From assembly GCA_963804995.1 (NCBI GenBank), contig CAWDSK010000005.1:1024001-1088000 (forward strand): a DNA stretch of 64,000 nt. The letters run 5' to 3'. This DNA comes from an uncultured Acidobacteriota bacterium. GTDB taxonomy: Bacteria > Acidobacteriota > Terriglobia > UBA7540. Position numbers and translations under genes: made by a program. Of this stretch, positions 1 to 64,000 are shown piece after piece (positions within the stretch are counted from its first letter, which is position 1; every line of letters begins with the position of its first letter). Below the pieces are notes generated by a model. That model was not told the origin of the DNA and made no database searches. It worked only from the letters and a program-made list of their open reading frames with translations.

Positions 1-78
1 CCCGGAAGGGCAGAGCCCTTCCGCACAGCGAACGGCGGAGCCGCTTGCTGTTGTGAAAATTGGTGCACCGAACGCAGC

Positions 79-182
79 TTGGAGTGCGGTAGCAGCAGCT
101 ACCGCCCTTCTTCTTCCGCGCCTTGCCTATTTGCCGTCTAGAGTGAAGGCGGAAGGCGGTAGCTGCTGCTATCGCACTCCAA
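79..182. repeat. REP-like inverted repeat pair (TTGGAGTGCGG...GCACTCCAA)
   Basis: 79-106 TTGGAGTGCGGTAGCAGCAGCTACCGCC is nearly the reverse complement of 155-182; a related pair lies at ~6020-6110. Confidence 0.75.
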
Positions 183-661
183 GGGGCGGCGCCAAGCATT
201 ACCAGGACGCCATTTCTTCACTTCGAATAGTCGCAATTCTTTCGATTCCGAAGTCAATACCGCGACGTACGATTTGGGTTACCAGCAGCCCAATAATGCA
301 TGAAAGGGCGACTAATTGTCACTGATTCCTCTGTTGACAGCGGTCCGATGCCCGATTGTTGCACATGGACGTCCGCCGCGACCTGTGAAGTCCCGGCCTT
401 CCCAATTGCCTTGAAATCCTATATTAGACCAACTACCCGATTCACAAAGACGAATCACAAAAAACCTTGACAACCACCCCATAAATCATGTATCAATGGC
501 GCATAATTGTAGGATAGGTCGGATAATTTAGGACAAGGTGATTGGCGGTTAGCAAAAGGAAGTCTGCTTGCGGCAATTGTATTACTAGCATCACTTCACG
601 GCCAACTTTGGTCGTCTGCTCATCAAGCGTCGGGTCCATCTAAATAAATGGAGGCTGATCT

Positions 662-3600
662 ATGCATCGTGAATCTCAGTGTGAGATGAGGCGCCGGGGT
701 ATCTCTCCGGCAGGCGCCATCCTAAACGCGTGCTTGCTGATCCTGGCCGTGGTTTTGTGCTTGCCGGTCGTGGGATTGGCGCAGGATGCGACGCTGGTAG
801 GCGCAGTAACCGATCCCACCGGGGCGGCCGTCCCTTCTGCCAAGGTGGAGGTTTCGAATCCCAGCAAGGCTTACACCCGCGAACTGGTGACGAACTCTGC
901 GGGTGAATACACCGCCGCCGCGATTCCCATCGGCGACTACGTCATCACTACGGAAGCCCCGGGCTTTCAAAAGCTGGTGCGCACCGGAATCACTCTTCAG
1001 GTAGGCCAAACCCTACGCCTGGACCTGCAACTGACTTTAGGCGCGACCACCCAGGAAATCTCCGTCAGCGGCAGCGCCGTGAAAGTTGAAACGGAGAATG
1101 CGACAGTTTCCGATGTAGTCAGCGGCAGCCAGATCCAGGATCTGACCCTGGTGGGGCGCAACTATCAAACGCTCGCCATCCTTACCCCCGGCGGCGCCCC
1201 CGAGGATGGTTGGGACCCGACGAAGCTGGGGCATAACTCCCAAGCCGCCATTTCCTTCAATGGCACCCGCGATTATTACAACAACTTCGAAGTTGAGGGG
1301 GGCCAGAACAACGATACCACCAGTGGCGGCCCCTCACCCGATACCTTTCCCGCCCTTGACTCCATCGCGGAGTTCCGCATTTCCACCTCGGACTACGGGG
1401 CAAACGTCGGCATGCGCGCCGGCGCCAACATCCAGGTGATTACCAAGTCGGGGACCAGGGATTTCCACGGTACCGCCGACGAGTTTGTTCGTAATGACCA
1501 CATGGACGCCAACGACTGGTTCGTGAACCGGCAATTAGCTCCGCCGGGCGGAAACGCACCCAAGACCCCCCTGAAGTGGAATATCTTCGGCTACACTTTC
1601 GGCGGGCCGTTCTACATCCCGGACCATTACAACACCGATAAGTCCAAGACGTTCTTCTTCTGGTCGGAAAGCTGGGCCAAGTACCGGCAGGGGACGATCA
1701 TCTCCAATAATGTGCCCACGCTGCGCATGCGGCAGGGCGATTTCAGTGAATGCGATCCTGTGACCGGCATCCTCGCCGCCTCGTGCAAGGTGCCGGTGGT
1801 GAACGGTGTGCCCACGGAAATGGTTTCCATCGATCCCAATGCCCAAGCCATACTGAGCTCGTTGGTTCCGCTGCCTAACAATGGCATCGATGGTTACTTG
1901 AGGTCGCCCAGCACGCCGACCAACTGGCGGCAGGAACAAATCCGCGTGGACCAGAATATCAACGACAAGACAACGGCGTTCTTCCGGTGGACCCAGGATA
2001 CCTGGGGCCAAAACCTCTTGCCTGCCCTTTGGACGGGTGGCAGCTACGACTCGATCGAGAGCCCTTGGGGGGTCCCGGCCAAGAACGTCGTGTTTCACCT
2101 GACGCGCACGTTCAAGCCCAACCTGATGAACGAGTTCATCTTTGCGTATGGGAATGACCCGCACGTGATTCATGTCACGGCCGGCCCGGGCTCGCCCTCG
2201 GGTTCGATCCTGAAGCCTTCCACCTGGAGCGTGACGCCCATCTTTGCCGCCAACAAGGTCTTGACACCTGCAAATATCCTCCCCGACAACAATGTGAGCG
2301 GTGGGGTGCCGTTTAGCTGGGGCGAGACCTTCGGTCAGGACAACGGCTATACCAACACGCTGGAAACCTTTACCATGAAGGACAATGTTGTGTACACAGT
2401 GGGAAGGCACACCTTAAAGACGGGTGTCTTCGTTCTTTCCTACTATGGTGCCAGCATCCTCAACTACACCGATCCCCAAGGCATTTTCTATTTTACGGGC
2501 GGAGGGTTTCCCGGTTCCACGGGCAACGGGCTCGCGGACATGTACCTGGGCCGCATCACGTCGTACCAGGAAGGGACGCCTTGGAACTACACCAACGGGA
2601 CGGCCCTGGGTGGCTTGGGGCGAGACCGAGAACGCTTTAAGCAGTTCGAGGCTTACTTCCAGGATGATTGGAAGGTCACTCGCCGGCTGACCCTGAATCT
2701 GGGAATGCGCTACAGCCTGAACCAGATGTTTCACAACATCAGAAAAGATCCCATTATCGATGTGGACTTTATTCCCAGCCAGTACGATCCCAGCAAGGCC
2801 GCGCAGGTTGACATCAACGGTAACCTGATTCCCGGCACGGGCCAATTCTACACGACACCCGGGAACGGGCTTGTGGTCTGCGGGCAGGGAGGACTTCCCA
2901 CCGGGTGCATTTGGCCGGATCGTTTCACTTGGCAGCCGCGCTTCGGTTTTGCCTATGACCCCACGGGCAAGGGGAAGACGGCCATTCGTGGAGGATTTGG
3001 GCTCTACCACGACTTGAACGCGCTCCAGGAGACCAGTTCGGAGCAAAACACGGGCGGTCTGCCCGCCGTCCTGAGCCCGATCAACTATAACCTGATCGGG
3101 TATCAGAGCATTGTCCAGGGCCCCTGGCCTGTCACCAGCACCACGGCCTATGCGACCAGAGCTGCCATACCCATGATCATGCAGTACAACGTGACCTTGC
3201 AGCATGAGTTCTCAGGCAATAACTTTCTGAGTGTAGCCTGGGTGGGTACCCTGGGGCGTCATCTGGGATCCGCGCGCGACATCAATCAAATCCCCGATGG
3301 CATTGGGACGGTGAATGCGCCGGCTCTGGCGGGATCGGGAGGATATTGCGATGTTAACGGCAACTGCGACGTGCAGAATACCTTGATCAACCAGCTTCAC
3401 CCGAGTTTCTACTTCCGACACTTCCAAGACTTCAGCAGCGTCCGCTACCTGGAGTACTCGGCCGTTTCCAACTACAACTCCCTCCAAGTCAATTTCCGCC
3501 ATACCACCGGGTATGGTCTTACCTTCCAGGCGGCTTACACGTACTCGCACGCTATGGACACCACCACCAGTTATAACGGGAACCACGGGATAGACAACAT

Positions 3601-4279
3601 GCACCTGCCCCGGTTTTACGCCACGGGCGACAGCAACCGCACTCACGTGCTGATTATGAATTACGTCTACGCCTTGCCGTTCTTCAAGAACTCCACCAGC
3701 GGGTTCCTGCGGAATGGGTTGGGGGGATGGAAGTTCAGCGGGATCACCAGCTTCTACACTGGAGTTCCGCAGGACATCACGTGCGGGGTCAGCGGGTACA
3801 GCTCCGGAATCGGCAGGGGTATCCAGTGCAACACCTTGGGGCCGCTCAAAATCCAGAAGGGTACGCTTAACGATCAGCAGTTTGGCCCCACCAAGACCTG
3901 GTTCAACCCGTCCATGATTGCGCAGCCCCTTATGTCGCAACTTCGCGCCGACGGTGAGTCGGGTATGTTCGGCTACATGGGCCGAAACGTCCTGACGGGC
4001 CCTGGCGTGAACAACTTTGACCTGGCTTTACTGAAGGATTGGCAGACCCCCTGGTTTAAGGGTGAACACTCAACCTTGCAGTTCCGCTTAGAAACGTTCA
4101 ACACCTTCAACCACCCGCAGTGGGTCGGCATTAGTTATGGCTGCAGCAGTTCAACAACGTTTGGCGGTTCGTGCGGTGACAACACAGGCTTGCTCAATTC
4201 CGCTAATTACCAAAACGGCGAAGTTTCATCGGCACGGTCTCCACGCCTCGTGCAGGTGGGGATGAAGTTTAGCTTCTAG
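662..4279 (+). CDS. TonB-dependent receptor, Oar-like, with N-terminal carboxypeptidase-regulatory-like domain
   Basis: 1205 aa; signal peptide; G.VTDPTGAAVP N-domain; C-terminal 'QFRLETFNTFNHPQ...RLVQVGMKFSF' ending in Phe; GGAGG RBS. Confidence 0.93.
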   Translation: MHRESQCEMRRRGISPAGAILNACLLILAVVLCLPVVGLAQDATLVGAVTDPTGAAVPSAKVEVSNPSKAYTRELVTNSAGEYTAAAIPIGDYVITTEAPGFQKLVRTGITLQVGQTLRLDLQLTLGATTQEISVSGSAVKVETENATVSDVVSGSQIQDLTLVGRNYQTLAILTPGGAPEDGWDPTKLGHNSQAAISFNGTRDYYNNFEVEGGQNNDTTSGGPSPDTFPALDSIAEFRISTSDYGANVGMRAGANIQVITKSGTRDFHGTADEFVRNDHMDANDWFVNRQLAPPGGNAPKTPLKWNIFGYTFGGPFYIPDHYNTDKSKTFFFWSESWAKYRQGTIISNNVPTLRMRQGDFSECDPVTGILAASCKVPVVNGVPTEMVSIDPNAQAILSSLVPLPNNGIDGYLRSPSTPTNWRQEQIRVDQNINDKTTAFFRWTQDTWGQNLLPALWTGGSYDSIESPWGVPAKNVVFHLTRTFKPNLMNEFIFAYGNDPHVIHVTAGPGSPSGSILKPSTWSVTPIFAANKVLTPANILPDNNVSGGVPFSWGETFGQDNGYTNTLETFTMKDNVVYTVGRHTLKTGVFVLSYYGASILNYTDPQGIFYFTGGGFPGSTGNGLADMYLGRITSYQEGTPWNYTNGTALGGLGRDRERFKQFEAYFQDDWKVTRRLTLNLGMRYSLNQMFHNIRKDPIIDVDFIPSQYDPSKAAQVDINGNLIPGTGQFYTTPGNGLVVCGQGGLPTGCIWPDRFTWQPRFGFAYDPTGKGKTAIRGGFGLYHDLNALQETSSEQNTGGLPAVLSPINYNLIGYQSIVQGPWPVTSTTAYATRAAIPMIMQYNVTLQHEFSGNNFLSVAWVGTLGRHLGSARDINQIPDGIGTVNAPALAGSGGYCDVNGNCDVQNTLINQLHPSFYFRHFQDFSSVRYLEYSAVSNYNSLQVNFRHTTGYGLTFQAAYTYSHAMDTTTSYNGNHGIDNMHLPRFYATGDSNRTHVLIMNYVYALPFFKNSTSGFLRNGLGGWKFSGITSFYTGVPQDITCGVSGYSSGIGRGIQCNTLGPLKIQKGTLNDQQFGPTKTWFNPSMIAQPLMSQLRADGESGMFGYMGRNVLTGPGVNNFDLALLKDWQTPWFKGEHSTLQFRLETFNTFNHPQWVGISYGCSSSTTFGGSCGDNTGLLNSANYQNGEVSSARSPRLVQVGMKFSF

Positions 4280-4308
4280 TTTTGTTGCTTCGAGAAGTCT
4301 TTCTTGAC

Positions 4309-4346
4309 ACCCCGGGCGCGCTAGTCAGCGCGTCCGGGGTTTTTTT
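4309..4346 (+). terminator. Rho-independent terminator
   Basis: ACCCCGGGCGCGCT-agtc-AGCGCGTCCGGGGT hairpin followed by a T-tract, downstream of the receptor stop. Confidence 0.88.
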
Positions 4347-4383
4347 GTTCCCAATAACTTAGCTTGGAATTCTCACCACGGTT

Positions 4384-4693
4384 CTGGAAGGGCGGGGGTT
4401 GTGGTTTTTGAATTTATAAGTTGTAAACTGTTTCAGCGCCCTGCGGGTGTAAGTAACCCCTCATCCGGCCTCCTACGTCAGCCACCTTCTCCCCTGGGGA
4501 GAAGGCTATTATCTAGGCTGGTTACGGTGCGGCACCTTACCTTGAGTAACCGCCCTCTCCGAGGGGAGAGGGTGGACCGCAGCCGGCGTTTTCATCAGCC
4601 GGGGCGGGACGGGTGAGGGGTCACTTGGGGGTTCGGGGCGTGTGAGAATTCTACAAGTTAGGATTTCAAAAACCATTAGCCCCGCCCTTCCAG
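4384..4693. repeat. MITE-like element with ~45-bp imperfect terminal inverted repeats and internal CCCTCTCC/GGAGAGGG hairpins
   Basis: Left CTGGAAGGGCGGGGGTTGTGGTTTTTGAA versus right TTCAAAAACCATTAGCCCCGCCCTTCCAG; the right half recurs at ~17609-17740. Confidence 0.65.
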
Positions 4694-4809
4694 CCGCTCG
4701 AGGAAAAGGGTTTCACCTGGTTCGAAATCCGGGTCAAGGGTTTAGTGCAGCACGGTTGTTGCGGTCCTGACCGGCTCCGCCGTATGATGGTGCACGAGGG
4801 ATCTGAGGA

Positions 4810-5988
4810 ATGAAGAAAGCGCTCAAGGCAATGGGGCTCGCGTTGGCGGGAGGCCTGTTCATGGTGGCGGCCGGGACTCCGCAGCAGCCCTCACCCGATC
4901 CTAAAACCATCTTCGAGGCAGCCCAACAAGCCCTGGTGGCTCACGATTATCCCAAAGCAGAGCAAGGTTTCCGCGAGGTCATCAGGATTGATCCCCAATC
5001 GGTGGGCGCTTGGTCAAATCTGGGTGTGGTGTACATGCGCCAAGGCAAGTATGACGCCGCCATTGAGTCTTTCAATCATGCCAAAAAGCTGGCGCCACAG
5101 ATGCCCGGGATCGATCTGAATCTGGGTCTTGCCTACTACCACAAACACGACTTCACCAAGGCCATCCCCGTCTTTGAGCGGGTGCTTCGCTCCGACCCCC
5201 AGCATGCGCAGGCGCGCTACCTGCTGGGCATCAGCTACTTTATGGAAGATGATTTTGACCGCACCGTCTCGACGCTCGCGCCTCTCCTGAGCAGCGAGAA
5301 AGAAAATTTGGATTTTCTTTTTGTGCTGGGGATCGCCTATGGAAAGTCCCAACACGAGGAGGAATCACGCCAGACTTTTGCGCAGTTGGTCGAGGCGGGT
5401 GGTGACACGGCGCATATGCACTTGCTGCTGGGCAAGGCATACCTTGATCTCTTTTGGAACTTAAAGGCGGAGACCGAGCTCCAACGCACCGTCGCGCTCG
5501 ACCCCAAGCTGCCCTTCGGTCATTACGACCTCGGTGTGGTTTACGAGCGGGAAGGGAAATTGGACCAAGCCGCCACGGAGTTCAAGCAGGAAATGGAGGT
5601 CATGCCCAGGGAGCCTTGGAGTTATCAAGACCTGGGGACGGTATACCTCGAGCAGGGCAATCCCGATTCTGCCCTTGAGATGTTTCGCAAGGCCCTGGCC
5701 ATCAGCAGCGAACTTCCCGCCTCGCTGGAGGGAATCGGGAAGGCGTACCTGCACAAGGGACAACCCGCCGAAGCTATTCCCTACTTCCAGAAAGCTCTCA
5801 AGTTCCATCCGGACAATTCCAAGCTGCACTTCCAGTTGGGCCAGGCCTATCTGAAGAGCGGGCAGCGGGAGAAGGGACAGCAGGAAATTGCCGAGGCGGA
5901 TAGGCTCAAGGCCCTGGCGCGGAAAAAGCAGGAAGATCAGCTTTCTGGGAAATTGCCAGCTTCCGAAGCCCCCGGCGAAAAGCCGTAG
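4810..5988 (+). CDS. Secreted tetratricopeptide repeat protein
   Basis: Signal peptide and many TPR motifs (AWSNLGVVY, NLGLAYY, HFQLGQAY). Confidence 0.9.
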   Translation: MKKALKAMGLALAGGLFMVAAGTPQQPSPDPKTIFEAAQQALVAHDYPKAEQGFREVIRIDPQSVGAWSNLGVVYMRQGKYDAAIESFNHAKKLAPQMPGIDLNLGLAYYHKHDFTKAIPVFERVLRSDPQHAQARYLLGISYFMEDDFDRTVSTLAPLLSSEKENLDFLFVLGIAYGKSQHEEESRQTFAQLVEAGGDTAHMHLLLGKAYLDLFWNLKAETELQRTVALDPKLPFGHYDLGVVYEREGKLDQAATEFKQEMEVMPREPWSYQDLGTVYLEQGNPDSALEMFRKALAISSELPASLEGIGKAYLHKGQPAEAIPYFQKALKFHPDNSKLHFQLGQAYLKSGQREKGQQEIAEADRLKALARKKQEDQLSGKLPASEAPGEKP

Positions 5989-6019
5989 CCGGGAAAATGC
6001 CGGTTGGTTGTGCTGAAAG

Positions 6020-6110
6020 CGCCTTGGACTGCGGCGGCTCGACGCCGCTTTGAATTAACGCGCAGGGAGAAAACTTAAAGCGGCAGCTTCGCGGCCGCAG
6101 TCCAAAGCGC
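6020..6110. repeat. REP-like inverted repeat pair between convergent genes
   Basis: TTGGACTGCGGC...GCCGCAGTCCAA; same family as 79-182. Confidence 0.7.
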
Positions 6111-6127
6111 TTTGCGCATGTTAAGGA

Positions 6128-7900
6128 TTATCGAAACCGCTCAGTCTTGACGATGCCGCGCCCTTCCTGAACCGTCAGGAACTGGTTGGCCTCCATACTC
6201 CCCACGCGATCGACCGCCCCACTGGGCCATTGGACCTCGAGCTGATCGACCTTGGCAGCCGCGCCGAGGCCGAAGTGCTGACGCAGGTCACTTTGGGAGA
6301 TATAACTCGATCCGCTCATAACTTCCCGAACCTGCCGCCGGCCAGATGCCGTCAGAATTACTCGGGCGCCAATCGCGGAGCGGTTCGAACGCGTGCCCAG
6401 GAGTTTCACACTCAGCCAGTGGTTGCCACTATGATTCTGGTTGCGCAGAAGGGAAGGCGGCTCGCTCTGATTCATGATCAGGACATCCACGTTGCCATCG
6501 TTGTCGAAATCGCCGAAGGCACAGCCGCGGCTGGCGTGAGGTTCGAGAACCGCAGGCCCGCATAAATCCGAGACCTCCTCAAAACTTCCGTTCCCCAGGT
6601 TGCGATAGACCACGCGCTGAGTTTTGAATTTGTAGTTGGGGTCGACCTTCTCGGCTTCGGGATATACCGTTCCGGTCACATGGAAGATGTCCAACCAGCC
6701 GTCGTTATCCAGGTCCACAAAATCGACTCCCCAGCACACGTACTGAGTGTTTACGGCCAAGCCCGCGGCGTAGGTCATGTCGTCGAAAAACTCACCCTTC
6801 AGGTTGCGATACAGGATGGGGGTGTCGTCGCTGAAGTGCGGGAGAAAAATATCCAGGTAGCCATCGCCATCGTAATCTCCCACGGCCACGCCCATGTTGG
6901 ATTGCTCCTGGCCGTCGCTGTTGACTGCCACGCCGGACTCCATGGCGCACTCGGTAAAGGTTCCGTCGTGATTGTTGCGGAACAGCAGGTTGGGAGTCGA
7001 GTCGCAGGCTACAAAGAGGTCGGGCCAGCCGTCGTTATTATAGTCAAACGCGGCGGCAGTCAGGCCATAGCGCTCGCCGGGCTTCAGGATACCGGCTTTC
7101 TCAGTAACTTCCGTAAACGTGCCATCACCGTTGTTATGGTAAAGTGCGCAGAATTCCCCCTTGAGCCCCCGGGGACCACAGTTCACAGGTACACCTTTGT
7201 AGTTGCAGTATCGGGTGGCGCCAGCCACCGGGGCCGTCGCGAGATCGATATCAACGTAGTTGGCCACAAATAAATCCAGATGACCGTCGCGGTCGTAATC
7301 GACGAACGTGCAGCCGGAGCTATAGCGAGGAGCCTTCTGGAGCAGCCCCGCTTTCTCCGTGACATCCGTAAAGGTGCCGTCTCCGTTGTTGTGATAGAGG
7401 ACGTTCTTGCCAAAGTAGGTCAAGAACAGATCGTCGTAGCCGTCGTTGTCGTAGTCGCCGATCGAGACACCGTAACCCCAGCCGGTGTGGTGGAGACCGG
7501 CCTTTTCGGTTACATCCGTGAACGTTCCATCCCGATTATTATGATAAAGGTGATTGGTGGGTTCCTGGCCGGCAGGGAAGCGCTCATGCTTCGTGCCGTT
7601 CACCAGGAAGATGTCGAGCCAGCCATCATGGTCGTAATCGTAGAAGGCGATTCCGCCCGTGTTGGCTTCCACGATGTATTTCTTCACATATTCTTCGCCC
7701 TCAACCAGGGGGACGGTAAGGCTGGCACGCGGCGCGGCGTCGACGAAAGTAACAGGAAAGGGTCTGCCGGAGGACTTGGGTCGTGGGGCCGCGCGCACGC
7801 CGCGCGTGGCCATTCCCTGTGCGGACACGCGTAGCGATCTGGGAGCCAGAAGCCCCGCGGCGCCCAGGGTCTCAAGGAATCTTCGACGCGTCCATATCAT
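6128..7900 (-). CDS. CRTAC1-family protein (FG-GAP/VCBS repeats + ASPIC/UnbV domain), Tat-exported
   Basis: TRRRFL twin-arginine signal; repeated DYDNDG.DLF motifs; C-terminal 'NRSAIGARV...HFGLG' UnbV region. Confidence 0.92.
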   Translation of the reverse strand: MIWTRRRFLETLGAAGLLAPRSLRVSAQGMATRGVRAAPRPKSSGRPFPVTFVDAAPRASLTVPLVEGEEYVKKYIVEANTGGIAFYDYDHDGWLDIFLVNGTKHERFPAGQEPTNHLYHNNRDGTFTDVTEKAGLHHTGWGYGVSIGDYDNDGYDDLFLTYFGKNVLYHNNGDGTFTDVTEKAGLLQKAPRYSSGCTFVDYDRDGHLDLFVANYVDIDLATAPVAGATRYCNYKGVPVNCGPRGLKGEFCALYHNNGDGTFTEVTEKAGILKPGERYGLTAAAFDYNNDGWPDLFVACDSTPNLLFRNNHDGTFTECAMESGVAVNSDGQEQSNMGVAVGDYDGDGYLDIFLPHFSDDTPILYRNLKGEFFDDMTYAAGLAVNTQYVCWGVDFVDLDNDGWLDIFHVTGTVYPEAEKVDPNYKFKTQRVVYRNLGNGSFEEVSDLCGPAVLEPHASRGCAFGDFDNDGNVDVLIMNQSEPPSLLRNQNHSGNHWLSVKLLGTRSNRSAIGARVILTASGRRQVREVMSGSSYISQSDLRQHFGLGAAAKVDQLEVQWPSGAVDRVGSMEANQFLTVQEGRGIVKTERFR

Positions 7901-7912
7901 ATGTTCAGGTTT

Positions 7913-8011
7913 GTGGGGGGACGGCTTGGCACCCCCTTGTCACGTTCTGCCACCGCGCGGCAGGTTGCGTTTTTCTCCCCCGCGGCGAGGGTAGGGCAAG
8001 CCCGACCCCTA
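7913..8011. repeat. REP-like pair (GTAG class, degenerate)
   Basis: GTAGGGCAAGCCCGACCCCTAC at ~7990-8011 with a degenerate inverted partner at ~7913-7935. Confidence 0.45.
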
Positions 8012-8013
8012 CG

Positions 8014-9246
8014 TCAGTGTGGCAATTCCGGAGGCTCGGCGGTTTGCGGTTGTGCGATGCTGCCCGTGATCCCTTGTCGAATGGTCTGACTGACACGGTG
8101 TTGCTGATCGTGGGCCTCACGGTAGAGAGCCAGTTCCTTCTTCGCGTCCGCATCGCGCCCAACCCGCAGATAAGCGAAGGACAACTGATAGTGGGCCACC
8201 TCATTGCCGGGTTCGAGCTTTACGGCCCTTTCGAGTGGGGCCACTGCCTCTGCGGCTTTGCCTCCGGAAACCAGCGACTTGCCCAATCCGATGAGCGCGT
8301 CGGGGAAGTACGGATCAATTTTCACCGCTCGCTCGAAATGCAGGACGGCCTCGTCCCATTTTCGCGCCTCACGCGCCATCTCGCCCAGTTCGTATTCTGA
8401 TCCCGCATCACCCGGATTGATGGTGATCTCGGCCTCAAACTCCTTTCGCGCCTCTTCCAGTGCGGCAGGATTGTGTTCACCGGCGAGCAGCAAACGTCCA
8501 ATGTGGTAGTGAATGCTGGGCACATGAGGTGCGACGGCAAGGATTTTGCGGTATTCGGCAATCGCCTCGGCATTCCTGCCCTGGACCTCCAACACCTCGG
8601 CGTCGATTTGGCGCGCCTGGTAGGAGCTGGGCGCTACCCGCAGCAAACGCTGAGAGGTAAGAGTGGCCAGATCGGAGAAGATCCGTGTGCTCAGGTAAAG
8701 GACATCCGGGTCATTGGCGTAATCCCGGTTCAACCACTGAAGAAAATTAACGGCTCGAAAGGGCTCAAGCGCCGACATGGCACACCGCGCTCCGTCCAAG
8801 CCCATGACCCGTCGAAGTTGTTTATCGCTGAGCGCGGGATAATCTTTCTCGATCAGAGGCAACGCCTCCTTGCACTCTCCCGTCTCCGCCAGGCTGACCT
8901 CCAGAAAGTAACGGGCGGAAGTGAGTGCAGGTTTTAACTTAATAGCTTTGCGGCAGGGAGTAATGGCGTTCGCCGGCCGGCCGATCGAGTAATAGGCCAG
9001 GCAAAGGTCAGCTTGATACTCCGGAACCTCCGGGGCCTGCCGCGTAAGCTTCTCAAGGCCTGGAATGGCCGCGGAAAAATCACCGTGCTGGAGCGCCTCC
9101 ATGGCCACTTTCACCGTTTCGTTTGCGTCTGAGTTTTGTGCCGGGCAGAAGGGGGAAGACTTCGCGGCCGCGGGCGCCAGCATCCCCGCAGCAATCGCGG
9201 TGACAAGTGCACCGATCAAAATCGTGGAGAATAGCTTCACTCGCAT
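8014..9246 (-). CDS. Secreted tetratricopeptide repeat protein
   Basis: TPR motifs throughout; start placed at MRVKLFSTILIG (signal peptide) rather than the ORF-track 9306. Confidence 0.87.
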   Translation of the reverse strand: MRVKLFSTILIGALVTAIAAGMLAPAAAKSSPFCPAQNSDANETVKVAMEALQHGDFSAAIPGLEKLTRQAPEVPEYQADLCLAYYSIGRPANAITPCRKAIKLKPALTSARYFLEVSLAETGECKEALPLIEKDYPALSDKQLRRVMGLDGARCAMSALEPFRAVNFLQWLNRDYANDPDVLYLSTRIFSDLATLTSQRLLRVAPSSYQARQIDAEVLEVQGRNAEAIAEYRKILAVAPHVPSIHYHIGRLLLAGEHNPAALEEARKEFEAEITINPGDAGSEYELGEMAREARKWDEAVLHFERAVKIDPYFPDALIGLGKSLVSGGKAAEAVAPLERAVKLEPGNEVAHYQLSFAYLRVGRDADAKKELALYREAHDQQHRVSQTIRQGITGSIAQPQTAEPPELPH

Positions 9247-9633
9247 GGTTTCTAGTAGATCTTCTTTCACGAATACCAGCAGCTTATCAACAGGCGATGG
9301 AAGCAATCAGCGCAACACGAATCCACCACGTTCCTTCCAGAGTCTACTACATCCCACCCCGCCGCACGCAAACTGAGTTTACGAACTCGATGGGTCGGCG
9401 GCTCGACGCGAGCCTGTTTCTGCTGCGAAGTTCGCATTTTGAGTTCGCTTTTAGGAATCGGATTCACGGTTCGCTATGACTCGTCGCCAAGCACGATTTG
9501 CAAAACGGCGGCGCTTTTGTTAGAAGCTTGTTGCCCTTGTTACTAATGGCCGGGATGAGTTACCTCTTTTGCCTGCTCGACACGCTCTTCACGAATGTGA
9601 GGGCAAGGAGGGTGGCAAGGGAACTTTGTTTTC

Positions 9634-11091
9634 ATGAGAGGACAGCGCATGGGCTCGAAACTCTTGGCAAGAGGATGGCAAATACTTGCGGCAAGTCTGG
9701 TTTGTTTGCTGCCGACCTTTATTATCCTGGGTTCACCACAAGGTGCGGCCCATGCGGCTGACCCGCCGCATCTCAACCTCGTGATCGACACCTCGCGGAC
9801 GGTGGGCGACATCGACCTCACCCGCTATGCGCTGGGGCAGGGTGGGCTTTCGAGCGATCCGATGTTTGATTCCGAGGTTCCCCAGATTGCCCATCTCCAT
9901 ACTCAAACCATTCGTCTCTTCGTACTGGACCATTTTGATATTTATCCGGCCCACGGAGTGTACCAGTGGGCCAAGCTCGACCGAACGATCGAGACAATCC
10001 TCGCGACCGGCGCCAAGCCCATCATGTGCTTGGCGATCAAGCCGCACATTCTTTACCCGAAAATCGATCAGGACATTGTTCACCCTACGGATTATCAGGA
10101 ATGGGAACAACTGATTTATCAACTGGTCAAACATTGTAACGAAGAGCGCAAGTTTGGAATTATCTACTGGGAGGTGGGCAATGAAGGGGATATCGGTGAA
10201 GAGGGAGGATGCCCTTACCGCTTCCGGCCGGATGACTATGTAACCTACTACGCGCACACGGCCGGCGCCATTCTCCGAGCTGACCCTCAGGCCCGGGTGG
10301 GAGGACCTGCCGCGGCAGGGTACGAGACTCCTATCATCGATGCTCTAATTGCGCAGGCGGGGGCAGGGAAGATTCCTCTGCACTTTGTCTCCTGGCACAT
10401 GTACGACAGCCACCCGGCGGACTTTCGCCAAAGCATCCGCACCATCAGGGCCAAGCTCGGGAAATATCCTGGCCTTCGGGACGTTGAGACGGTGCTGGAT
10501 GAATGGAACATGTCGCTGGGCAGGCCGGAGGTGAACCCGTTTTTCCAGCCCGCCTTCATCCTGGAAGTCACTCAGGGTTTCAAAGAAGAACAATTGAGCC
10601 GATCGGGCTACTATCACATTCGCGACTGGTATGTAGATGCGGAGACTGGCTGGAAGTCCATGTCGCCGGACAATGAGGCCGTCGAGTTGCACTTTTGGAA
10701 TATTACACCCCAGTTCCTGGGTCTTTACGATAACCAGGGGAGGGTGCGTCCGGCATACTACACGTTTCTGTTGCTCAGCTTGATCAAGGGACGCGAGCTC
10801 TCGATCTCGGGGACCAATGCGGATGTCAAAGCCTTCGCGGCACTCGACGGGCATTGGACGAACGTCGTCCTCTGGAATTTTCCCAGTTCGGACCCGACGC
10901 GGTCTTACGACGTTGAGCTACGATTCCCGGCAGACCATAAGGGAGGACTGCGCGTTGTCCGACTTAACCCTGAGGCTCCTGTCAATAACCTTGAAGTCTT
11001 GAGGTCAAGCGACATCCAGGACTTGGATTCGCAGCCGATCCGCCTGATGCTCCATCCCTATGAGATTTATTGGGTTGAGATTAGTCGTTAG
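9634..11091 (+). CDS. Secreted glycoside hydrolase, GH39-like (clan GH-A)
   Basis: YWEVGNE acid/base motif, FVSWHMY, LDEWN nucleophile region; signal peptide. Confidence 0.75.
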   Translation: MRGQRMGSKLLARGWQILAASLVCLLPTFIILGSPQGAAHAADPPHLNLVIDTSRTVGDIDLTRYALGQGGLSSDPMFDSEVPQIAHLHTQTIRLFVLDHFDIYPAHGVYQWAKLDRTIETILATGAKPIMCLAIKPHILYPKIDQDIVHPTDYQEWEQLIYQLVKHCNEERKFGIIYWEVGNEGDIGEEGGCPYRFRPDDYVTYYAHTAGAILRADPQARVGGPAAAGYETPIIDALIAQAGAGKIPLHFVSWHMYDSHPADFRQSIRTIRAKLGKYPGLRDVETVLDEWNMSLGRPEVNPFFQPAFILEVTQGFKEEQLSRSGYYHIRDWYVDAETGWKSMSPDNEAVELHFWNITPQFLGLYDNQGRVRPAYYTFLLLSLIKGRELSISGTNADVKAFAALDGHWTNVVLWNFPSSDPTRSYDVELRFPADHKGGLRVVRLNPEAPVNNLEVLRSSDIQDLDSQPIRLMLHPYEIYWVEISR

Positions 11092-11165
11092 CAGGGCACT
11101 CATCCGATAATGTCAGGCCGGACCTGAGCGTATCCTTTGGTTTAACCATGAAGTGAAGGGGGGAC

Positions 11166-12641
11166 ATGTCCATCGAGATCCCGGCGCCAGCGCAGCCTCC
11201 TGCTCCCCAAGCCCAGGCCGCGATTTCCTCCCAGTTTCGCAAATGGCTTGCCCCGCTATTCTTCGGAATCGTGTTGCTCGTCATTCCTCCGCCGGCTGGC
11301 CTCGCGCCGGTTGCCTGGCATTTCTTTGCCCTCTTCGTCGCGGTGATTGTGGCTTTGATCACAGAGCCCATGCCGGGGGCAGCCATCGGGTTTATTGGCG
11401 TGACCATCGCGGCGGTGTTTCTCTTAGTGGGGAAGACGCCTGGGGAAGCCGTGCGCTGGGCTCTCTCCGGATTCTCGAATGAGGCCGTATGGCTGATTTT
11501 CGCAGCCAACATGTTTGCGCTGGGCTATGAAGCAACTGGATTGGGGCGGCGCATCGCGCTTCTCCTGGTCAAGTCGCTTGGCCGGCGCACGCTGGGATTA
11601 GGCTACGCGGTGGCGCTCGCCGATCTTTGCCTTGCGCCGTTCATGCCCTCGAACACCGCGCGCAGCGGCGGAACGGTGTATCCTATCGTGAAGAATATCC
11701 CGCCGCTTTTCGGATCACATCCGGACAACCATCCGCGCAAGATTGGCTCCTACCTGATGTGGACGTCCTTCGCGACCACTTGTGTTACCAGTTCCATGTT
11801 TCTGACGGGGCTCGCGCCGAACCTGTTGGCTGTGGAGATCGCGCGCAAGGTGGCGCATGTGAACATCACCTGGACCATGTGGTTCGAGGGTTTTCTGCCG
11901 GTGGGTATCTTGCTTTTTGCCGGCACTCCCTTGCTGACCTACGTGCTTTATCCTCCGGAGGTGAAGCGTGGTGACGAGGTCGCGGTCTGGGCGGCGAACG
12001 AATTACGCAGCATGGGTGGCATCACGCGGCGGGAATTGACCATGGGTCTTCTGGTGTTGGGAGCTCTGATGGCGTGGATTGGGGGCAGTCGCTGGGTCGC
12101 CCCGGTCACGGTGGCGCTCGGGGTGATCTCCCTGATGTTGCTGACCAAGGTGGTTACCTGGGGAGAAATCCTGGCCCACCGGCAGGGATGGAACGTGCTG
12201 GTGTGGTTTGCCACACTGGTGGCGCTTGCGGACGGGCTCAGCACGGTGGGGTTCCTCTCTTGGTTTGTCCAGCGTGCCGGCAGCGTCGCGGTGCATGTCC
12301 CCATGACCGCCGTGCTCGCCGGGGCCATCGCTCTCTTCTTCCTTGTCCATTACCTGTTCGCGAGCCTTACGGCACAGACTACTGCTCTGATGCCGGTCTT
12401 TCTCCTGGCGATTATTGCGGTGCCGGGGGTTCCCGTCAGAGCTGCCGCGCTGCTGCTGGCCTACTCTCTGGGATTGATGGGCGTGATCAATCCCTACGCC
12501 ACAGGACCGGCGCCCATCTGGTACGGCAGCGGGTACATTTCGACGAAAGATTTCTGGAGGCTGGGAGCAATTATGGGGGCGGTCTACCTGGGATTGCTGC
12601 TCTTCCTCGGTATTCCCTATGTGACTACTTTTCTGCCCTGA
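11166..12641 (+). CDS. DASS-family anion permease (CitT/TtdT-like di/tricarboxylate antiporter)
   Basis: PSNTARSGG and TSSMFLTGLAPN motifs, YATGPAPIWYGSGY, many TM helices. Confidence 0.92.
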   Translation: MSIEIPAPAQPPAPQAQAAISSQFRKWLAPLFFGIVLLVIPPPAGLAPVAWHFFALFVAVIVALITEPMPGAAIGFIGVTIAAVFLLVGKTPGEAVRWALSGFSNEAVWLIFAANMFALGYEATGLGRRIALLLVKSLGRRTLGLGYAVALADLCLAPFMPSNTARSGGTVYPIVKNIPPLFGSHPDNHPRKIGSYLMWTSFATTCVTSSMFLTGLAPNLLAVEIARKVAHVNITWTMWFEGFLPVGILLFAGTPLLTYVLYPPEVKRGDEVAVWAANELRSMGGITRRELTMGLLVLGALMAWIGGSRWVAPVTVALGVISLMLLTKVVTWGEILAHRQGWNVLVWFATLVALADGLSTVGFLSWFVQRAGSVAVHVPMTAVLAGAIALFFLVHYLFASLTAQTTALMPVFLLAIIAVPGVPVRAAALLLAYSLGLMGVINPYATGPAPIWYGSGYISTKDFWRLGAIMGAVYLGLLLFLGIPYVTTFLP

Positions 12642-12687
12642 GCAGAAGTTCTTCCCCACAGAAGAGCCAGCGTAGCGGAGATCGACT

Positions 12688-13656
12688 CTATTCTGCGATG
12701 AAGAGGCTCTCCGCAAAGGCCCATTCATCATCGACCCATTGGGCGTCCGAACGGAAGCCGCTCTCGCGAGCCATTTGAATTATTTCGGGAAGGTTGTATT
12801 TGTGGCTGCTCTCCGTCCAGATGGTTTCGCCTCGATCGAGCATCACAGTGAAATTCGCTCCCGGAATCGCCACGGTTTGTTCTGAGGCCGACAGGAGATG
12901 CATTTCAATCCGTCGCTCCTCGTAGTTGTAGCGCGCGACGTGCCGGAACTGGTGCAATTGAAAGTTTGCGTCCAATTCGCGGTTAAGACGCGCCAGAAGG
13001 TTGAGATTGAACGCGGCGGTTACGCCCAGGGGATCGTCGTAGGCAAGAAGCAGTTGGGGGGCAGGTTTTTCGAGGTCCGTCCCTAAGAGCAGAGAATCCC
13101 CCGGCACCAGAATCTGACGCACCTGCCGAAGAAACTGCACACCCGCCGGACGATCGAAATTCCCAATGGTGCTGCCCAGAAACAGAACCAGGAGACGCTG
13201 CTCCGGGCGGCGGTGGGCGGCGACTTCCAACAAGCCATCTAAATACTCGCGCTCCAAGCCATCGATAGTGATGGATTCAATATCGCCCAGATCCCGCTTG
13301 CACATATCGAGCGCAGAGCCTGAAATCTCGATGGGGCGATAAGTCACGGGCTGCCTTCGGCGCAATGCCTCGAGAAGCCAGCGGGTTTTTCTGCCGCTGC
13401 CGCAACCCAGTTCCGCCACGAGTGCCGACGGTGACACTCGCGAAACGATAGCCGACGCATGCTTACGAATCAGCCTCTCGTCAGCGCGCGTAAGGCCGTA
13501 TTCAGGCAGGTGGCTGATGACTTCAAAGAGCGCGGAGCCAACCTCGTCGTAGAAGTACTTGGAGGGCAACTCCTTTTGGCCCTTTTTAGAGAGTCCCGCC
13601 CGGACCTCATGAGCAAGGTCGGAGAGCGAATTGGCCGCGATGCTATGGGTCAGCAT
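12688..13656 (-). CDS. egtD: L-histidine N-alpha-methyltransferase
   Basis: KELPSKYFYDEVGSALFE, ELGCGSG.KT, FLGSTIGNF, AYDDPLGVTAAFNLN, TESSHKY. Confidence 0.95.
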   Translation of the reverse strand: MLTHSIAANSLSDLAHEVRAGLSKKGQKELPSKYFYDEVGSALFEVISHLPEYGLTRADERLIRKHASAIVSRVSPSALVAELGCGSGRKTRWLLEALRRRQPVTYRPIEISGSALDMCKRDLGDIESITIDGLEREYLDGLLEVAAHRRPEQRLLVLFLGSTIGNFDRPAGVQFLRQVRQILVPGDSLLLGTDLEKPAPQLLLAYDDPLGVTAAFNLNLLARLNRELDANFQLHQFRHVARYNYEERRIEMHLLSASEQTVAIPGANFTVMLDRGETIWTESSHKYNLPEIIQMARESGFRSDAQWVDDEWAFAESLFIAE

Positions 13657-13671
13657 GGTTTCGTGCCCGAT

Positions 13672-15009
13672 TCAGGAGCCGCTGCTTGCGCTCCGAAAGG
13701 TCGCGTACACATACGGGTAATGCGGTTGAAACCAGTTACGGAAAGAGCGTCGCAAAAGTGCCGCCGCAGTGCGGGCGGAGCCGCCTTTCATCACATAGTG
13801 CTTGCCATCGAAAAAGTCAGCGGAATACCCTTTGTAAAACGGGAATGCTTGAAAACCCGGCAGAGGCGCGAAGACGGTGGAGGTCCATTCCCAGCCGTTG
13901 CCCACGAGGTCTGCCACGCCGAAGGCGCTGGTGCCGGCCGGATATGCGCCGACCGGCGCCGGGTCCCAACGCTGGAAGTTGAAATTCCCGTGGTGTGGTT
14001 CGGGAGGTCTATCGCCCCAGGGATATTCTCGCTCCCGGCCCTCCGGCGTTCCATATGCAGCGCGGTGGAGTTGTGCCTCCGTGGGTAATTCTTTTCCCGC
14101 CCAGCGCGCATAAGCCGCCGCTTCGGCGTGGCTTGCATACACCGGCCAATCGAGCGGCAGGGGAATCTCTTGAAACATGGTGCGATAAAACCACCGGCCA
14201 TCTTGGCGCCTCCAAAATAGCGGGTGCTTAATCCCCTGCAAAGTTTTCCATTCCCAGCCGATATCCGTCCAGAACTTCCGGTCTTCATAGCCGCTGGCGG
14301 TGATGAATTCCAGGAATTGGCGATTCGTTATGTTGTGAACATCGATGGCGAATTCGGGCACGGCAACTTCCTGCGTCTCAAACTCGTTATCCCAGCCGAA
14401 AGTTCTGTCGCCAGTTCGCGGCAATCCCAGGGTCGCGATGCCCGCGGGAATCTTCACCATCCTGGGCACAACCGGTGGACCATCGAGCGGTGGGTCTTGC
14501 GCCTGCGGAAGCTTGTTTTCGAACGGCAACTGGTGCAGCATGTATGCAAAGGTTTCTGCGTGCATCAGCCTGTGCTCAAGCGCAACGTGGAGAGCATAGC
14601 CATCGCGGAGCAGCGGCAGGGCAGGATCTGAGAACGACACTTTCTCAAGAGCATCATCAAGCGTTTGACGGACGCGCTCGTTGTAGCGGTAGACCTCCGG
14701 CAGCGATGGCCAGTCCGAGGGCAGGTCAGTGGGCAGGCCGCCACCTACGGGGTCGATCCCGAAGGCAAACAACTGATCGAAATCTTTGTGGAAGGGTTTG
14801 AGATCAAGAATGGTCCGGCCGATCAGATTCCAATCAAAGGCCTCAAGATGCCCGATGTAAAAGAGGATGCGGTGCCGCTCGGGAATCGGCCGCTCGCAAA
14901 GGCTTTCGCGGCGCACCACTCGAAAGAGTTCATCCGTGAGGACACGGGCTTTGACAATGGACGTGACGAGGTTGCGCCCTGCCTCGATGACGGTTTGTTG
15001 GCTTTGCAT
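13672..15009 (-). CDS. egtB: Ergothioneine sulfoxide synthase (DinB_2 + FGE-sulfatase domains)
   Basis: H..HxxxH iron ligands (GHLEAF, EHRLMHAET), LPTEAQ, GNGWEWT, RRSFRNWF; directly upstream of egtD. Confidence 0.88.
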   Translation of the reverse strand: MQSQQTVIEAGRNLVTSIVKARVLTDELFRVVRRESLCERPIPERHRILFYIGHLEAFDWNLIGRTILDLKPFHKDFDQLFAFGIDPVGGGLPTDLPSDWPSLPEVYRYNERVRQTLDDALEKVSFSDPALPLLRDGYALHVALEHRLMHAETFAYMLHQLPFENKLPQAQDPPLDGPPVVPRMVKIPAGIATLGLPRTGDRTFGWDNEFETQEVAVPEFAIDVHNITNRQFLEFITASGYEDRKFWTDIGWEWKTLQGIKHPLFWRRQDGRWFYRTMFQEIPLPLDWPVYASHAEAAAYARWAGKELPTEAQLHRAAYGTPEGREREYPWGDRPPEPHHGNFNFQRWDPAPVGAYPAGTSAFGVADLVGNGWEWTSTVFAPLPGFQAFPFYKGYSADFFDGKHYVMKGGSARTAAALLRRSFRNWFQPHYPYVYATFRSASSGS

Positions 15010-15288
15010 TCGCCCTCACGTGGACTTACAAGAATTGGATTGTTTGAGCAGCCCCGAAGTTTCAAGATTAGGCTTATCGGACAGGTGAAGTCAACCGGGA
15101 ACCTGAGCAGGCAGTGGCCTAGCGGGACAGAACGGCAAATTAGAAGTAAAAATGCATGAAGGCGGGGAAATTGGTGGGACAAGGGCCGCTTAGCCCCTCG
15201 GAGAGCAACAAGTGGGACAGTCCCACTTTTTTACAATACGTCGCGGGTCTGCAAAAGTAGGGCGCAGGGAGACTCGGGAGAGCACCCT

Positions 15289-16065
15289 ATGAACGTCAGG
15301 TCAGAACCGGATGTGGTTATTGAATGTCGTGGCGTATCGTACCGCCTCGCCGATGGGCGAACCCTGCTCTCCGATCTGAACCTCCAAATCCGGCGCGGGG
15401 AAACCTTGGTAGTCCTGGGCCGAAGCGGTTCCGGCAAAACCACCACCTTAAAACTCATCAACCGGCTCCTGGAGCCTACCGAGGGCCAGGTACTGGTGGA
15501 AGGGCGTGCCACGCGCGATTGGGATCCCATTCGCCTGCGCCGTCACATTGGCTACGTCATTCAGGAGGTCGGGCTGTTTCCGCATTTCACGGTGGAGCGC
15601 AACGTAGCGCTGGTGCCTCGTTTGGAGGATTGGCCGGCGGAGCGGACGCGCACGCGGGTCCACGAATTGCTCGCTCTGGTGGGGCTTGAACCGGAGCGCT
15701 TCGCCGGTCGATACCCCCGGGAGCTTTCCGGTGGCCAGCGGCAGCGGGTGGGCGTAGCGCGCGCCCTCGCCGCCGATCCGCCGTTGCTGTTGATGGACGA
15801 ACCTTTCGGGGCGCTTGATCCCTTGACCCGCGCCGAAATCCAACAGGAGTTTCAAGCTCTGGAGCGGCGCCTCGAAAAGACCATCGTTTTCGTCACGCAC
15901 GATTTGCGCGAAGCCCTGATGCTGGCGACGCGTGTAGCGCTGATGGAAAGTGGCAAGCTGGTGGGGGTGTATACGCCGGAGGAATTCCGGCAGGCGCCTG
16001 ACCCGACCGTGGCGGCGTATGTCCGGGCTTTCGAAACTTCCGAACCCCCGCGAGGAGGCGAATGA
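15289..16065 (+). CDS. ABC transporter ATPase, osmoprotectant (OpuCA/OsmV-like) family
   Basis: [30 protein letters not shown]. Confidence 0.93.
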   Translation: MNVRSEPDVVIECRGVSYRLADGRTLLSDLNLQIRRGETLVVLGRSGSGKTTTLKLINRLLEPTEGQVLVEGRATRDWDPIRLRRHIGYVIQEVGLFPHFTVERNVALVPRLEDWPAERTRTRVHELLALVGLEPERFAGRYPRELSGGQRQRVGVARALAADPPLLLMDEPFGALDPLTRAEIQQEFQALERRLEKTIVFVTHDLREALMLATRVALMESGKLVGVYTPEEFRQAPDPTVAAYVRAFETSEPPRGGE

Positions 16066-16694
16066 ACATCCTGCAATTCTTCTTGAAAAACCAAGCGCAG
16101 ATCTACGAGCTGACGCTCGAACATCTATGGCTGGTGGGCGTTTCCATGCTGCTGGCGGTAACGATCGGCTTGCCTCTGGGCATTCTGCTCACGCGCCGGC
16201 CGGTATTCCGCCGAGCGATCCTCGGCAGCGCCACCATTGTGCAAACCATTCCTTCGCTTGCCTTGTTCGGTTTCCTGCTGCCTGCTCCCTGGCTCGGCGA
16301 GCGCGCGGATCGGCTGGCCATCACCGCCCTCACACTCTATGCGCTTCTCCCCATCATCCAGAATACCTATGCCGGAATTACGGGCGTGGATGCCGGGGTG
16401 CGAGAAGCGGCGCGGGGCATGGGCATGACCGATTTCGAGTTGCTGCTTCAGGTTGAACTACCGCTGGCTTTTGGTGTGATTCTAACCGGCGTGCGCGTGG
16501 CCACGGTGATCACGGTCGGCGTCGCCACCATTGCCGCCGCGATTGGCGCGGGTGGCCTGGGCGAATTCATCTTCCGCGGCCTGGCCATGGTTGACAACCG
16601 AGTCATTCTGGCCGGAGCGATTCCGGCCGCGCTCATGGCTCTGCTGGCCGATTTTCTCTTGAGCCGTCTGGAGCGCCGCTTCCATTACGTGTGA
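16062..16694 (+). CDS. ABC transporter permease, osmoprotectant family
   Basis: QTIPSLALFG, EAARGMGM (EAA loop), IGAGGLG. Confidence 0.93.
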   Translation: MNILQFFLKNQAQIYELTLEHLWLVGVSMLLAVTIGLPLGILLTRRPVFRRAILGSATIVQTIPSLALFGFLLPAPWLGERADRLAITALTLYALLPIIQNTYAGITGVDAGVREAARGMGMTDFELLLQVELPLAFGVILTGVRVATVITVGVATIAAAIGAGGLGEFIFRGLAMVDNRVILAGAIPAALMALLADFLLSRLERRFHYV

Positions 16695-17578
16695 TGGTTC
16701 TGCATCGCGCCCTTCTCGTATGGTTGTGCTGCACGCTTCTGGCGGGCTGCGGTGGACTTCGCGAGCGCCGCATCGTAATCGGTTCCAAGAACTTCACCGA
16801 ACAGGTTGTGCTGGGTGAGTTGCTGGCCCAGCACATCGAAGCGAAAACTCACTTGCCTGTGGACCGCCGCTTTTACCTGGCGGGGACTTACATCTGCCAT
16901 CAGGCGATTCTGGCGGGGCGTATCGACCTTTACGCCGAGTATACGGGCACGGCGCTCGCTGCCGTCCTCAAGCAGCCTGCCGCGAGTAATCCCGAGGAAG
17001 TATACCAACGCGTCCAGCGAGACTATGCCCGGCGATTTCACCTCGTCGTGACGGAGCCTTTGGGTTTTAACAATACCTTTGCCATGGTCATTCGCGGCGC
17101 CGACGCCGTGCGGCTTCACCTTACAACAATTTCTGACGCGGCACGCTACGCGCCTGAGTGGCGGGCAGGATTCGGGTATGAGTTTATGGAACGGCCGGAC
17201 GGCTACCAGGGCCTGGTGCGTACTTACGGACTCACCTTCGCCGCCCCACCGCGCATCATGGATCTGGGGCTGCTGTATCGAGCCCTCCTCGATAAGCAAG
17301 TGGATCTGGTGGCAGGCAATTCCACGGACGGCTTGATTGCGGCCCGCGACTTGGTGGTGCTGGAAGACGATCGGCACTATTTCCCGCCCTACCAGGCTGT
17401 GCCGATTGTCCGGGAGGAGACTTTGGCTCGCTATCCCGCGCTGCGGACGGCGCTCCAAGAATTGGCCGGGAAGATTTCCGATCAGGATATGCGGCAGATG
17501 AATTATGCCGTGGATGGCCAACACCGGGACGTGCAGGAAGTCGCGCGTGAGTTCCTGCGGTCGAAGCACCTGGACTAG
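16691..17578 (+). CDS. Betaine-type ABC substrate-binding lipoprotein (OpuCC/OsmF/EgtU-like)
   Basis: LAGC lipobox; IGSKNFTEQ, YAEYTGT, NNTFA, EFMERPDGY, FPPY. Confidence 0.92.
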   Translation: MMVLHRALLVWLCCTLLAGCGGLRERRIVIGSKNFTEQVVLGELLAQHIEAKTHLPVDRRFYLAGTYICHQAILAGRIDLYAEYTGTALAAVLKQPAASNPEEVYQRVQRDYARRFHLVVTEPLGFNNTFAMVIRGADAVRLHLTTISDAARYAPEWRAGFGYEFMERPDGYQGLVRTYGLTFAAPPRIMDLGLLYRALLDKQVDLVAGNSTDGLIAARDLVVLEDDRHYFPPYQAVPIVREETLARYPALRTALQELAGKISDQDMRQMNYAVDGQHRDVQEVAREFLRSKHLD

Positions 17579-17608
17579 CCCGGCATTCTCAACGAGCCCC
17601 CCACCATG

Positions 17609-17740
17609 AGTAACAGCCCTCTCCGAGGGGAGAGGGTGGACCGCAACCGGCGCTTTCATCAGCCGGGGCGGGACGGGTGAGGGGTCACTTGGGGGTTCGG
17701 GGCGTTTGAGAATCCCAGGAATTCAAAAACCTTCAGCCCC
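17609..17740. repeat. Second copy of the CCCTCTCC/GGAGAGGG repeat element
   Basis: Near-identical to ~4544-4683 over about 130 bp; lies between convergent genes. Confidence 0.8.
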
Positions 17741-18382
17741 TCAAATAATTTCCACCCGGCAATTCTTCACCAGGCTCTTGAACTTCGTGGCGTCAGTATC
17801 GGTGCCCACAATCGCTGCGTAGTGCATGGGCACGGCAATCTTGGGGTTGATGGCCGCCGCAGCCTCCACGGCCTCTTCCACCGTCATCACGTAGGTTCCG
17901 GAGACGGGAAGCAACGCGATGTCGCACTTGATGCCGCTCATTTCGGGGATGATGTCGGTGTCACCTGCGTAATAAACGCGCGTCCCATCCATCGTAAAAA
18001 CAAAGCCCAGGCCCTTTCCCTCCTGGGGATGAAACACTTTCCCCGGCTCGCGAAACTTGTTCACGTTGTAGGCCGGGACGGCTTCGACCTCAACCTTGCC
18101 GACGGAGACTTTGCCACCGGGATCGAGGAAACGTGTTTCTTTCACCTTCAGGCCTTTGAGCCCGTCCTTGCAAAGCGGGCTGGCCACCAGGGTCGTTCCG
18201 GGGAAAATCACTTTATTCAAATCTTCGAGGCTCATGTGGTCGAAGTGCTCGTGGCTCAGCAGAACGATGTCTGCCTCATCTCGATTCGTCACCTTGAACG
18301 GATCGGTATAGAGCACGCGCGATCCCTTGATTTTGAAAGTGTCATGAGCAATGCGAGTGAATTCCAAGTTCAGGAGTTTCAT
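17741..18382 (-). CDS. MBL-fold metallo-hydrolase
   Basis: YTDPF, SHEHFDH, YYAGDTD, PMHY; start at MKLLNL with GGAGG RBS. Confidence 0.9.
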   Translation of the reverse strand: MKLLNLEFTRIAHDTFKIKGSRVLYTDPFKVTNRDEADIVLLSHEHFDHMSLEDLNKVIFPGTTLVASPLCKDGLKGLKVKETRFLDPGGKVSVGKVEVEAVPAYNVNKFREPGKVFHPQEGKGLGFVFTMDGTRVYYAGDTDIIPEMSGIKCDIALLPVSGTYVMTVEEAVEAAAAINPKIAVPMHYAAIVGTDTDATKFKSLVKNCRVEII

Positions 18383-18536
18383 CAGCCCCCTCCAGGTAGG
18401 TTCCCATTTTCGCGACGGCGCCGGGCGGCGTGCGCTCACCTAGAATATCACCATTCTCAGTATAGGTGCGACCCACACCAACTCTTCCAACCAGTTCGAA
18501 ATCTGTGCTAAAATCTTTTGTCTTCGCGAGTCAGAT

Positions 18537-18612
18537 GGGCCGTTAGCTCAATTGGTAGAGCAACTGACTCTTAATCAGTAGGTTGGGGGTTCGATTCCCT
18601 CACGGCTCACCA
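18537..18612 (+). tRNA. tRNA-Lys (anticodon CTT)
   Basis: 76 nt cloverleaf: GGGCCGT acceptor, AGCTCAATTGGTAGAGC D-arm, ACTGA-CTCTTAA-TCAGT anticodon arm, GGTTCGATTCC T-loop, CCA end. Confidence 0.97.
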
Positions 18613-18698
18613 CCCATCTTATGTTTGTCACCTACGTACTCCGCTTCAAGATGCGCAAGGGTCGGGAAGAAACTAAGCGTTTGGCGGGGGGCTTTCCC

Positions 18699-18762
18699 AG
18701 CTCAATTGGTAGAGGTCGCCGCGGCGACACTCTTAATCAGTAGGTTGGGGGTTCGATTCCCT
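18699..18762 (+). pseudogene. Degenerate partial copy of tRNA-Lys (possible att scar)
   Basis: D-arm and anticodon-loop-to-T-arm match the upstream tRNA; acceptor stem lost; 14-bp palindrome replaces CAACTG. Confidence 0.8.
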
Positions 18763-18989
18763 TACTGAGGATCTGTGCGATCGTCAATATCGTTCCATCG
18801 TGGAATGATTTTGACGTGTTTTTCTCGAAGTCATATCCTGACTGGCTGTACCCGGACCACATCGAACTGGCTCACGAGTAGCTGATCATACTTTGTACCC
18901 ATCCATAGAGTTGCTCGGGATGGATGAATTAGAGAAACGATACCAATAGAGGCAGTTGGGAGTATAATCCGGGCGGCCAGGAGGGCAGT

Positions 18990-19390
18990 ATGCAAAACCT
19001 GGCAAAATCGATCATAGCCTCACCTGGACCGCGGCGGGGGAAGAGGTATCCCGTCGAGCGGCCGGGTCATCCAAGCCGATCGGCTCTGCTCCCAACGAGT
19101 GGACGCGTTCTATTTACCGAACTCATACACAGATTGTCCGTCGCGCTTTGCATTGCCGCATTTGCATGGATGGGTACTTCCTATACTGCGGCTCAATCGG
19201 CGTCTACAGGGGCGATAGCCGGCACAGTTTTGGATCCGAGCGGGGCGGTTATTCCCCGTGTGAGCGTAAGTGTGCGCAGCAATGGCACCGACCAACCCCG
19301 AACCACCATGACCGACGACAGCGGCGAGTATCGACTCTCTTTCCTGCAGCCCGGGTTATACGATCTCACCGCATTAGTCGCTCCCAATAG
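18990..19390 (+). pseudogene. 5' fragment of a TonB-receptor-type gene (carboxypeptidase-regulatory-like domain)
   Basis: GAIAGTVLDPSGAVIP...GEYRLSFLQPGLYDLT, then similarity is lost. Confidence 0.7.
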
Positions 19391-19573
19391 GTGTATGATT
19401 GCGCGCCATCGTGGGCACGGCTGGCTTTCGCCGCTGTCGCGCGAATTCGAGCAGGCCAGTTCTCTGGTACACCGTGGTGAAATTTCACGTGCAGTCATCG
19501 CAGCAGCCAGCCATGTTGGAAGCAAGCCGGTCGGCCTGAGAGGGGCCGACTCGGAGCTTGGAAATTGGGGGTG

Positions 19574-22403
19574 ATGCAGATGAACCCGTCACGTATCGGC
19601 GCGAGTGAGTCCGAAACCCATCAGCTATCGGGGTCGCTGCGCCTAATCGATCTCCAACACTACGGGCTTGCGGTTCTCTCCGTCGGTCTCGCATTGGGGA
19701 CGTCGCTACTCCTTCAGCATTTCCAATTCCGCGACGCCGGGGTTCCCTTGCTGCTCTTTGCTGTTGCCATAAGTTCCTGGTATGGAGGGCCAGGACCTGC
19801 GGTAGTGGCGGCCATCCTGTCCATGATCAGCTTTTACTGGTACTTCGTGGAGCCGGTCCGCACCATCTACATCTACCCTTCCGAAATCCCTTATTTCATC
19901 ATTTTTGCAGCATTCGCGGCTCTCATCTCGTGGTTCGCGACGATTCGGCGCCGAGCCGAAGCAGTTCTGCGGGAGCAGGCCGATCTCCTCAATCTCACGC
20001 ACGACACCGTTTTTGTGATGGATATGGAGGGGGTGATCACGTACTGGAATCGAGGCGCGGAGGAGCGGTACGGCTGCACCGCGGAGCAAGCGGTGGGCAG
20101 AGATGTTCACGACCTGCTGAAGACCGTCTTCCCGGCCCCGCTAGAGCAAATCAAAGCGGAAGTGACGCGTACCGGTCGCTGGGAAGGCGAGCTTGTGCAT
20201 ACCCGAAAGTACGGAACCCAGGTGGTGGTGGCGAGCCGTTGGGTTTTGCAGCGGGACAAGAGGGGCGTGCCGGTTGCAATCTTGGAGACCAACAACGACA
20301 TCACGGAGCGCAAGCGGGTGGAGGAGGCGTTGTGTCGTTTGAATCGCGAACTGCGAGCCATCAGCAACTGTAACCAGACTCTCCTGCGCGCCACCGACGA
20401 GCAGAGCTTGCTCCAGGAAATCTGCCGGATCGTCTGCGAGGAGGCCGGCTACCGCGTGGCGTGGGTGGGCTATGCCGAACACAATGAAGCCAAAAGCGTG
20501 CGCCCTGCCGCGTGGACCGGAACCGAGGAGGGATATCTTGCAAACCTCGGCATCACTTGGGCCGAGACGGAGCGCGGGCGCGGCATCATCGGAACGGCCA
20601 TCCGGAGCGGGAAAACCTGTTGCGTTAAGGATTACGCAACGGATTCTGAAGTCGCGCCCTGGCGGGACAGCGCTTTGCAGCACGGTTTTCGTTCCGCCAT
20701 CGCCCTGCTGCTCAAGGATGAACACGCTAACGCCTTCGGCAGTCTTAACATTTATTCCGCCCAGCCCAACATTTTTACGTCGGAAGAGATTCGGCTGCTG
20801 GAGGAACTGGCTGCCGACTTGGCGTTCGGCATTGTCACCCTGCGTTCCCGGGCCGCACGCAAGCGTGCCGAGGAAGACCTGCGGGCCAGCGAAGGCTATC
20901 TGGCGGAAGCGGAAAGGCTGACCCACGCAGGAAGTTGGGTTTTGGACTTGGCCAGCGAGAAGTACGTGTACGTTTCGGAGGAAGACTTCCGAATTTGGGG
21001 ATTCGATCCGCAAGGGGGTTTACCGACAGGGGAAGCAGTTTTCCTACGAATCCACCCGGAGGATCGGAACACGTGGAAGGGGAACTTTGAGAGGGCACTG
21101 CGCGAAAAAGTGGATAGCTTCGACGAGTACAGGATTGTGTTGCCCGACGGAACGATCAAGCATATTCACACAATCCGGCACCCTGTCCTGAATAGCGCGG
21201 GAGATGTCGTTAAACTGGTCGGAACCTCGATCGATATTACGGAACGCAAGCATGCCGAGGAAGCGCTGCGCGAGAGCGAGATGCGCTTCCGCACATTCGT
21301 GGACCACGCGGCGGATGCCTTCTTCATCCAGGACTTCGAGCAAGGAACCATAGTTGATGTGAACCGGAGCGCTTGCGAGAGCCTTGGTTACACCCGGCAG
21401 GAGCTGATCGGGATGACCCCGCTGGCCTTCGACGTGAATCTGGATCAAGCGACCCTCGAATCCGTCGCGGAGCGGACGGCGGCGGGCGAGACCGTGTTGT
21501 TCGACCGACATTGGCATCGGCGCAAGGACGGATCGATGTTCCCGGTGGAAGTTCAGACCAGCCTCATCTGGTATGGCGGGCGTCGCTTCCTGCTGAAGGT
21601 TGGCCGGGACATCAGTGACCGCTTGCGGGCCGAAGAACAGCGCGACAGGCTGCGACAAGCTCGAGGCAGATCTCGCGCATATCAACCGGGTCAGTATATT
21701 GGGGGAACTGGCTGCCTCGATCGCGCATGAAGTCAACCAGCCGCTTTCGGGCGTGGTGAGTAACGGCAGCGCTTGCCTGCGCTGGCTGGCCGGAGATGCG
21801 CCTAACGTGGAGGAAGCCCGGGAAGCCGCGCGCCGGATCGTCCGCGACGGGAAGCGAGCCGCGGAAGTGATCGCCCGGATTCGGGCCTTGACAAAAAGAG
21901 CTGTCACGCCCAGAGAGAAGTTGGATCTGAATGAAACAATTCGGGAGGTCCTCCCCCTCGTTGGGGACGAAGCGAAGAGGAACAGCGTGATCATCCAAAC
22001 GCAGCTTGCGGATGACCTTTCACATGTTTCAGGCGATCGGGTGGAGTTGCAGCAGTTGGTGCTCAACTTGGTCATGAATGCCATCGAGGCGATGAGCAGT
22101 ATAGGTGAGCGGGCGCGAGAACTGGCGATCACCACCCGAAACGTTGACGCGGACCAGGTGCAGGTGAGCGTTGAAGACTCGGGGATAGGTCTTGATCCGA
22201 ACACGATACAAAGGATTTTTGACCCTTTCTACACCACAAAGCCTGGCGGCATGGGCATGGGACTTTCCATTAGCCGTTCCATTCTTTAGGCCCATGGAGG
22301 CCGGCTATGGGCTACGGCCAAGGAGGGTTCAGGCACAATCTTCAATTTTACGCTTCCGAAGTACCACGAAGAAGAATCCAATGCGGGAATCGCGGCAGTC
22401 TAA
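19574..22403 (+). pseudogene. Sensor histidine kinase (DUF4118-PAS-GAF-PAS-PAS-HisKA-HATPase), disrupted
   Basis: Frameshift near 21655 before the H-box (SIAHEVNQPL); in-frame TAG at 22287-22289 inside HATPase, after which AHGGRLWA..GTIFNFTLP continues. Confidence 0.85.
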
Positions 22404-23018
22404 GGCAGTTATCGCGATCGTGGACGACGACCCCTCGGTTCGCGAGGGTCTGAGAGTCTGATCCGGTTTGCTGGGTGGAGAGTTGAAACGTTTGCGTCCG
22501 CGCAGGAATTCCTGGCCCGCCCTCGGGCTGAGGCGCCAAGTTGTTTGATATTGGACTTGCAACTGCCGGGGCTGAGCGGGCTCGATTTGCAGAAGCGGAT
22601 GGCCGAGGTCGGGCTGGAGATCCCTATCGCTTTCCTTACAGGCCATGGCAATATTCCCGCTTCCGTGCAGGCCATGAAAGCGGGGGCGTTGGAGTTTCTG
22701 ACCAAGCCGTTTGATGAGGAAGATCTCCTGCAGGCAATTCGGCAGGCTATAGAACGTGATCGGCTTACGCGTCAGCGGCACGCGGAGATGTGTGAGTTGC
22801 AACGTCGCTATGAGGCGCTCACCGCGCGCGAGCGGGAAGTCATGCAGCAGGTGGTTTCCGGTCTCCTGAATAAGCAAGTTGCGGCCGAACTGAAGATAAG
22901 CGAGTTTACGGTTAAGGTTCATCGCGGGCAGGTGATGCGCAAAATGCGCGCCGATTCGTTGGCGGACCTCGTGAGAATGGCGGACAAGTTGGGCGTTCGG
23001 TCTCGTAAAATGTCCTGA
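22381..23018 (+). pseudogene. FixJ/NodW-like response regulator (REC + LuxR HTH), frameshifted
   Basis: AIVDDDPSVRE in one frame; LILDLQLPG, FLTKPF and LTAREREV...HRGQVMRKM in another; shift near 22452. Confidence 0.85.
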
Positions 23019-23047
23019 AGACAGCCAAGGCCCCACGCCTGTAGACC

Positions 23048-23063
23048 TTATACTAAGGTGTAA
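23048..23063. promoter_or_regulatory. Imperfect 16-bp palindrome, candidate response-regulator box
   Basis: TTATACTAAGGTGTAA between the FixJ-like gene and the receiver/activator genes. Confidence 0.4.
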
Positions 23064-23108
23064 TTGATTTTCTTTTCCACCGCTGCTATTGAACAGTGAG
23101 GAGGACCG

Positions 23109-23492
23109 ATGCTCCCTCATATCGCAGTGGTGGATGATGACATTTCGGTGCGGGAATCGCTTGAGAGCTTAATCAGGTCCGTCGGTATGGCAGTGACAGT
23201 GTACGTCTCGGCGGAGGATTTCTTGAGCTCGGGCCATCCGAACAGGCTGGACTGTCTGATATTGGACGTGCGCATGCCGGGAATGAGCGGGATCGAACTC
23301 CACCGTCACCTGCTGGCCAGCAACTATAAAGTGCCGATGATCTTCGTTACGGCGCACGGGTCTGACGACCGAGCAAGGTCAGAAGCTTCCTCGGATTGGA
23401 CCGTCGCCTATTTGACTAAGCCATTCAATGACGATGAATTGCTTGATTCCGTCCACGCGGGTTTGAGATTGAAATCGAGCACTCAAGCATAG
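23109..23492 (+). CDS. Single-domain response regulator
   Basis: VVDDD, LILDVRMPG, FVTA, YLTKPF. Confidence 0.92.
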   Translation: MLPHIAVVDDDISVRESLESLIRSVGMAVTVYVSAEDFLSSGHPNRLDCLILDVRMPGMSGIELHRHLLASNYKVPMIFVTAHGSDDRARSEASSDWTVAYLTKPFNDDELLDSVHAGLRLKSSTQA

Positions 23493-23514
23493 CAGCCAAC
23501 CAAGGAGGTTCCCC

Positions 23515-24936
23515 ATGAGTGAGATGGGAGCTTTGGGTTACGTGGTGGATGACGATCCGTCCGCGCGCGAAGGCGTGGCAGGTTTGCTTCGCTCCGCCGG
23601 ACTGAAGACAAGAACCTTTGCGTCCGGGCAGGAGTTCCTGGCTACTGCTCGACCAGAAGTACCGAGTTGTTTGGTGCTGGATGTGAATCTGCCCGGGCTT
23701 AGCGGACTCGACGTGCAAGAGGAGCTGGCCAAATCGGGTGCTCAGATCCCGATTATCTTTCTCACGGGCCACGGCGACATCCCCATGACAGTGCGCGCGG
23801 TCAAAGCCGGTGCCGTGGACTTTTTGACGAAGCCCTTCGACGATGAAGACTTGCTGAATGCCGTCCGGCAATGTCTCTTTGGGTGCCGGTATTGGGCCAC
23901 GGAGAAAGCGGAACATACGCCCGCGCACCGCCTGAGAGACGAAGTTCCTTCGAAAGAAGCCATCGCGCGCATAGCGGATTTTGAGGGAATCATAGGGCAG
24001 AGTGCAGCCTTACAGGAAGTGCTGCGACTCGTCGACATGGTGGCAGCCAGCGAATCAACCGTGCTCCTGTTGGGGGAGACGGGCAGCGGCAAGGAGCTGA
24101 TCGCGCACGCCCTCCACAATTGCAGCCCCCGCAGGCAACGGGCATTCGTCAAGCTCAACTGCGCTGCCATTCCCACTGCACTGCTGGAGAGCGAGTTTTT
24201 TGGGCACGAGCGCGGCGCTTTCACGGGGGCGATGACTCAGAAGATTGGGCGGCTGGAACTGGCAAACCACGGTTCATTGTTTTTGGACGAAATCGGCGAT
24301 ATCCCACTGGATCTGCAGCCGAAACTTCTGCGCGTGTTGCAGGAGCGGGAATTCGAGCGCCTGGGCAGCACGCAAACGAGGAAAGTCGACGTTCGAGTTG
24401 TGGCTGCGACCCATTGTGCCCTGGAAGAAATGGTTGTCCAGAAACAATTCCGCCTGGATCTTTACTACCGACTGAACGTCTTCCCGATCTCTGTTCCTCC
24501 CTTGCGCGAACGCCGGGAAGACATTCCCCTGCTGGTTCGGCATTTCGTCCAGCAGTTCGCCCGGAGGATGCACAAGACCATTGGCGCGATTTCCTCCAAG
24601 ACGATGGAGGCGCTGGTACACTACCCCTGGCCCGGAAATGTCCGGGAGCTGCAAAATGTAATCGAACGCGCAGTGGTTGTGCACGAAAAAGGGGAGCTTT
24701 CGGTCGACAAGGATTGGCTGGCTCACGAATGCTTCCTCACCGAACCGGCCCCGCGATCGCCTTTCAGAAGGTCGGCGACAGACGAACGGGAAATTATCGG
24801 TGCGGCCTTAGCCGAGGCACACGGTCGGGTGTCGGGGCCGTCGGGTGCGGCCGCCAAACTCGGCATTCCCGCCTCAACTCTGGAATCGAAGATCCGAGCG
24901 ATGAAGATCAACAAGTACTGCTTCAAGGCCGCCTAA
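23515..24936 (+). CDS. Sigma-54-dependent activator (REC + AAA+ + Fis-type HTH, FhlA-like C-terminus)
   Basis: GETGSGKE, GAFTGA, LFLDEIG, WPGNVRELQN, GAAAKLGIPASTLESK. Confidence 0.95.
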   Translation: MSEMGALGYVVDDDPSAREGVAGLLRSAGLKTRTFASGQEFLATARPEVPSCLVLDVNLPGLSGLDVQEELAKSGAQIPIIFLTGHGDIPMTVRAVKAGAVDFLTKPFDDEDLLNAVRQCLFGCRYWATEKAEHTPAHRLRDEVPSKEAIARIADFEGIIGQSAALQEVLRLVDMVAASESTVLLLGETGSGKELIAHALHNCSPRRQRAFVKLNCAAIPTALLESEFFGHERGAFTGAMTQKIGRLELANHGSLFLDEIGDIPLDLQPKLLRVLQEREFERLGSTQTRKVDVRVVAATHCALEEMVVQKQFRLDLYYRLNVFPISVPPLRERREDIPLLVRHFVQQFARRMHKTIGAISSKTMEALVHYPWPGNVRELQNVIERAVVVHEKGELSVDKDWLAHECFLTEPAPRSPFRRSATDEREIIGAALAEAHGRVSGPSGAAAKLGIPASTLESKIRAMKINKYCFKAA

Positions 24937-25687
24937 CGCCCTGAGTCGAAAATTTGTCGTCGAGTTCAGTCGGGACCTACCCGACCAGTGCCGTTTCCTT
25001 CCTGGCTGATGCTAGTTGCACTTCTGACGTCAACAACGAACACCCAGTCCAATGCAGAGGCACGGGCACTCCCCATTGTCGGTTCAGCCAACCACGTAAT
25101 ACGAGTTGGCTTTCATTCCGCGAGATTCCCTTTGAGAGGCAGTTCGCAGGTTGCGGTGAGCCCGTAGCCCTTCAGGTCGGCCCGACGGCGCCGAAAGCGG
25201 TATCCTCTTGCGGATTCCGTTTTTCCTCACCCATCTTGCCTTTATTCCAAACAACTTGTACTGAGCGTTGCGGTACGCAGCCTCCGCTGGGCTCAAAGGG
25301 GAGCAGGCGATGCAGCGGGTGGTGCAGAGACCGTAGAGCATCAGGTTTGCCTTCCTACAGTGGAAACTCAACAACGTCGTTGGCCTGCTAGCGCAAATCC
25401 TCAATTTGTTCTTGCTGGGTTTGCTCATCTTCTTTTCCCTGACCATCAACGTCGGACGCGACGCTTGCTAACGTCTCTTCGAAACGTTGACGCGCATCAA
25501 TCTTTTCTAGGATTTCGTCGCCAGTGTCACCGTGCTGAAGTCCGTTCGTCATGTTGCACCAGGAAGCAAAACGGTCGAGTCCAACATACATTTGGGCAAC
25601 GCACGTTCCAAAGCGCAGGAGAGCTGTAAGTAACTGATTCAACAAGCTGCCAGGGACGGGGGCGAGACGAAGTGTCGGAATGACGCT

Positions 25688-25780
25688 TTCACGAGCTTCG
25701 CGAATTCGCGAAATGACCGGGATTTCGTGATGCATGAGTTCCCGTGTTTTCAGCGGCTTACCAATGGCACTTACGTTGCA
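25688..25780 (+). promoter_or_regulatory. Sigma-54 promoter module 1 (UAS + IHF-like site + -24/-12)
   Basis: TTCACGAG-C-TTCGCGAA-TTCGCGAA at 25688-25712; TGGCAC-ttacg-TTGCA at 25765-25780. Confidence 0.85.
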
Positions 25781-25820
25781 CTATTGAGGACGAGGAGATG
25801 CCGGATCGAGGAGAAAAGCC

Positions 25821-26195
25821 TTGACAGCCACAGAGTCTACCACTACCCAAGATTTAACGATCGACGTCACCCATAGTGAGGGGAGAGCACTCGTTTGCTT
25901 GGGCGGACGGGTCACGGTTGACTCTTCGCCCGACCTACGCCAACAGCTCCATGCGGTACTCAAACGGCAGTTCCTGCCGGCGCTCACGATTGACTTGGCG
26001 GATTTGACTTACATCGACTGCTCGGGGGTTGCAACGCTCATCGAAGCGCTCCGGATCGCGCGCAGCCGCAAGACCCAATTGCAGTTGCGAGGGGTGCGCG
26101 ATGGGCCTCGCCATTTGCTTGAGGCCACGGGGCTTTTGCATCTCTTCGACACAAATGGGGACACGGATCATTCCTCCGTCCCAAAGGTGCCTTGA
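25821..26195 (+). CDS. STAS-domain protein (MlaB/anti-anti-sigma-like)
   Basis: IDLADLTYIDCSGVATL STAS motif; first gene of the Mla-like operon. Confidence 0.85.
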   Translation: MTATESTTTQDLTIDVTHSEGRALVCLGGRVTVDSSPDLRQQLHAVLKRQFLPALTIDLADLTYIDCSGVATLIEALRIARSRKTQLQLRGVRDGPRHLLEATGLLHLFDTNGDTDHSSVPKVP

Positions 26196-26998
26196 TGGCG
26201 AAATTCGTCGAAAGCGTCGGAAAAGATACGCTTAAACGCCTGGACTATATCGGCGGCCTGAGTATTGGACTATGGGCCGCGGTTCGCGCGCTGGGCACAA
26301 CACTGCCTGTCACTGGAAACCGCTATCGCTGGAAAGCTTCCGTAGTTCAAATGCTCGAAATTGGCGTCGAGGCGATCCCTATGGTGGGACTCATGGCGAT
26401 GTGCTGCGGCTTCATCCTCGCCATGCAAGGGGGCTCGGAGTTGCGCCGGTTTGGCGCAATGAGTCTCGTGATCGACCTCGTGGCCGTCGGTTTCACGCGA
26501 GAAATAGGCCCGCTCCTCACGGCCATTGCGGTCAGCGGGAGGTCGGGTGCCGCCATCTCCGCCGAGATCGGGACCATGGTGGTGACCAAAGAGATCGACA
26601 CCCTCAAAGTGATGGCCTTCGAACCGATCGAATTCGTGGTAGCGCCGAAGCTGCTGGGCGCGCTCATCGCCGTGCCTTGCCTTACGGTCGTTTGCAACGT
26701 CTGCGGCATTTTTGCGGGTTGGATCTTCATGTTCTTCAGCACCCATCTGGGTCTGAAGCTCTATATGCATGAGGTGCTCGAATCGCTGGTATTACGCGAT
26801 GTGGTCAGCGGGCTCATCAAGAGCATTGCGTTCGCCGCCATCATCGTCCTCGTGGGTTGTTTGGAAGGATTCCAGGTGCGCGGGGGGCCGGAAGCGGTGG
26901 GCCGGTCGACGACCGCCGCGGTGGTGAAGTCGACCTTCCTGGTGATTGTCGCAGATATGTTCTTCACCGCGATTTTCTACTTTACCGGGAAACACTGA
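26195..26998 (+). CDS. mlaE: MlaE-family ABC permease
   Basis: REIGPLLTAIAVSGRSGAAISAEIGTM, GPEAVGRSTTAAVV. Confidence 0.9.
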   Translation: MAKFVESVGKDTLKRLDYIGGLSIGLWAAVRALGTTLPVTGNRYRWKASVVQMLEIGVEAIPMVGLMAMCCGFILAMQGGSELRRFGAMSLVIDLVAVGFTREIGPLLTAIAVSGRSGAAISAEIGTMVVTKEIDTLKVMAFEPIEFVVAPKLLGALIAVPCLTVVCNVCGIFAGWIFMFFSTHLGLKLYMHEVLESLVLRDVVSGLIKSIAFAAIIVLVGCLEGFQVRGGPEAVGRSTTAAVVKSTFLVIVADMFFTAIFYFTGKH

Positions 26999-27801
26999 TG
27001 TCGATTATCTCGGTTCGCAATCTCGTGGTGGAGTACGGCGGACGCCGGGTGCTGGATGGGCTCCGCCTGGACGTCGAGCCCGGCGAAACGATGGTGTTGC
27101 TCGGGGGCAGCGGGGCGGGCAAGACCACGCTGTTGCGTAACCTGCTGGGGCTCGAGCGCCCGCAATCGGGCAGCGTGGTGGTGAAAGGGGTTGATATCAC
27201 GCGCTGTTCGCCCACGGAACTTAAGCGCGTCCGGCGCTCGATGGGCGTCTCCTTCCAGAGTGCAGCATTGTTCAACTCCCTGACGGTTGAGGACAACGTC
27301 GCATTGGCTCTGCGCGAGCATACGTCACTTGCCCCCTCCATCATCGAGTTGGACGTCTGGATGAAGTTGGCCGCCGTGGGACTGGCAGATTGCGGCAAGC
27401 TCTACCCACAGGAACTGTCCGGCGGCATGAGAAAGCGCGCGTCGGTGGCGCGTGCCCTGGCCCTCGATCCTGAAATCCTGGTGTTTGATGAACCCTCCGC
27501 CGGCCTCGATCCGATTGTGGCGGCGGAGTTGGATGAGCTCATTCTGCTCCTGAAGGAGGCATTCCAGATGACGGTCGTGGTGGTAACTCATGAGCTGCCG
27601 AGCGCCTTCCGAATCGCAGACCGCATCGCCATGCTCTACCAGGGATCGTTTCTCGCGGTAGGAAGGAAAGAAGAGATTAGGGTGAGTCAAGATCCTCACA
27701 TCCGCCAGTTTCTTGATCGCGTGCCCGATACCTTCAAGCCCGCCCACGTGGTGGAATCCTTCTTCGAAAAATACTTGAGCTCTCCGGAGGTGGCGCAGTG
27801 A
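26998..27801 (+). CDS. mlaF: MlaF/Mkl-family ABC ATPase
   Basis: GGSGAGKTT, FQSAALFNSL, LSGGMRKR, DEPSAGLDP; ATG overlaps the mlaE stop. Confidence 0.9.
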   Translation: MSIISVRNLVVEYGGRRVLDGLRLDVEPGETMVLLGGSGAGKTTLLRNLLGLERPQSGSVVVKGVDITRCSPTELKRVRRSMGVSFQSAALFNSLTVEDNVALALREHTSLAPSIIELDVWMKLAAVGLADCGKLYPQELSGGMRKRASVARALALDPEILVFDEPSAGLDPIVAAELDELILLLKEAFQMTVVVVTHELPSAFRIADRIAMLYQGSFLAVGRKEEIRVSQDPHIRQFLDRVPDTFKPAHVVESFFEKYLSSPEVAQ

Positions 27802-28763
27802 CGACAGAAGCCAAGGTCGGAATCTTCGTTCTCGCTTCTCTGGCGCTCCTGGCGTATACGCTTATCCACTTGGTGAACGCGGAGTTCCGAGGCGGGGGCG
27901 TGCCCTATCGCACGTACTTGGGCTATGCCGGGGGACTTGAAGCCGGTAACGATGTGCTGTTCGCAGGCATCACGGCGGGCAAAGTCACGGCGGTGAGGCC
28001 CTGGGCGGCGGATCCGACCCGTATCGAGATTCTTTTGCAACTTAAAAAGGAAATACCTGTGAACGAGAAGTCCGTAGCGAAGCTCGGCTCCATCAGCTTC
28101 ATGAGCGACCCGGCCCTGATGATTAGCCCCGGTAGCAATAAGGTACCCCGGCTCCACGCTGGAGCAGTCATCCCCTCGGCGGAGTCGCCCAGCATGGATG
28201 AACTCACCGGCGAAATAGCTACCGTGGCGGACAACGCCAATGGCCTGATTACGCAGGCCAAGGGGGAGTTGGGCGGAATCAGCGCCGACGCGCGAACACT
28301 CCTTGCCAATCTAAACTCCTTGACTGGCCGGACTAACCAAAAACAGATTGAAACCTTATTAAAGCAAACGAACGGACTCTTGGCCGACGAGCGGCCGAAG
28401 ATCGACCGCATCGCTGACCAAATGTTAGCACTGACGCAGCATGCGGATGCGGTGATGGCGAAGGTTGGGCCGGTGGTCGATCATGCCGACGGCGCCATTC
28501 AGAACGCCAATGCCACCGTCGGCGATCTGCACGAGCCCCTCCGCAAGGATCTTGAGGAGCTTCAGAGCACGTTGAACGAGGCCAGGAGCCTGCTCGCAAC
28601 CATGCAGGTCATCGTCAGGGCCAACGATAATAAACTCGATGACACGGTTGAAAATCTGCGCATCGCTACGGAGAACCTGGACCAACTGACGGATTCGCTC
28701 AAGCAGCGGCCGTGGAGCCTGATTCGTATTAAACAGGACAAGGACCGCAAAGTGCCGCAATAG
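27798..28763 (+). CDS. MCE/MlaD-family protein with long helical C-terminus
   Basis: EAKVGIFV TM anchor; AGGLEAGNDVLFAGITAGKV MCE motif; PWSLI C-terminus. Confidence 0.9.
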   Translation: MTTEAKVGIFVLASLALLAYTLIHLVNAEFRGGGVPYRTYLGYAGGLEAGNDVLFAGITAGKVTAVRPWAADPTRIEILLQLKKEIPVNEKSVAKLGSISFMSDPALMISPGSNKVPRLHAGAVIPSAESPSMDELTGEIATVADNANGLITQAKGELGGISADARTLLANLNSLTGRTNQKQIETLLKQTNGLLADERPKIDRIADQMLALTQHADAVMAKVGPVVDHADGAIQNANATVGDLHEPLRKDLEELQSTLNEARSLLATMQVIVRANDNKLDDTVENLRIATENLDQLTDSLKQRPWSLIRIKQDKDRKVPQ

Positions 28764-28775
28764 GGGAAGCCAAAT

Positions 28776-29405
28776 ATGACTAGACGCCTGACCGCAACTC
28801 TTGCCACGCTCACAATTTCCGCCTGCCTGATTGGCTGCGTCAATAGGACCAGGTTTCCAGCCTATTACACACTGCATGTGCCTCCGGCCATTGACGTGCC
28901 CATCGCGGGAGGAACCCGCTCATCCCTGGCGGTACGTGAATTCCGTTCGCCGGCGTACCTCTGCCAAGGCGCCATTGTCTACCGCACGTCGCCGGAACAG
29001 ATTGGCTTTTATCAGTATCACCGCTGGGCAGTTGACCCGCGCGAGTTTGTGACCAACGCCGTCATCGACCGCCTGCGTGCGACCGGCAGATTCGCCGAGG
29101 TGAGGGCCTACGACGGGCGTTCAGACGTCGATTTCGTCCTCAACGGACGCCTGGAGAAGCTCGAGGAGGAGGACTATGAAGGCGGCGTCAGGGTAGAAGT
29201 CGCGCTTTCCGCGGAGATCACGGACTCGCGTGCCGGTAAGACAGTTTGGACCAACGCCGCGTCAGAGAGCGTGCGGGTAGACAAGCGAAACATACAGGCA
29301 GTGGTAGCCGAGATGAGCCAGGCAATGGACCGCGCGATCCAGAAGCTGGTGGCATCGCTTACAGTTTCCCCTACATCCAGCCTTAATCCTTCCCTCCAGA
29401 AATGA
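28776..29405 (+). CDS. ABC transport auxiliary lipoprotein (PqiC-like)
   Basis: LIGC lipobox; YYTL; YHRWAVDP. Confidence 0.85.
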   Translation: MTRRLTATLATLTISACLIGCVNRTRFPAYYTLHVPPAIDVPIAGGTRSSLAVREFRSPAYLCQGAIVYRTSPEQIGFYQYHRWAVDPREFVTNAVIDRLRATGRFAEVRAYDGRSDVDFVLNGRLEKLEEEDYEGGVRVEVALSAEITDSRAGKTVWTNAASESVRVDKRNIQAVVAEMSQAMDRAIQKLVASLTVSPTSSLNPSLQK

Positions 29406-29471
29406 CCCTCCACCCGGCCCGCTCCGGCCATCAAAGCGCCGGGCGGGCCCCTCTCTCCAGAGCAAGGGCTG
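29403..29471 (-). repeat. Degenerate inverted copy of the 4.55/17.6 kb repeat
   Basis: Reverse complement resembles CAGCCCTCTCC..GAGAGGG..CCGGCGCTTT..GCGGG..GGGTCA. Confidence 0.55.
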
Positions 29472-29507
29472 AAAACATAGGTGATGGCCCCCCCTTAGGC
29501 AGCTTAG

Positions 29508-31522
29508 CCGAACTTTCGCACTTCAGGGTGTTGAGTTGGGTTAACTCGCTTCTTTTCAGTACAGGCATTGCCAAGGTCTGGCCTACAAACGCAGCATTCC
29601 AGCAGGAAAGATTTCCGGCTGGACCGTGATCCTGGGCGGTGGCTGAGTGGGGAGCACGAGCTGCAGTTCGTGCAACAGGAGCTTTTGTTCGGGTGTCGGC
29701 TCGGTGTAGCGGGGCATCACTAATCGGCGCCCATCCGTGGTCGGGAAAGACACATCGAGCATCTGCATGCCCGCCAGCTTCTCCAGCACCGCTTTCGGCG
29801 TCAGGCCCGGAGCGTGGGCCTGCAGACGCTGTTTCAGCGTCACCCACAAGCCGTACGCCAGAAAGGCAATGAGGATGTGGGCCTCGACGCGATGTTCTAT
29901 TTGATGATAAATCGGCCGAATTCCCAGCTCACTCTTCAAACACTTAAAGGCCGCTTCGATCTGCGCCAGTTGCATGTAGCGGTCCCACAACACCTCGGGA
30001 TTTTCCCCCGTCAGATTGGTGCGCAACAGATAATGTCCATCGCGCCGCTCCGCTTCCTCCAACTTGCTGCGCTCGAGCCGGAACTGGAAGGTCTGGCGAG
30101 TCACTTCTTCCTGGGCCTTGGGCACGCTGATCTTCACGAAACCGAAGGCCCGTCCGGCTTCACTCTTGGCTGCTCCGATCTTCATCAGCAACGCATCACG
30201 CGTCGGACACACGCGCCGCAAGGCCCGCAGCCTCCACAACAGCCGTGCCAGCTTGCGTCGACGGATGGCCATCTCTTTCGCCTGGCGGCCTGCGCTCTTC
30301 GCCAGCACATACAACTCGCCTTCCTCCGCGAACAGTTTCACCTCTACCGACTCGCGCACCTTCCGCCACGGCAGTTCCGTCCACTTCGCTTCGTACTGCC
30401 GGATCTTGCCCCGTGGCGTCCCCACCAGGTAAAACATCTCCCGCCCCGGGGTGCGCATCTCCGCCAGCAGTTCTTCACTGGGAACTCCCCGATCCATCAT
30501 CCACACCCGCCGTGCCTTGCCGTACACGCTCTCGATCTTGTCCAGAAAACCGCGCAAGCTGTTCCGGTCGGAAGTATTCCCCTCCATCACTTCGTAGGCC
30601 AGCGGGAAACCTTCCGGCGTCAGCACCAGGGCGATCACCACCTGCCGACAGTCGAACCGCCCGTCCCGGCTGTAACCGTGGCGGGCTTTGGGAATCGCTT
30701 CCGCCTCTCCTTCCACATAGGTGCTGGTGAGATCGTAGAGGAGCAGATCAAAGCGCGCCGCAAAGAGGTCTTGCCACCGCAGCCGCAGGTGCTGGAACAA
30801 CTCCGCCTTGTGCGCCAGTATTCGATCCAGACAACGATAGAGCCGGTCCTTCTCGGCCACCGCGAAGTTCACTGCCAGCAACTCGGCCATGGCGGTCTGA
30901 TCGAACCAGTGCCGATGCACACGGAATTCGCTGCCCGGCTCGATCAACCGGTTCACCACCAGCAGCCGTAGCACCTTCTCCCACGGAACTCCCTCGCGCC
31001 CTTCCGGCAACCTCGCCTGCCAGAACTCGTCCAGCTTCAACTGGCGCCACAGCTCGCAGCCCAACCAACAGCCACCGAAGGTGCGCGGCCGCTCAACGCG
31101 CATTTCACTCAACTTCACTTGTACGCCGTCCACAGCATCCGCAGGAAGTTCGCGGTCCTCCGGGAAGAGGCTCAGGGACGCGAGGACGCGACGGTCCTCG
31201 TCAAAAACCTCCAGCGTCTTGCGCCACGCGGATTGTTGGCTGTCGTTGATTTCGCCCAGATACAGCACCGTCCGATGCACGACCTTCGAGCGCGACACGC
31301 GCCGACTCTCGACGATGCTGAAATAACGATGTTCCTTGCCGTCCTTTTTGCGTCGATGAATCTTCAGGTGCACGCCCCAGAATGCCAGACCTTCGCGCCC
31401 CAGAAAAGAGGGTAGGTCGGGCCTACAAGCACTCTTCAACCCGCGCCCATTGAAGGCAAAGACCTTGTGCACCGCAAGCTGCCAAAATCAGCCCGGTAGC
31501 GGGTGGAAGTGCGAAAGGCAGG
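29508..31522 (-). mobile_element. IS1634-like insertion sequence, copy 1 (2015 bp)
   Basis: Ends CCGAACTTTCGCACTTC / GAAGTGCGAAAGGCAGG (imperfect TIR); TTAG on both sides; near-identical to 46441-48456. Confidence 0.92.
29583..31373 (-). CDS. DDE transposase, IS1634-like family
   Basis: LYDLTSTYVEG, GYSRDGR, MDRG, IEAAFKCLKSEL..RPIYH; GTG start chosen. Confidence 0.9.
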   Translation of the reverse strand: MHLKIHRRKKDGKEHRYFSIVESRRVSRSKVVHRTVLYLGEINDSQQSAWRKTLEVFDEDRRVLASLSLFPEDRELPADAVDGVQVKLSEMRVERPRTFGGCWLGCELWRQLKLDEFWQARLPEGREGVPWEKVLRLLVVNRLIEPGSEFRVHRHWFDQTAMAELLAVNFAVAEKDRLYRCLDRILAHKAELFQHLRLRWQDLFAARFDLLLYDLTSTYVEGEAEAIPKARHGYSRDGRFDCRQVVIALVLTPEGFPLAYEVMEGNTSDRNSLRGFLDKIESVYGKARRVWMMDRGVPSEELLAEMRTPGREMFYLVGTPRGKIRQYEAKWTELPWRKVRESVEVKLFAEEGELYVLAKSAGRQAKEMAIRRRKLARLLWRLRALRRVCPTRDALLMKIGAAKSEAGRAFGFVKISVPKAQEEVTRQTFQFRLERSKLEEAERRDGHYLLRTNLTGENPEVLWDRYMQLAQIEAAFKCLKSELGIRPIYHQIEHRVEAHILIAFLAYGLWVTLKQRLQAHAPGLTPKAVLEKLAGMQMLDVSFPTTDGRRLVMPRYTEPTPEQKLLLHELQLVLPTQPPPRITVQPEIFPAGMLRL

Positions 31523-31609
31523 TTAGGAAGAGGTTGGCAGGCATAGGGAACCGAGTGAGTGCTTCCCCTTGAATTCTGATGGCCGCTGCCCACCCGTTGG
31601 CGGCAAGCT

Positions 31610-31702
31610 TTCACGAACTTCGTGAATTCGCGAAGAGATTGCGCGTAGCGGTTGGGCGAAGCCTCCTCTTTTCATGGCTTACCGGTTGGTCCCCGGATTG
31701 CA
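31610..31702 (+). promoter_or_regulatory. Sigma-54 promoter module 2
   Basis: TTCACGAA-C-TTCGTGAA-TTCGCGAA at 31610-31634; TGGTCC-ccgga-TTGCA at 31687-31702. Confidence 0.8.
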
Positions 31703-31758
31703 GTGATGAAGCTGAACTGCGGATGGGAGCAGGGGATAAAACCAAAAGGAGCGAAGCC

Positions 31759-32469
31759 ATGGACAGAATGCTGGTGGTCATCTTTGATTCGGAAACCAAA
31801 GCGTACGAAGGAAGGAAGGCGCTGCATCAGTTGGAAAGCGAGGGGAGTATTGCGATTTACGCCTATGCGGTGATTGGCAAGAATGCCGATGGCACCGTGG
31901 TCGTGAGGCAACTTGATGATCCGGGACCGCTCGGTACGCTGCTGGGAGCTTCACTGGGGAGTTTCATCGGTCTCCTCGGCGGGCCGGTGGGCGTTGCCGT
32001 GGGCGCAATGGCAGGGTCAGCGGTCGGCGGCACGTTAGACCTGGAGAACTCCCGGGTGGGGGTCGATTTCGTTGATGATGTAAAGCAACAACTGCAACCG
32101 AACAAGTTCTCAGTCGTGGCGGAGATTCAAGAGGATTGGACGACCCCCGTCGACAGCCGCATGGAAGCGATCGGCGGGACCGTTTCCCGGCGCGCGCTGT
32201 CCGAAGTAAAACACCAGGTCGATGATGCGGACGTCGCCGCCATGAAAGCCGATCTCGCCCAATTAAAGGCCGAACGCGCCAAGGCGCACGCCGACCGGAA
32301 AGCAAAGCTCCAGGAGAAAATCCACCAGCTCAACTCCAAGATCCAAGCGTGGTTGGAAAAGGCCAAGGAGCGACGCCAGGCGGCGGAGGCCCAGGCGAAA
32401 GCCAAGGTCGAAGTCCTTAAGGCCAAGGCAGCCGCCTTGAAGACCAAGGCGATGGAGACACATAAGTAG
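31759..32469 (+). CDS. DUF1269-like glycine-zipper protein with C-terminal coiled coil, paralog 1
   Basis: MDRMLVV start after AAGGAG; GxxxG hydrophobic hairpin (GLLGGPVG); K/A/Q-rich tail. Confidence 0.85.
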   Translation: MDRMLVVIFDSETKAYEGRKALHQLESEGSIAIYAYAVIGKNADGTVVVRQLDDPGPLGTLLGASLGSFIGLLGGPVGVAVGAMAGSAVGGTLDLENSRVGVDFVDDVKQQLQPNKFSVVAEIQEDWTTPVDSRMEAIGGTVSRRALSEVKHQVDDADVAAMKADLAQLKAERAKAHADRKAKLQEKIHQLNSKIQAWLEKAKERRQAAEAQAKAKVEVLKAKAAALKTKAMETHK

Positions 32470-32588
32470 CACCTGAGGCACTATCGATCGCGTGCTCCAA
32501 CCGGCGTGATTGAAGGGGGATGGCAAATCAGTTGGTAGTGTCCTCTGATGATTCGTTGATACCCTTGACCATCACCCCACATTATTTT

Positions 32589-32682
32589 TTAGCGAACTTT
32601 GTGAATTCGCGAAGGTATTCCGACTCTGCGATGCGCTAATCCCTCCGCTTTGAGGGGCTTGCCATTTGGCGTTTGCATTGCA
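32589..32682 (+). promoter_or_regulatory. Sigma-54 promoter module 3
   Basis: TTAGCGAA-C-TTTGTGAA-TTCGCGAA at 32589-32613; TGGCGT-ttgca-TTGCA at 32667-32682. Confidence 0.82.
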
Positions 32683-32738
32683 TTGAGGAAGCCGAAGGAC
32701 TGTTATGAAGAGTGGAGAAAATGTAAAGGAGCAAGGCC

Positions 32739-33452
32739 ATGGACAGAATGCTGGTGGTTGTCTTTGACTCGGAACCCAAAGCATCCGAAGGAAAGAAGGC
32801 GCTGCAGCAATTGGAAAACGAGGGCAGCATTGTGGTCTACTCCGACGCCGTGGTGTGCAGGCATGCAGATGGCACCACAACGGTGGGGCAAAGGGAAGAC
32901 CCTGGATACCCAGGGATTTTGGTCGGAACCTCGTTGGGAGCCCTCATCGGTCTTCTGGGTGGGCCGCCCGGCTTCGTGATTGGCGCTCTTGCGGGTTTGG
33001 CTGCCGGCGGCACGGTGGACCTGAACAACGCCAGGATCGGGGAGGACTTCATTGAGGACGTGAGACAGCAACTCCTGCCGAACCGGTTTGCACTCGTCGC
33101 GGAGATTCAAGAGGATTGGACAGCCCCCGTCGATAGCCGCATGGAAGCTATCGGCGGAACGGTATTCCGGCGGGCGCTGTCAGCAGTGAAGCACACGGTC
33201 AACGAAGAAGAGATCGCCGCCATTAAAGCCGACCTCGCGCAATTGAAGGCAGAGCATGCCATGGCTCACGCTGAACGGAAGGCCAAGCTCCATGAAAAGA
33301 TCAACCAGCTCGAGTCCAAGATACAGGCGCAGCTCGAAAAATCCAAGCAGCGGCGCCAGGCATCGGACGCCCAGGCCAAAGCCAAGGTTGAGGTCATTAA
33401 GGCCAGGGCCGCCGCGTTGAAAGCCAAGGCGACAGGGACCCCCACCAGTTAG
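32739..33452 (+). CDS. DUF1269-like protein, paralog 2
   Basis: Colinear with paralog 1; AAGGAG RBS. Confidence 0.85.
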   Translation: MDRMLVVVFDSEPKASEGKKALQQLENEGSIVVYSDAVVCRHADGTTTVGQREDPGYPGILVGTSLGALIGLLGGPPGFVIGALAGLAAGGTVDLNNARIGEDFIEDVRQQLLPNRFALVAEIQEDWTAPVDSRMEAIGGTVFRRALSAVKHTVNEEEIAAIKADLAQLKAEHAMAHAERKAKLHEKINQLESKIQAQLEKSKQRRQASDAQAKAKVEVIKARAAALKAKATGTPTS

Positions 33453-33507
33453 CACCCCTCCAGGACTTGCAGCTCAAGCTTTCTCCGCTCAGAAGCCCAG
33501 CTGGGTT

Positions 33508-33601
33508 TTCACGAACTTCGCGAATTCGCGAAAGTATTCCGACTCTGCGATGCGCTAATCCCTCTGTTTTGAGGGGCTTGCCATTTGGCGCTTGCATTGC
33601 A
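33508..33601 (+). promoter_or_regulatory. Sigma-54 promoter module 4
   Basis: TTCACGAA-C-TTCGCGAA-TTCGCGAA at 33508-33532; TGGCGC-ttgca-TTGCA at 33586-33601. Confidence 0.85.
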
Positions 33602-33657
33602 TTGAGGAAGCCGAACGACTGTTATGAAGAGTGGAGAAAATGAAAAGGAGCAATACC

Positions 33658-34371
33658 ATGGACAGAATGCTTGTGGTGGTCTTTGATACGGAAAACAAAG
33701 CCTATGAAGGATGGAAAACGCTTCATCAATTGGAAAGCGAGGGAAGCATCGTAGTCTATGCCTACGCCGTAGTTGCCAAGAATGCAGACGGCACCACAAC
33801 GGTAAAGCAAGGTCAAGATACGGGAGTGGTCGGGACTCTGGTGGGAACCTCACTGGGAGCCCTCATCGGTCTTCTCGGCGGGCCTGCGGGCGTCGTGATT
33901 GGCGCTGGTGTGGGGTTAGTTGCCGGCGGCACGGTGGACATTGACAGAACCAGGGTTGCGCAGGACTTTCTTGAGGATGTGAAAAAGGAACTGCTGCCGA
34001 ACAAGTTCGCAGTGGTCGCGGAGATTAAAGAAGACGAGACCCAGCCGGTGGACACTCGCATGGAAGCGATCGGTGGAACGGTATTTCGCCGGGCGCTGAG
34101 CGAAGTGAAGCACGTGGTGAACGACGAGGAGGTTGCCGCCATGAAAGCCGACCTCGCGCAATTGAAGGCAGAGCACGCCAAGGTACGTGCCGACCGGAAA
34201 GCCAAGCTGCATAAGAAGATCAACCAGCTTGAATCCAAGATCCAGGCTCGGCTGGAGAAGAACAAGCAGCAACGCCAGGCAGCGGAGGCACAGGAAAAGG
34301 CAAAGGTGGAGGTCCTTAAGGCCAAGGCTGCGGCTTTGAAGGCCAAGGCGGCAGGGACCCACACTTCTTAG
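33658..34371 (+). CDS. DUF1269-like protein, paralog 3
   Basis: Colinear with paralog 1; AAGGAG RBS. Confidence 0.85.
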   Translation: MDRMLVVVFDTENKAYEGWKTLHQLESEGSIVVYAYAVVAKNADGTTTVKQGQDTGVVGTLVGTSLGALIGLLGGPAGVVIGAGVGLVAGGTVDIDRTRVAQDFLEDVKKELLPNKFAVVAEIKEDETQPVDTRMEAIGGTVFRRALSEVKHVVNDEEVAAMKADLAQLKAEHAKVRADRKAKLHKKINQLESKIQARLEKNKQQRQAAEAQEKAKVEVLKAKAAALKAKAAGTHTS

Positions 34372-34446
34372 CGCCCCATGTGCTATGGAACTTAGGATTC
34401 AACCGGGGTGGGCAGACTCGCTCCGCTCAAAAATCCAACTTGGGTT

Positions 34447-34540
34447 TTCACGAACTTCGCGAATTCGCGAAAATATTCCGAATCTGTGATGCGCTAATCG
34501 ACCTGTTCTAAAGGGCTTACTAATTGGCTCTTGCATTGCA
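34447..34540 (+). promoter_or_regulatory. Sigma-54 promoter module 5
   Basis: TTCACGAA-C-TTCGCGAA-TTCGCGAA at 34447-34471; TGGCTC-ttgca-TTGCA at 34525-34540. Confidence 0.85.
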
Positions 34541-34596
34541 ATGATGAAACCGAAGGCCTGCTACGACGAGAGGACAAAATGAAAAGGAGCAAAGCC

Positions 34597-35307
34597 ATGG
34601 ATAGAATGCTGGTGGTTACTTTCGATACGGAACCGAAAGCTTACGAAGGAAAGAAAGCGCTTATGCAATTGGAAGGCGAAGGCAGCATCGTAGTTTACGC
34701 CTACGCCGTGGTCGGCAGGAATGCCGATGGCACGACAACCGTAAGGCAAAGTGATGACCCGGGACCGCTCGGGACTCTAGTGGGAACGTCGGTGGGAGCC
34801 CTCATCGGTCTCCTCGGCGGGCCGGTCGGTTTGGCGGTTGGCACTGTTACCGGGATGTTTGCCGGCAGCACGGTGGACATCAACAACGCCAGGATTGGTG
34901 AAGACTTCATTGATGACGTGAAACAGCAACTCCAACCAAACAAGTTCGCCGTGGTGGCGGAGATCCAAGAAGACTGGACGACTCCGGTGGACACTCGCAT
35001 GGAAGCGATCGGGGGAACGGTCATCCGGCGTGCCCTGTCAGAAGTGAAGCAAACGGTTGACAACGAAGACGTCGCCGCCATGAAAGCCGACCTGGCGCAA
35101 ATGAAGGCTGAGCAAGCCAAGGCTCACGCCGACCGGAAAATCAAGCTCCTGGAAAAGATCAACCAGCTTGAGTCCAAGATCCAGGCGCAGCTCGAAAAAT
35201 CCAAGCAGCAGCGCCAGGCTGCGGAGGCCCAGGCGAAGGCCAAAGTCGAGGTCCTTAAGGCCAAGGCCGCGGCGTTGAAGGCCAAGGCGATGGAGACGCA
35301 CAACTAG
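34597..35307 (+). CDS. DUF1269-like protein, paralog 4
   Basis: Colinear with paralog 1; AAGGAG RBS. Confidence 0.85.
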   Translation: MDRMLVVTFDTEPKAYEGKKALMQLEGEGSIVVYAYAVVGRNADGTTTVRQSDDPGPLGTLVGTSVGALIGLLGGPVGLAVGTVTGMFAGSTVDINNARIGEDFIDDVKQQLQPNKFAVVAEIQEDWTTPVDTRMEAIGGTVIRRALSEVKQTVDNEDVAAMKADLAQMKAEQAKAHADRKIKLLEKINQLESKIQAQLEKSKQQRQAAEAQAKAKVEVLKAKAAALKAKAMETHN

Positions 35308-35741
35308 CACCCGGTGCGCTGTTGAACCCTGACTTCAACCAGAGTGGTTGCGGGGGTTGGGCTTCCAACAGGTTCAGCCTTCGTGGCCTGAGGATTTCGT
35401 GTCTGCCCAAGGGGGCATGATCGCGAGATACAAAGGCGACGAAGGCAGAACACGGAGCGCCGCTACCTGGGAGGTGGCTTATGGGGCTGAGAGGCGATGA
35501 CCATAACTTTTGTCCGACCATCCCGCCTTTCAGCATCGCGTTAATTCACTCGAGTGGCATTTTCGCGCACATCCATTGGTCTTAAAGAAGTTCAGCGCTG
35601 ATCCCAAGTCCGCGAGGCCGATTTTAGTTTCGAAAAACGCCTCGGAGGTGTTCTTGCACTGAAGGTGGGAAAAGCGCACCTCAGGATCGGGCTGCCAGGA
35701 GCGACAGGCAGATTCGAAAATATTCAGTATGCGAAGGGAGC

Positions 35742-36329
35742 ATGACAATGACGAAACTTTCTGATGTGTTTATGGCGGGGATAGAAGAAATTAGAAAATC
35801 ATGGGGCTGGTTCCTCGTGTTGGGGATCCTGCTGATGATTCTTGGCGTAGTGTGCATCGGCAAAGCGCAGACTGCAACCACTTTTTCAATCCTGGCGTTG
35901 GGCTGGGTTCTTGCGATCAGCGCGGTGTTCTGGCTCATTGGTTCGTTTCAAGCGCTGGGCTGGGGCGGGTTCTTCATATACCTGCTGAACGCGATCATTC
36001 GCGGAGTGACCGGATACCTCCTGATTCGTCACCCGGACGCCGGCGCGGCAGGGGTGACCATGCTGCTCGCGGTACTCTTCATCGTAGGCGGGCTGTTCCG
36101 CACCGCTGGCGCGAGCGTTATCCGATTCCCTTGGTGGGGGTGGACGGCCTTTGCGGGACTCATCTCCATCGGTCTCGGTGTCTACCTGTTGGCCATTTGG
36201 GCTACCGCGAGCACCTTTTTTATTGGTATCGCCATCGGCGTGGACCTGATCTTCGACTCCGCGGCCCTGATAGCCTTTGCCGCCGCGATTCACAGTTTGC
36301 CTTCGGCGCAAAGCTACAAGGCCGCCTGA
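35742..36329 (+). CDS. HdeD/DUF308-family membrane protein
   Basis: WGWFLVLGILLMILG, about 6 TM helices, IGVDLIF. Confidence 0.85.
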   Translation: MTMTKLSDVFMAGIEEIRKSWGWFLVLGILLMILGVVCIGKAQTATTFSILALGWVLAISAVFWLIGSFQALGWGGFFIYLLNAIIRGVTGYLLIRHPDAGAAGVTMLLAVLFIVGGLFRTAGASVIRFPWWGWTAFAGLISIGLGVYLLAIWATASTFFIGIAIGVDLIFDSAALIAFAAAIHSLPSAQSYKAA

Positions 36330-36398
36330 TCGCCCACTGGGCACATGGCGTGTAAGGGGCGGGATAGCGCAGACGGTGAAACGTGGGAGTAGAGGAGT

Positions 36399-37481
36399 AT
36401 GTTTTCGCTCGACAATCGTGCCGGGAATGTAATCACCACGGTGGCGGTCTACATGATCGCGGCGGCGGTCCTCTATATCGGACGTGGGGCGTTCCTCATT
36501 TTGCTGCTGTCCCTGCTCTTTGCGTACTTGCTGGAACCGGCGGTCACGTGGCTGCAGCAGCATTCATGGGTGGGCCGGAAGAACCGCACTGGGGCGATTG
36601 CACAGGTCTATCTGATCGGGATTCTTGTGCTAGGTAGCGTGGGGTACAAGTTAGGTCCGCATGTTGCGGCGCAAATAAAGAACCTGAATGCGGCGGTGCC
36701 CGAGATCTTGCAAGACCTTTCCAGTGGCAGGCCTCCTACGGGTCTGGGAGGCAAGCACGCCTTGAGCGACGCCCAGCAACAACAGATACAAGACTTATTG
36801 GCTCGTAACCGTGATTTCATCGCCCGTGCTTTCGAGCGCGGTGCGGCCTCCATAGGGTACATCGCCGCGAGCGCGATATGGCTTTTCCCCATCCCCATTC
36901 TGGCCGCCTTCATCTTACGGGACGGACGGCAGATGGCGGAGGCAATGCTGGAAGCCGCTGCACCGGGTCAGGAGGAAACACCGTTCAAGAGGATTGTGCG
37001 GCGGGTTGATACGATGCTGGGCAAGTACATTCGCGCCCAACTGGCCCTGGCGGGCCTCTCCTTCGGCTTCTACAGCATCTCCATGCTGGTCCTGGGATTC
37101 CCCTATGCGATTGCGCTGGGCTTGCTGGGAGGCGCTCTGGAATTCCTTCCCGTGGTGGGATGGATCATTTCGGCCCTAGCCTTTCTAACGGTCGGTTTCC
37201 TGACCCACTCCCACTGGATCTGGATGGCAGGATTGGTGGTGGCGTGGAGGCTAGTGCAGGATTATGTGAACTCGCCGCGCATTATGGGTAACAGCTTGGA
37301 GCTACGACCCCTGACCGTGGTGTTTGCGCTCATGGTGGGAGGTCAGGTGGGTGGAATTGCGGGCGTGTACCTTTCGGTGCCTGCCGTCGCCGTGCTCCGA
37401 ATCGTGTGGCTGGAATGTCTCGCGGCCCGGAAGTCCTCGACGGTCGTCGCCGAGCCGTCGCTCATGCAGGTGAAGGCATGA
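36399..37481 (+). CDS. AI-2E family transporter
   Basis: AYLLEPAV, YIRAQL, LEFLPVVG, PRIMG..L.L.P, GGIAGVYLSVP. Confidence 0.9.
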   Translation: MFSLDNRAGNVITTVAVYMIAAAVLYIGRGAFLILLLSLLFAYLLEPAVTWLQQHSWVGRKNRTGAIAQVYLIGILVLGSVGYKLGPHVAAQIKNLNAAVPEILQDLSSGRPPTGLGGKHALSDAQQQQIQDLLARNRDFIARAFERGAASIGYIAASAIWLFPIPILAAFILRDGRQMAEAMLEAAAPGQEETPFKRIVRRVDTMLGKYIRAQLALAGLSFGFYSISMLVLGFPYAIALGLLGGALEFLPVVGWIISALAFLTVGFLTHSHWIWMAGLVVAWRLVQDYVNSPRIMGNSLELRPLTVVFALMVGGQVGGIAGVYLSVPAVAVLRIVWLECLAARKSSTVVAEPSLMQVKA

Positions 37482-37541
37482 ATTGCGGTAAGCGCCGGAG
37501 CGGTCTTGTCTTGGCGGCAGCGCAGCGTTTAAGGAGCTAAG

Positions 37542-37736
37542 GTGATCACCATAACTTTAATCGGGCCCGACAAGGCGCAGTCCATAATCGAGATAAGTAA
37601 GGACACCACCGTGCGCGACGTGGCGACTTCCAAGTACCACTTGTTTTGGCGGACCACTAAAAGAAACGGTATAAGCGTTATTCCATTCACGACGACAGTT
37701 GTGGAAGGCGATACCGTGACCGTGGAAAACGCCTGA
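37542..37736 (+). CDS. Small hypothetical protein, possibly beta-grasp/ubiquitin-like
   Basis: AAGGAG RBS and GTG start; ITITL..IEIS..TTVRDV..EGDTVTV pattern. Confidence 0.5.
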   Translation: MITITLIGPDKAQSIIEISKDTTVRDVATSKYHLFWRTTKRNGISVIPFTTTVVEGDTVTVENA

Positions 37737-37799
37737 TTATGCTTGAATCGAGAACGCGGACACGCTACTTCGCTGGAGTCTCAAGGGATACTTCTTCTG

Positions 37800-37930
37800 G
37801 CATTCACCGAATCGGCCATGCGGCCGTGTTTTATTACGGCGCAGCCTTTGCCGTAGCGGGGATTATCGGATTGCTACTCTTGATTCCAGGGAAACATAAC
37901 AATCAACCTGCCGCTGAAAATCCGAGCTGA
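37800..37930 (+). pseudogene. Possible C-terminal fragment of an MFS transporter
   Basis: GHAAVFYYGAAFAVAGIIGLLLLIP resembles an MFS last helix; no upstream body. Confidence 0.35.
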
Positions 37931-37948
37931 CAATCACTCCCCATTATT

Positions 37949-38041
37949 TTCACGAGCTTCGCGAATTCGCGAAGAGATGACGAGTTTTTGATTCGCCTGT
38001 CGAAGTGTTTTCAAGGGCTTAGGTTTGGCCTTCGTATTGCC
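37949..38041 (+). promoter_or_regulatory. Sigma-54 promoter module 6
   Basis: TTCACGAG-C-TTCGCGAA-TTCGCGAA at 37949-37973; TTTCAAGGGCTTA IHF-like; TGGCCT-tcgta-TTGCC at 38026-38041. Confidence 0.83.
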
Positions 38042-38130
38042 CAACCCTACGGAGAGATCGAGGAGAAGAGTCACCGGGGTGACGAAGACTCACGATCAAA
38101 TCAAAGGGCAAGCAGTCCAAAGGAGGACTT

Positions 38131-38658
38131 ATGGCCGACAAAGCGAACAAAACGGTTTTTGTCTACGTTGCGAGTTACGCGAATCTCGATAACGCGAAGG
38201 CAGACTATGCGGGGGTGAAGCAGCTTTATTTTGACGGCGTCATCGGCGTGTATGATGCCGCAGTTATCAGCAAAGACGCGACTGGTCAGGTGAAGATCAA
38301 CAAGACCGAGATGCCGACGCAGTATGGGGCATGGGGTGGCTTGGCAGTGGGAGCTCTGGTTGGCATCTTCTTCCCGCCGTACCTGGTGTGGGAACTCGCG
38401 GCCGGGGCTGGCGCTGGATCTCTGATTGGGCACTTTTGGGGAGGAATGTCGCGTTCCGATCTGAAGGAGATTGGGGACACCCTTCAGGCGAGCACGGCGG
38501 CCCTGATCGTAATCGGCCGGTCGAGGCTGGAAGAGGCTTTGGCGGGAGCTACCAAGCACGCTGTGAAGCAGTTTGAAAAGGAACTGAGCACCGACGTCGA
38601 CGCCTTTAACAAGGAACTGACGAAGGCCGTCAGCCAATCGCTGAAGGCCACCTCATGA
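38131..38658 (+). CDS. Short DUF1269-like glycine-zipper membrane protein
   Basis: YDAAVISKD..G.VKI, GAWGGLAVGALVG...GAGAGSLIG; AGGAGG RBS. Confidence 0.8.
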   Translation: MADKANKTVFVYVASYANLDNAKADYAGVKQLYFDGVIGVYDAAVISKDATGQVKINKTEMPTQYGAWGGLAVGALVGIFFPPYLVWELAAGAGAGSLIGHFWGGMSRSDLKEIGDTLQASTAALIVIGRSRLEEALAGATKHAVKQFEKELSTDVDAFNKELTKAVSQSLKATS

Positions 38659-38695
38659 AAGACCTGAACTCCAATGAATAAGGCGAAAGACCGTC

Positions 38696-39406
38696 ATGGA
38701 CAGAATGCTGGTAGTGGTTTTTGATGACGAGAGCAAAGCCTACGAAGGAAAGAAGGTGCTTGAGCAACTGGATGGCGACGGCAGCATCTGTGTTTACGGC
38801 CACGCGGTGGTGGTGAAAAATCCAGACGGCACAACAACAGTAAGGCAAAGTGATGACCGGGGCCCCCTCGGGACCCTGGTCGGAACCCTGCTGGGAAGCC
38901 TGATCGGTCTACTAGGCGGGCCGACCGGTTCCGCCGTCGGCGCTGCTGTGGGGTTTGTTGGCGGCGCTGCGGCGGACCTGAACAAGGCCAGGATTGGTGA
39001 CGACTTTATTGTTGATGTGGCCAAGGTTCTGCTGCCAAACCGGGCGGCAGTAGTGGCGGAGATTGAAGAAGACTCGACTACGGCCGTGGACACCCGTATG
39101 GAGGCGATCGGCGGCACTACATTCCGCAGGGCCGTCTCAGGGGTTAAACACACGATCCACGACGAGAACCTTGCCGCCATCAAAGCCGAACTAGCCCAGA
39201 GGACGGCAGAGCTTGCCAAGGCTCATGCGGACCGAAAAGCCAAGCTCCAGGAAAAGATCAACCAGCTTGAATCCAAGCTACAAGCTTGGCTGGAGGAAGA
39301 CCAAGAGCGACGTCAGGCGGCGGAGCACGAAGCCCAGGCAAAAGCCCTGATACTCAAGGCTAAGGCAGCAGTCGCCAAGGCTAGGGCGGCGGAGACACAC
39401 ATTTAG
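38696..39406 (+). CDS. DUF1269-like protein, paralog 5
   Basis: MDRMLVVVFD; colinear with paralogs 1-4. Confidence 0.85.
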   Translation: MDRMLVVVFDDESKAYEGKKVLEQLDGDGSICVYGHAVVVKNPDGTTTVRQSDDRGPLGTLVGTLLGSLIGLLGGPTGSAVGAAVGFVGGAAADLNKARIGDDFIVDVAKVLLPNRAAVVAEIEEDSTTAVDTRMEAIGGTTFRRAVSGVKHTIHDENLAAIKAELAQRTAELAKAHADRKAKLQEKINQLESKLQAWLEEDQERRQAAEHEAQAKALILKAKAAVAKARAAETHI

Positions 39407-39435
39407 TTGTATCGGTTCTACTGAGGAGGCCGCGG

Positions 39436-40552
39436 ATGCAATCCAACATTAAACTGGGAAGAATCCACGGAATCGAGATTGGGCTTCACTATAGCTGGTT
39501 CATCATCGCGGCCCTGATCATGTTCTCCCTCGGCGAGCACTTCCGTCTCGTTTACCCGAACTGGGGCACAAACCAGATCTGGATCACGGCATTGTTCACC
39601 GCTGTCCTGTTTTTCGTCAGCTTGCTGTTACACGAACTCTCCCATTCATTGGTGGCACAGGCCCGCGGGTTGAAAGTCAAGGCGATCACTCTGTTTGCGC
39701 TCGGCGGTGTTTCTCAAATCGAGAGCGACGCCACTGATGCGAAGACAGAATTCTGGGTCGCGATTGCCGGGCCGATCGCCAGCCTGATTATCGGATTTGG
39801 TTGCCTCGGCATTGCTTCCGGTCTGGGATGGCGGCGTCCGGCCGAACCCGCGGACCGCGGTGACCGCGGTCCTGGTGTGGCTGGGATATATCAACGTGGC
39901 TCTCGCGGTCTTCAACATGATTCCTGGCTTTCCACTCGATGGCGGCCGGGTGCTGCGCGCGATCGTGTGGGCGATTACCAAGAACCCAGACAGGTCCACC
40001 CGCATCGCCGCGCGCGTCGGCCAAGTCGTGGCCTTTCTATTCATTCTCTATGGAATATGGCAGTTCTTTGGTGGCGCCGGCTTTGGGGGGCTGTGGATCG
40101 CATTCATCGGCTGGTTTCTCATGGATGCGGCCAAAGCCAGTTACGGTCAGGCGGAGATTACGACGGCGTTTCAGGGCGTGCGAGTCTCTTCGGTGATGTC
40201 ACGTGATTGCGTTATTGTGAACCGCGGCATGAGTTTGCAGGAGTTTGTGGATTCGTACCTTCTAAGGACCGGCCAGCGCTGCTACGCCGTGGAGGACCAG
40301 GGCCGGCTGGTGGGCCTCATTACCCCACGCGATGTTGGCGCCATAGCGCGCGAGCGTTGGGACATGACCACCGTGCGCGAAGCCATGCGACCGCTGGAAA
40401 AGTTGCACATCATTACTCCTGACACGCAGGTTTTGGATGCCCTAAAACTCATGGCCGGCAATGATGTCAACCAACTACCGGTGGTTGCGAATGGCACTTT
40501 GCAAGGCGTTGTCTCTCGTTCCCAGCTTATGCAATTACTACAGATTGCTTAA
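39436..40552 (+). pseudogene. Site-2 protease (M50) with CBS pair, frameshifted
   Basis: HELSH in the 5' frame; [12 protein letters not shown] and CBS domains in another frame; shift near 39850. Confidence 0.85.
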
Positions 40553-40630
40553 GGGTAGAAGGAGAATCGAGGAGGAATGTTAGCGGCGTGAGGAAATCTC
40601 GCGGTCAAACCAATTCAAAGGAGAACGATC

Positions 40631-40921
40631 ATGGCAGACGAGACAAAGACATTCGAAGAGAACGTCAGGGCGCAGTTGGAGAAAAGCAAATCGCAGTTGC
40701 AAGAGATCGAAGCTCTTACCAAAGGAAGAGCCTCACAAGCGGTGAACGATGCAATCAACGGCCTCAAGAATAAGAGCCAAGAGATCGATAAGAAGTATCA
40801 AGGACTGAAGACCTCGGCCGACACAAAGGTTAAGGCTGAGATCCAGGAAGACCTGGAAAAATTCAACGTCACATTAGGACAAGTCGCTGCGAAGCTGAAG
40901 ACCCCAGCGCCCTCGAAGTAA
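40631..40921 (+). CDS. Small helical/coiled-coil hypothetical protein
   Basis: 96 aa, K/E/Q-rich heptads; AAGGAG RBS. Confidence 0.75.
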   Translation: MADETKTFEENVRAQLEKSKSQLQEIEALTKGRASQAVNDAINGLKNKSQEIDKKYQGLKTSADTKVKAEIQEDLEKFNVTLGQVAAKLKTPAPSK

Positions 40922-41065
40922 GTGAAACTCGGGATCAACGACCGCCCGCGGAATGATTAGATCCATCGCCCAAGGGGCTCGAATCCTTCCGGGCTTCCCC
41001 GGGCGGTCGCGTTTGAGCATTCTGAGCCGCGTCCTCGTGTCTGCTTTAAAGTCGTTTGCAAAAAA

Positions 41066-41356
41066 ATGCGGACATTAACCGCATGCGGTACAAGAGAACC
41101 TTGCGATGCCGTCCTCTCACGGCAGTTCGTGATTGTAGTTGCCCTTTTCTTCGCGACCAATCTTGGGGCATGGGCCCAAGCCATTCCCTCTGGCCGCACA
41201 AAGGGGCCTCGTCGATTGGCTGCCTTGCGCATGCATCATAAACCCAGACGCAGCGGGGGCGGTTGGGGTGGTGGGGGTTTTGGGGGAGGTGGCGGAGGTT
41301 TCGGGGGTTTTGGTGGAGGTTCCTCGGGTGGGGGTGGCGCCGGCGGAGGCTGGTGA
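41066..41356 (+). pseudogene. Remnant of a TPM-domain gene (signal peptide joined to Gly-rich tail)
   Basis: GGFGGFGGGSSGGGGAGGGW C-terminus typical of TPM proteins next to lemA; core domain missing. Confidence 0.65.
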
Positions 41357-41394
41357 CAGATCCTCATACAGAGAAAATTTAGAGGAGGAAGGTC

Positions 41395-41976
41395 ATGAAA
41401 ATACTATTGGCGGTGGTGGGATTCCTGGCGCTGATGGCACTCATTATTGGAGGAGCTTACGTCAGCAGCCGAAACGAAATGGTCCGCAAAAATGAGGCTA
41501 TCAAACAGGCATGGGCGCAGGTAGATGTGGTGCTGCAACGGCGCGCCGACCTGATTCCGAACCTCGTGGCAACCGTGAAAGGTTATGCGCAACAAGAGGT
41601 GAAAGTGTTCGGAGATGTCGACAATGCCCGCGCCGCATTGTTGAGTGCCCGGACGCCGGCGGACAAGATTGCTGCGAATGGCCAATTGGATGGCGCCTTG
41701 GGCAAGCTGCTGGCCATCGTCGAGAACTATCCCAATCTCAAATCCAATCAGAACTTTCTGGCCTTGCAGGACGAATTGGCCGGAACCGAAAACCGCATTG
41801 CCGTCGAACGCCGCCGGTATAACGAGGCCATTCAGGATTACAATACCTACATCGGCCTTTTCCCCAATAACATCTTCGCCGGATGGGCTGGATTCCAGCG
41901 GAATAACGACTACTTCGCTGCTTCCGAGCCCGCGCGCCAAGCGCCTAAAGTGGATTTCAGCGCGCCCAAGCAGTGA
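41395..41976 (+). CDS. lemA: LemA family protein
   Basis: LQRRADLIPNLV, ENYPNLK, GTENRIAVERRRYN. Confidence 0.95.
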   Translation: MKILLAVVGFLALMALIIGGAYVSSRNEMVRKNEAIKQAWAQVDVVLQRRADLIPNLVATVKGYAQQEVKVFGDVDNARAALLSARTPADKIAANGQLDGALGKLLAIVENYPNLKSNQNFLALQDELAGTENRIAVERRRYNEAIQDYNTYIGLFPNNIFAGWAGFQRNNDYFAASEPARQAPKVDFSAPKQ

Positions 41977-41989
41977 TCCCATTATTTTT

Positions 41990-42082
41990 TTATCGAGATT
42001 CGCGAATTCGCGAAGAGATTGCGGCTCTATGGTTCATGTGTCGAAGTGTTTTCAAGCGTTTAGCTTTGGCCTTCGTCTTGCC
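41990..42082 (+). promoter_or_regulatory. Sigma-54 promoter module 7
   Basis: TTCGCGAA-TTCGCGAA ending at 42014 (first unit degenerate); TTTCAAGCGTTTA; TGGCCT-tcgtc-TTGCC at 42067-42082. Confidence 0.82.
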
Positions 42083-42394
42083 CAACCAAAAGGGGAGATC
42101 GAGGAGGACCGCCACAGGCCTGACAAACGTTCACGATCAAATCAATACGCCCGACACTGTGAGCAGAACAATTATGGCAGAGCTGATGGTGATGGATTTC
42201 AAGCAAGACATATGGCGCGCATCGGAGGTGCTCAACCAGTTGCTGGAACTGAACGATGATGCGGGGGGGGACAGGCCAAGGGGGAGAAAGTTCTTTCCGC
42301 TGGTGCCAGGAGAGCGCGTTCATTTCTCGAGCGTGATCAGAACTTCCGGACTTTGGGCCCCGGAGATCCAACCCCTGACACGAAAGAAGCGGCC

Positions 42395-43531
42395 ATGACC
42401 GGAATCCTCAAGCTCGCCTACAAGCTACTCGTCAATGACAAGGCAAAGTTCTCGGCATTGCTGGTCGGCATCACGTTTGCCGTCTATCTCATGATGTTTG
42501 TTACCTCGATGTTCAGCGGGGTCATGAAGCACGCGTCCGCCAACATCATTAACATTGGAGCACCCCTGTGGGTCATGGACCCGTACGTTGAGACCGTGTC
42601 CAACTCAGTCGGCATGCCCGCATACGTCCTGGACGCGGTTCGCAGCATGCAAGGCGTGAAATATGCCGTTCCTCTTTATTCCGGAGGGGCGCTGGTCAAG
42701 CTTCGCGACGGAAACTATCAAACCGTGACTGTCATCGGGTTGGACGACACCAGCCTGTATGGCCGACCCGAACTCATTGCGGGAAAGATCCAGGATATTT
42801 ACGCGGAGAATGGATTCTTCGTGGTGCATGATGCGGAGTTTTCCAAGCTCGAGAATCCCCATATCGGCTCGGAGTTCGAGTTGAATGATAATCGTGGGGT
42901 CATCGTGGGGATCGCCAAGGTGGCGACTTCCGGCTTGTACGGCATCCCGACTCTGTACACGACGTATGAGCGAGCCATCCAATACATTCCTAATCCCCGG
43001 TTCACGATCTCGTACGTACTGGTTGAACCGAAGAGCGCGAGCGACATCCCCCGGATCAAAAAGCAAGTTGAGGCGCTCGGCTACCGCGCAAGAACCAAGG
43101 AAGAGTTTATGCAAAATACCGAGGACTTCTTCCTATACAAGACCGGCGGTGGCACCAACTTGCTCATTATGATGCTGATTAGCTTCACCGTCGGGCTGTC
43201 GCTCTCGGGTCAGACGTTTTACACGTTCATCCTGGAGAACCTGGAACGGTTCGGAGCGCTGAAGGCCATCGGCGCGAAGAGTCGCGACCTTATCGCTATG
43301 ATTCTATTTCAGGCCACGTTTACCGCATTCACCGGCTTTGGCCTGGGGATCGGGCTGTGTCTGCTCTTGATCATCTTCGCCAGGCTAAGGCTTCCCAGCT
43401 ACGCGGCCATGGTTACCTTCGGCAATCTAGCGATTTCGTTTGGAATGGTCGTGGTGATTGCCGCGGTCTCCAGCTATTTCGCGGTCCGACGGGTTCTCAG
43501 AATTGAGCCCTTCGATATTTTCCGAGGATGA
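42395..43531 (+). CDS. ABC exporter permease (FtsX/MacB/DevC-like)
   Basis: N-terminal TM, periplasmic domain, FGALKAIGA, C-terminal TMs. Confidence 0.88.
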   Translation: MTGILKLAYKLLVNDKAKFSALLVGITFAVYLMMFVTSMFSGVMKHASANIINIGAPLWVMDPYVETVSNSVGMPAYVLDAVRSMQGVKYAVPLYSGGALVKLRDGNYQTVTVIGLDDTSLYGRPELIAGKIQDIYAENGFFVVHDAEFSKLENPHIGSEFELNDNRGVIVGIAKVATSGLYGIPTLYTTYERAIQYIPNPRFTISYVLVEPKSASDIPRIKKQVEALGYRARTKEEFMQNTEDFFLYKTGGGTNLLIMMLISFTVGLSLSGQTFYTFILENLERFGALKAIGAKSRDLIAMILFQATFTAFTGFGLGIGLCLLLIIFARLRLPSYAAMVTFGNLAISFGMVVVIAAVSSYFAVRRVLRIEPFDIFRG

Positions 43532-43532
43532 G

Positions 43533-44228
43533 ATGGAGAAAACAGCCATTCAGGCGAACGGACTGGTCAAGTGGTTTGGCGAAGGTGAGGCCAAGACCAT
43601 GGCCCTCCGCGAAGTCAGCCTGGAAGCTCAATTCGGGGAGATGGTTTATGTCGTGGGGCCCTCCGGGAGCGGGAAAACGACCTTGCTCAGCGTTCTCACC
43701 GGCATCCTCAAACCGAATGCTGGCAAGGTCTTGTTGGATGGGACCGACATTTGGGGATTGAATTCCGACCAGCTTGCAGATTTCCGCCTGGGGAGAATCG
43801 GTTTCGTATTTCAGGACTACCACCTCTTCCCCCGCCTGACCACTGCGGAGAATGCAGCGATTCCGCTGATCCTCAAGCGAAAGCCGTGGAATGAAGCCGT
43901 CCACGAAGCAGAGAAGTACCTCGATATCGTGGGACTGAAGAGTCGTGCCGAATTGCCTCCCGTGAAGTTGAGCGGAGGAGAGCAGCAGCGCGTGGCCATC
44001 GCCCGGGCCATGGCCAGCCAGCCGGATATTCTGATTATGGATGAACCGACTGCCTCGTTGGATGGAGACACGGGCGTATCGATTTTGAGTTTCGTCCAGA
44101 AAAACGTCCTCAACCAGGATCGCTGCATTATCGTCGTGACCCACGATGACCGGATTTATCCGTTCGCGACACGGATCTTGAACATGGAAGACGGTCGCCT
44201 GAAGAGGTCAGAAAAGAGTACGGCATGA
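43533..44228 (+). CDS. ABC exporter ATPase (LolD/DevA-like)
   Basis: [30 protein letters not shown]. Confidence 0.92.
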
Positions 44229-45307
44229 AAAATAAGATGATTTTCATCATCTCCTTCATAGGAGCCCTCGGGGGGATTGCAGCCGCAATCCTCTCCGGCA
44301 TTACGGAACCTCCGCTGCCTCCGGCCTACAATCCCGCGGCGAGTCCCTATTCGAACGCCATCTATGCCGAAGGCATTGTGGAGAGCGCACAAACCAGCGG
44401 GGTGAATAGCAACATCTATCCGGAAGTGGCGGGCACGGTCAAAGAAATCCTCGTTTCGGAAGGTCAGCAAGTCAAAGCGGGCCAGCCCCTGCTCCGGATT
44501 GACGATTCGATCCAAAGAGCGACGGCGGAGCAGCAGGGTTCATCGGCCGAGGCTGCCGCGGCGCTCCTGCGAGAACTGAAAGCGGAGCCGAGAAAAGAAA
44601 CCCTCGATGTCGCCGACGCGCAAGTGGTCGCTGCCGAAGCCTCCTTGAAAACCGCCCAGGACACGCTGCAGAAAGATCAAGCGGCTTATGAGGCTGATCC
44701 ACGTTCGGTGAGCAAAGATGCGTTAGACAGTGCCCTCAATGCCGCCGCCGTGGCGAAAGCGAATCTTATAGTTGCCAAAAAGCAGGACGATTTGATCAAG
44801 GCGGGAGCTTGGGTCTACGACATTCAAAATCAGGAACGACAGCAGCACGCATTGGCGAAGGCCTATGCGGCCTCCAGCGCGCTGCTCGGCAAGTATACCT
44901 TGCGAGCACCGCGGGATGGCGTTGTGCTCGCCATCAACACCATCGTCGGGAACTATGTATCCCCACAGGGGTCCTATGACTCCTACACGCAGGGCGCGGA
45001 TCCCGTTATTACCTTGGGGAGTCTGCCGTCCTCTCTCCATGTGCGCTGCTACGTCGATGGAATTCTGGTTCCGAGATTGCGTTTAGGCTCCAAAATGATG
45101 GCGCAAATGTCCATTCGCGGGTCGGATGTCAAGATTCCTTTGGAATTCGTGAGAGTGCAGCCGTATGTGTCACCGAAAATTGAGCTCTCGAATCAACGTC
45201 AGGAGCGCGTGGATGTCCGCGTTCTGCCCGTGATTTTCAAGATCGGGCAGCGCGCGAATGTGAATCTCTATCCCGGTGAGCTGGTGGATGTCTACATCAG
45301 CGAATGA
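44225..45307 (+). CDS. HlyD-family membrane fusion protein
   Basis: Lipoyl-like halves (GTVKEILVSEGQQVKAGQPL; LRAPRDGVV) flanking a helical hairpin. Confidence 0.9.
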   Translation: MKNKMIFIISFIGALGGIAAAILSGITEPPLPPAYNPAASPYSNAIYAEGIVESAQTSGVNSNIYPEVAGTVKEILVSEGQQVKAGQPLLRIDDSIQRATAEQQGSSAEAAAALLRELKAEPRKETLDVADAQVVAAEASLKTAQDTLQKDQAAYEADPRSVSKDALDSALNAAAVAKANLIVAKKQDDLIKAGAWVYDIQNQERQQHALAKAYAASSALLGKYTLRAPRDGVVLAINTIVGNYVSPQGSYDSYTQGADPVITLGSLPSSLHVRCYVDGILVPRLRLGSKMMAQMSIRGSDVKIPLEFVRVQPYVSPKIELSNQRQERVDVRVLPVIFKIGQRANVNLYPGELVDVYISE

Positions 45308-46440
45308 GACCAGACAAGGCAGCGGCCGATTACCCGATTTCCTCGCTAAAGCCGGACGGCCGCGGGGGAAGGTCGAACCTCCACGCCAAGAGACCGATTG
45401 AGAGAGGGACACTACATGGAACGCTACATGAGGATGGGTCAGACTGCTTTGGTAGTCGCGCTCGCCGCGATTTTCCTGCTGGCTACGGGTTGCAGCGTTG
45501 GCCCCAAGTATGTGCGTCCACCGGTCCAGAGCCCGCCGGCCTACAAGGAGATTTCGCGGGGCGCGGCGAACGGATCGGAAATCTGGCGCGCGACTCAGCC
45601 GCGAGACGGCACAAACCGGGGGAACTGGTGGAAGGTCTTCAACGATCCGCAATTGGACGAACTGGAAGTGAAGGCGAGTTCTTCCAACCAGGAAATCGCC
45701 GCGGCGGCAGCCAACTTTCTGGCGGCGCGGGCGCTGGTTCGGGAAGCTCGCTCGCAGTATTTCCCGACCGTCACCGCCAATCCGAGCATCCTCAATTCAC
45801 GGCCCTCGCCAGGACAATTCGGCGGGCTTCAGGCGGGAATGGCCGCGGGGGCCGGGTTGACCGTCAAATCGTACACCGACTATTCGCTGCCTTTTGATGC
45901 CTCATGGGAACCCGATTTCTGGGGACGCGTTCGGAACAGCATGCGGGCCAATGCTTATGCGGCACAGGCTAGCGCCGCGGATCTTCAGAACGTTCGCCTG
46001 AGCGTACAGGCGGAGCTCGCGGCCGATTATTATGAGCTACGCGCCCAGGACGCGCTGAAAGAGCTGTTTGATTCTACCGTCGTTGCCTATCAGGATGCCC
46101 TCAGTCTCACGCGGGCCCAGTACAAGGCGGGCCTCAACTCCGATGAAGCGGTGGCACAGGCTGAGGCTCAGCTAAAATCTGCACAAGCTCAGGACACGAA
46201 CCTGGGAATCCTGCGCGCCCAGTATGAACACGCTATCTCCGTGCTGATTGGCCAACCTGCCTCAACATTCTCCCTGCCGCCGAACGCTTTGGCGGCAAAT
46301 TCGCCCGCAATTCCGGCAGGGATTCCGTCTGAGCTTCTTGAAAGACGCCCGGACATTGCGGCGGCGGAGCGTTCCGTCGCCCAGGCGAACGCGCAAATTG
46401 GGGTGGCTAAAGCTGCCTATTTCCCGGCGATCCTGCTTAG

Positions 46441-48456
46441 CCGAACTTTCGCACTTCAGGGTGTTGAGTTGGGTTAACTCGCTTCTTTTCAGTACAGGCA
46501 TTGCCAAGGTCTGGCCTACAAACGCAGCATTCCAGCAGGAAAGATTTCCGGCTGGACCGTGATCCTGGGCGGTGGCTGAGTGGGGAGCACGAGCTGCAGT
46601 TCGTGCAACAGGAGCTTTTGTTCGGGTGTCGGCTCGGTGTAGCGGGGCATCACTAATCGGCGCCCATCCGTGGTCGGGAAAGACACATCGAGCATCTGCA
46701 TGCCCGCCAGCTTCTCCAGCACCGCTTTCGGCGTCAGGCCCGGAGCGTGGGCCTGCAGACGCTGTTTCAGCGTCACCCACAAGCCGTACGCCAGAAAGGC
46801 AATGAGGATGTGGGCCTCGACGCGATGTTCTATTTGATGATAAATCGGCCGAATTCCCAGCTCACTCTTCAAACACTTAAAGGCCGCTTCGATCTGCGCC
46901 AGTTGCATGTAGCGGTCCCACAACACCTCGGGATTTTCCCCCGTCAGATTGGTGCGCAACAGATAATGTCCATCGCGCCGCTCCGCTTCCTCCAACTTGC
47001 TGCGCTCGAGCCGGAACTGGAAGGTCTGGCGAGTCACTTCTTCCTGGGCCTTGGGCACGCTGATCTTCACGAAACCGAAGGCCCGTCCGGCTTCACTCTT
47101 GGCTGCTCCGATCTTCATCAGCAACGCATCACGCGTCGGACACACGCGCCGCAAGGCCCGCAGCCTCCACAACAGCCGTGCCAGCTTGCGTCGACGGATG
47201 GCCATCTCTTTCGCCTGGCGGCCTGCGCTCTTCGCCAGCACATACAACTCGCCTTCCTCCGCGAACAGTTTCACCTCTACCGACTCGCGCACCTTCCGCC
47301 ACGGCAGTTCCGTCCACTTCGCTTCGTACTGCCGGATCTTGCCCCGTGGCGTCCCCACCAGGTAAAACATCTCCCGCCCCGGGGTGCGCATCTCCGCCAG
47401 CAGTTCTTCACTGGGAACTCCCCGATCCATCATCCACACCCGCCGTGCCTTGCCGTACACGCTCTCGATCTTGTCCAGAAAACCGCGCAAGCTGTTCCGG
47501 TCGGAAGTATTCCCCTCCATCACTTCGTAGGCCAGCGGGAAACCTTCCGGCGTCAGCACCAGGGCGATCACCACCTGCCGACAGTCGAACCGCCCGTCCC
47601 GGCTGTAACCGTGGCGGGCTTTGGGAATCGCTTCCGCCTCTCCTTCCACATAGGTGCTGGTGAGATCGTAGAGGAGCAGATCAAAGCGCGCCGCAAAGAG
47701 GTCTTGCCACCGCAGCCGCAGGTGCTGGAACAACTCCGCCTTGTGCGCCAGTATTCGATCCAGACAACGATAGAGCCGGTCCTTCTCGGCCACCGCGAAG
47801 TTCACTGCCAGCAACTCGGCCATGGCGGTCTGATCGAACCAGTGCCGATGCACACGGAATTCGCTGCCCGGCTCGATCAACCGGTTCACCACCAGCAGCC
47901 GTAGCACCTTCTCCCACGGAACTCCCTCGCGCCCTTCCGGCAACCTCGCCTGCCAGAACTCGTCCAGCTTCAACTGGCGCCACAGCTCGCAGCCCAACCA
48001 ACAGCCACCGAAGGTGCGCGGCCGCTCAACGCGCATTTCACTCAACTTCACTTGTACGCCGTCCACAGCATCCGCAGGAAGTTCGCGGTCCTCCGGGAAG
48101 AGGCTCAGGGACGCGAGGACGCGACGGTCCTCGTCAAAAACCTCCAGCGTCTTGCGCCACGCGGATTGTTGGCTGTCGTTGATTTCGCCCAGATACAGCA
48201 CCGTCCGATGCACGACCTTCGAGCGCGACACGCGCCGACTCTCGAACGATGCTGAAATAACGATGTTCCTTGCCGTCCTTTTTGCGTCGATGAATCTTCA
48301 GGTGCACGCCCCAGAATGCCAGACCTTCGCGCCCCAGAAAAGAGGGTAGGTCGGGCCTACAAGCACTCTTCAACCCGCGCCCATTGAAGGCAAAGACCTT
48401 GTGCACCGCAAGCTGCCAAAATCAGCCCGGTAGCGGGTGGAAGTGCGAAAGGCAGG
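46441..48456 (-). mobile_element. IS1634-like insertion sequence, copy 2 (2016 bp)
   Basis: Same ends as copy 1; removing the IS plus one TTAG restores ATC CTG CTT AGC GCC of the host gene. Confidence 0.93.
46516..48307 (-). pseudogene. IS1634-like transposase with 1-bp insertion near the 5' end
   Basis: CTCGAACGAT at ~48241-48250 versus CTCGACGAT in copy 1. Confidence 0.8.
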
Positions 48457-49105
48457 TTAGCGCCTCCGGGGGATTCGGAAATTCGTCGGCCGCTAACTGG
48501 CTTACCTGGCCAAGCCGCTTTTGGTCAGTGGGTCCCAGTCTCGTCGAAACCATTTTTGACGCCGGATTGCGCAAAGCGACCGTCCAGCAGTACCGCGCCA
48601 CCTACGACCAAACCGTGGCCAACTATCAGCAAACCGTACTAACGGCGTTTCAGCAGGTCGAGGACAACCTCGCGGCCCTCCGAATATTGTCGCAAGGATA
48701 TCGACCAACAGGATGCCGCCGTGCAAGCGGCCGCGCGGAGCCTTCAGGAAGCTGAGGTCCGGTACAAGGCCGGCCTCGATCCTTATCTGAATGTGATCTC
48801 GGCCCAAACCGTTTTGCTGACCGACCAGCAAGTGAAGGTGAATTTTCGCATGCAACAAATGGTGGCGAGCGTTCAGTTGATCAAAGCGCTGGGCGGCGGA
48901 TGGGATTCCTCGCAGATTCCCTCTGAGAAAGAAGTGGGAAGCAAGGCCCAGGATGGACTGAGTGCCAGACGCTAAACCGTTCGCTAACGCTGGGACAGGG
49001 GGTGCGAACTGAACACACCCTGTGTCCGGTCGACACTTCGAAATTGTCGGCGAAGGCTTACCGCTAGCTTCCCAAACACATTTTCGCTGATTGCCACGGG
49101 CCATT

Positions 49106-49198
49106 TTCACGAACTTCGCGAATTCGTGAAGGAATTGTGACCTCCTGATCCGTATACCCCAACGTTTTCAATGGGTTACATGTGGCCTTTGCATTGCA
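49106..49198 (+). promoter_or_regulatory. Sigma-54 promoter module 8
   Basis: TTCACGAA-C-TTCGCGAA-TTCGTGAA at 49106-49130; TTTCAATGGGTTA; TGGCCT-ttgca-TTGCA at 49183-49198. Confidence 0.85.
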
Positions 49199-49264
49199 CT
49201 ATCACAGGATGTGGTTGCAAAACAATCGCACCGGAAAGCAAATGGAAAATCCAGGGAGGTTCGC

Positions 49265-49462
49265 ATGAGCGTCGTTACCAACGTGGCAAGGCAGGCAATC
49301 CGCGATAAGTTCGCGGCCGAAATCAAGACCGTCGAGGCAAAGCTGGAGACACTCAAAGCAGAAGCCGAGACCGCAAAAGCCGACATCGAGATCAAGGCGA
49401 TCACAGAACTACTGGCCAAGCAGCGCGAGATCCTCCACAAACTACTGGGACCGAGGAAGTAG
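49265..49462 (+). CDS. Small coiled-coil protein, probably truncated by a frameshift
   Basis: GGAGG RBS; heptad pattern; a plausible continuation (WELAKADLE) lies in another frame. Confidence 0.6.
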   Translation: MSVVTNVARQAIRDKFAAEIKTVEAKLETLKAEAETAKADIEIKAITELLAKQREILHKLLGPRK

Positions 49463-49555
49463 AACGGCGCCCGTGGGAGCTGGCGAAAGCTGATCTCGAA
49501 CCTTGGGACTGCTTGCTGTTCAGTGGAATCACCGTCCGATGAATTGGAGGGCATC

Positions 49556-50173
49556 ATGAACATGAACATCTCTGAAATTGCGTCGCGGATCGCCATGTTG
49601 GAAGGGGAACTCGAACGTCAAATTGAGCTGGACATTGAGGAGAAGCGTCGCAAACTCCGCTACAGCATCGAGAAGGGCAAGATTACCTTTGAGTCCGAGA
49701 CATCTGCGCTCCACAAGAAGCTGCATCAGGGCGTAGTGGCCTTTCTTTGGGAAGCGCCCGTGGCGAGCTTGCTGGTTGCCCCGATGATCTATTCGCTGAT
49801 CGTCCCACTTTTCCTGTTGGACCTCTGGGTCCAGTTGTACCAGGCGGTGTGCTTCCCTGTATACCGGATTGCCAAGGTGGACCGCTCGCGCTACGTGTTG
49901 CTTGACCGGGGTCATCTCCAGTACCTCAACTGGATCGAGCGGCTCAACTGCAACTACTGCGGCTACGCCAACGGATTGGTCGCTTACGCGCGGGAGATCG
50001 CCGCCCGCACGGAACAGTACTTTTGCCCGATCAAACACGCCTTCCGCTGTTCCGGAGCGCACTTACACTACGACGAGTTTTTCGACTTCGGCGACGCTCG
50101 TGCCTACAAGGAGGATTTGGCCAAGCTCCGAGCGGAGTTGCGGCCTGAAGAGGTAGACAGCTCGAAGACTTGA
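49556..50173 (+). CDS. Hypothetical membrane protein with Cys/His motifs
   Basis: N-terminal coiled coil, TM segment, LNCNYCGYANG and YFCPIKH. Confidence 0.8.
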   Translation: MNMNISEIASRIAMLEGELERQIELDIEEKRRKLRYSIEKGKITFESETSALHKKLHQGVVAFLWEAPVASLLVAPMIYSLIVPLFLLDLWVQLYQAVCFPVYRIAKVDRSRYVLLDRGHLQYLNWIERLNCNYCGYANGLVAYAREIAARTEQYFCPIKHAFRCSGAHLHYDEFFDFGDARAYKEDLAKLRAELRPEEVDSSKT

Positions 50174-50310
50174 GCGTTCGAGAACTCAACTAGCTGGCAG
50201 GCAAGTTACTCATTGGTGCTCAGTAGCAGTCTCGTTGTAAACCCAGCCAATACCACAGCTTTTTTGTTGGCCGCCCCTGGGGAGCCGCCCAGAACTCACG
50301 GAAAGGAGAG

Positions 50311-50874
50311 ATGAAAATGTTAGGTCAGATCGATGTGATGGTAATTCAAGTTACCCAGGAGATGATTCACAACTGGGGATGGTTTCTCGCGTTCGGCATC
50401 GCGTTGATGCTGCTTGGCATCACCGCCGTCATTCGGTCGGTCACCGCCACGGTGGCCTCGATGCTGTTTTTGGGATGGTTGATGGTGTTTGCAAGCATCA
50501 TCGACCTGGTCAATGCGTTCATGGTGGGGAAGTGGGCAGGGTTTTTCCTGCACCTGCTGCTCGCGATTCTCTTCGGAATAACCGGGGTAATATTCCTGAC
50601 CCATCCTACGATTAGCGCCGAAGTTGCGACCTTGATCATGTCCATGTTCTTTCTGCTCGCCGGACTGTATCAGTTGGTGCTGGCATTGTGGACTCACCTG
50701 CCGGGCTACGGTTGGCATGCCTTGAACGGAGTCATCACCACGGTTCTGGGATTTCTCCTGCTGGCGCAATGGCCGCTCTCGGGGCTTTATGCGATCGGTC
50801 TTTTCGTGGGGATTGACCTGATTCTTTACGGTTGGGTCTGGGCCGCTCTGGCACTTGACCTGCGCAAAATGTGA
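50311..50874 (+). CDS. HdeD/DUF308-family membrane protein
   Basis: WGWFLAFGIALMLLG, AQWP, GLFVGIDLI. Confidence 0.87.
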   Translation: MKMLGQIDVMVIQVTQEMIHNWGWFLAFGIALMLLGITAVIRSVTATVASMLFLGWLMVFASIIDLVNAFMVGKWAGFFLHLLLAILFGITGVIFLTHPTISAEVATLIMSMFFLLAGLYQLVLALWTHLPGYGWHALNGVITTVLGFLLLAQWPLSGLYAIGLFVGIDLILYGWVWAALALDLRKM

Positions 50875-50961
50875 GCGCTGGGAATAACGGCGGCCGGGGG
50901 ACAGTAATCAAAAGCCCGACCGGCCACAACTCAAAAATGCAAGCACAAAAGGAGAACAGCA

Positions 50962-51561
50962 GTGTCAGGAAAACTAAGAAATGAGCATCACCTGGAAAAA
51001 GTCAGTGCACAACCTTATTTCCATCAAGCGGCGCGCGAGATTCAGCCTTACGGAACGGTGAGTCACTTGCTGCCACTCGGACTTGAGGAGCCTGTTCGTC
51101 TGGAAATGACCGAGCAACTCAACCTCTTGCTTGCCGATACCATGACTCTCCGCGACCTGTACAAGAAATCCCATTGGCAAGTGGCGGGTCCCACTTTCTA
51201 TCAGCTCCATCTGCTCTTTGACAAGCATTATGGCGAGCAAGCGGAACTTGTCGACGCCATCGCTGAGCGGGTTCAGTTGCTTGGGGGAGTCAGCATTGCC
51301 ATGGCCGCCGACGTTGCGGAGACCACACGAATCACGCGCCCTCCGCGCGGTCGGGAGGAAGTACCTGTGCAAATATCCCGGTTGCTGGATGCGCACCAGG
51401 TCATCATTCTTGCAACCCGAGAACTGGCACGGCGCGCCAGTCAAATTGGCGACGATGGGAGCAATGATTTCCTGATCAGCGAGGTCCTGCGCACCAACGA
51501 GTTGCAGGTTTGGTTTCTGAGCGAGCACCTCGTGAGGGAGCCACTGGCGGAGCCGAAGTAA
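50962..51561 (+). CDS. dps: Dps DNA-protection/ferritin-like protein
   Basis: HWQVAGPTFYQLHLLFD, DAIAERV. Confidence 0.92.
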   Translation: MSGKLRNEHHLEKVSAQPYFHQAAREIQPYGTVSHLLPLGLEEPVRLEMTEQLNLLLADTMTLRDLYKKSHWQVAGPTFYQLHLLFDKHYGEQAELVDAIAERVQLLGGVSIAMAADVAETTRITRPPRGREEVPVQISRLLDAHQVIILATRELARRASQIGDDGSNDFLISEVLRTNELQVWFLSEHLVREPLAEPK

Positions 51562-51606
51562 TTATTGTCCGGTGCCTGCGCGGCCTGGTAAGCGGGCGCC
51601 ACAAAA

Positions 51607-52008
51607 ATGCCAAACGGGGAGCTGGAGATGAAGTCTACCCAAGACCCTGCATTGCCGGAAAAGACAGGCGCCATATCAAATGGGGCGCGCGGATGGACCT
51701 CCGTATTGGACGACAGCGCATTGCCGGAGGGACAGATGGCGCCAGTCTATCCGCTGGGAGTGAATGTCCTACTGACGCGTGTCGGCGGTGCGGTCTTCGC
51801 GGTTTCAGGCAAGTGCGTGCACATGGCGTGTCCACTGTTCATGGGAAGGCCGGAAGGGTACACAATCGTTTGTCCATGCCATGACTGGCGTTTCGATGTT
51901 CGAACCGGCAAGTTTCTCGATGCGCCGGAACTTGGCCTCACTGTGTATCCCACAAAGCTCGAAGCGGGCAAACTGCTCGTTAGCCTCGGTGGAAAGGATA
52001 TGGCATGA
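51607..52008 (+). CDS. Rieske [2Fe-2S] ferredoxin
   Basis: CVH...CPCH, FDVRTG. Confidence 0.9.
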   Translation: MPNGELEMKSTQDPALPEKTGAISNGARGWTSVLDDSALPEGQMAPVYPLGVNVLLTRVGGAVFAVSGKCVHMACPLFMGRPEGYTIVCPCHDWRFDVRTGKFLDAPELGLTVYPTKLEAGKLLVSLGGKDMA

Positions 52009-52250
52009 AAAAGGTCACTCTCTATACTCTCTCAACCTGTCCCTGGTGCCGCAAGGCGAGGAAGTTTTTCGCTGAACGAAATATCCCGTTCACTTACATC
52101 GACTACGATCTTGCCGACGATGCGACCCAGGGAACAATTTTGCAGGAGCTCGATGCCGCCGGCGCCACGGGCTTCCCGTTCGCCAAGATCGGCGATGAGG
52201 TCATCTCGGGCTATCGGCCGGATCTCTATGCGAGTGCGCTCAAATCATAG
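52005..52250 (+). CDS. Glutaredoxin/NrdH-like protein
   Basis: CPWC active site; cis-Pro GFP. Confidence 0.9.
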   Translation: MKKVTLYTLSTCPWCRKARKFFAERNIPFTYIDYDLADDATQGTILQELDAAGATGFPFAKIGDEVISGYRPDLYASALKS

Positions 52251-52260
52251 GAGGCGTTGA

Positions 52261-52596
52261 ATGGAAGCCGAATCAAGGAAAAAGGCGCTCCACTATTTCT
52301 CCGCCAAGGTCGTCGAGCCGTTGGGCTTCAAGTTCACGCCCGACGCGGAGTTGGTGGATTTTCTGCTCGAACAAGAGGTGACACTGGAGGGCAAGCACGG
52401 CATCCCATTTTGCCCCTGCCAGCCGATCCGCCACGACCGAGCTCGCGACATGCAGATCGTTTGCCCCTGCATCCCCTTCCACCGGGAACATTTCGACGCT
52501 ATGAAACGCTGTTGGTGCGGCCTGTTCGTGCACAAGGATGTCACTGACCCGGACAGCCTCCCCCAACTTTCACCAAAGGACGTGGGCCGTGAGTGA
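52261..52596 (+). CDS. Ferredoxin:thioredoxin reductase catalytic-subunit-like protein
   Basis: CPC...CPC...CWCGLF. Confidence 0.88.
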   Translation: MEAESRKKALHYFSAKVVEPLGFKFTPDAELVDFLLEQEVTLEGKHGIPFCPCQPIRHDRARDMQIVCPCIPFHREHFDAMKRCWCGLFVHKDVTDPDSLPQLSPKDVGRE

Positions 52597-52984
52597 CAAG
52601 TTCATCCCCGCAATCAGCACCGATGCGATCGCGCCGGGCGGAATGAAAACCGTCGAACTCGGCGGGAGGGAGATCGTCATCTGCAATTGCGACGGGACTT
52701 ACTACGCCGTCCAGCGACGCTGCGGACACATGAATGCCGCGCTGGAAATGGGGACACTCGACGGCAAGTTCGTCACGTGCGCCATGCACTGTGCTCAATT
52801 CGACGTGACGACCGGCCAGGCCCTCTCCGGCCCGGTTCCAGCGGACTTGGGCAATGAGAGCCTTCCGCCCAGACTGGCCGCATTTATGCAGCATGTGGGC
52901 ATGCAGATGAAGCATGTCCGAACGGAATCCATCCGCACCTATGAGACGAAAGTCGAAGCCGGCTGGGTGCACGTCGCACTGTGA
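52589..52984 (+). CDS. Rieske [2Fe-2S] ferredoxin
   Basis: CGH...CAMH, FDVTTG..LSGP; GTG start overlapping the FTR stop. Confidence 0.88.
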   Translation: MSDKFIPAISTDAIAPGGMKTVELGGREIVICNCDGTYYAVQRRCGHMNAALEMGTLDGKFVTCAMHCAQFDVTTGQALSGPVPADLGNESLPPRLAAFMQHVGMQMKHVRTESIRTYETKVEAGWVHVAL

Positions 52985-53086
52985 TTTCTGCGGAAGTACG
53001 AATCCATGTGACACTGGAATTGTGAGACGGAGTTAAGCGCGGGTTCGGCGATGAATGAGTCTGAAAGAATTTGAGGTATTACATCT

Positions 53087-53857
53087 ATGGGAATGTCGCA
53101 AGCTGTTTCATCTGATTTTGGGTCCATGGTCGGTCCTCCCCCCTTCATAAAGCTGAGGAGCGGAAGCCCGGGGAGGATGGCCTCACCTGCCTCCAGGCCG
53201 GTTAACTCTCCGAGTATTGCCGGCCCACAGGACAGGGGCAACGAGTGGGCGGTCGTCCAGCAAGCCATTGCTGGGAATGCTGACGCGCAAGAGCGTCTCT
53301 TCGCGGGTCACACACGCCGGCTCTATCGGACTGTATTCGCGCTGCTCAACAATATGGAAGACGCCGAGGATGCACTACAGGAGGGCTTGTGCAAGGCGTT
53401 CACCACCCTCCGCTCGTTTCAGGGGCGGTCGTCTTTCTCCACGTGGCTTACCCGCATCGTCATAAACTCGGCGTTGATGGCCCGCCGCAGGAAGAGCGCC
53501 CATCCAGAAGCTTCCTTGGACGAGATGCTGGATTATCAGCCCAATCAGATGCCGCGCGGATTCGTCGATCCGCGGCCCGACCCCGAAAAACTCTACGCCG
53601 AGACCGAGCTCAATGCACGGGTCGAAGAGCATGTCAGCCAACTCCCGCCCGCACTGCAAATGGCCATTCGACTCCATGCTTTATACGGCTTGTCCGCGCC
53701 GCATTCAGCCGAGGTTCTTGGGGTCTCGGCGAGCGCAATCAAATCGCGAATCTTTCGGGCGCGATTGAAGCTGGCCTGTGGGCTGTACCGATCGCTCGAG
53801 GTTAGCGCGATCGGGCTCATGTTGAGAAAACGTGGCAATCTGAGAGTCAGGGGTTAA
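53087..53857 (+). CDS. ECF RNA polymerase sigma factor
   Basis: DAEDALQE, FSTWLTRIVIN, AIKSRIFRAR; start uncertain. Confidence 0.88.
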   Translation: MGMSQAVSSDFGSMVGPPPFIKLRSGSPGRMASPASRPVNSPSIAGPQDRGNEWAVVQQAIAGNADAQERLFAGHTRRLYRTVFALLNNMEDAEDALQEGLCKAFTTLRSFQGRSSFSTWLTRIVINSALMARRRKSAHPEASLDEMLDYQPNQMPRGFVDPRPDPEKLYAETELNARVEEHVSQLPPALQMAIRLHALYGLSAPHSAEVLGVSASAIKSRIFRARLKLACGLYRSLEVSAIGLMLRKRGNLRVRG

Positions 53858-53875
53858 TGGATCGGGGGGTGGACC

Positions 53876-55783
53876 ATGAACGAACAGGAATCGTCACCAA
53901 GAAAACGCGACCGCGACAACGAAAAGAAGCGCCAGGAGCAAAGTCGGCGTCAGCTTCATTTCGGCATCAGCTACCTGATCACGAGCCTGATTGTCTTGTG
54001 GCTGTTCCAGGTATTCGTCTTAGCTCCCGCCCGGAACACAGAAATTCCTTACAGCGAATTCAAGAAAAAACTGGCGGGGGCTCAAATCGTAAAGGTAACC
54101 ATTGGCGAAAGGGGCATCATTGGTGAGATGAAAAATCCCCAACCGGGCGGAGCTCCTCCGACCGTACCATTCAGTGCCATACCTGCGCCTGCCCCCGGCG
54201 ACCCCAAGCTGATTGAAGATTTACAAAGCGCCAATGTAACGTACCAATTCGAGCACCCGCCGAGTCCTCTGGGTGGTATTTTGCTGAACCTTCTGCCGCT
54301 GCTCCTACTCGGTGTTTTCTGGTACATGGCCTATCAGCAGGCGGGCGGGGCTGCTGGCGGAGGGATGGGCGCCATCTTTGGGGTCGGGAAGAGCAAAGCG
54401 GTCGAGGTCAAGCCCGAGGATGTTACGGTCACCTACAAAGACGTGGGCGGGGCGGATGAAGCCATTGCCGACCTGCAAGAGATCATTCAATTTCTGAAGG
54501 CGCCCGAGCAATTCGGGCAACTTGGCGGGCATATCCCCAAGGGCGTGCTGCTCGTCGGGCCCCCGGGCACCGGCAAGACGCTGCTGGCTAAAGCCACGGC
54601 CGGGGAGGCCCAGGTCTCGTTCTTCGAGACCAGTGGCTCCGAGTTTGTCGAGATGTTCGTGGGCGTGGGCGCCGCACGCGTGCGCGACCTGTTCGAGCAG
54701 GCGCGCAAGGCTGCTCCGGCGATCATTTTCATTGACGAGATTGATGCCATCGGTCAGAGCCGGGGAGGCGCGATACGCATGGGCACCAATGACGAGCGTG
54801 AGCAGACCCTCAACCAGTTGCTGGCGGAGATTGACGGCTTCAAAACTGACACTAGCGCCCCCGTGATTATTATGGCTGCCACCAACCGCCCGGAGGTGCT
54901 CGACCCGGCACTTCTGCGCGCGGGCCGCTTTGATCGGCAGGTCGCCATTGGCAATCCGGATCTCATTGGCCGGGCTCAAATCCTGCGGATTCACAGCAAG
55001 GGTATAAAGCTGGCGGCAGATTTTGACATGGACCAGGCCGCCCGGATGACGGCAGGCTTCAGCGGAGCTGATCTGGAGAATGCCATGAATGAGGCGGCAC
55101 TAGGCGCTGCCCGGCGCAAGGCCGCGAATGTCACGTTGAATGATTTCGAGGCGGCGATCGAACGGGTGATTGCGGGTTCCGAGAAAAAGAGCCGGGTGAT
55201 GAACCCGCTGGAACGCACTACGGTTGCCTACCACGAGTCCGGCCACGCACTGGTGGCGGAACTGGTGCCCCATGGTGAACCGGTCACCAAGATCAGCATC
55301 GTCCCGCACAGCCGTGGCGCCTTGGGCTACACTATCCAAACGCCAACCGAAGACCGCTATCTGCTTTCGGTCGACGAACTGAAGGACAGGATTGCGGTCA
55401 TGCTGGGCGGGCGTGCCGGCGAAAGGGTGGAGTTCGGGACCATCAGCACGGGGGCCAGTGACGACATTATGCGGGCAACTGACTTGGCCCGCCGTATGGT
55501 CACAGAGTTTGGCATGAGTGATAAGCTCGGCTCGGTGCGCTACGCGGGTCAACAACTCCAATACCTGGGGGGATCGGTGGAGGACAATAGCCAGATCAGT
55601 CCGGAGACGCGTCAAGTGATCGACGGGGAAGTCCAGCGTCTCGTGACTGAACAGTACGAGCGTGCTCAGGCCCTGCTGAAGGAGCACCGGGCGGCCCATA
55701 AAACATTGGCCCAGAAACTGCTGAAGCAAGAGACGGTGAGCGGTAGTGACGTGAAAGAGGCACTGGGAAACGGAGGTAAATAG
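53876..55783 (+). CDS. ftsH: ATP-dependent zinc metalloprotease FtsH
   Basis: Two TMs, [40 protein letters not shown]. Confidence 0.96.
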
Positions 55784-55784
55784 C

Positions 55785-56441
55785 ATGGGGGGTATGATCC
55801 CATTATCGGACGCGTCTCGGGAGCCTCGGAGTTTCCCTGTCGCCACCATGGCTATCATCGTCGCGAACTCGATTGTATTTGTTATGGAACTCATGGGTGG
55901 GGACGCATTTGTAATGAAGTGGTCGGAGATCCCCGCCAACATCGTTGCAGGTCACCACTGGATCACCATCCTGACGGCGATGTTCATGCACGCCGGTTGG
56001 ATGCACATAATCGGCAACATGGTGTTTCTGTGGGCATTTGGCCCAGAAGTCGAAGACGCCATGGGGGTGCCAAAGTACCTGGCGTTTTACCTGCTCAGCG
56101 GTCTGGCGGCTTCTCTGGCGCAGACCGCCATCATGCCCAGTTCCACCGTCCCCAATCTCGGCGCCAGTGGCGCCATTGCCGGTGTGATGGGTGCCTTTCT
56201 GGTTACCTACCCTCATGATGAGATACGCACCGTGCTTCTGTTGGGCTGGTTCACCCGTATAACTTTTATTCCTGCGGCGCTCCTGATCGGATTCTGGTTT
56301 CTCATTCAGCTCTTCAATCAGGTCGGCGCTGTGGCGGACGTGCAGGGGGGTGGCGTCGCTTATGCCGCTCACGTGGGTGGCTTTATCTTTGGGGCAGTTA
56401 CCGCTCGACTTTTTGAGGGCTCCGGGGCCGCCTCCGATTAG
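55785..56441 (+). CDS. Rhomboid intramembrane serine protease
   Basis: HAGWMHIIGNM, GASG, AHVGG. Confidence 0.93.
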   Translation: MGGMIPLSDASREPRSFPVATMAIIVANSIVFVMELMGGDAFVMKWSEIPANIVAGHHWITILTAMFMHAGWMHIIGNMVFLWAFGPEVEDAMGVPKYLAFYLLSGLAASLAQTAIMPSSTVPNLGASGAIAGVMGAFLVTYPHDEIRTVLLLGWFTRITFIPAALLIGFWFLIQLFNQVGAVADVQGGGVAYAAHVGGFIFGAVTARLFEGSGAASD

Positions 56442-56452
56442 GGATATTCGTC

Positions 56453-58975
56453 ATGTTGTCCGATGCTGCCGCGACCCAGGTTGCGATTACCGGTTTGACG
56501 CCACAAGAAGCTCAGGCTCGGCTCGACCAGTTCGGGCCCAATGAGCCTGCGGCGACAAAGCACCATTCTTTTCTCTCTGATCTCCTGCATGTATTTATGA
56601 ATCCGCTGGCGTTGATTCTGCTGATTGCCGCCATTGTATCGGCATTCACGGGAGACGCGGTAGATGCGGGAATCATCGGCGTTATTGTTCTGCTGAGCGG
56701 GGCTATCGACTTAAGTCAGACGTATCGTTCCCAGCGCGCCGTTGAAGAACTGCGCGATCAGGTTGCCCCGACAGCAACCGTCCTGCGCGGCGGGGAGTGG
56801 AAAGAAATGCCACGGCGTGACGTGGTGCCGGGAGACATCATCCGGCTTTCCGCGGGAGATCTGGTTCCCGCTGACGCACGGCTCTTGATTGCGCGCGACA
56901 TCTATGTCCAGCAAGGAATGCTAACCGGCGAATCGCTCCCCGTCGATAAAGAAGCGACCGGAGAGCCCGCCTCGACCAAAGCGGATGCGCACAACATGGT
57001 CTTTCTCGGCACCTCCATCGTGAGCGGAACCGCAACCGCCGAGGTCGTCGCCACGGGTGCGCGGACCGCCTTTGGCGATATTGCGGCTCGCCTGGCCGCA
57101 CGCCCGGAAGAGACAGCCTTCGATAAGGGCTTGACAAATTTCAGCCATCTCATTGCGCGAACGGTATTCTTCCTCGTTCTCTTCCTGCTTGTCACCAGCA
57201 TTATTCGCCACCGTGATCCGCTTCAATCCCTGATGTTTGCAGTTTCACTAGCCGTGGGCTTGACCCCCGAGTTCCTGCCCATGATTACGTCGGTGACGCT
57301 TTCGAAAGGCGCCGTCGCCATGGCCCATAAGAAGGTCATCGTCAAGCATCTGTCCTCGATTCAGAACCTCGGCAGTGTGGATGTGCTTTGCAGTGATAAA
57401 ACCGGAACGCTCACCGTGGGAACCATGACGCTCGACCGCTCGCTCGATCCCTTCGGGAATCCATCCCTGCGCGCGCTGGAACTCGCCTATCTCAACAGCA
57501 AGTTCGAGACAGGTATCCGCAGTCCGCTGGATGATGTCATCCTTCATCAGTCTCCGTCCAAGATTGACGACTACACCAAGTGCGACGAGATTCCGTTCGA
57601 ATTCGAGCGGCGGCGGCTTTCGGTGGTGGTGGAGCGGCAGGCCCTGAGGGTTCTCATCACGAAAGGTGCTCTGGAAGGAATTTTCCCACTACTCTCCGGT
57701 TGCGAGGTCGAAGGCAAAACAGAACCCATCAGCAAGGACGCTGCCCAGCGCATCCAACAGACGAGCGATGAGCTGAATAGCCAGGGATTCCGCTCTCTGG
57801 CGGTGGCTTACGTGGAAGTTCCTGCACGCCCGGACTACTCCATTGCGGACGAGCGCAATCTCATCCTGGCAGGCTTTTTGAGCTTTGCTGATCCGCCGTT
57901 GCCGGACGCCGCCCAGGTTCTGGCTTCTCTAAAGCAGGATGGGGTTGAGGTCAAGGTCATCTCCGGTGACAACGACCGCGTCACTGCCCATGTTTGCGCG
58001 CAGGTGGGAATCGAACCCGGCCACGTCGTCACGGGCGACGAATTGGACCACACGACGGACCCGGCGCTGGCGCACCTCGCCGCTGAAACGCGGGCCTTCG
58101 CCCGCATTTCCCCGGTGCAGAAGAACCGCATCCTCTTGGCTCTCAAACACAACGGCCACGCCGTGGGGTTCATGGGCGATGGCATCAATGACGCGCCATC
58201 GTTGCACGCGGCTGATGTAGGCATATCCGTGTCCAGCGCTGCGGACGTGGCTCGCGAGTCTGCCGACGTTATTCTCATTGAGCCTGGCCTGCGGGTTCTG
58301 CATGATGGCATCATCGAGGGGCGCAAAGCCTTTGGCAACGTGATGAAGTATTTGCTGATGGGCACCAGCTCGAACTTTGGAAATATGCTCAGCATGGCCG
58401 GGGCTTCGGTCTTCCTCCCGTTCTTGCCCATGCTGCCCACGCAAATCCTGCTGAATAACCTTCTTTACGACGTAGGCCAACTCACCATTCCCACGGATAA
58501 TGTTGACGAGACTTACCTCGCTAAGCCCCAACGATGGGATATCAGCCTGATTCGCAATTTCATGGTGTTCATCGGGCCGATCAGTTCCATCTTCGACTTT
58601 CTAACTTTCTATGTGTTGCTGCATTTCTTCCATGCGAGCGAAGCACAGTTTCATACCGGTTGGTTTGTCGAATCACTTGCAACCCAGACGCTGGTGCTGT
58701 TCGTCATCCGTACATCCAAAAATCCATTCCACAGCCGTCCGAGTAATCCCTTAACCGCAACATGCCTGGCGGTTGTGGCGATCGGGATCTATTTGCCGTT
58801 CAGCCCGGTGGCCGGCATGCTCGGCTTCACGCCCTTGCCCGGGTCATATTTTGCTTTTGTGGCTGTCGCGACGGGAGTCTATCTCTTGCTGGTGGAAGCC
58901 GGAAAACGGGTCCTTCTCCATGGGGCAGATCAGAAGAATTCGGTCAAGCATGGAGATGCCTTAGCGGTCGCCTAA
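56453..58975 (+). CDS. mgtA: Magnesium-translocating P-type ATPase
   Basis: TGES, GLTPEFLP, DKTGT, GDGIND, SSNFGN. Confidence 0.92.
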   Translation: MLSDAAATQVAITGLTPQEAQARLDQFGPNEPAATKHHSFLSDLLHVFMNPLALILLIAAIVSAFTGDAVDAGIIGVIVLLSGAIDLSQTYRSQRAVEELRDQVAPTATVLRGGEWKEMPRRDVVPGDIIRLSAGDLVPADARLLIARDIYVQQGMLTGESLPVDKEATGEPASTKADAHNMVFLGTSIVSGTATAEVVATGARTAFGDIAARLAARPEETAFDKGLTNFSHLIARTVFFLVLFLLVTSIIRHRDPLQSLMFAVSLAVGLTPEFLPMITSVTLSKGAVAMAHKKVIVKHLSSIQNLGSVDVLCSDKTGTLTVGTMTLDRSLDPFGNPSLRALELAYLNSKFETGIRSPLDDVILHQSPSKIDDYTKCDEIPFEFERRRLSVVVERQALRVLITKGALEGIFPLLSGCEVEGKTEPISKDAAQRIQQTSDELNSQGFRSLAVAYVEVPARPDYSIADERNLILAGFLSFADPPLPDAAQVLASLKQDGVEVKVISGDNDRVTAHVCAQVGIEPGHVVTGDELDHTTDPALAHLAAETRAFARISPVQKNRILLALKHNGHAVGFMGDGINDAPSLHAADVGISVSSAADVARESADVILIEPGLRVLHDGIIEGRKAFGNVMKYLLMGTSSNFGNMLSMAGASVFLPFLPMLPTQILLNNLLYDVGQLTIPTDNVDETYLAKPQRWDISLIRNFMVFIGPISSIFDFLTFYVLLHFFHASEAQFHTGWFVESLATQTLVLFVIRTSKNPFHSRPSNPLTATCLAVVAIGIYLPFSPVAGMLGFTPLPGSYFAFVAVATGVYLLLVEAGKRVLLHGADQKNSVKHGDALAVA

Positions 58976-59034
58976 CCATTGTTCCGATGGGCGCTCCGAG
59001 AGCGATGCAGCGGAATGGGTGGGGTAAAGTAGCC

Positions 59035-60081
59035 ATGATGCGAAAAGTCATGCCTGCTGCCGCATTGCTGGCCATGATGGCTGTGGCCGCATTGCCCGGC
59101 TTTTCTCGGTCGAATCCTGACCTTGAAACATTCTTTCGGCAGAACATTGGACTGAGTGAGGATCAAATCGCCGCCATCCGAAATGGACATCCGGTCGCGA
59201 AGGCTCTTCCGCCCCGCGTGCCGGCCGAGGTCCTGTTGTTTGGCGCGGTCTTCATCCATGCTGCTCCCGAGGCCTACTTCCAGTTGGCCCGCAATTTCGA
59301 CAGCCTTCGCAAGGTTCCCGGCTTTTTGGCGCTTGTAGTATTCACCGATCCTCCGCAGCTTACTGACTTGCGCGGTTTTGCATTCGACAGCAATGAAATC
59401 AAGGACTTGAAAAGTTGCCAACCCGGCGACTGTCGGATTCAGATGCCTGCGACCTCCATCGAAGAACTCCATCGGTCCGTCGATTGGTCTGCCGACGATG
59501 TGGGTGAACAAGTCAATCAACTCCTGCAGAAGACGGCATTAGAGCTTCTGCTTGCCTATCAGCGCGAGGGCAATCAGGCCCTGGGGATTTATAACGATAA
59601 ACGTGACCCGACCGCGGTTCCCGAGCAGTTCGCATACCTGCTCAGCTACGGCAAGGCCTTGTCAGAGCATGTGCCGGATTTCTACCATTACCTTCTCGTC
59701 TACCCCCATGCGAAGCCCGCGAACTACGAGGAGACGTTCTATTGGGCAAGGGTGCAATTCGGACTAAAGCCGACGTTGCGCATTGTGCACATGGTGAGCA
59801 TGCGTGGGAGCCCCACCGACCCTATAGCATGTGCCATCGCCCAAAAGCAGCTCTATTCGAGCCATTACTTCCAGACCGCGTTGGACCTTTCCATCTGCGT
59901 CCGCGAAGGTGGCGACCGGAAGCGATCCGGCTTCTATCTGATCAAGGCCTTGGGTTCTGAGCAGGCGGGCCTAAGCGGCGCCAAGGGATCGATGGTTCGA
60001 AAGGCTGCGGTGGGCCGGGCGGTTTCAAATCTCCAAAATGGCCTCGCGGTTATCAGGGACACGCTGCAAGGTGACCAGTAG
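59035..60081 (+). CDS. Secreted hypothetical protein
   Basis: Signal peptide; long clean ORF with FGLKPTLR and KQLYSSHYF. Confidence 0.75.
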   Translation: MMRKVMPAAALLAMMAVAALPGFSRSNPDLETFFRQNIGLSEDQIAAIRNGHPVAKALPPRVPAEVLLFGAVFIHAAPEAYFQLARNFDSLRKVPGFLALVVFTDPPQLTDLRGFAFDSNEIKDLKSCQPGDCRIQMPATSIEELHRSVDWSADDVGEQVNQLLQKTALELLLAYQREGNQALGIYNDKRDPTAVPEQFAYLLSYGKALSEHVPDFYHYLLVYPHAKPANYEETFYWARVQFGLKPTLRIVHMVSMRGSPTDPIACAIAQKQLYSSHYFQTALDLSICVREGGDRKRSGFYLIKALGSEQAGLSGAKGSMVRKAAVGRAVSNLQNGLAVIRDTLQGDQ

Positions 60082-60171
60082 GCTCCCGGAGATCGGCCAG
60101 TACGCCATGAACTCGGAATGTAGCAGGTTGGTTCGGTGTTGATATGCCAGTAGCTTACTTCGAGGTGCAAA

Positions 60172-61062
60172 ATGAATCAGTTGGATACCAAGAGCCCCAT
60201 TGCGCCGAAGAAAATCTTGTTGGCCACAGATTTTTCCCCCGCGTCAGAGGCGACGTTACCTTACGCATTGACGATCGCTCACCATTATGGCTCAGAGCTT
60301 TGCGTTGCCCACGTGATCTGCCCGGAGTTCGCAGAACTCATAGCACCTGAGTTGATACCGACGATCCGCCAGGAGGCCCACCGATTCGCACAACAAAACA
60401 TGGAGCGTTTACTCAGTGCCGGACGCCAACGGGGCGTTTCGTGCCACGCGTTAATTGGGGAGGGTGCGATCTGGGATGTTCTTCAGGATATGATTCAACA
60501 AAACGGCCTCGATCTGATTGTTTTGGGGACTCACGGACGTCGAGGACTGCGCAAGTTACTGCTCGGCTCCGTGGCGGAGGAGGTCTTTCGAATGGCGCCG
60601 TGTCCGGTACTCACCGTAGGCCCGAAAACCTCGGAGATACGGTCGATGGATGTTCATCTGGACCACATCCTTTACCCGCTGGAGTTCGTCCCCGATAGAA
60701 GCGATGCCGCGGCATACGCTGTCTCATTAGCTGAGGAATACCATGCCAGGCTGACCATCATGAAGATCTTTGCGGAGATGGTTCCGCCTCCGGACGTGAA
60801 TGCCGCAGTCGAGGAGCCTGTCAGGCACTGGATGGATGATCATATCCCGATGGAATCAGACCTGCACCAGCGCACGAGCTTTGCGCCAGGGTTCGGCCCG
60901 GCGGCGGAAGCAATTCTTAAATTCGCCAGTGATCGCGAGGTAGACTTGATCGTGATGGGCGTGTGCCGTTTGGATCCGGTCATGGCTGCTCACCTTCCCA
61001 AACCTGACACTGCCTACGAGGTGGTCCGCACCGCACCCTGCCCGGTGCTCACCGTGCGTTGA
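60172..61062 (+). CDS. Tandem universal stress protein
   Basis: KILLATDFS, DLIVLGTHGR..LLGSVAEEV..APCPVLTV, twice. Confidence 0.93.
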   Translation: MNQLDTKSPIAPKKILLATDFSPASEATLPYALTIAHHYGSELCVAHVICPEFAELIAPELIPTIRQEAHRFAQQNMERLLSAGRQRGVSCHALIGEGAIWDVLQDMIQQNGLDLIVLGTHGRRGLRKLLLGSVAEEVFRMAPCPVLTVGPKTSEIRSMDVHLDHILYPLEFVPDRSDAAAYAVSLAEEYHARLTIMKIFAEMVPPPDVNAAVEEPVRHWMDDHIPMESDLHQRTSFAPGFGPAAEAILKFASDREVDLIVMGVCRLDPVMAAHLPKPDTAYEVVRTAPCPVLTVR

Positions 61063-61801
61063 GGTTTAACCAATAGCTAAATTGCAGAGGCCAGCTTTAC
61101 CGGGGCCTATTGTGGATAGCCCGCAAATCCCCATTACTGCCCGAAAGTTCTCAAGAAATCCATAGTAAGCGGTCTAATTTCAATAAGTTAAAAAGATAGC
61201 AATGTTCTCTCAATTTGTTTTCAGCGGTCTATCAAGACGGACGTTGATGTTTGCCATCTTTTAGCCAGCAAACTCCCCAAGTGGAGCCAGAACCTGCCAA
61301 TTCCGTTAGGTCAAAGGTTGACAGATTGGGTGGGCCCGAACAATCCCCTGAACTCATAGCTCATAGCATGTATTTTCAATGATGTTTTCGAATGGCGGGC
61401 CATTTTCGCCTTTTCCAAACTCCCCCGCTTGACATTGAGCACTCAGCGATCGGTCTGAGACTTCGGACCATTAAGCATGCGGGGTCAAGCTTCCTTGGCG
61501 CGCGAACTGGGGGGTTCGCAGGAGCCCAGAATCTTGCGAATTATCGGCGCGGAGAGAAATAACTGTCGAAGTGGTTCATCCGCGGGCAGGGAGTTCGCCA
61601 GCTTCATAATCGTCCCGCGGCTGAGTGCCAAATGGCGTTTCGTCAACTCTCTTGATTTCATCCCCCGCTCGGGGCGCACAGTTTCTGCCTAAAAGAGCAG
61701 ACGTGCTTCGGTTGGTGTATGATGCGCGCTATGGCCTCTCCAGGACGCGAATCGGAGCCCGTGTACGTTTTCACCATGCCCGGCAAAGGTGAGGATGCTT
61801 G

Positions 61802-62361
61802 ATGATGGATAAACGAATCTCTGGATCCTGGCGCACAGCCTGGGAATGCCTGTTGGCCAGTATGGCGCTGGCCGTGTTGACCTTGGTCAGCTTTCGGCTC
61901 CATGCCGGTCCTGCCATGGCCGCCCTCCTCTTCTTTTTTTTGGTCGTATTGATTTCCCTGTGGGCAGGGTTTCTTTCGACGGTCTTTGCCTGCGCCGTGG
62001 CCGCTTTATGCTTTGTCTACTTCTTTACTCAACCGCTTTACCATCTTTGGATGAGCGAGCCCGTGGAAATTGCCGCGACGATTGCGTTCTCGAGTACCGC
62101 CCTAATCATTAGCCGCCTGTTGTCAAGGGTAAGAGAGCGGACCGCCGAGCTCCAGCAGGCCAACGAGCAGTTGCAGGCGGAAATCGCCGAGCGCAGGCGT
62201 GCGGAAGAAGGGGTTCGGCAAAGGGAAGCGGAGCTTCGGCAGCTTATCGACGCCATCCCTCAGCATGTCGTCGTCCTGGATCCGGATGGAAGTTTTCTTT
62301 ACTTGAATCAGGTTGCCCTCGAATACAGCGGTCTAACCCTGGAAGGCAGTTTGGCGAAGGA
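61802..62361 (+). CDS. 5' exon of a DUF4118-PAS sensor (kinase-type) gene interrupted by a group II intron
   Basis: Four TM helices, RVRERTAELQQANEQLQAEIAER linker, LIDAIP PAS start; protein sense is lost at GTGTG. Confidence 0.8.
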
Positions 62362-64000
62362 GTGTGTCCAGCAAAGGCTGGTATGTTCAGTGGGAGTTAG
62401 TCCCACCAAGGCAAGAGTCAGGAGCCTTGTAGCTTGGGTCGCATCCGTGGAGGAAACGAAGCGGATGAAGCTGACCGACAAAGCCATCCAAGGGATGGTG
62501 AGCGAGTCACCGGGCCGTAACGCAAGTGAACCCATAGGTGGCCTCGACAAAAAAATAGATCCGGAGGCCGAGCCCTCTCCTTCGGGGCGAAGGCAGCATG
62601 GCATGACGTGGGCTGACCGAGACGACATGTCACTCCGGCGGGGTGGTAGGGGCAGCACGGTGGCAAGGGCATGTCAAGCAACTGGAGAAACCGTCCTCGT
62701 CCCATCGAGAGATCGGTGGAGCAGGGTAGGCCGTATAACCGGAGACAACGGGAAATCGGCTGACGGCGAGACGGTGGCGGTTAGGCTCGAAGTAGCGACG
62801 AAGTGGGGTAACGCCCATGGAGCGAAGGGGCCTTGCTGCACAGCAAGTCTTGGCCAACATGGGAGGCAGGGGTGAAATGATAAAAGCGCCCTTTAAGCTG
62901 CAAGACCTGCGGCGAAGACTTTACGTCAAGGCGAAGGCTGAACCGACTTGGCGATTCTGGGGGTTGTATGTCCACGTCTGCAAACGAGAAACTCTCTGGG
63001 AAGCGTATCAGCTAGCTAAGGAGAACAAGGGAGCCCCAGGAGTAGATGGGGTCACGTTCCAGGCAATCGAGGCTGAAGGCTTGCAGGGATTTCTCGAACA
63101 GCTTCGCGAGGAGCTGGTGCAGCGGAGATATCGACCTCGACGGCTGCGGAAGGTAGGGATTCCGAAGGAGGGCGGAAAGGTTCGCCAACTTTCGATTCCT
63201 TGCATTCGCGACCGAGTGGTCCAGGGAGCGTTGAAGCTGATCCTGGAACCGATCTTTGAGGCCGATTTCCAACCGGGATCGTTTGGCTACCGGCCGAAGA
63301 AGTCAGCCCACGCTGCGATTCAACGCGTCTCGGAGGCAATCGTGCGGCACATGACCTTTGTCGTTGATCTCAACTTGCGTTCCTACTTCGATACGGTTCG
63401 ACATTCCCTCGTACTGGAGAAGGTGGCACGGCGAGTGAACGACACCGAGGTCCTAGGGCTGCTCAAACTGCTGCTGAAGGCGTCGGGGAAGCAGGGTGTT
63501 CCGCAAGGCGGGGTGATTTCGCCCTTGCTCAGTAACGTGTACCTCAATGAGGTGGACAAGATGCTGGAAAAGGCGAAGGAAGTCACCCGCGAGGGGCGGT
63601 GGATGAACGTCGAATATGCCAGATTCGCCGATGATCTGGTGGTTCTGGTGAACGCTCATCCCCGGCAGGCCTGGCTTCGCAAGGCAGTGGAAAAGCGGCT
63701 ACGGGAGGAGTTGGCCAAGCTGCAGGTTGAGGTGAACGAGGAGAAAAGCCGGAGGGTGGATCTTCAGCAAGGAGAGAGTTTCGGATTTCTGGGGTTTGAG
63801 TTCCGTCGCATCCGCAGTCGGCGGGGCCGATGGATGCCGCTGCGTACGCCGCGGGGCAAGAAGCGGACGGCATTGCTACGCAAGCTCAAGCTAGTTTTCC
63901 GGAGCTATCGCTCTCAGCCTGTGAGGGGGTTGATCGAGCAGATCAATCCCATTCTGCGCGGCTGGGTGAACTACTTTGCGGTCGGGCACTCCAGCCGGTG
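62362..64000 (+). mobile_element. Group II intron (5' part; runs off the window)
   Basis: GTGTG 5' end; EBS1-like TCCTTCG (62578-62584) in a GCCC/GGGC hairpin complementary to exon end CGAAGGA (62355-62361); RT ORF inside. Confidence 0.92.
62877..64000 (+). CDS. ltrA: Group II intron reverse transcriptase/maturase (partial)
   Basis: Own translation: APGVDG, IPK..GK.R.L.IP..RDRVVQ, GYRP, PQGGVISPLLSN, RFADD, FLGF, INPILRGWVNYF; no stop in window, so absent from the ORF track. Confidence 0.93.
   Translation, partial: MIKAPFKLQDLRRRLYVKAKAEPTWRFWGLYVHVCKRETLWEAYQLAKENKGAPGVDGVTFQAIEAEGLQGFLEQLREELVQRRYRPRRLRKVGIPKEGGKVRQLSIPCIRDRVVQGALKLILEPIFEADFQPGSFGYRPKKSAHAAIQRVSEAIVRHMTFVVDLNLRSYFDTVRHSLVLEKVARRVNDTEVLGLLKLLLKASGKQGVPQGGVISPLLSNVYLNEVDKMLEKAKEVTREGRWMNVEYARFADDLVVLVNAHPRQAWLRKAVEKRLREELAKLQVEVNEEKSRRVDLQQGESFGFLGFEFRRIRSRRGRWMPLRTPRGKKRTALLRKLKLVFRSYRSQPVRGLIEQINPILRGWVNYFAVGHSSR

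Follow-up and report, generated by a model that had tools for sequence, protein, structure and literature searches.

A complete sigma-54 promoter unit, repeated nine times in one accessory island of an uncultured soil Acidobacteriota bacterium, is probably read by two flanking FhlA-related activators, which would jointly switch on a set of stress and persistence genes. Soils hold many Acidobacteriota, whose regulation is poorly known. The window analyzed here is a stretch of 64,000 nucleotides, in which a tRNA-Lys gene with a degenerate partial copy (18537..18766, + strand) is likely the left border of the accessory island.

The preliminary description of this DNA had proposed eight copies of a box of three octamers, each followed at a fixed distance by a -24/-12 element. 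All eight boxes were found where it had placed them, starting at 25688, 31610, 32589, 33508, 34447, 37949, 41990 and 49106, with 1, 1, 4, 0, 0, 1, 4 and 1 mismatches, respectively, to the consensus it gave. The count of eight stood for the window and fell short as a total, since a ninth module was found downstream (G000 C5:1094577), about 6.6 kb past the window end. The modules were as follows.

25688..25780, + strand: module 1 (triple-octamer box, IHF-like site, -24/-12), preceding the STAS-MlaE-MlaF-MlaD-PqiC operon.
31610..31702, + strand: module 2, preceding DUF1269 gene 1.
32589..32682, + strand: module 3, preceding DUF1269 gene 2.
33508..33601, + strand: module 4, preceding DUF1269 gene 3.
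34447..34540, + strand: module 5, preceding DUF1269 gene 4, then HdeD (DUF308) and an AI-2E transporter.
37949..38041, + strand: module 6, preceding two DUF1269 genes, an M50-CBS protease (frameshifted), a small coiled-coil protein, a TPM remnant and LemA.
41990..42082, + strand: module 7, a paralog of module 6, followed by a 29-codon DUF1269 remnant and the FtsX/ABC/HlyD/OEP exporter.
49106..49198, + strand: module 8, preceding a small coiled-coil gene, a hypothetical gene, HdeD, Dps, Rieske, glutaredoxin, FTR-beta and Rieske.
L001:6577, beyond the window: module 9, preceding Pal/OmpA and Hsp20.

The box consists of abutting TTCGCGAA octamers, a type conserved across the modules, with a weak fourth half-site on its 3' side (0.3 to 0.9 bits per column). 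The fixed spacing was borne out: in all eight window modules 52 or 53 bases separate the box from the TGG, which starts on base 53 or 54 past the box. GG-N10-GC is exact in the same eight, and the -24/-12 spacing is exact in all nine genome copies. Between box and promoter lies an IHF-like element, which begins 17 to 18 bases before the TGG and has at most two mismatches in 59 of 71 modules from the source genome and other genomes, scored against WATCAR-N4-TTR as given in the available text of PMC2709558. The same source describes the order of enhancer, IHF site and -24/-12 for the IHF-dependent sigma-54 promoters nifH, glnHp2, Pu and pspA, where the enhancer is mostly 100 to 140 bp from the -12, whereas the island dyad centre is about 73 bp away, a distance that shifts by just a few bases between variants. 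In Clostridiales, the part of PMC6615313 available places upstream activator sites mostly 100 to 250 bp upstream.

The core of the box is a 16-base palindrome that can fold as a hairpin of 6 to 7 pairs, and the copies are intergenic and co-oriented, as might be expected if the box were an RNA hairpin, a terminator or an intergenic recombination site instead of a protein site. We consider this extremely improbable: no box was called as a terminator or matched Rfam, and neither the fixed distance to the -24/-12 nor the link to helix residues described below would be explained. Sigma-70 promoter and terminator scans of the region gave shuffle-level results only, so that the operon ends are not fixed by them.

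The window modules do not represent eight independent origins and fall into roughly five lineages. Four arose with tandem DUF1269 duplications, and the modules at 37949 and 41990 form a pair, with leader identities of 0.70 to 0.93. Between the lineages, spacer identity is just 0.42 to 0.64, and the box, the IHF-like site and the -24/-12 are kept.

We then looked in the genome for the case that the preliminary description had named as refuting, namely the box occurring genome-wide without -24/-12 elements. It did not occur. The 7.55-Mb genome contains 10 box matches at up to four mismatches, nine of them within one 45-kb stretch, on the + strand and all with the promoter; the tenth lies outside that stretch and has no promoter. 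From the promoter side, only 14 of 979 sigma-54-like sites with an IHF-like element reach the dyad score: the nine island sites and five weaker ones, four of the five without TGG. This confinement of box with promoter, and the recurrence of their coupling in other genomes, support reading the module as a putative sigma-54 promoter. The genome has one copy of rpoN (G000 C9:137647-138120) and two IHF-like genes, both best matching IHF-beta with scores (110.6 and 84.1) below the NCBIfam cut-off of 115. The island showed no GC signature.

The preliminary description had a single activator controlling all copies. Instead, we found two candidate activators with the same reading helix, each behind a kinase cassette.

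19565..23492, + strand: PAS/GAF histidine kinase, FixJ-like regulator and stand-alone receiver, upstream of activator 1.
23515..24936, + strand: candidate activator 1 (REC, AAA+, HTH), helix PASTLESK, ending 751 bases before module 1.
61799..64000, + strand: first part of the second kinase cassette, into which a group II intron is inserted; past the window it continues with FixJ, REC, activator 2 and module 9.
L001:4916-6394, beyond the window: candidate activator 2, helix PPSTLESK, followed by module 9.

Both activator genes are intact and encode GAFTGA, and in activator 1 Walker A/B and the R-finger are intact as well. By Pfam their make-up is NtrC-type, with receiver, sigma-54 interaction domain and Fis-type HTH all present; the HTH profile aligns weakly with NtrC (1ntc, E 0.06) and ZraR (1ojl, E 0.32). 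The helix P-X-S-T-L-E-S-K occurs in only two of the 22 enhancer-binding proteins examined in the genome, both encoded directly upstream of a box. The closest named family, for AAA+ and HTH, is FhlA (NCBIfam NF011958), against which the activators score 401 and 423 bits. Assignment as FhlA equivalogs was rejected, the cut-off being 830 and REC standing in place of the N-terminal GAF domains. Compared with FhlA, the site geometry is different, there are no hydrogenase targets, and the helices differ from KRTTLLSR of the E. coli protein. Plasmid searches with the activator returned generic relatives only, below 60% identity, and the protein atlas returned only generic sigma-54 activator clusters.

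Several genes of the island are broken. There are two IS insertions, three frameshifts, near 21658, 22451 and 39848 (kinase 1, FixJ1 and M50; those in kinase 1 and FixJ1 are of one base each in this assembly), the intron in kinase 2, a truncated UbiB, the TPM remnant and the DUF1269 remnant. With both kinases interrupted, FixJ1 and M50 frameshifted and two IS present, either part of the circuit may no longer work in this genome, or there are indel errors in the assembly. The island could thus be a decaying relic that has lost induction, its repeats left over from gene duplications, and four module copies did come with a tandem duplication. We consider this unlikely. All nine modules keep the box, the IHF-like site and the -24/-12 despite spacers diverged to about 50%, and neither activator gene is broken. 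Splits or truncations were also seen in at least two unrelated activator genes in other parts of the assembly, so some of the breaks may be assembly errors.

The module recurs in other Terriglobia. A box-only search gave 27 loci, 25 of them acidobacterial; YGG-N8-TTGC was found at 50 to 55 bases in 23 of the 27 (background, 0.14%), and three more have the promoter on the opposite side of a longer palindromic array. Four genomes with a helix region at least 75% identical (G664, G547, G720 and G668) all carry the module, and two fragmented assemblies (G628 and G572) carry it with no close activator match. A stricter class-wide pattern matched 11 of 400 genomes, 10 of which were genuine by eye (G436 was dropped). 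A relaxed phylum-wide pattern matched 42 of 400 other genomes once or twice; by eye these matches were without box and IHF-like site and were treated as chance.

Starting from the activators, we found the module behind 83 of 170 non-redundant family members. In the controls, it followed none of 18 rows with helices of other FhlA types, none of 850 shuffles and one of 170 reverse complements. In the remaining 87 family members, no module was detected within 900 bases. When relatives were picked by protein alone, the module lay behind 61 of 144 activators. In a metagenome scan, 565 of 611 pattern matches, among the matches listed, were relatives of the activator family. The spread of the module among relatives is patchy, and it is a variant of a known regulon type.

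Different helix residues vary with different box bases. In the protein-selected set, Arg goes with C in 39 of 40 arms, Ala/Pro with G in 40 of 52 and Gly/Gln/Ser with A in 28 of 30; S..E goes with C in 53 of 72, T..E with T in 9 of 10 and S..D with G in 16 of 32. One exception, L003, has an Arg-type activator followed by a CG-type box. We also compared independent pairs on a tree built from the DNA of the AAA+ part (66 of 83 rows). They were concordant for Arg/C in 5 of 5 (p 0.06), and further pairs in 4.7 of 5 and 6.9 of 8 (p 0.016), with the opposite direction never seen; a protein tree made 1 to 3 independent pairs available, none significant. Phylogenetically independent support for the covariation is thus modest.

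These few pairs also fit an explanation by linkage only, in which the module is a real sigma-54 promoter and the activator 3' end and box are one inherited or recombined block, the box being read by another protein. The box usually lies 25 to 50 bases past the activator stop codon, and a single origin of the Gly type, with later spread by recombination of helix and adjacent box, is not rejected (p-AU 0.083 for the helix region). Such linkage is improbable in our view: island boxes lying as far as about 25 kb from either activator still keep the code of the genome's only two family members, separate residues track separate bases, and across the mapped loci the boxes have no other regulator as a regular neighbour. 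Moreover, the Arg position (X1) aligns with Fis Arg85, which the available text of PMC7145599 describes as the main base contact, to guanine, and in this family a C:G pair accompanies Arg at X1. The corresponding helix positions of E. coli FhlA are R-T, and its site, TG(A/T)C...G(A/T)CA in the portion of PMC7658346 available, matches the GTC seen with R-T family members. By comparison of these sequences, the covariation points to a simple protein-DNA code.

The genes that the modules would control fall into four groups.

25821..29405, + strand: STAS, MlaE, MlaF-type ABC, MlaD and PqiC-like lipoprotein.
31579..39406, + strand: six DUF1269 genes, with HdeD and AI-2E genes between them.
42353..48975, + strand: FtsX/MacB-like, ABC, HlyD and OEP exporter genes, the OEP gene interrupted by an IS at about 46435-48460.
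49211..61062, + strand: HdeD-Dps-redox block, ECF sigma, FtsH, rhomboid, Mg P-type ATPase, hypothetical and Usp.

That all DUF1269 genes are covered, as proposed earlier, was confirmed: the island holds all six of the genome, five with a box immediately upstream and the sixth in second place behind one. The exporter does have a box and promoter, as was also proposed; the promoter is a DUF1269 promoter, followed by the remnant at 42174-42260, and the OEP gene is split. From strand and spacing, co-transcription from module 8 may extend on to ECF sigma, FtsH, rhomboid, Mg-ATPase and Usp. The predicted DUF1269 model (pLDDT 70, pTM 0.46) suggests an alpha/beta core, a low-confidence glycine-rich middle and a long C-terminal helix; neither Foldseek nor sequence searches gave a match at E <= 0.001.

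The regulon type (sigma-54, enhancer, IHF; stress targets as with NmpR) is already known. The preliminary description did not recognise the regulon, and the literature, drawn largely from outside subscription journals, likewise gave no description of the box, the regulon or a helix-base code for such activators. An occurrence of TTCGCGAA in PMC5874634 is a primer, and the main text of PMC12316311 mentions neither Acidobacteria nor DUF1269. As far as the available text of PMC11841059 describes it, NmpR of Myxococcus xanthus, also a soil organism, is alike in being a sigma-54 activator with a receiver in a multi-component phosphorelay, in its paired dyad sites at several promoters, in its Usp and CBS targets and in a proposed response to oxygen limitation. 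Its site, however, is GCGCA-N5-TGCGC with 14- to 15-base spacing, a pattern not seen in the abutting island boxes; NmpU needs heme, whereas the island kinases have PAS/GAF matches only, which do not report on heme binding, with no oxygen-sensing domain identified; and the island activator is FhlA-related with DUF1269, HdeD, Dps and Mla genes as targets.

The lxa locus of Burkholderia cenocepacia, in the part of PMC3721108 available, is likewise a clustered regulon of about 50 kb in which a single motif recurs between genes, 17 times in lxa, and its targets in Table 4 overlap those found here in Usp, alpha-crystallin, Zn protease, cation ATPase, ABC exporter and Zn-ADH. Regulons of the lxa/DosR type are also patchy among relatives (PMC3721108). 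The lxa motif, in contrast, resembles Fnr/Anr sites (TGA-N6-TCA), and its locus encodes CRP-family regulators, while the island has predicted sigma-54 control and no CRP/FNR gene (no PF13545 match in the island). An FNR/FixK or lxa-type control was rejected: a single FNR-like site, at window position 25487, is absent from alignments with L004, L050 and L054.

The island targets (DUF1269, HdeD, Dps, Hsp20, Usp, FtsH) resemble those of low-oxygen and stress islands. The signal is the weakest step of our reading: we give oxygen or energy limitation somewhat less than an even chance, and a response to envelope or general stress, as in tLST, is a serious if less probable alternative; some other signal is unlikely. 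Most genes in first position encode membrane or envelope proteins, with DUF1269 leading no fewer than 28 of 78 promoter records (overlapping records included), and HdeD, the Mla-like transporter, M48/M50/rhomboid proteases, Pal, LemA, Dps and LigD are present. In the available text of PMC8290217, tLST is also an accessory stress island, with Hsp20, FtsH, HdeD, M48 protease, Cls and redox genes. Usp genes behind boxes in 15 of 39 loci speak against envelope stress, as do the BON, Mg-ATPase, Zn-ADH and exporter genes, which match the lxa and DosR-type sets (PMC3721108, as available). A tLST/LHR assignment was rejected, as core clpK/G, yfdX1/2, kefB and degP are not among the annotated island proteins and only Hsp20, FtsH, HdeD and M48 are shared; expression of tLST is described as constitutive, not activator-dependent (PMC8290217, same text).

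In the mechanism we propose, a PAS/GAF kinase would phosphorylate the activator receiver. Dimers of the activator would then dock on the TTCG-x-y-AA arms, whose centre is some 86 bases ahead of the predicted start, with X1 reading base y and X2/X5 reading base x. Starts are expected about 12 to 13 bases past the GC, near window positions 25791, 31713, 32693, 33612, 34551, 38052, 42093 and 49209. IHF may bend the unusually short spacer, and the AAA+ domain would open the sigma-54 complex. Many relatives of the activator have no sensor domain (one such form is L009:8941-9969), and at several loci the activator is closely preceded by a paralog that does bear a sensor and has a variant box of its own, which suggests a cascade.

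The broader reading, which we hold at about even confidence, is that the expanded sigma-54 activator family of soil acidobacteria is a natural library in which each enhancer variant lies directly behind its gene and three helix residues set two half-site bases. The Ala/Pro-Ser-Glu to TTCGCGAA code would have been recruited to a mobile persistence island by copying a promoter unit of about 95 bases. Such a code would leave paralogs insulated, so that they can be chained into cascades. The regulon comes with its sites, likely activators and a predicted residue-to-base code, and links the DUF1269 proteins, so far uncharacterised, to a stress programme. Should the code hold, binding sites may be predicted for many uncharacterised activators of the family, and it would show how paralogous activators avoid cross-talk. 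If the broader reading is true, the island does through sigma-54 what DosR, Anr/lxa or SigB do elsewhere.

All eight boxes (three abutting octamers) of the window were found where the preliminary description had placed them, with 0 to 4 mismatches to its consensus, and the TGG started at the 53rd or 54th base after the box, as it had claimed, with GG-N10-GC exact. A weak fourth half-site was also part of the unit. The eight copies were all real, but the source genome (7.55 Mb, 92% complete) contains nine box-plus-promoter sites, one of them beyond the window, which spans C5:1024001-1088000 of this genome. At up to 4 mismatches the genome gave ten box matches. Nine were on the + strand from C5:1049688 to 1094577, every one with a promoter, and the tenth was elsewhere without a promoter; boxes lacking the -24/-12 elements thus did not occur genome-wide, the pattern proposed as a refutation. 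A scan in which the variable bases were left free covered 979 sigma-54-like sites that have an IHF-like element; 14 passed, nine of them being the island sites and the other five weaker. The copies, four of which arose with DUF1269 duplications and two of which form a pair, represent about five lineages, with a spacer identity of 0.42 to 0.64 between lineages.

A box-only search using one genome per species returned 27 loci, for which the record titles name Acidobacteriota in 25 cases, Dormiibacterota in one and an archaeon in one. YGG-N8-TTGC was present 50 to 55 bases 3' of the box in 23 of the 27, against a background of 0.14% per 6-base window; three further loci had the promoter on the opposite side of a longer array, and the archaeal match had no YGG-N8-TTGC promoter. 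Pooling of the loci produced 71 distinct modules from about 23 genomes (1 to 9 per genome; spacing 50 to 55). The IHF-like element, scored with a consensus from the available part of PMC2709558, was 17 to 18 bases 5' of TGG, with no more than 2 mismatches in 59 of these 71. A stricter pattern matched 11 of 400 genomes in the class sample, 10 being judged genuine by eye, and the phylum sample gave chance-like matches only. The stricter pattern also matched 7 of 73 family genomes and 1 of 7 genus genomes (reversed control, 0), and the distribution of the module is patchy.

The genome encodes rpoN and two IHF-like proteins, both scoring below the curated cut-off. Among the best 22 of its 29 sigma-54-interaction matches, only two had the DNA-reading helix G-I-P-X-S-T-L-E-S-K:

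Window 23515-24936: activator 1, stop 751 bases 5' of module 1
L001:4916-6394 (L001 continues the window beyond its right end): activator 2, stop 182 bases 5' of module 9

A single activator had been proposed; two candidates share the helix. Each has the REC-AAA+-HTH architecture, with its motifs intact, and lies downstream of a kinase-FixJ-receiver cassette. Their best named match was FhlA, with a score far under its cut-off, and both fell within a 16-row clade (support 95/97) of activators adjoining boxes. Among 80 family genomes, the helix region was at least 75% identical in four, all of which have the module. Genome G497 has the module with a 67% identical helix region, while G628 and G572 have it without a close activator match.

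We then gathered the helix family from other genomes and metagenomes (187 rows; 170 after those over 90% alike were dropped). In 83 of the 170 rows, a dyad with arms TTCR-x-y-AA, an IHF-like site and a -24/-12 element followed within 900 bases 3', the dyad-to-promoter gap being 50 to 53 in 75 of the 83; no module was detected within that distance for the other 87. The controls gave 0/18 for other FhlA-type helices, 0/850 for shuffles and 1/170 for reverse complements. Five loci with helix PASTLESR (L131, L144, L146, L147, L151) form a sub-clade that kept the CG box with a gap of 60 to 62, one helical turn longer than usual.

In the helix P-X1-X2-T-L-X5-S-K, base y covaried with X1, and base x with X2/X5. 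With loci chosen via the DNA box removed (module in 61/144), Arg at X1 went with C at y in 39 of 40 arms, Ala/Pro with G in 40 of 52, and Gly/Gln/Ser with A in 28 of 30. At x, S..E went with C (53/72), T..E with T (9/10), S..D with G (16/32) and Q with G (6/6). The box bases of the window are those of the Ala/Pro-S-E code, matching its two activators; L003, an Arg-type activator followed by a CG-type box, was an exception. X1 aligned with Arg85 of Fis (helix GINRGTLRKK), the most important base contact, to guanine, according to the available text of PMC7145599. The E. coli FhlA helix is KRTTLLSR, and its site, TG(A/T)C...G(A/T)CA in the available text of PMC7658346, agrees with the GTC of R-T members but differs in spacing.

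The protein tree gave just 1 to 3 independent pairs. A DNA tree was built from the AAA+ part for 66 of the 83 rows, the 17 without the domain being left out. On it, pairs in the same direction numbered 5/5, 4.7/5, 6.9/8 and 4.8/7, with 0 in the opposite direction; the test was significant for S..E/C only (p 0.016), and recombination as the way in which the Gly type spread was not rejected. The predicted residue-to-base code is supported well by the counts but only modestly by the independent changes.

The first gene 3' of the module in most protein-selected cases encodes a small STAS-like protein, possibly a modulator of the activator; it is conserved, with 90 to 120 residues, in L037, L064, L065 and many other loci. 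A second activator often came after the module. In a free-base scan of ten genomes, activator-assignable non-CG variants were directly 3' of that activator, whereas CG variants were found at distant promoters too. The CG code therefore seems to be the one used by the multi-promoter regulon. In L010, L025, L027 and L058, an Arg-type sensor activator with a CC box lies upstream of a short sensor-less CG-type activator, and this order suggested a two-step activator cascade.

The likely left border and the insertions of the island are as follows:

Window 18537-18766: tRNA-Lys(CTT) (18537-18612) and a degenerate partial copy; the island begins directly after
Window 29501-31525 and 46435-48460: a DDE-transposase IS, one copy in each interval
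Window 62362-64000 and L001:1-320: a group II intron, with a match to Rfam RF02003 at 62388-62525

The degenerate copy is likely an integration scar. Five congeneric genomes have this flank as far as the tRNA but lack the island content beyond, except for a kinase/FixJ piece elsewhere in one; no GC anomaly of the island was found. The intron interrupts kinase 2, the second sensor kinase gene, whose halves join up when aligned to an intact relative. The two IS copies are among 19 near-identical ones in the genome, and that at 46435-48460 splits the outer-membrane efflux gene of the exporter. The assembly also has apparent one-base frameshifts in kinase 1, FixJ 1 and the M50 gene. The two activators are intact, as is each of the nine modules.

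Outside the island, a REP-like element of 60 to 75 bases (window 17617-17690) has dozens of copies in congeneric genomes, some in tandem arrays. EgtD-like methyltransferase and EgtB-like genes (window 12688-15009, - strand), presumably of the ergothioneine pathway, adjoin an osmoprotectant-type ABC transporter.

The box-linked genes encode an Mla/PqiC-like transporter, two HdeD proteins, AI-2E, M50-CBS, LemA, an ABC exporter, Dps and Rieske/glutaredoxin/FTR proteins, and all six DUF1269 genes of the genome are among the candidate island targets. At module 7 (41990), a DUF1269 promoter followed by a remnant of 29 codons stands before the exporter. ECF sigma, FtsH, rhomboid, Mg-ATPase and Usp genes are on the same strand. 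Genes for Pal, Hsp20, Usp, LigD, glycogen phosphorylase and Zn-ADH lie 3' of module 9, LigD being three separate genes (phosphoesterase, ligase, polymerase; L001:11232-13752); LigD-like pieces lie 3' of boxes in other loci too. Across 39 loci, which overlap so that tallies are not genome counts, genes 3' of boxes included DUF1269 (25), Usp (15), HdeD (12), the M48 protease cluster (9), the BON cluster (6) and Hsp20 (5). The model of the DUF1269 protein of window 33658-34371 shows an alpha/beta core, into which a glycine-rich stretch of low confidence is inserted, and a C-terminal helix of 80 residues; it had no significant structural match.

The gene content of lxa (PMC3721108) and tLST (PMC8290217), as far as the available texts describe it, overlaps the candidate island targets; FNR-type control of the island was nonetheless unsupported. 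The closest known sigma-54 counterpart is NmpR of M. xanthus, whose site differs in the available text of PMC11841059. No description of the regulon was found in the literature covered, which excludes most subscription journals. Taken together, the modules probably constitute a sigma-54 regulon that is real and conserved and belongs to an accessory stress island; the two candidates are its likely activators.
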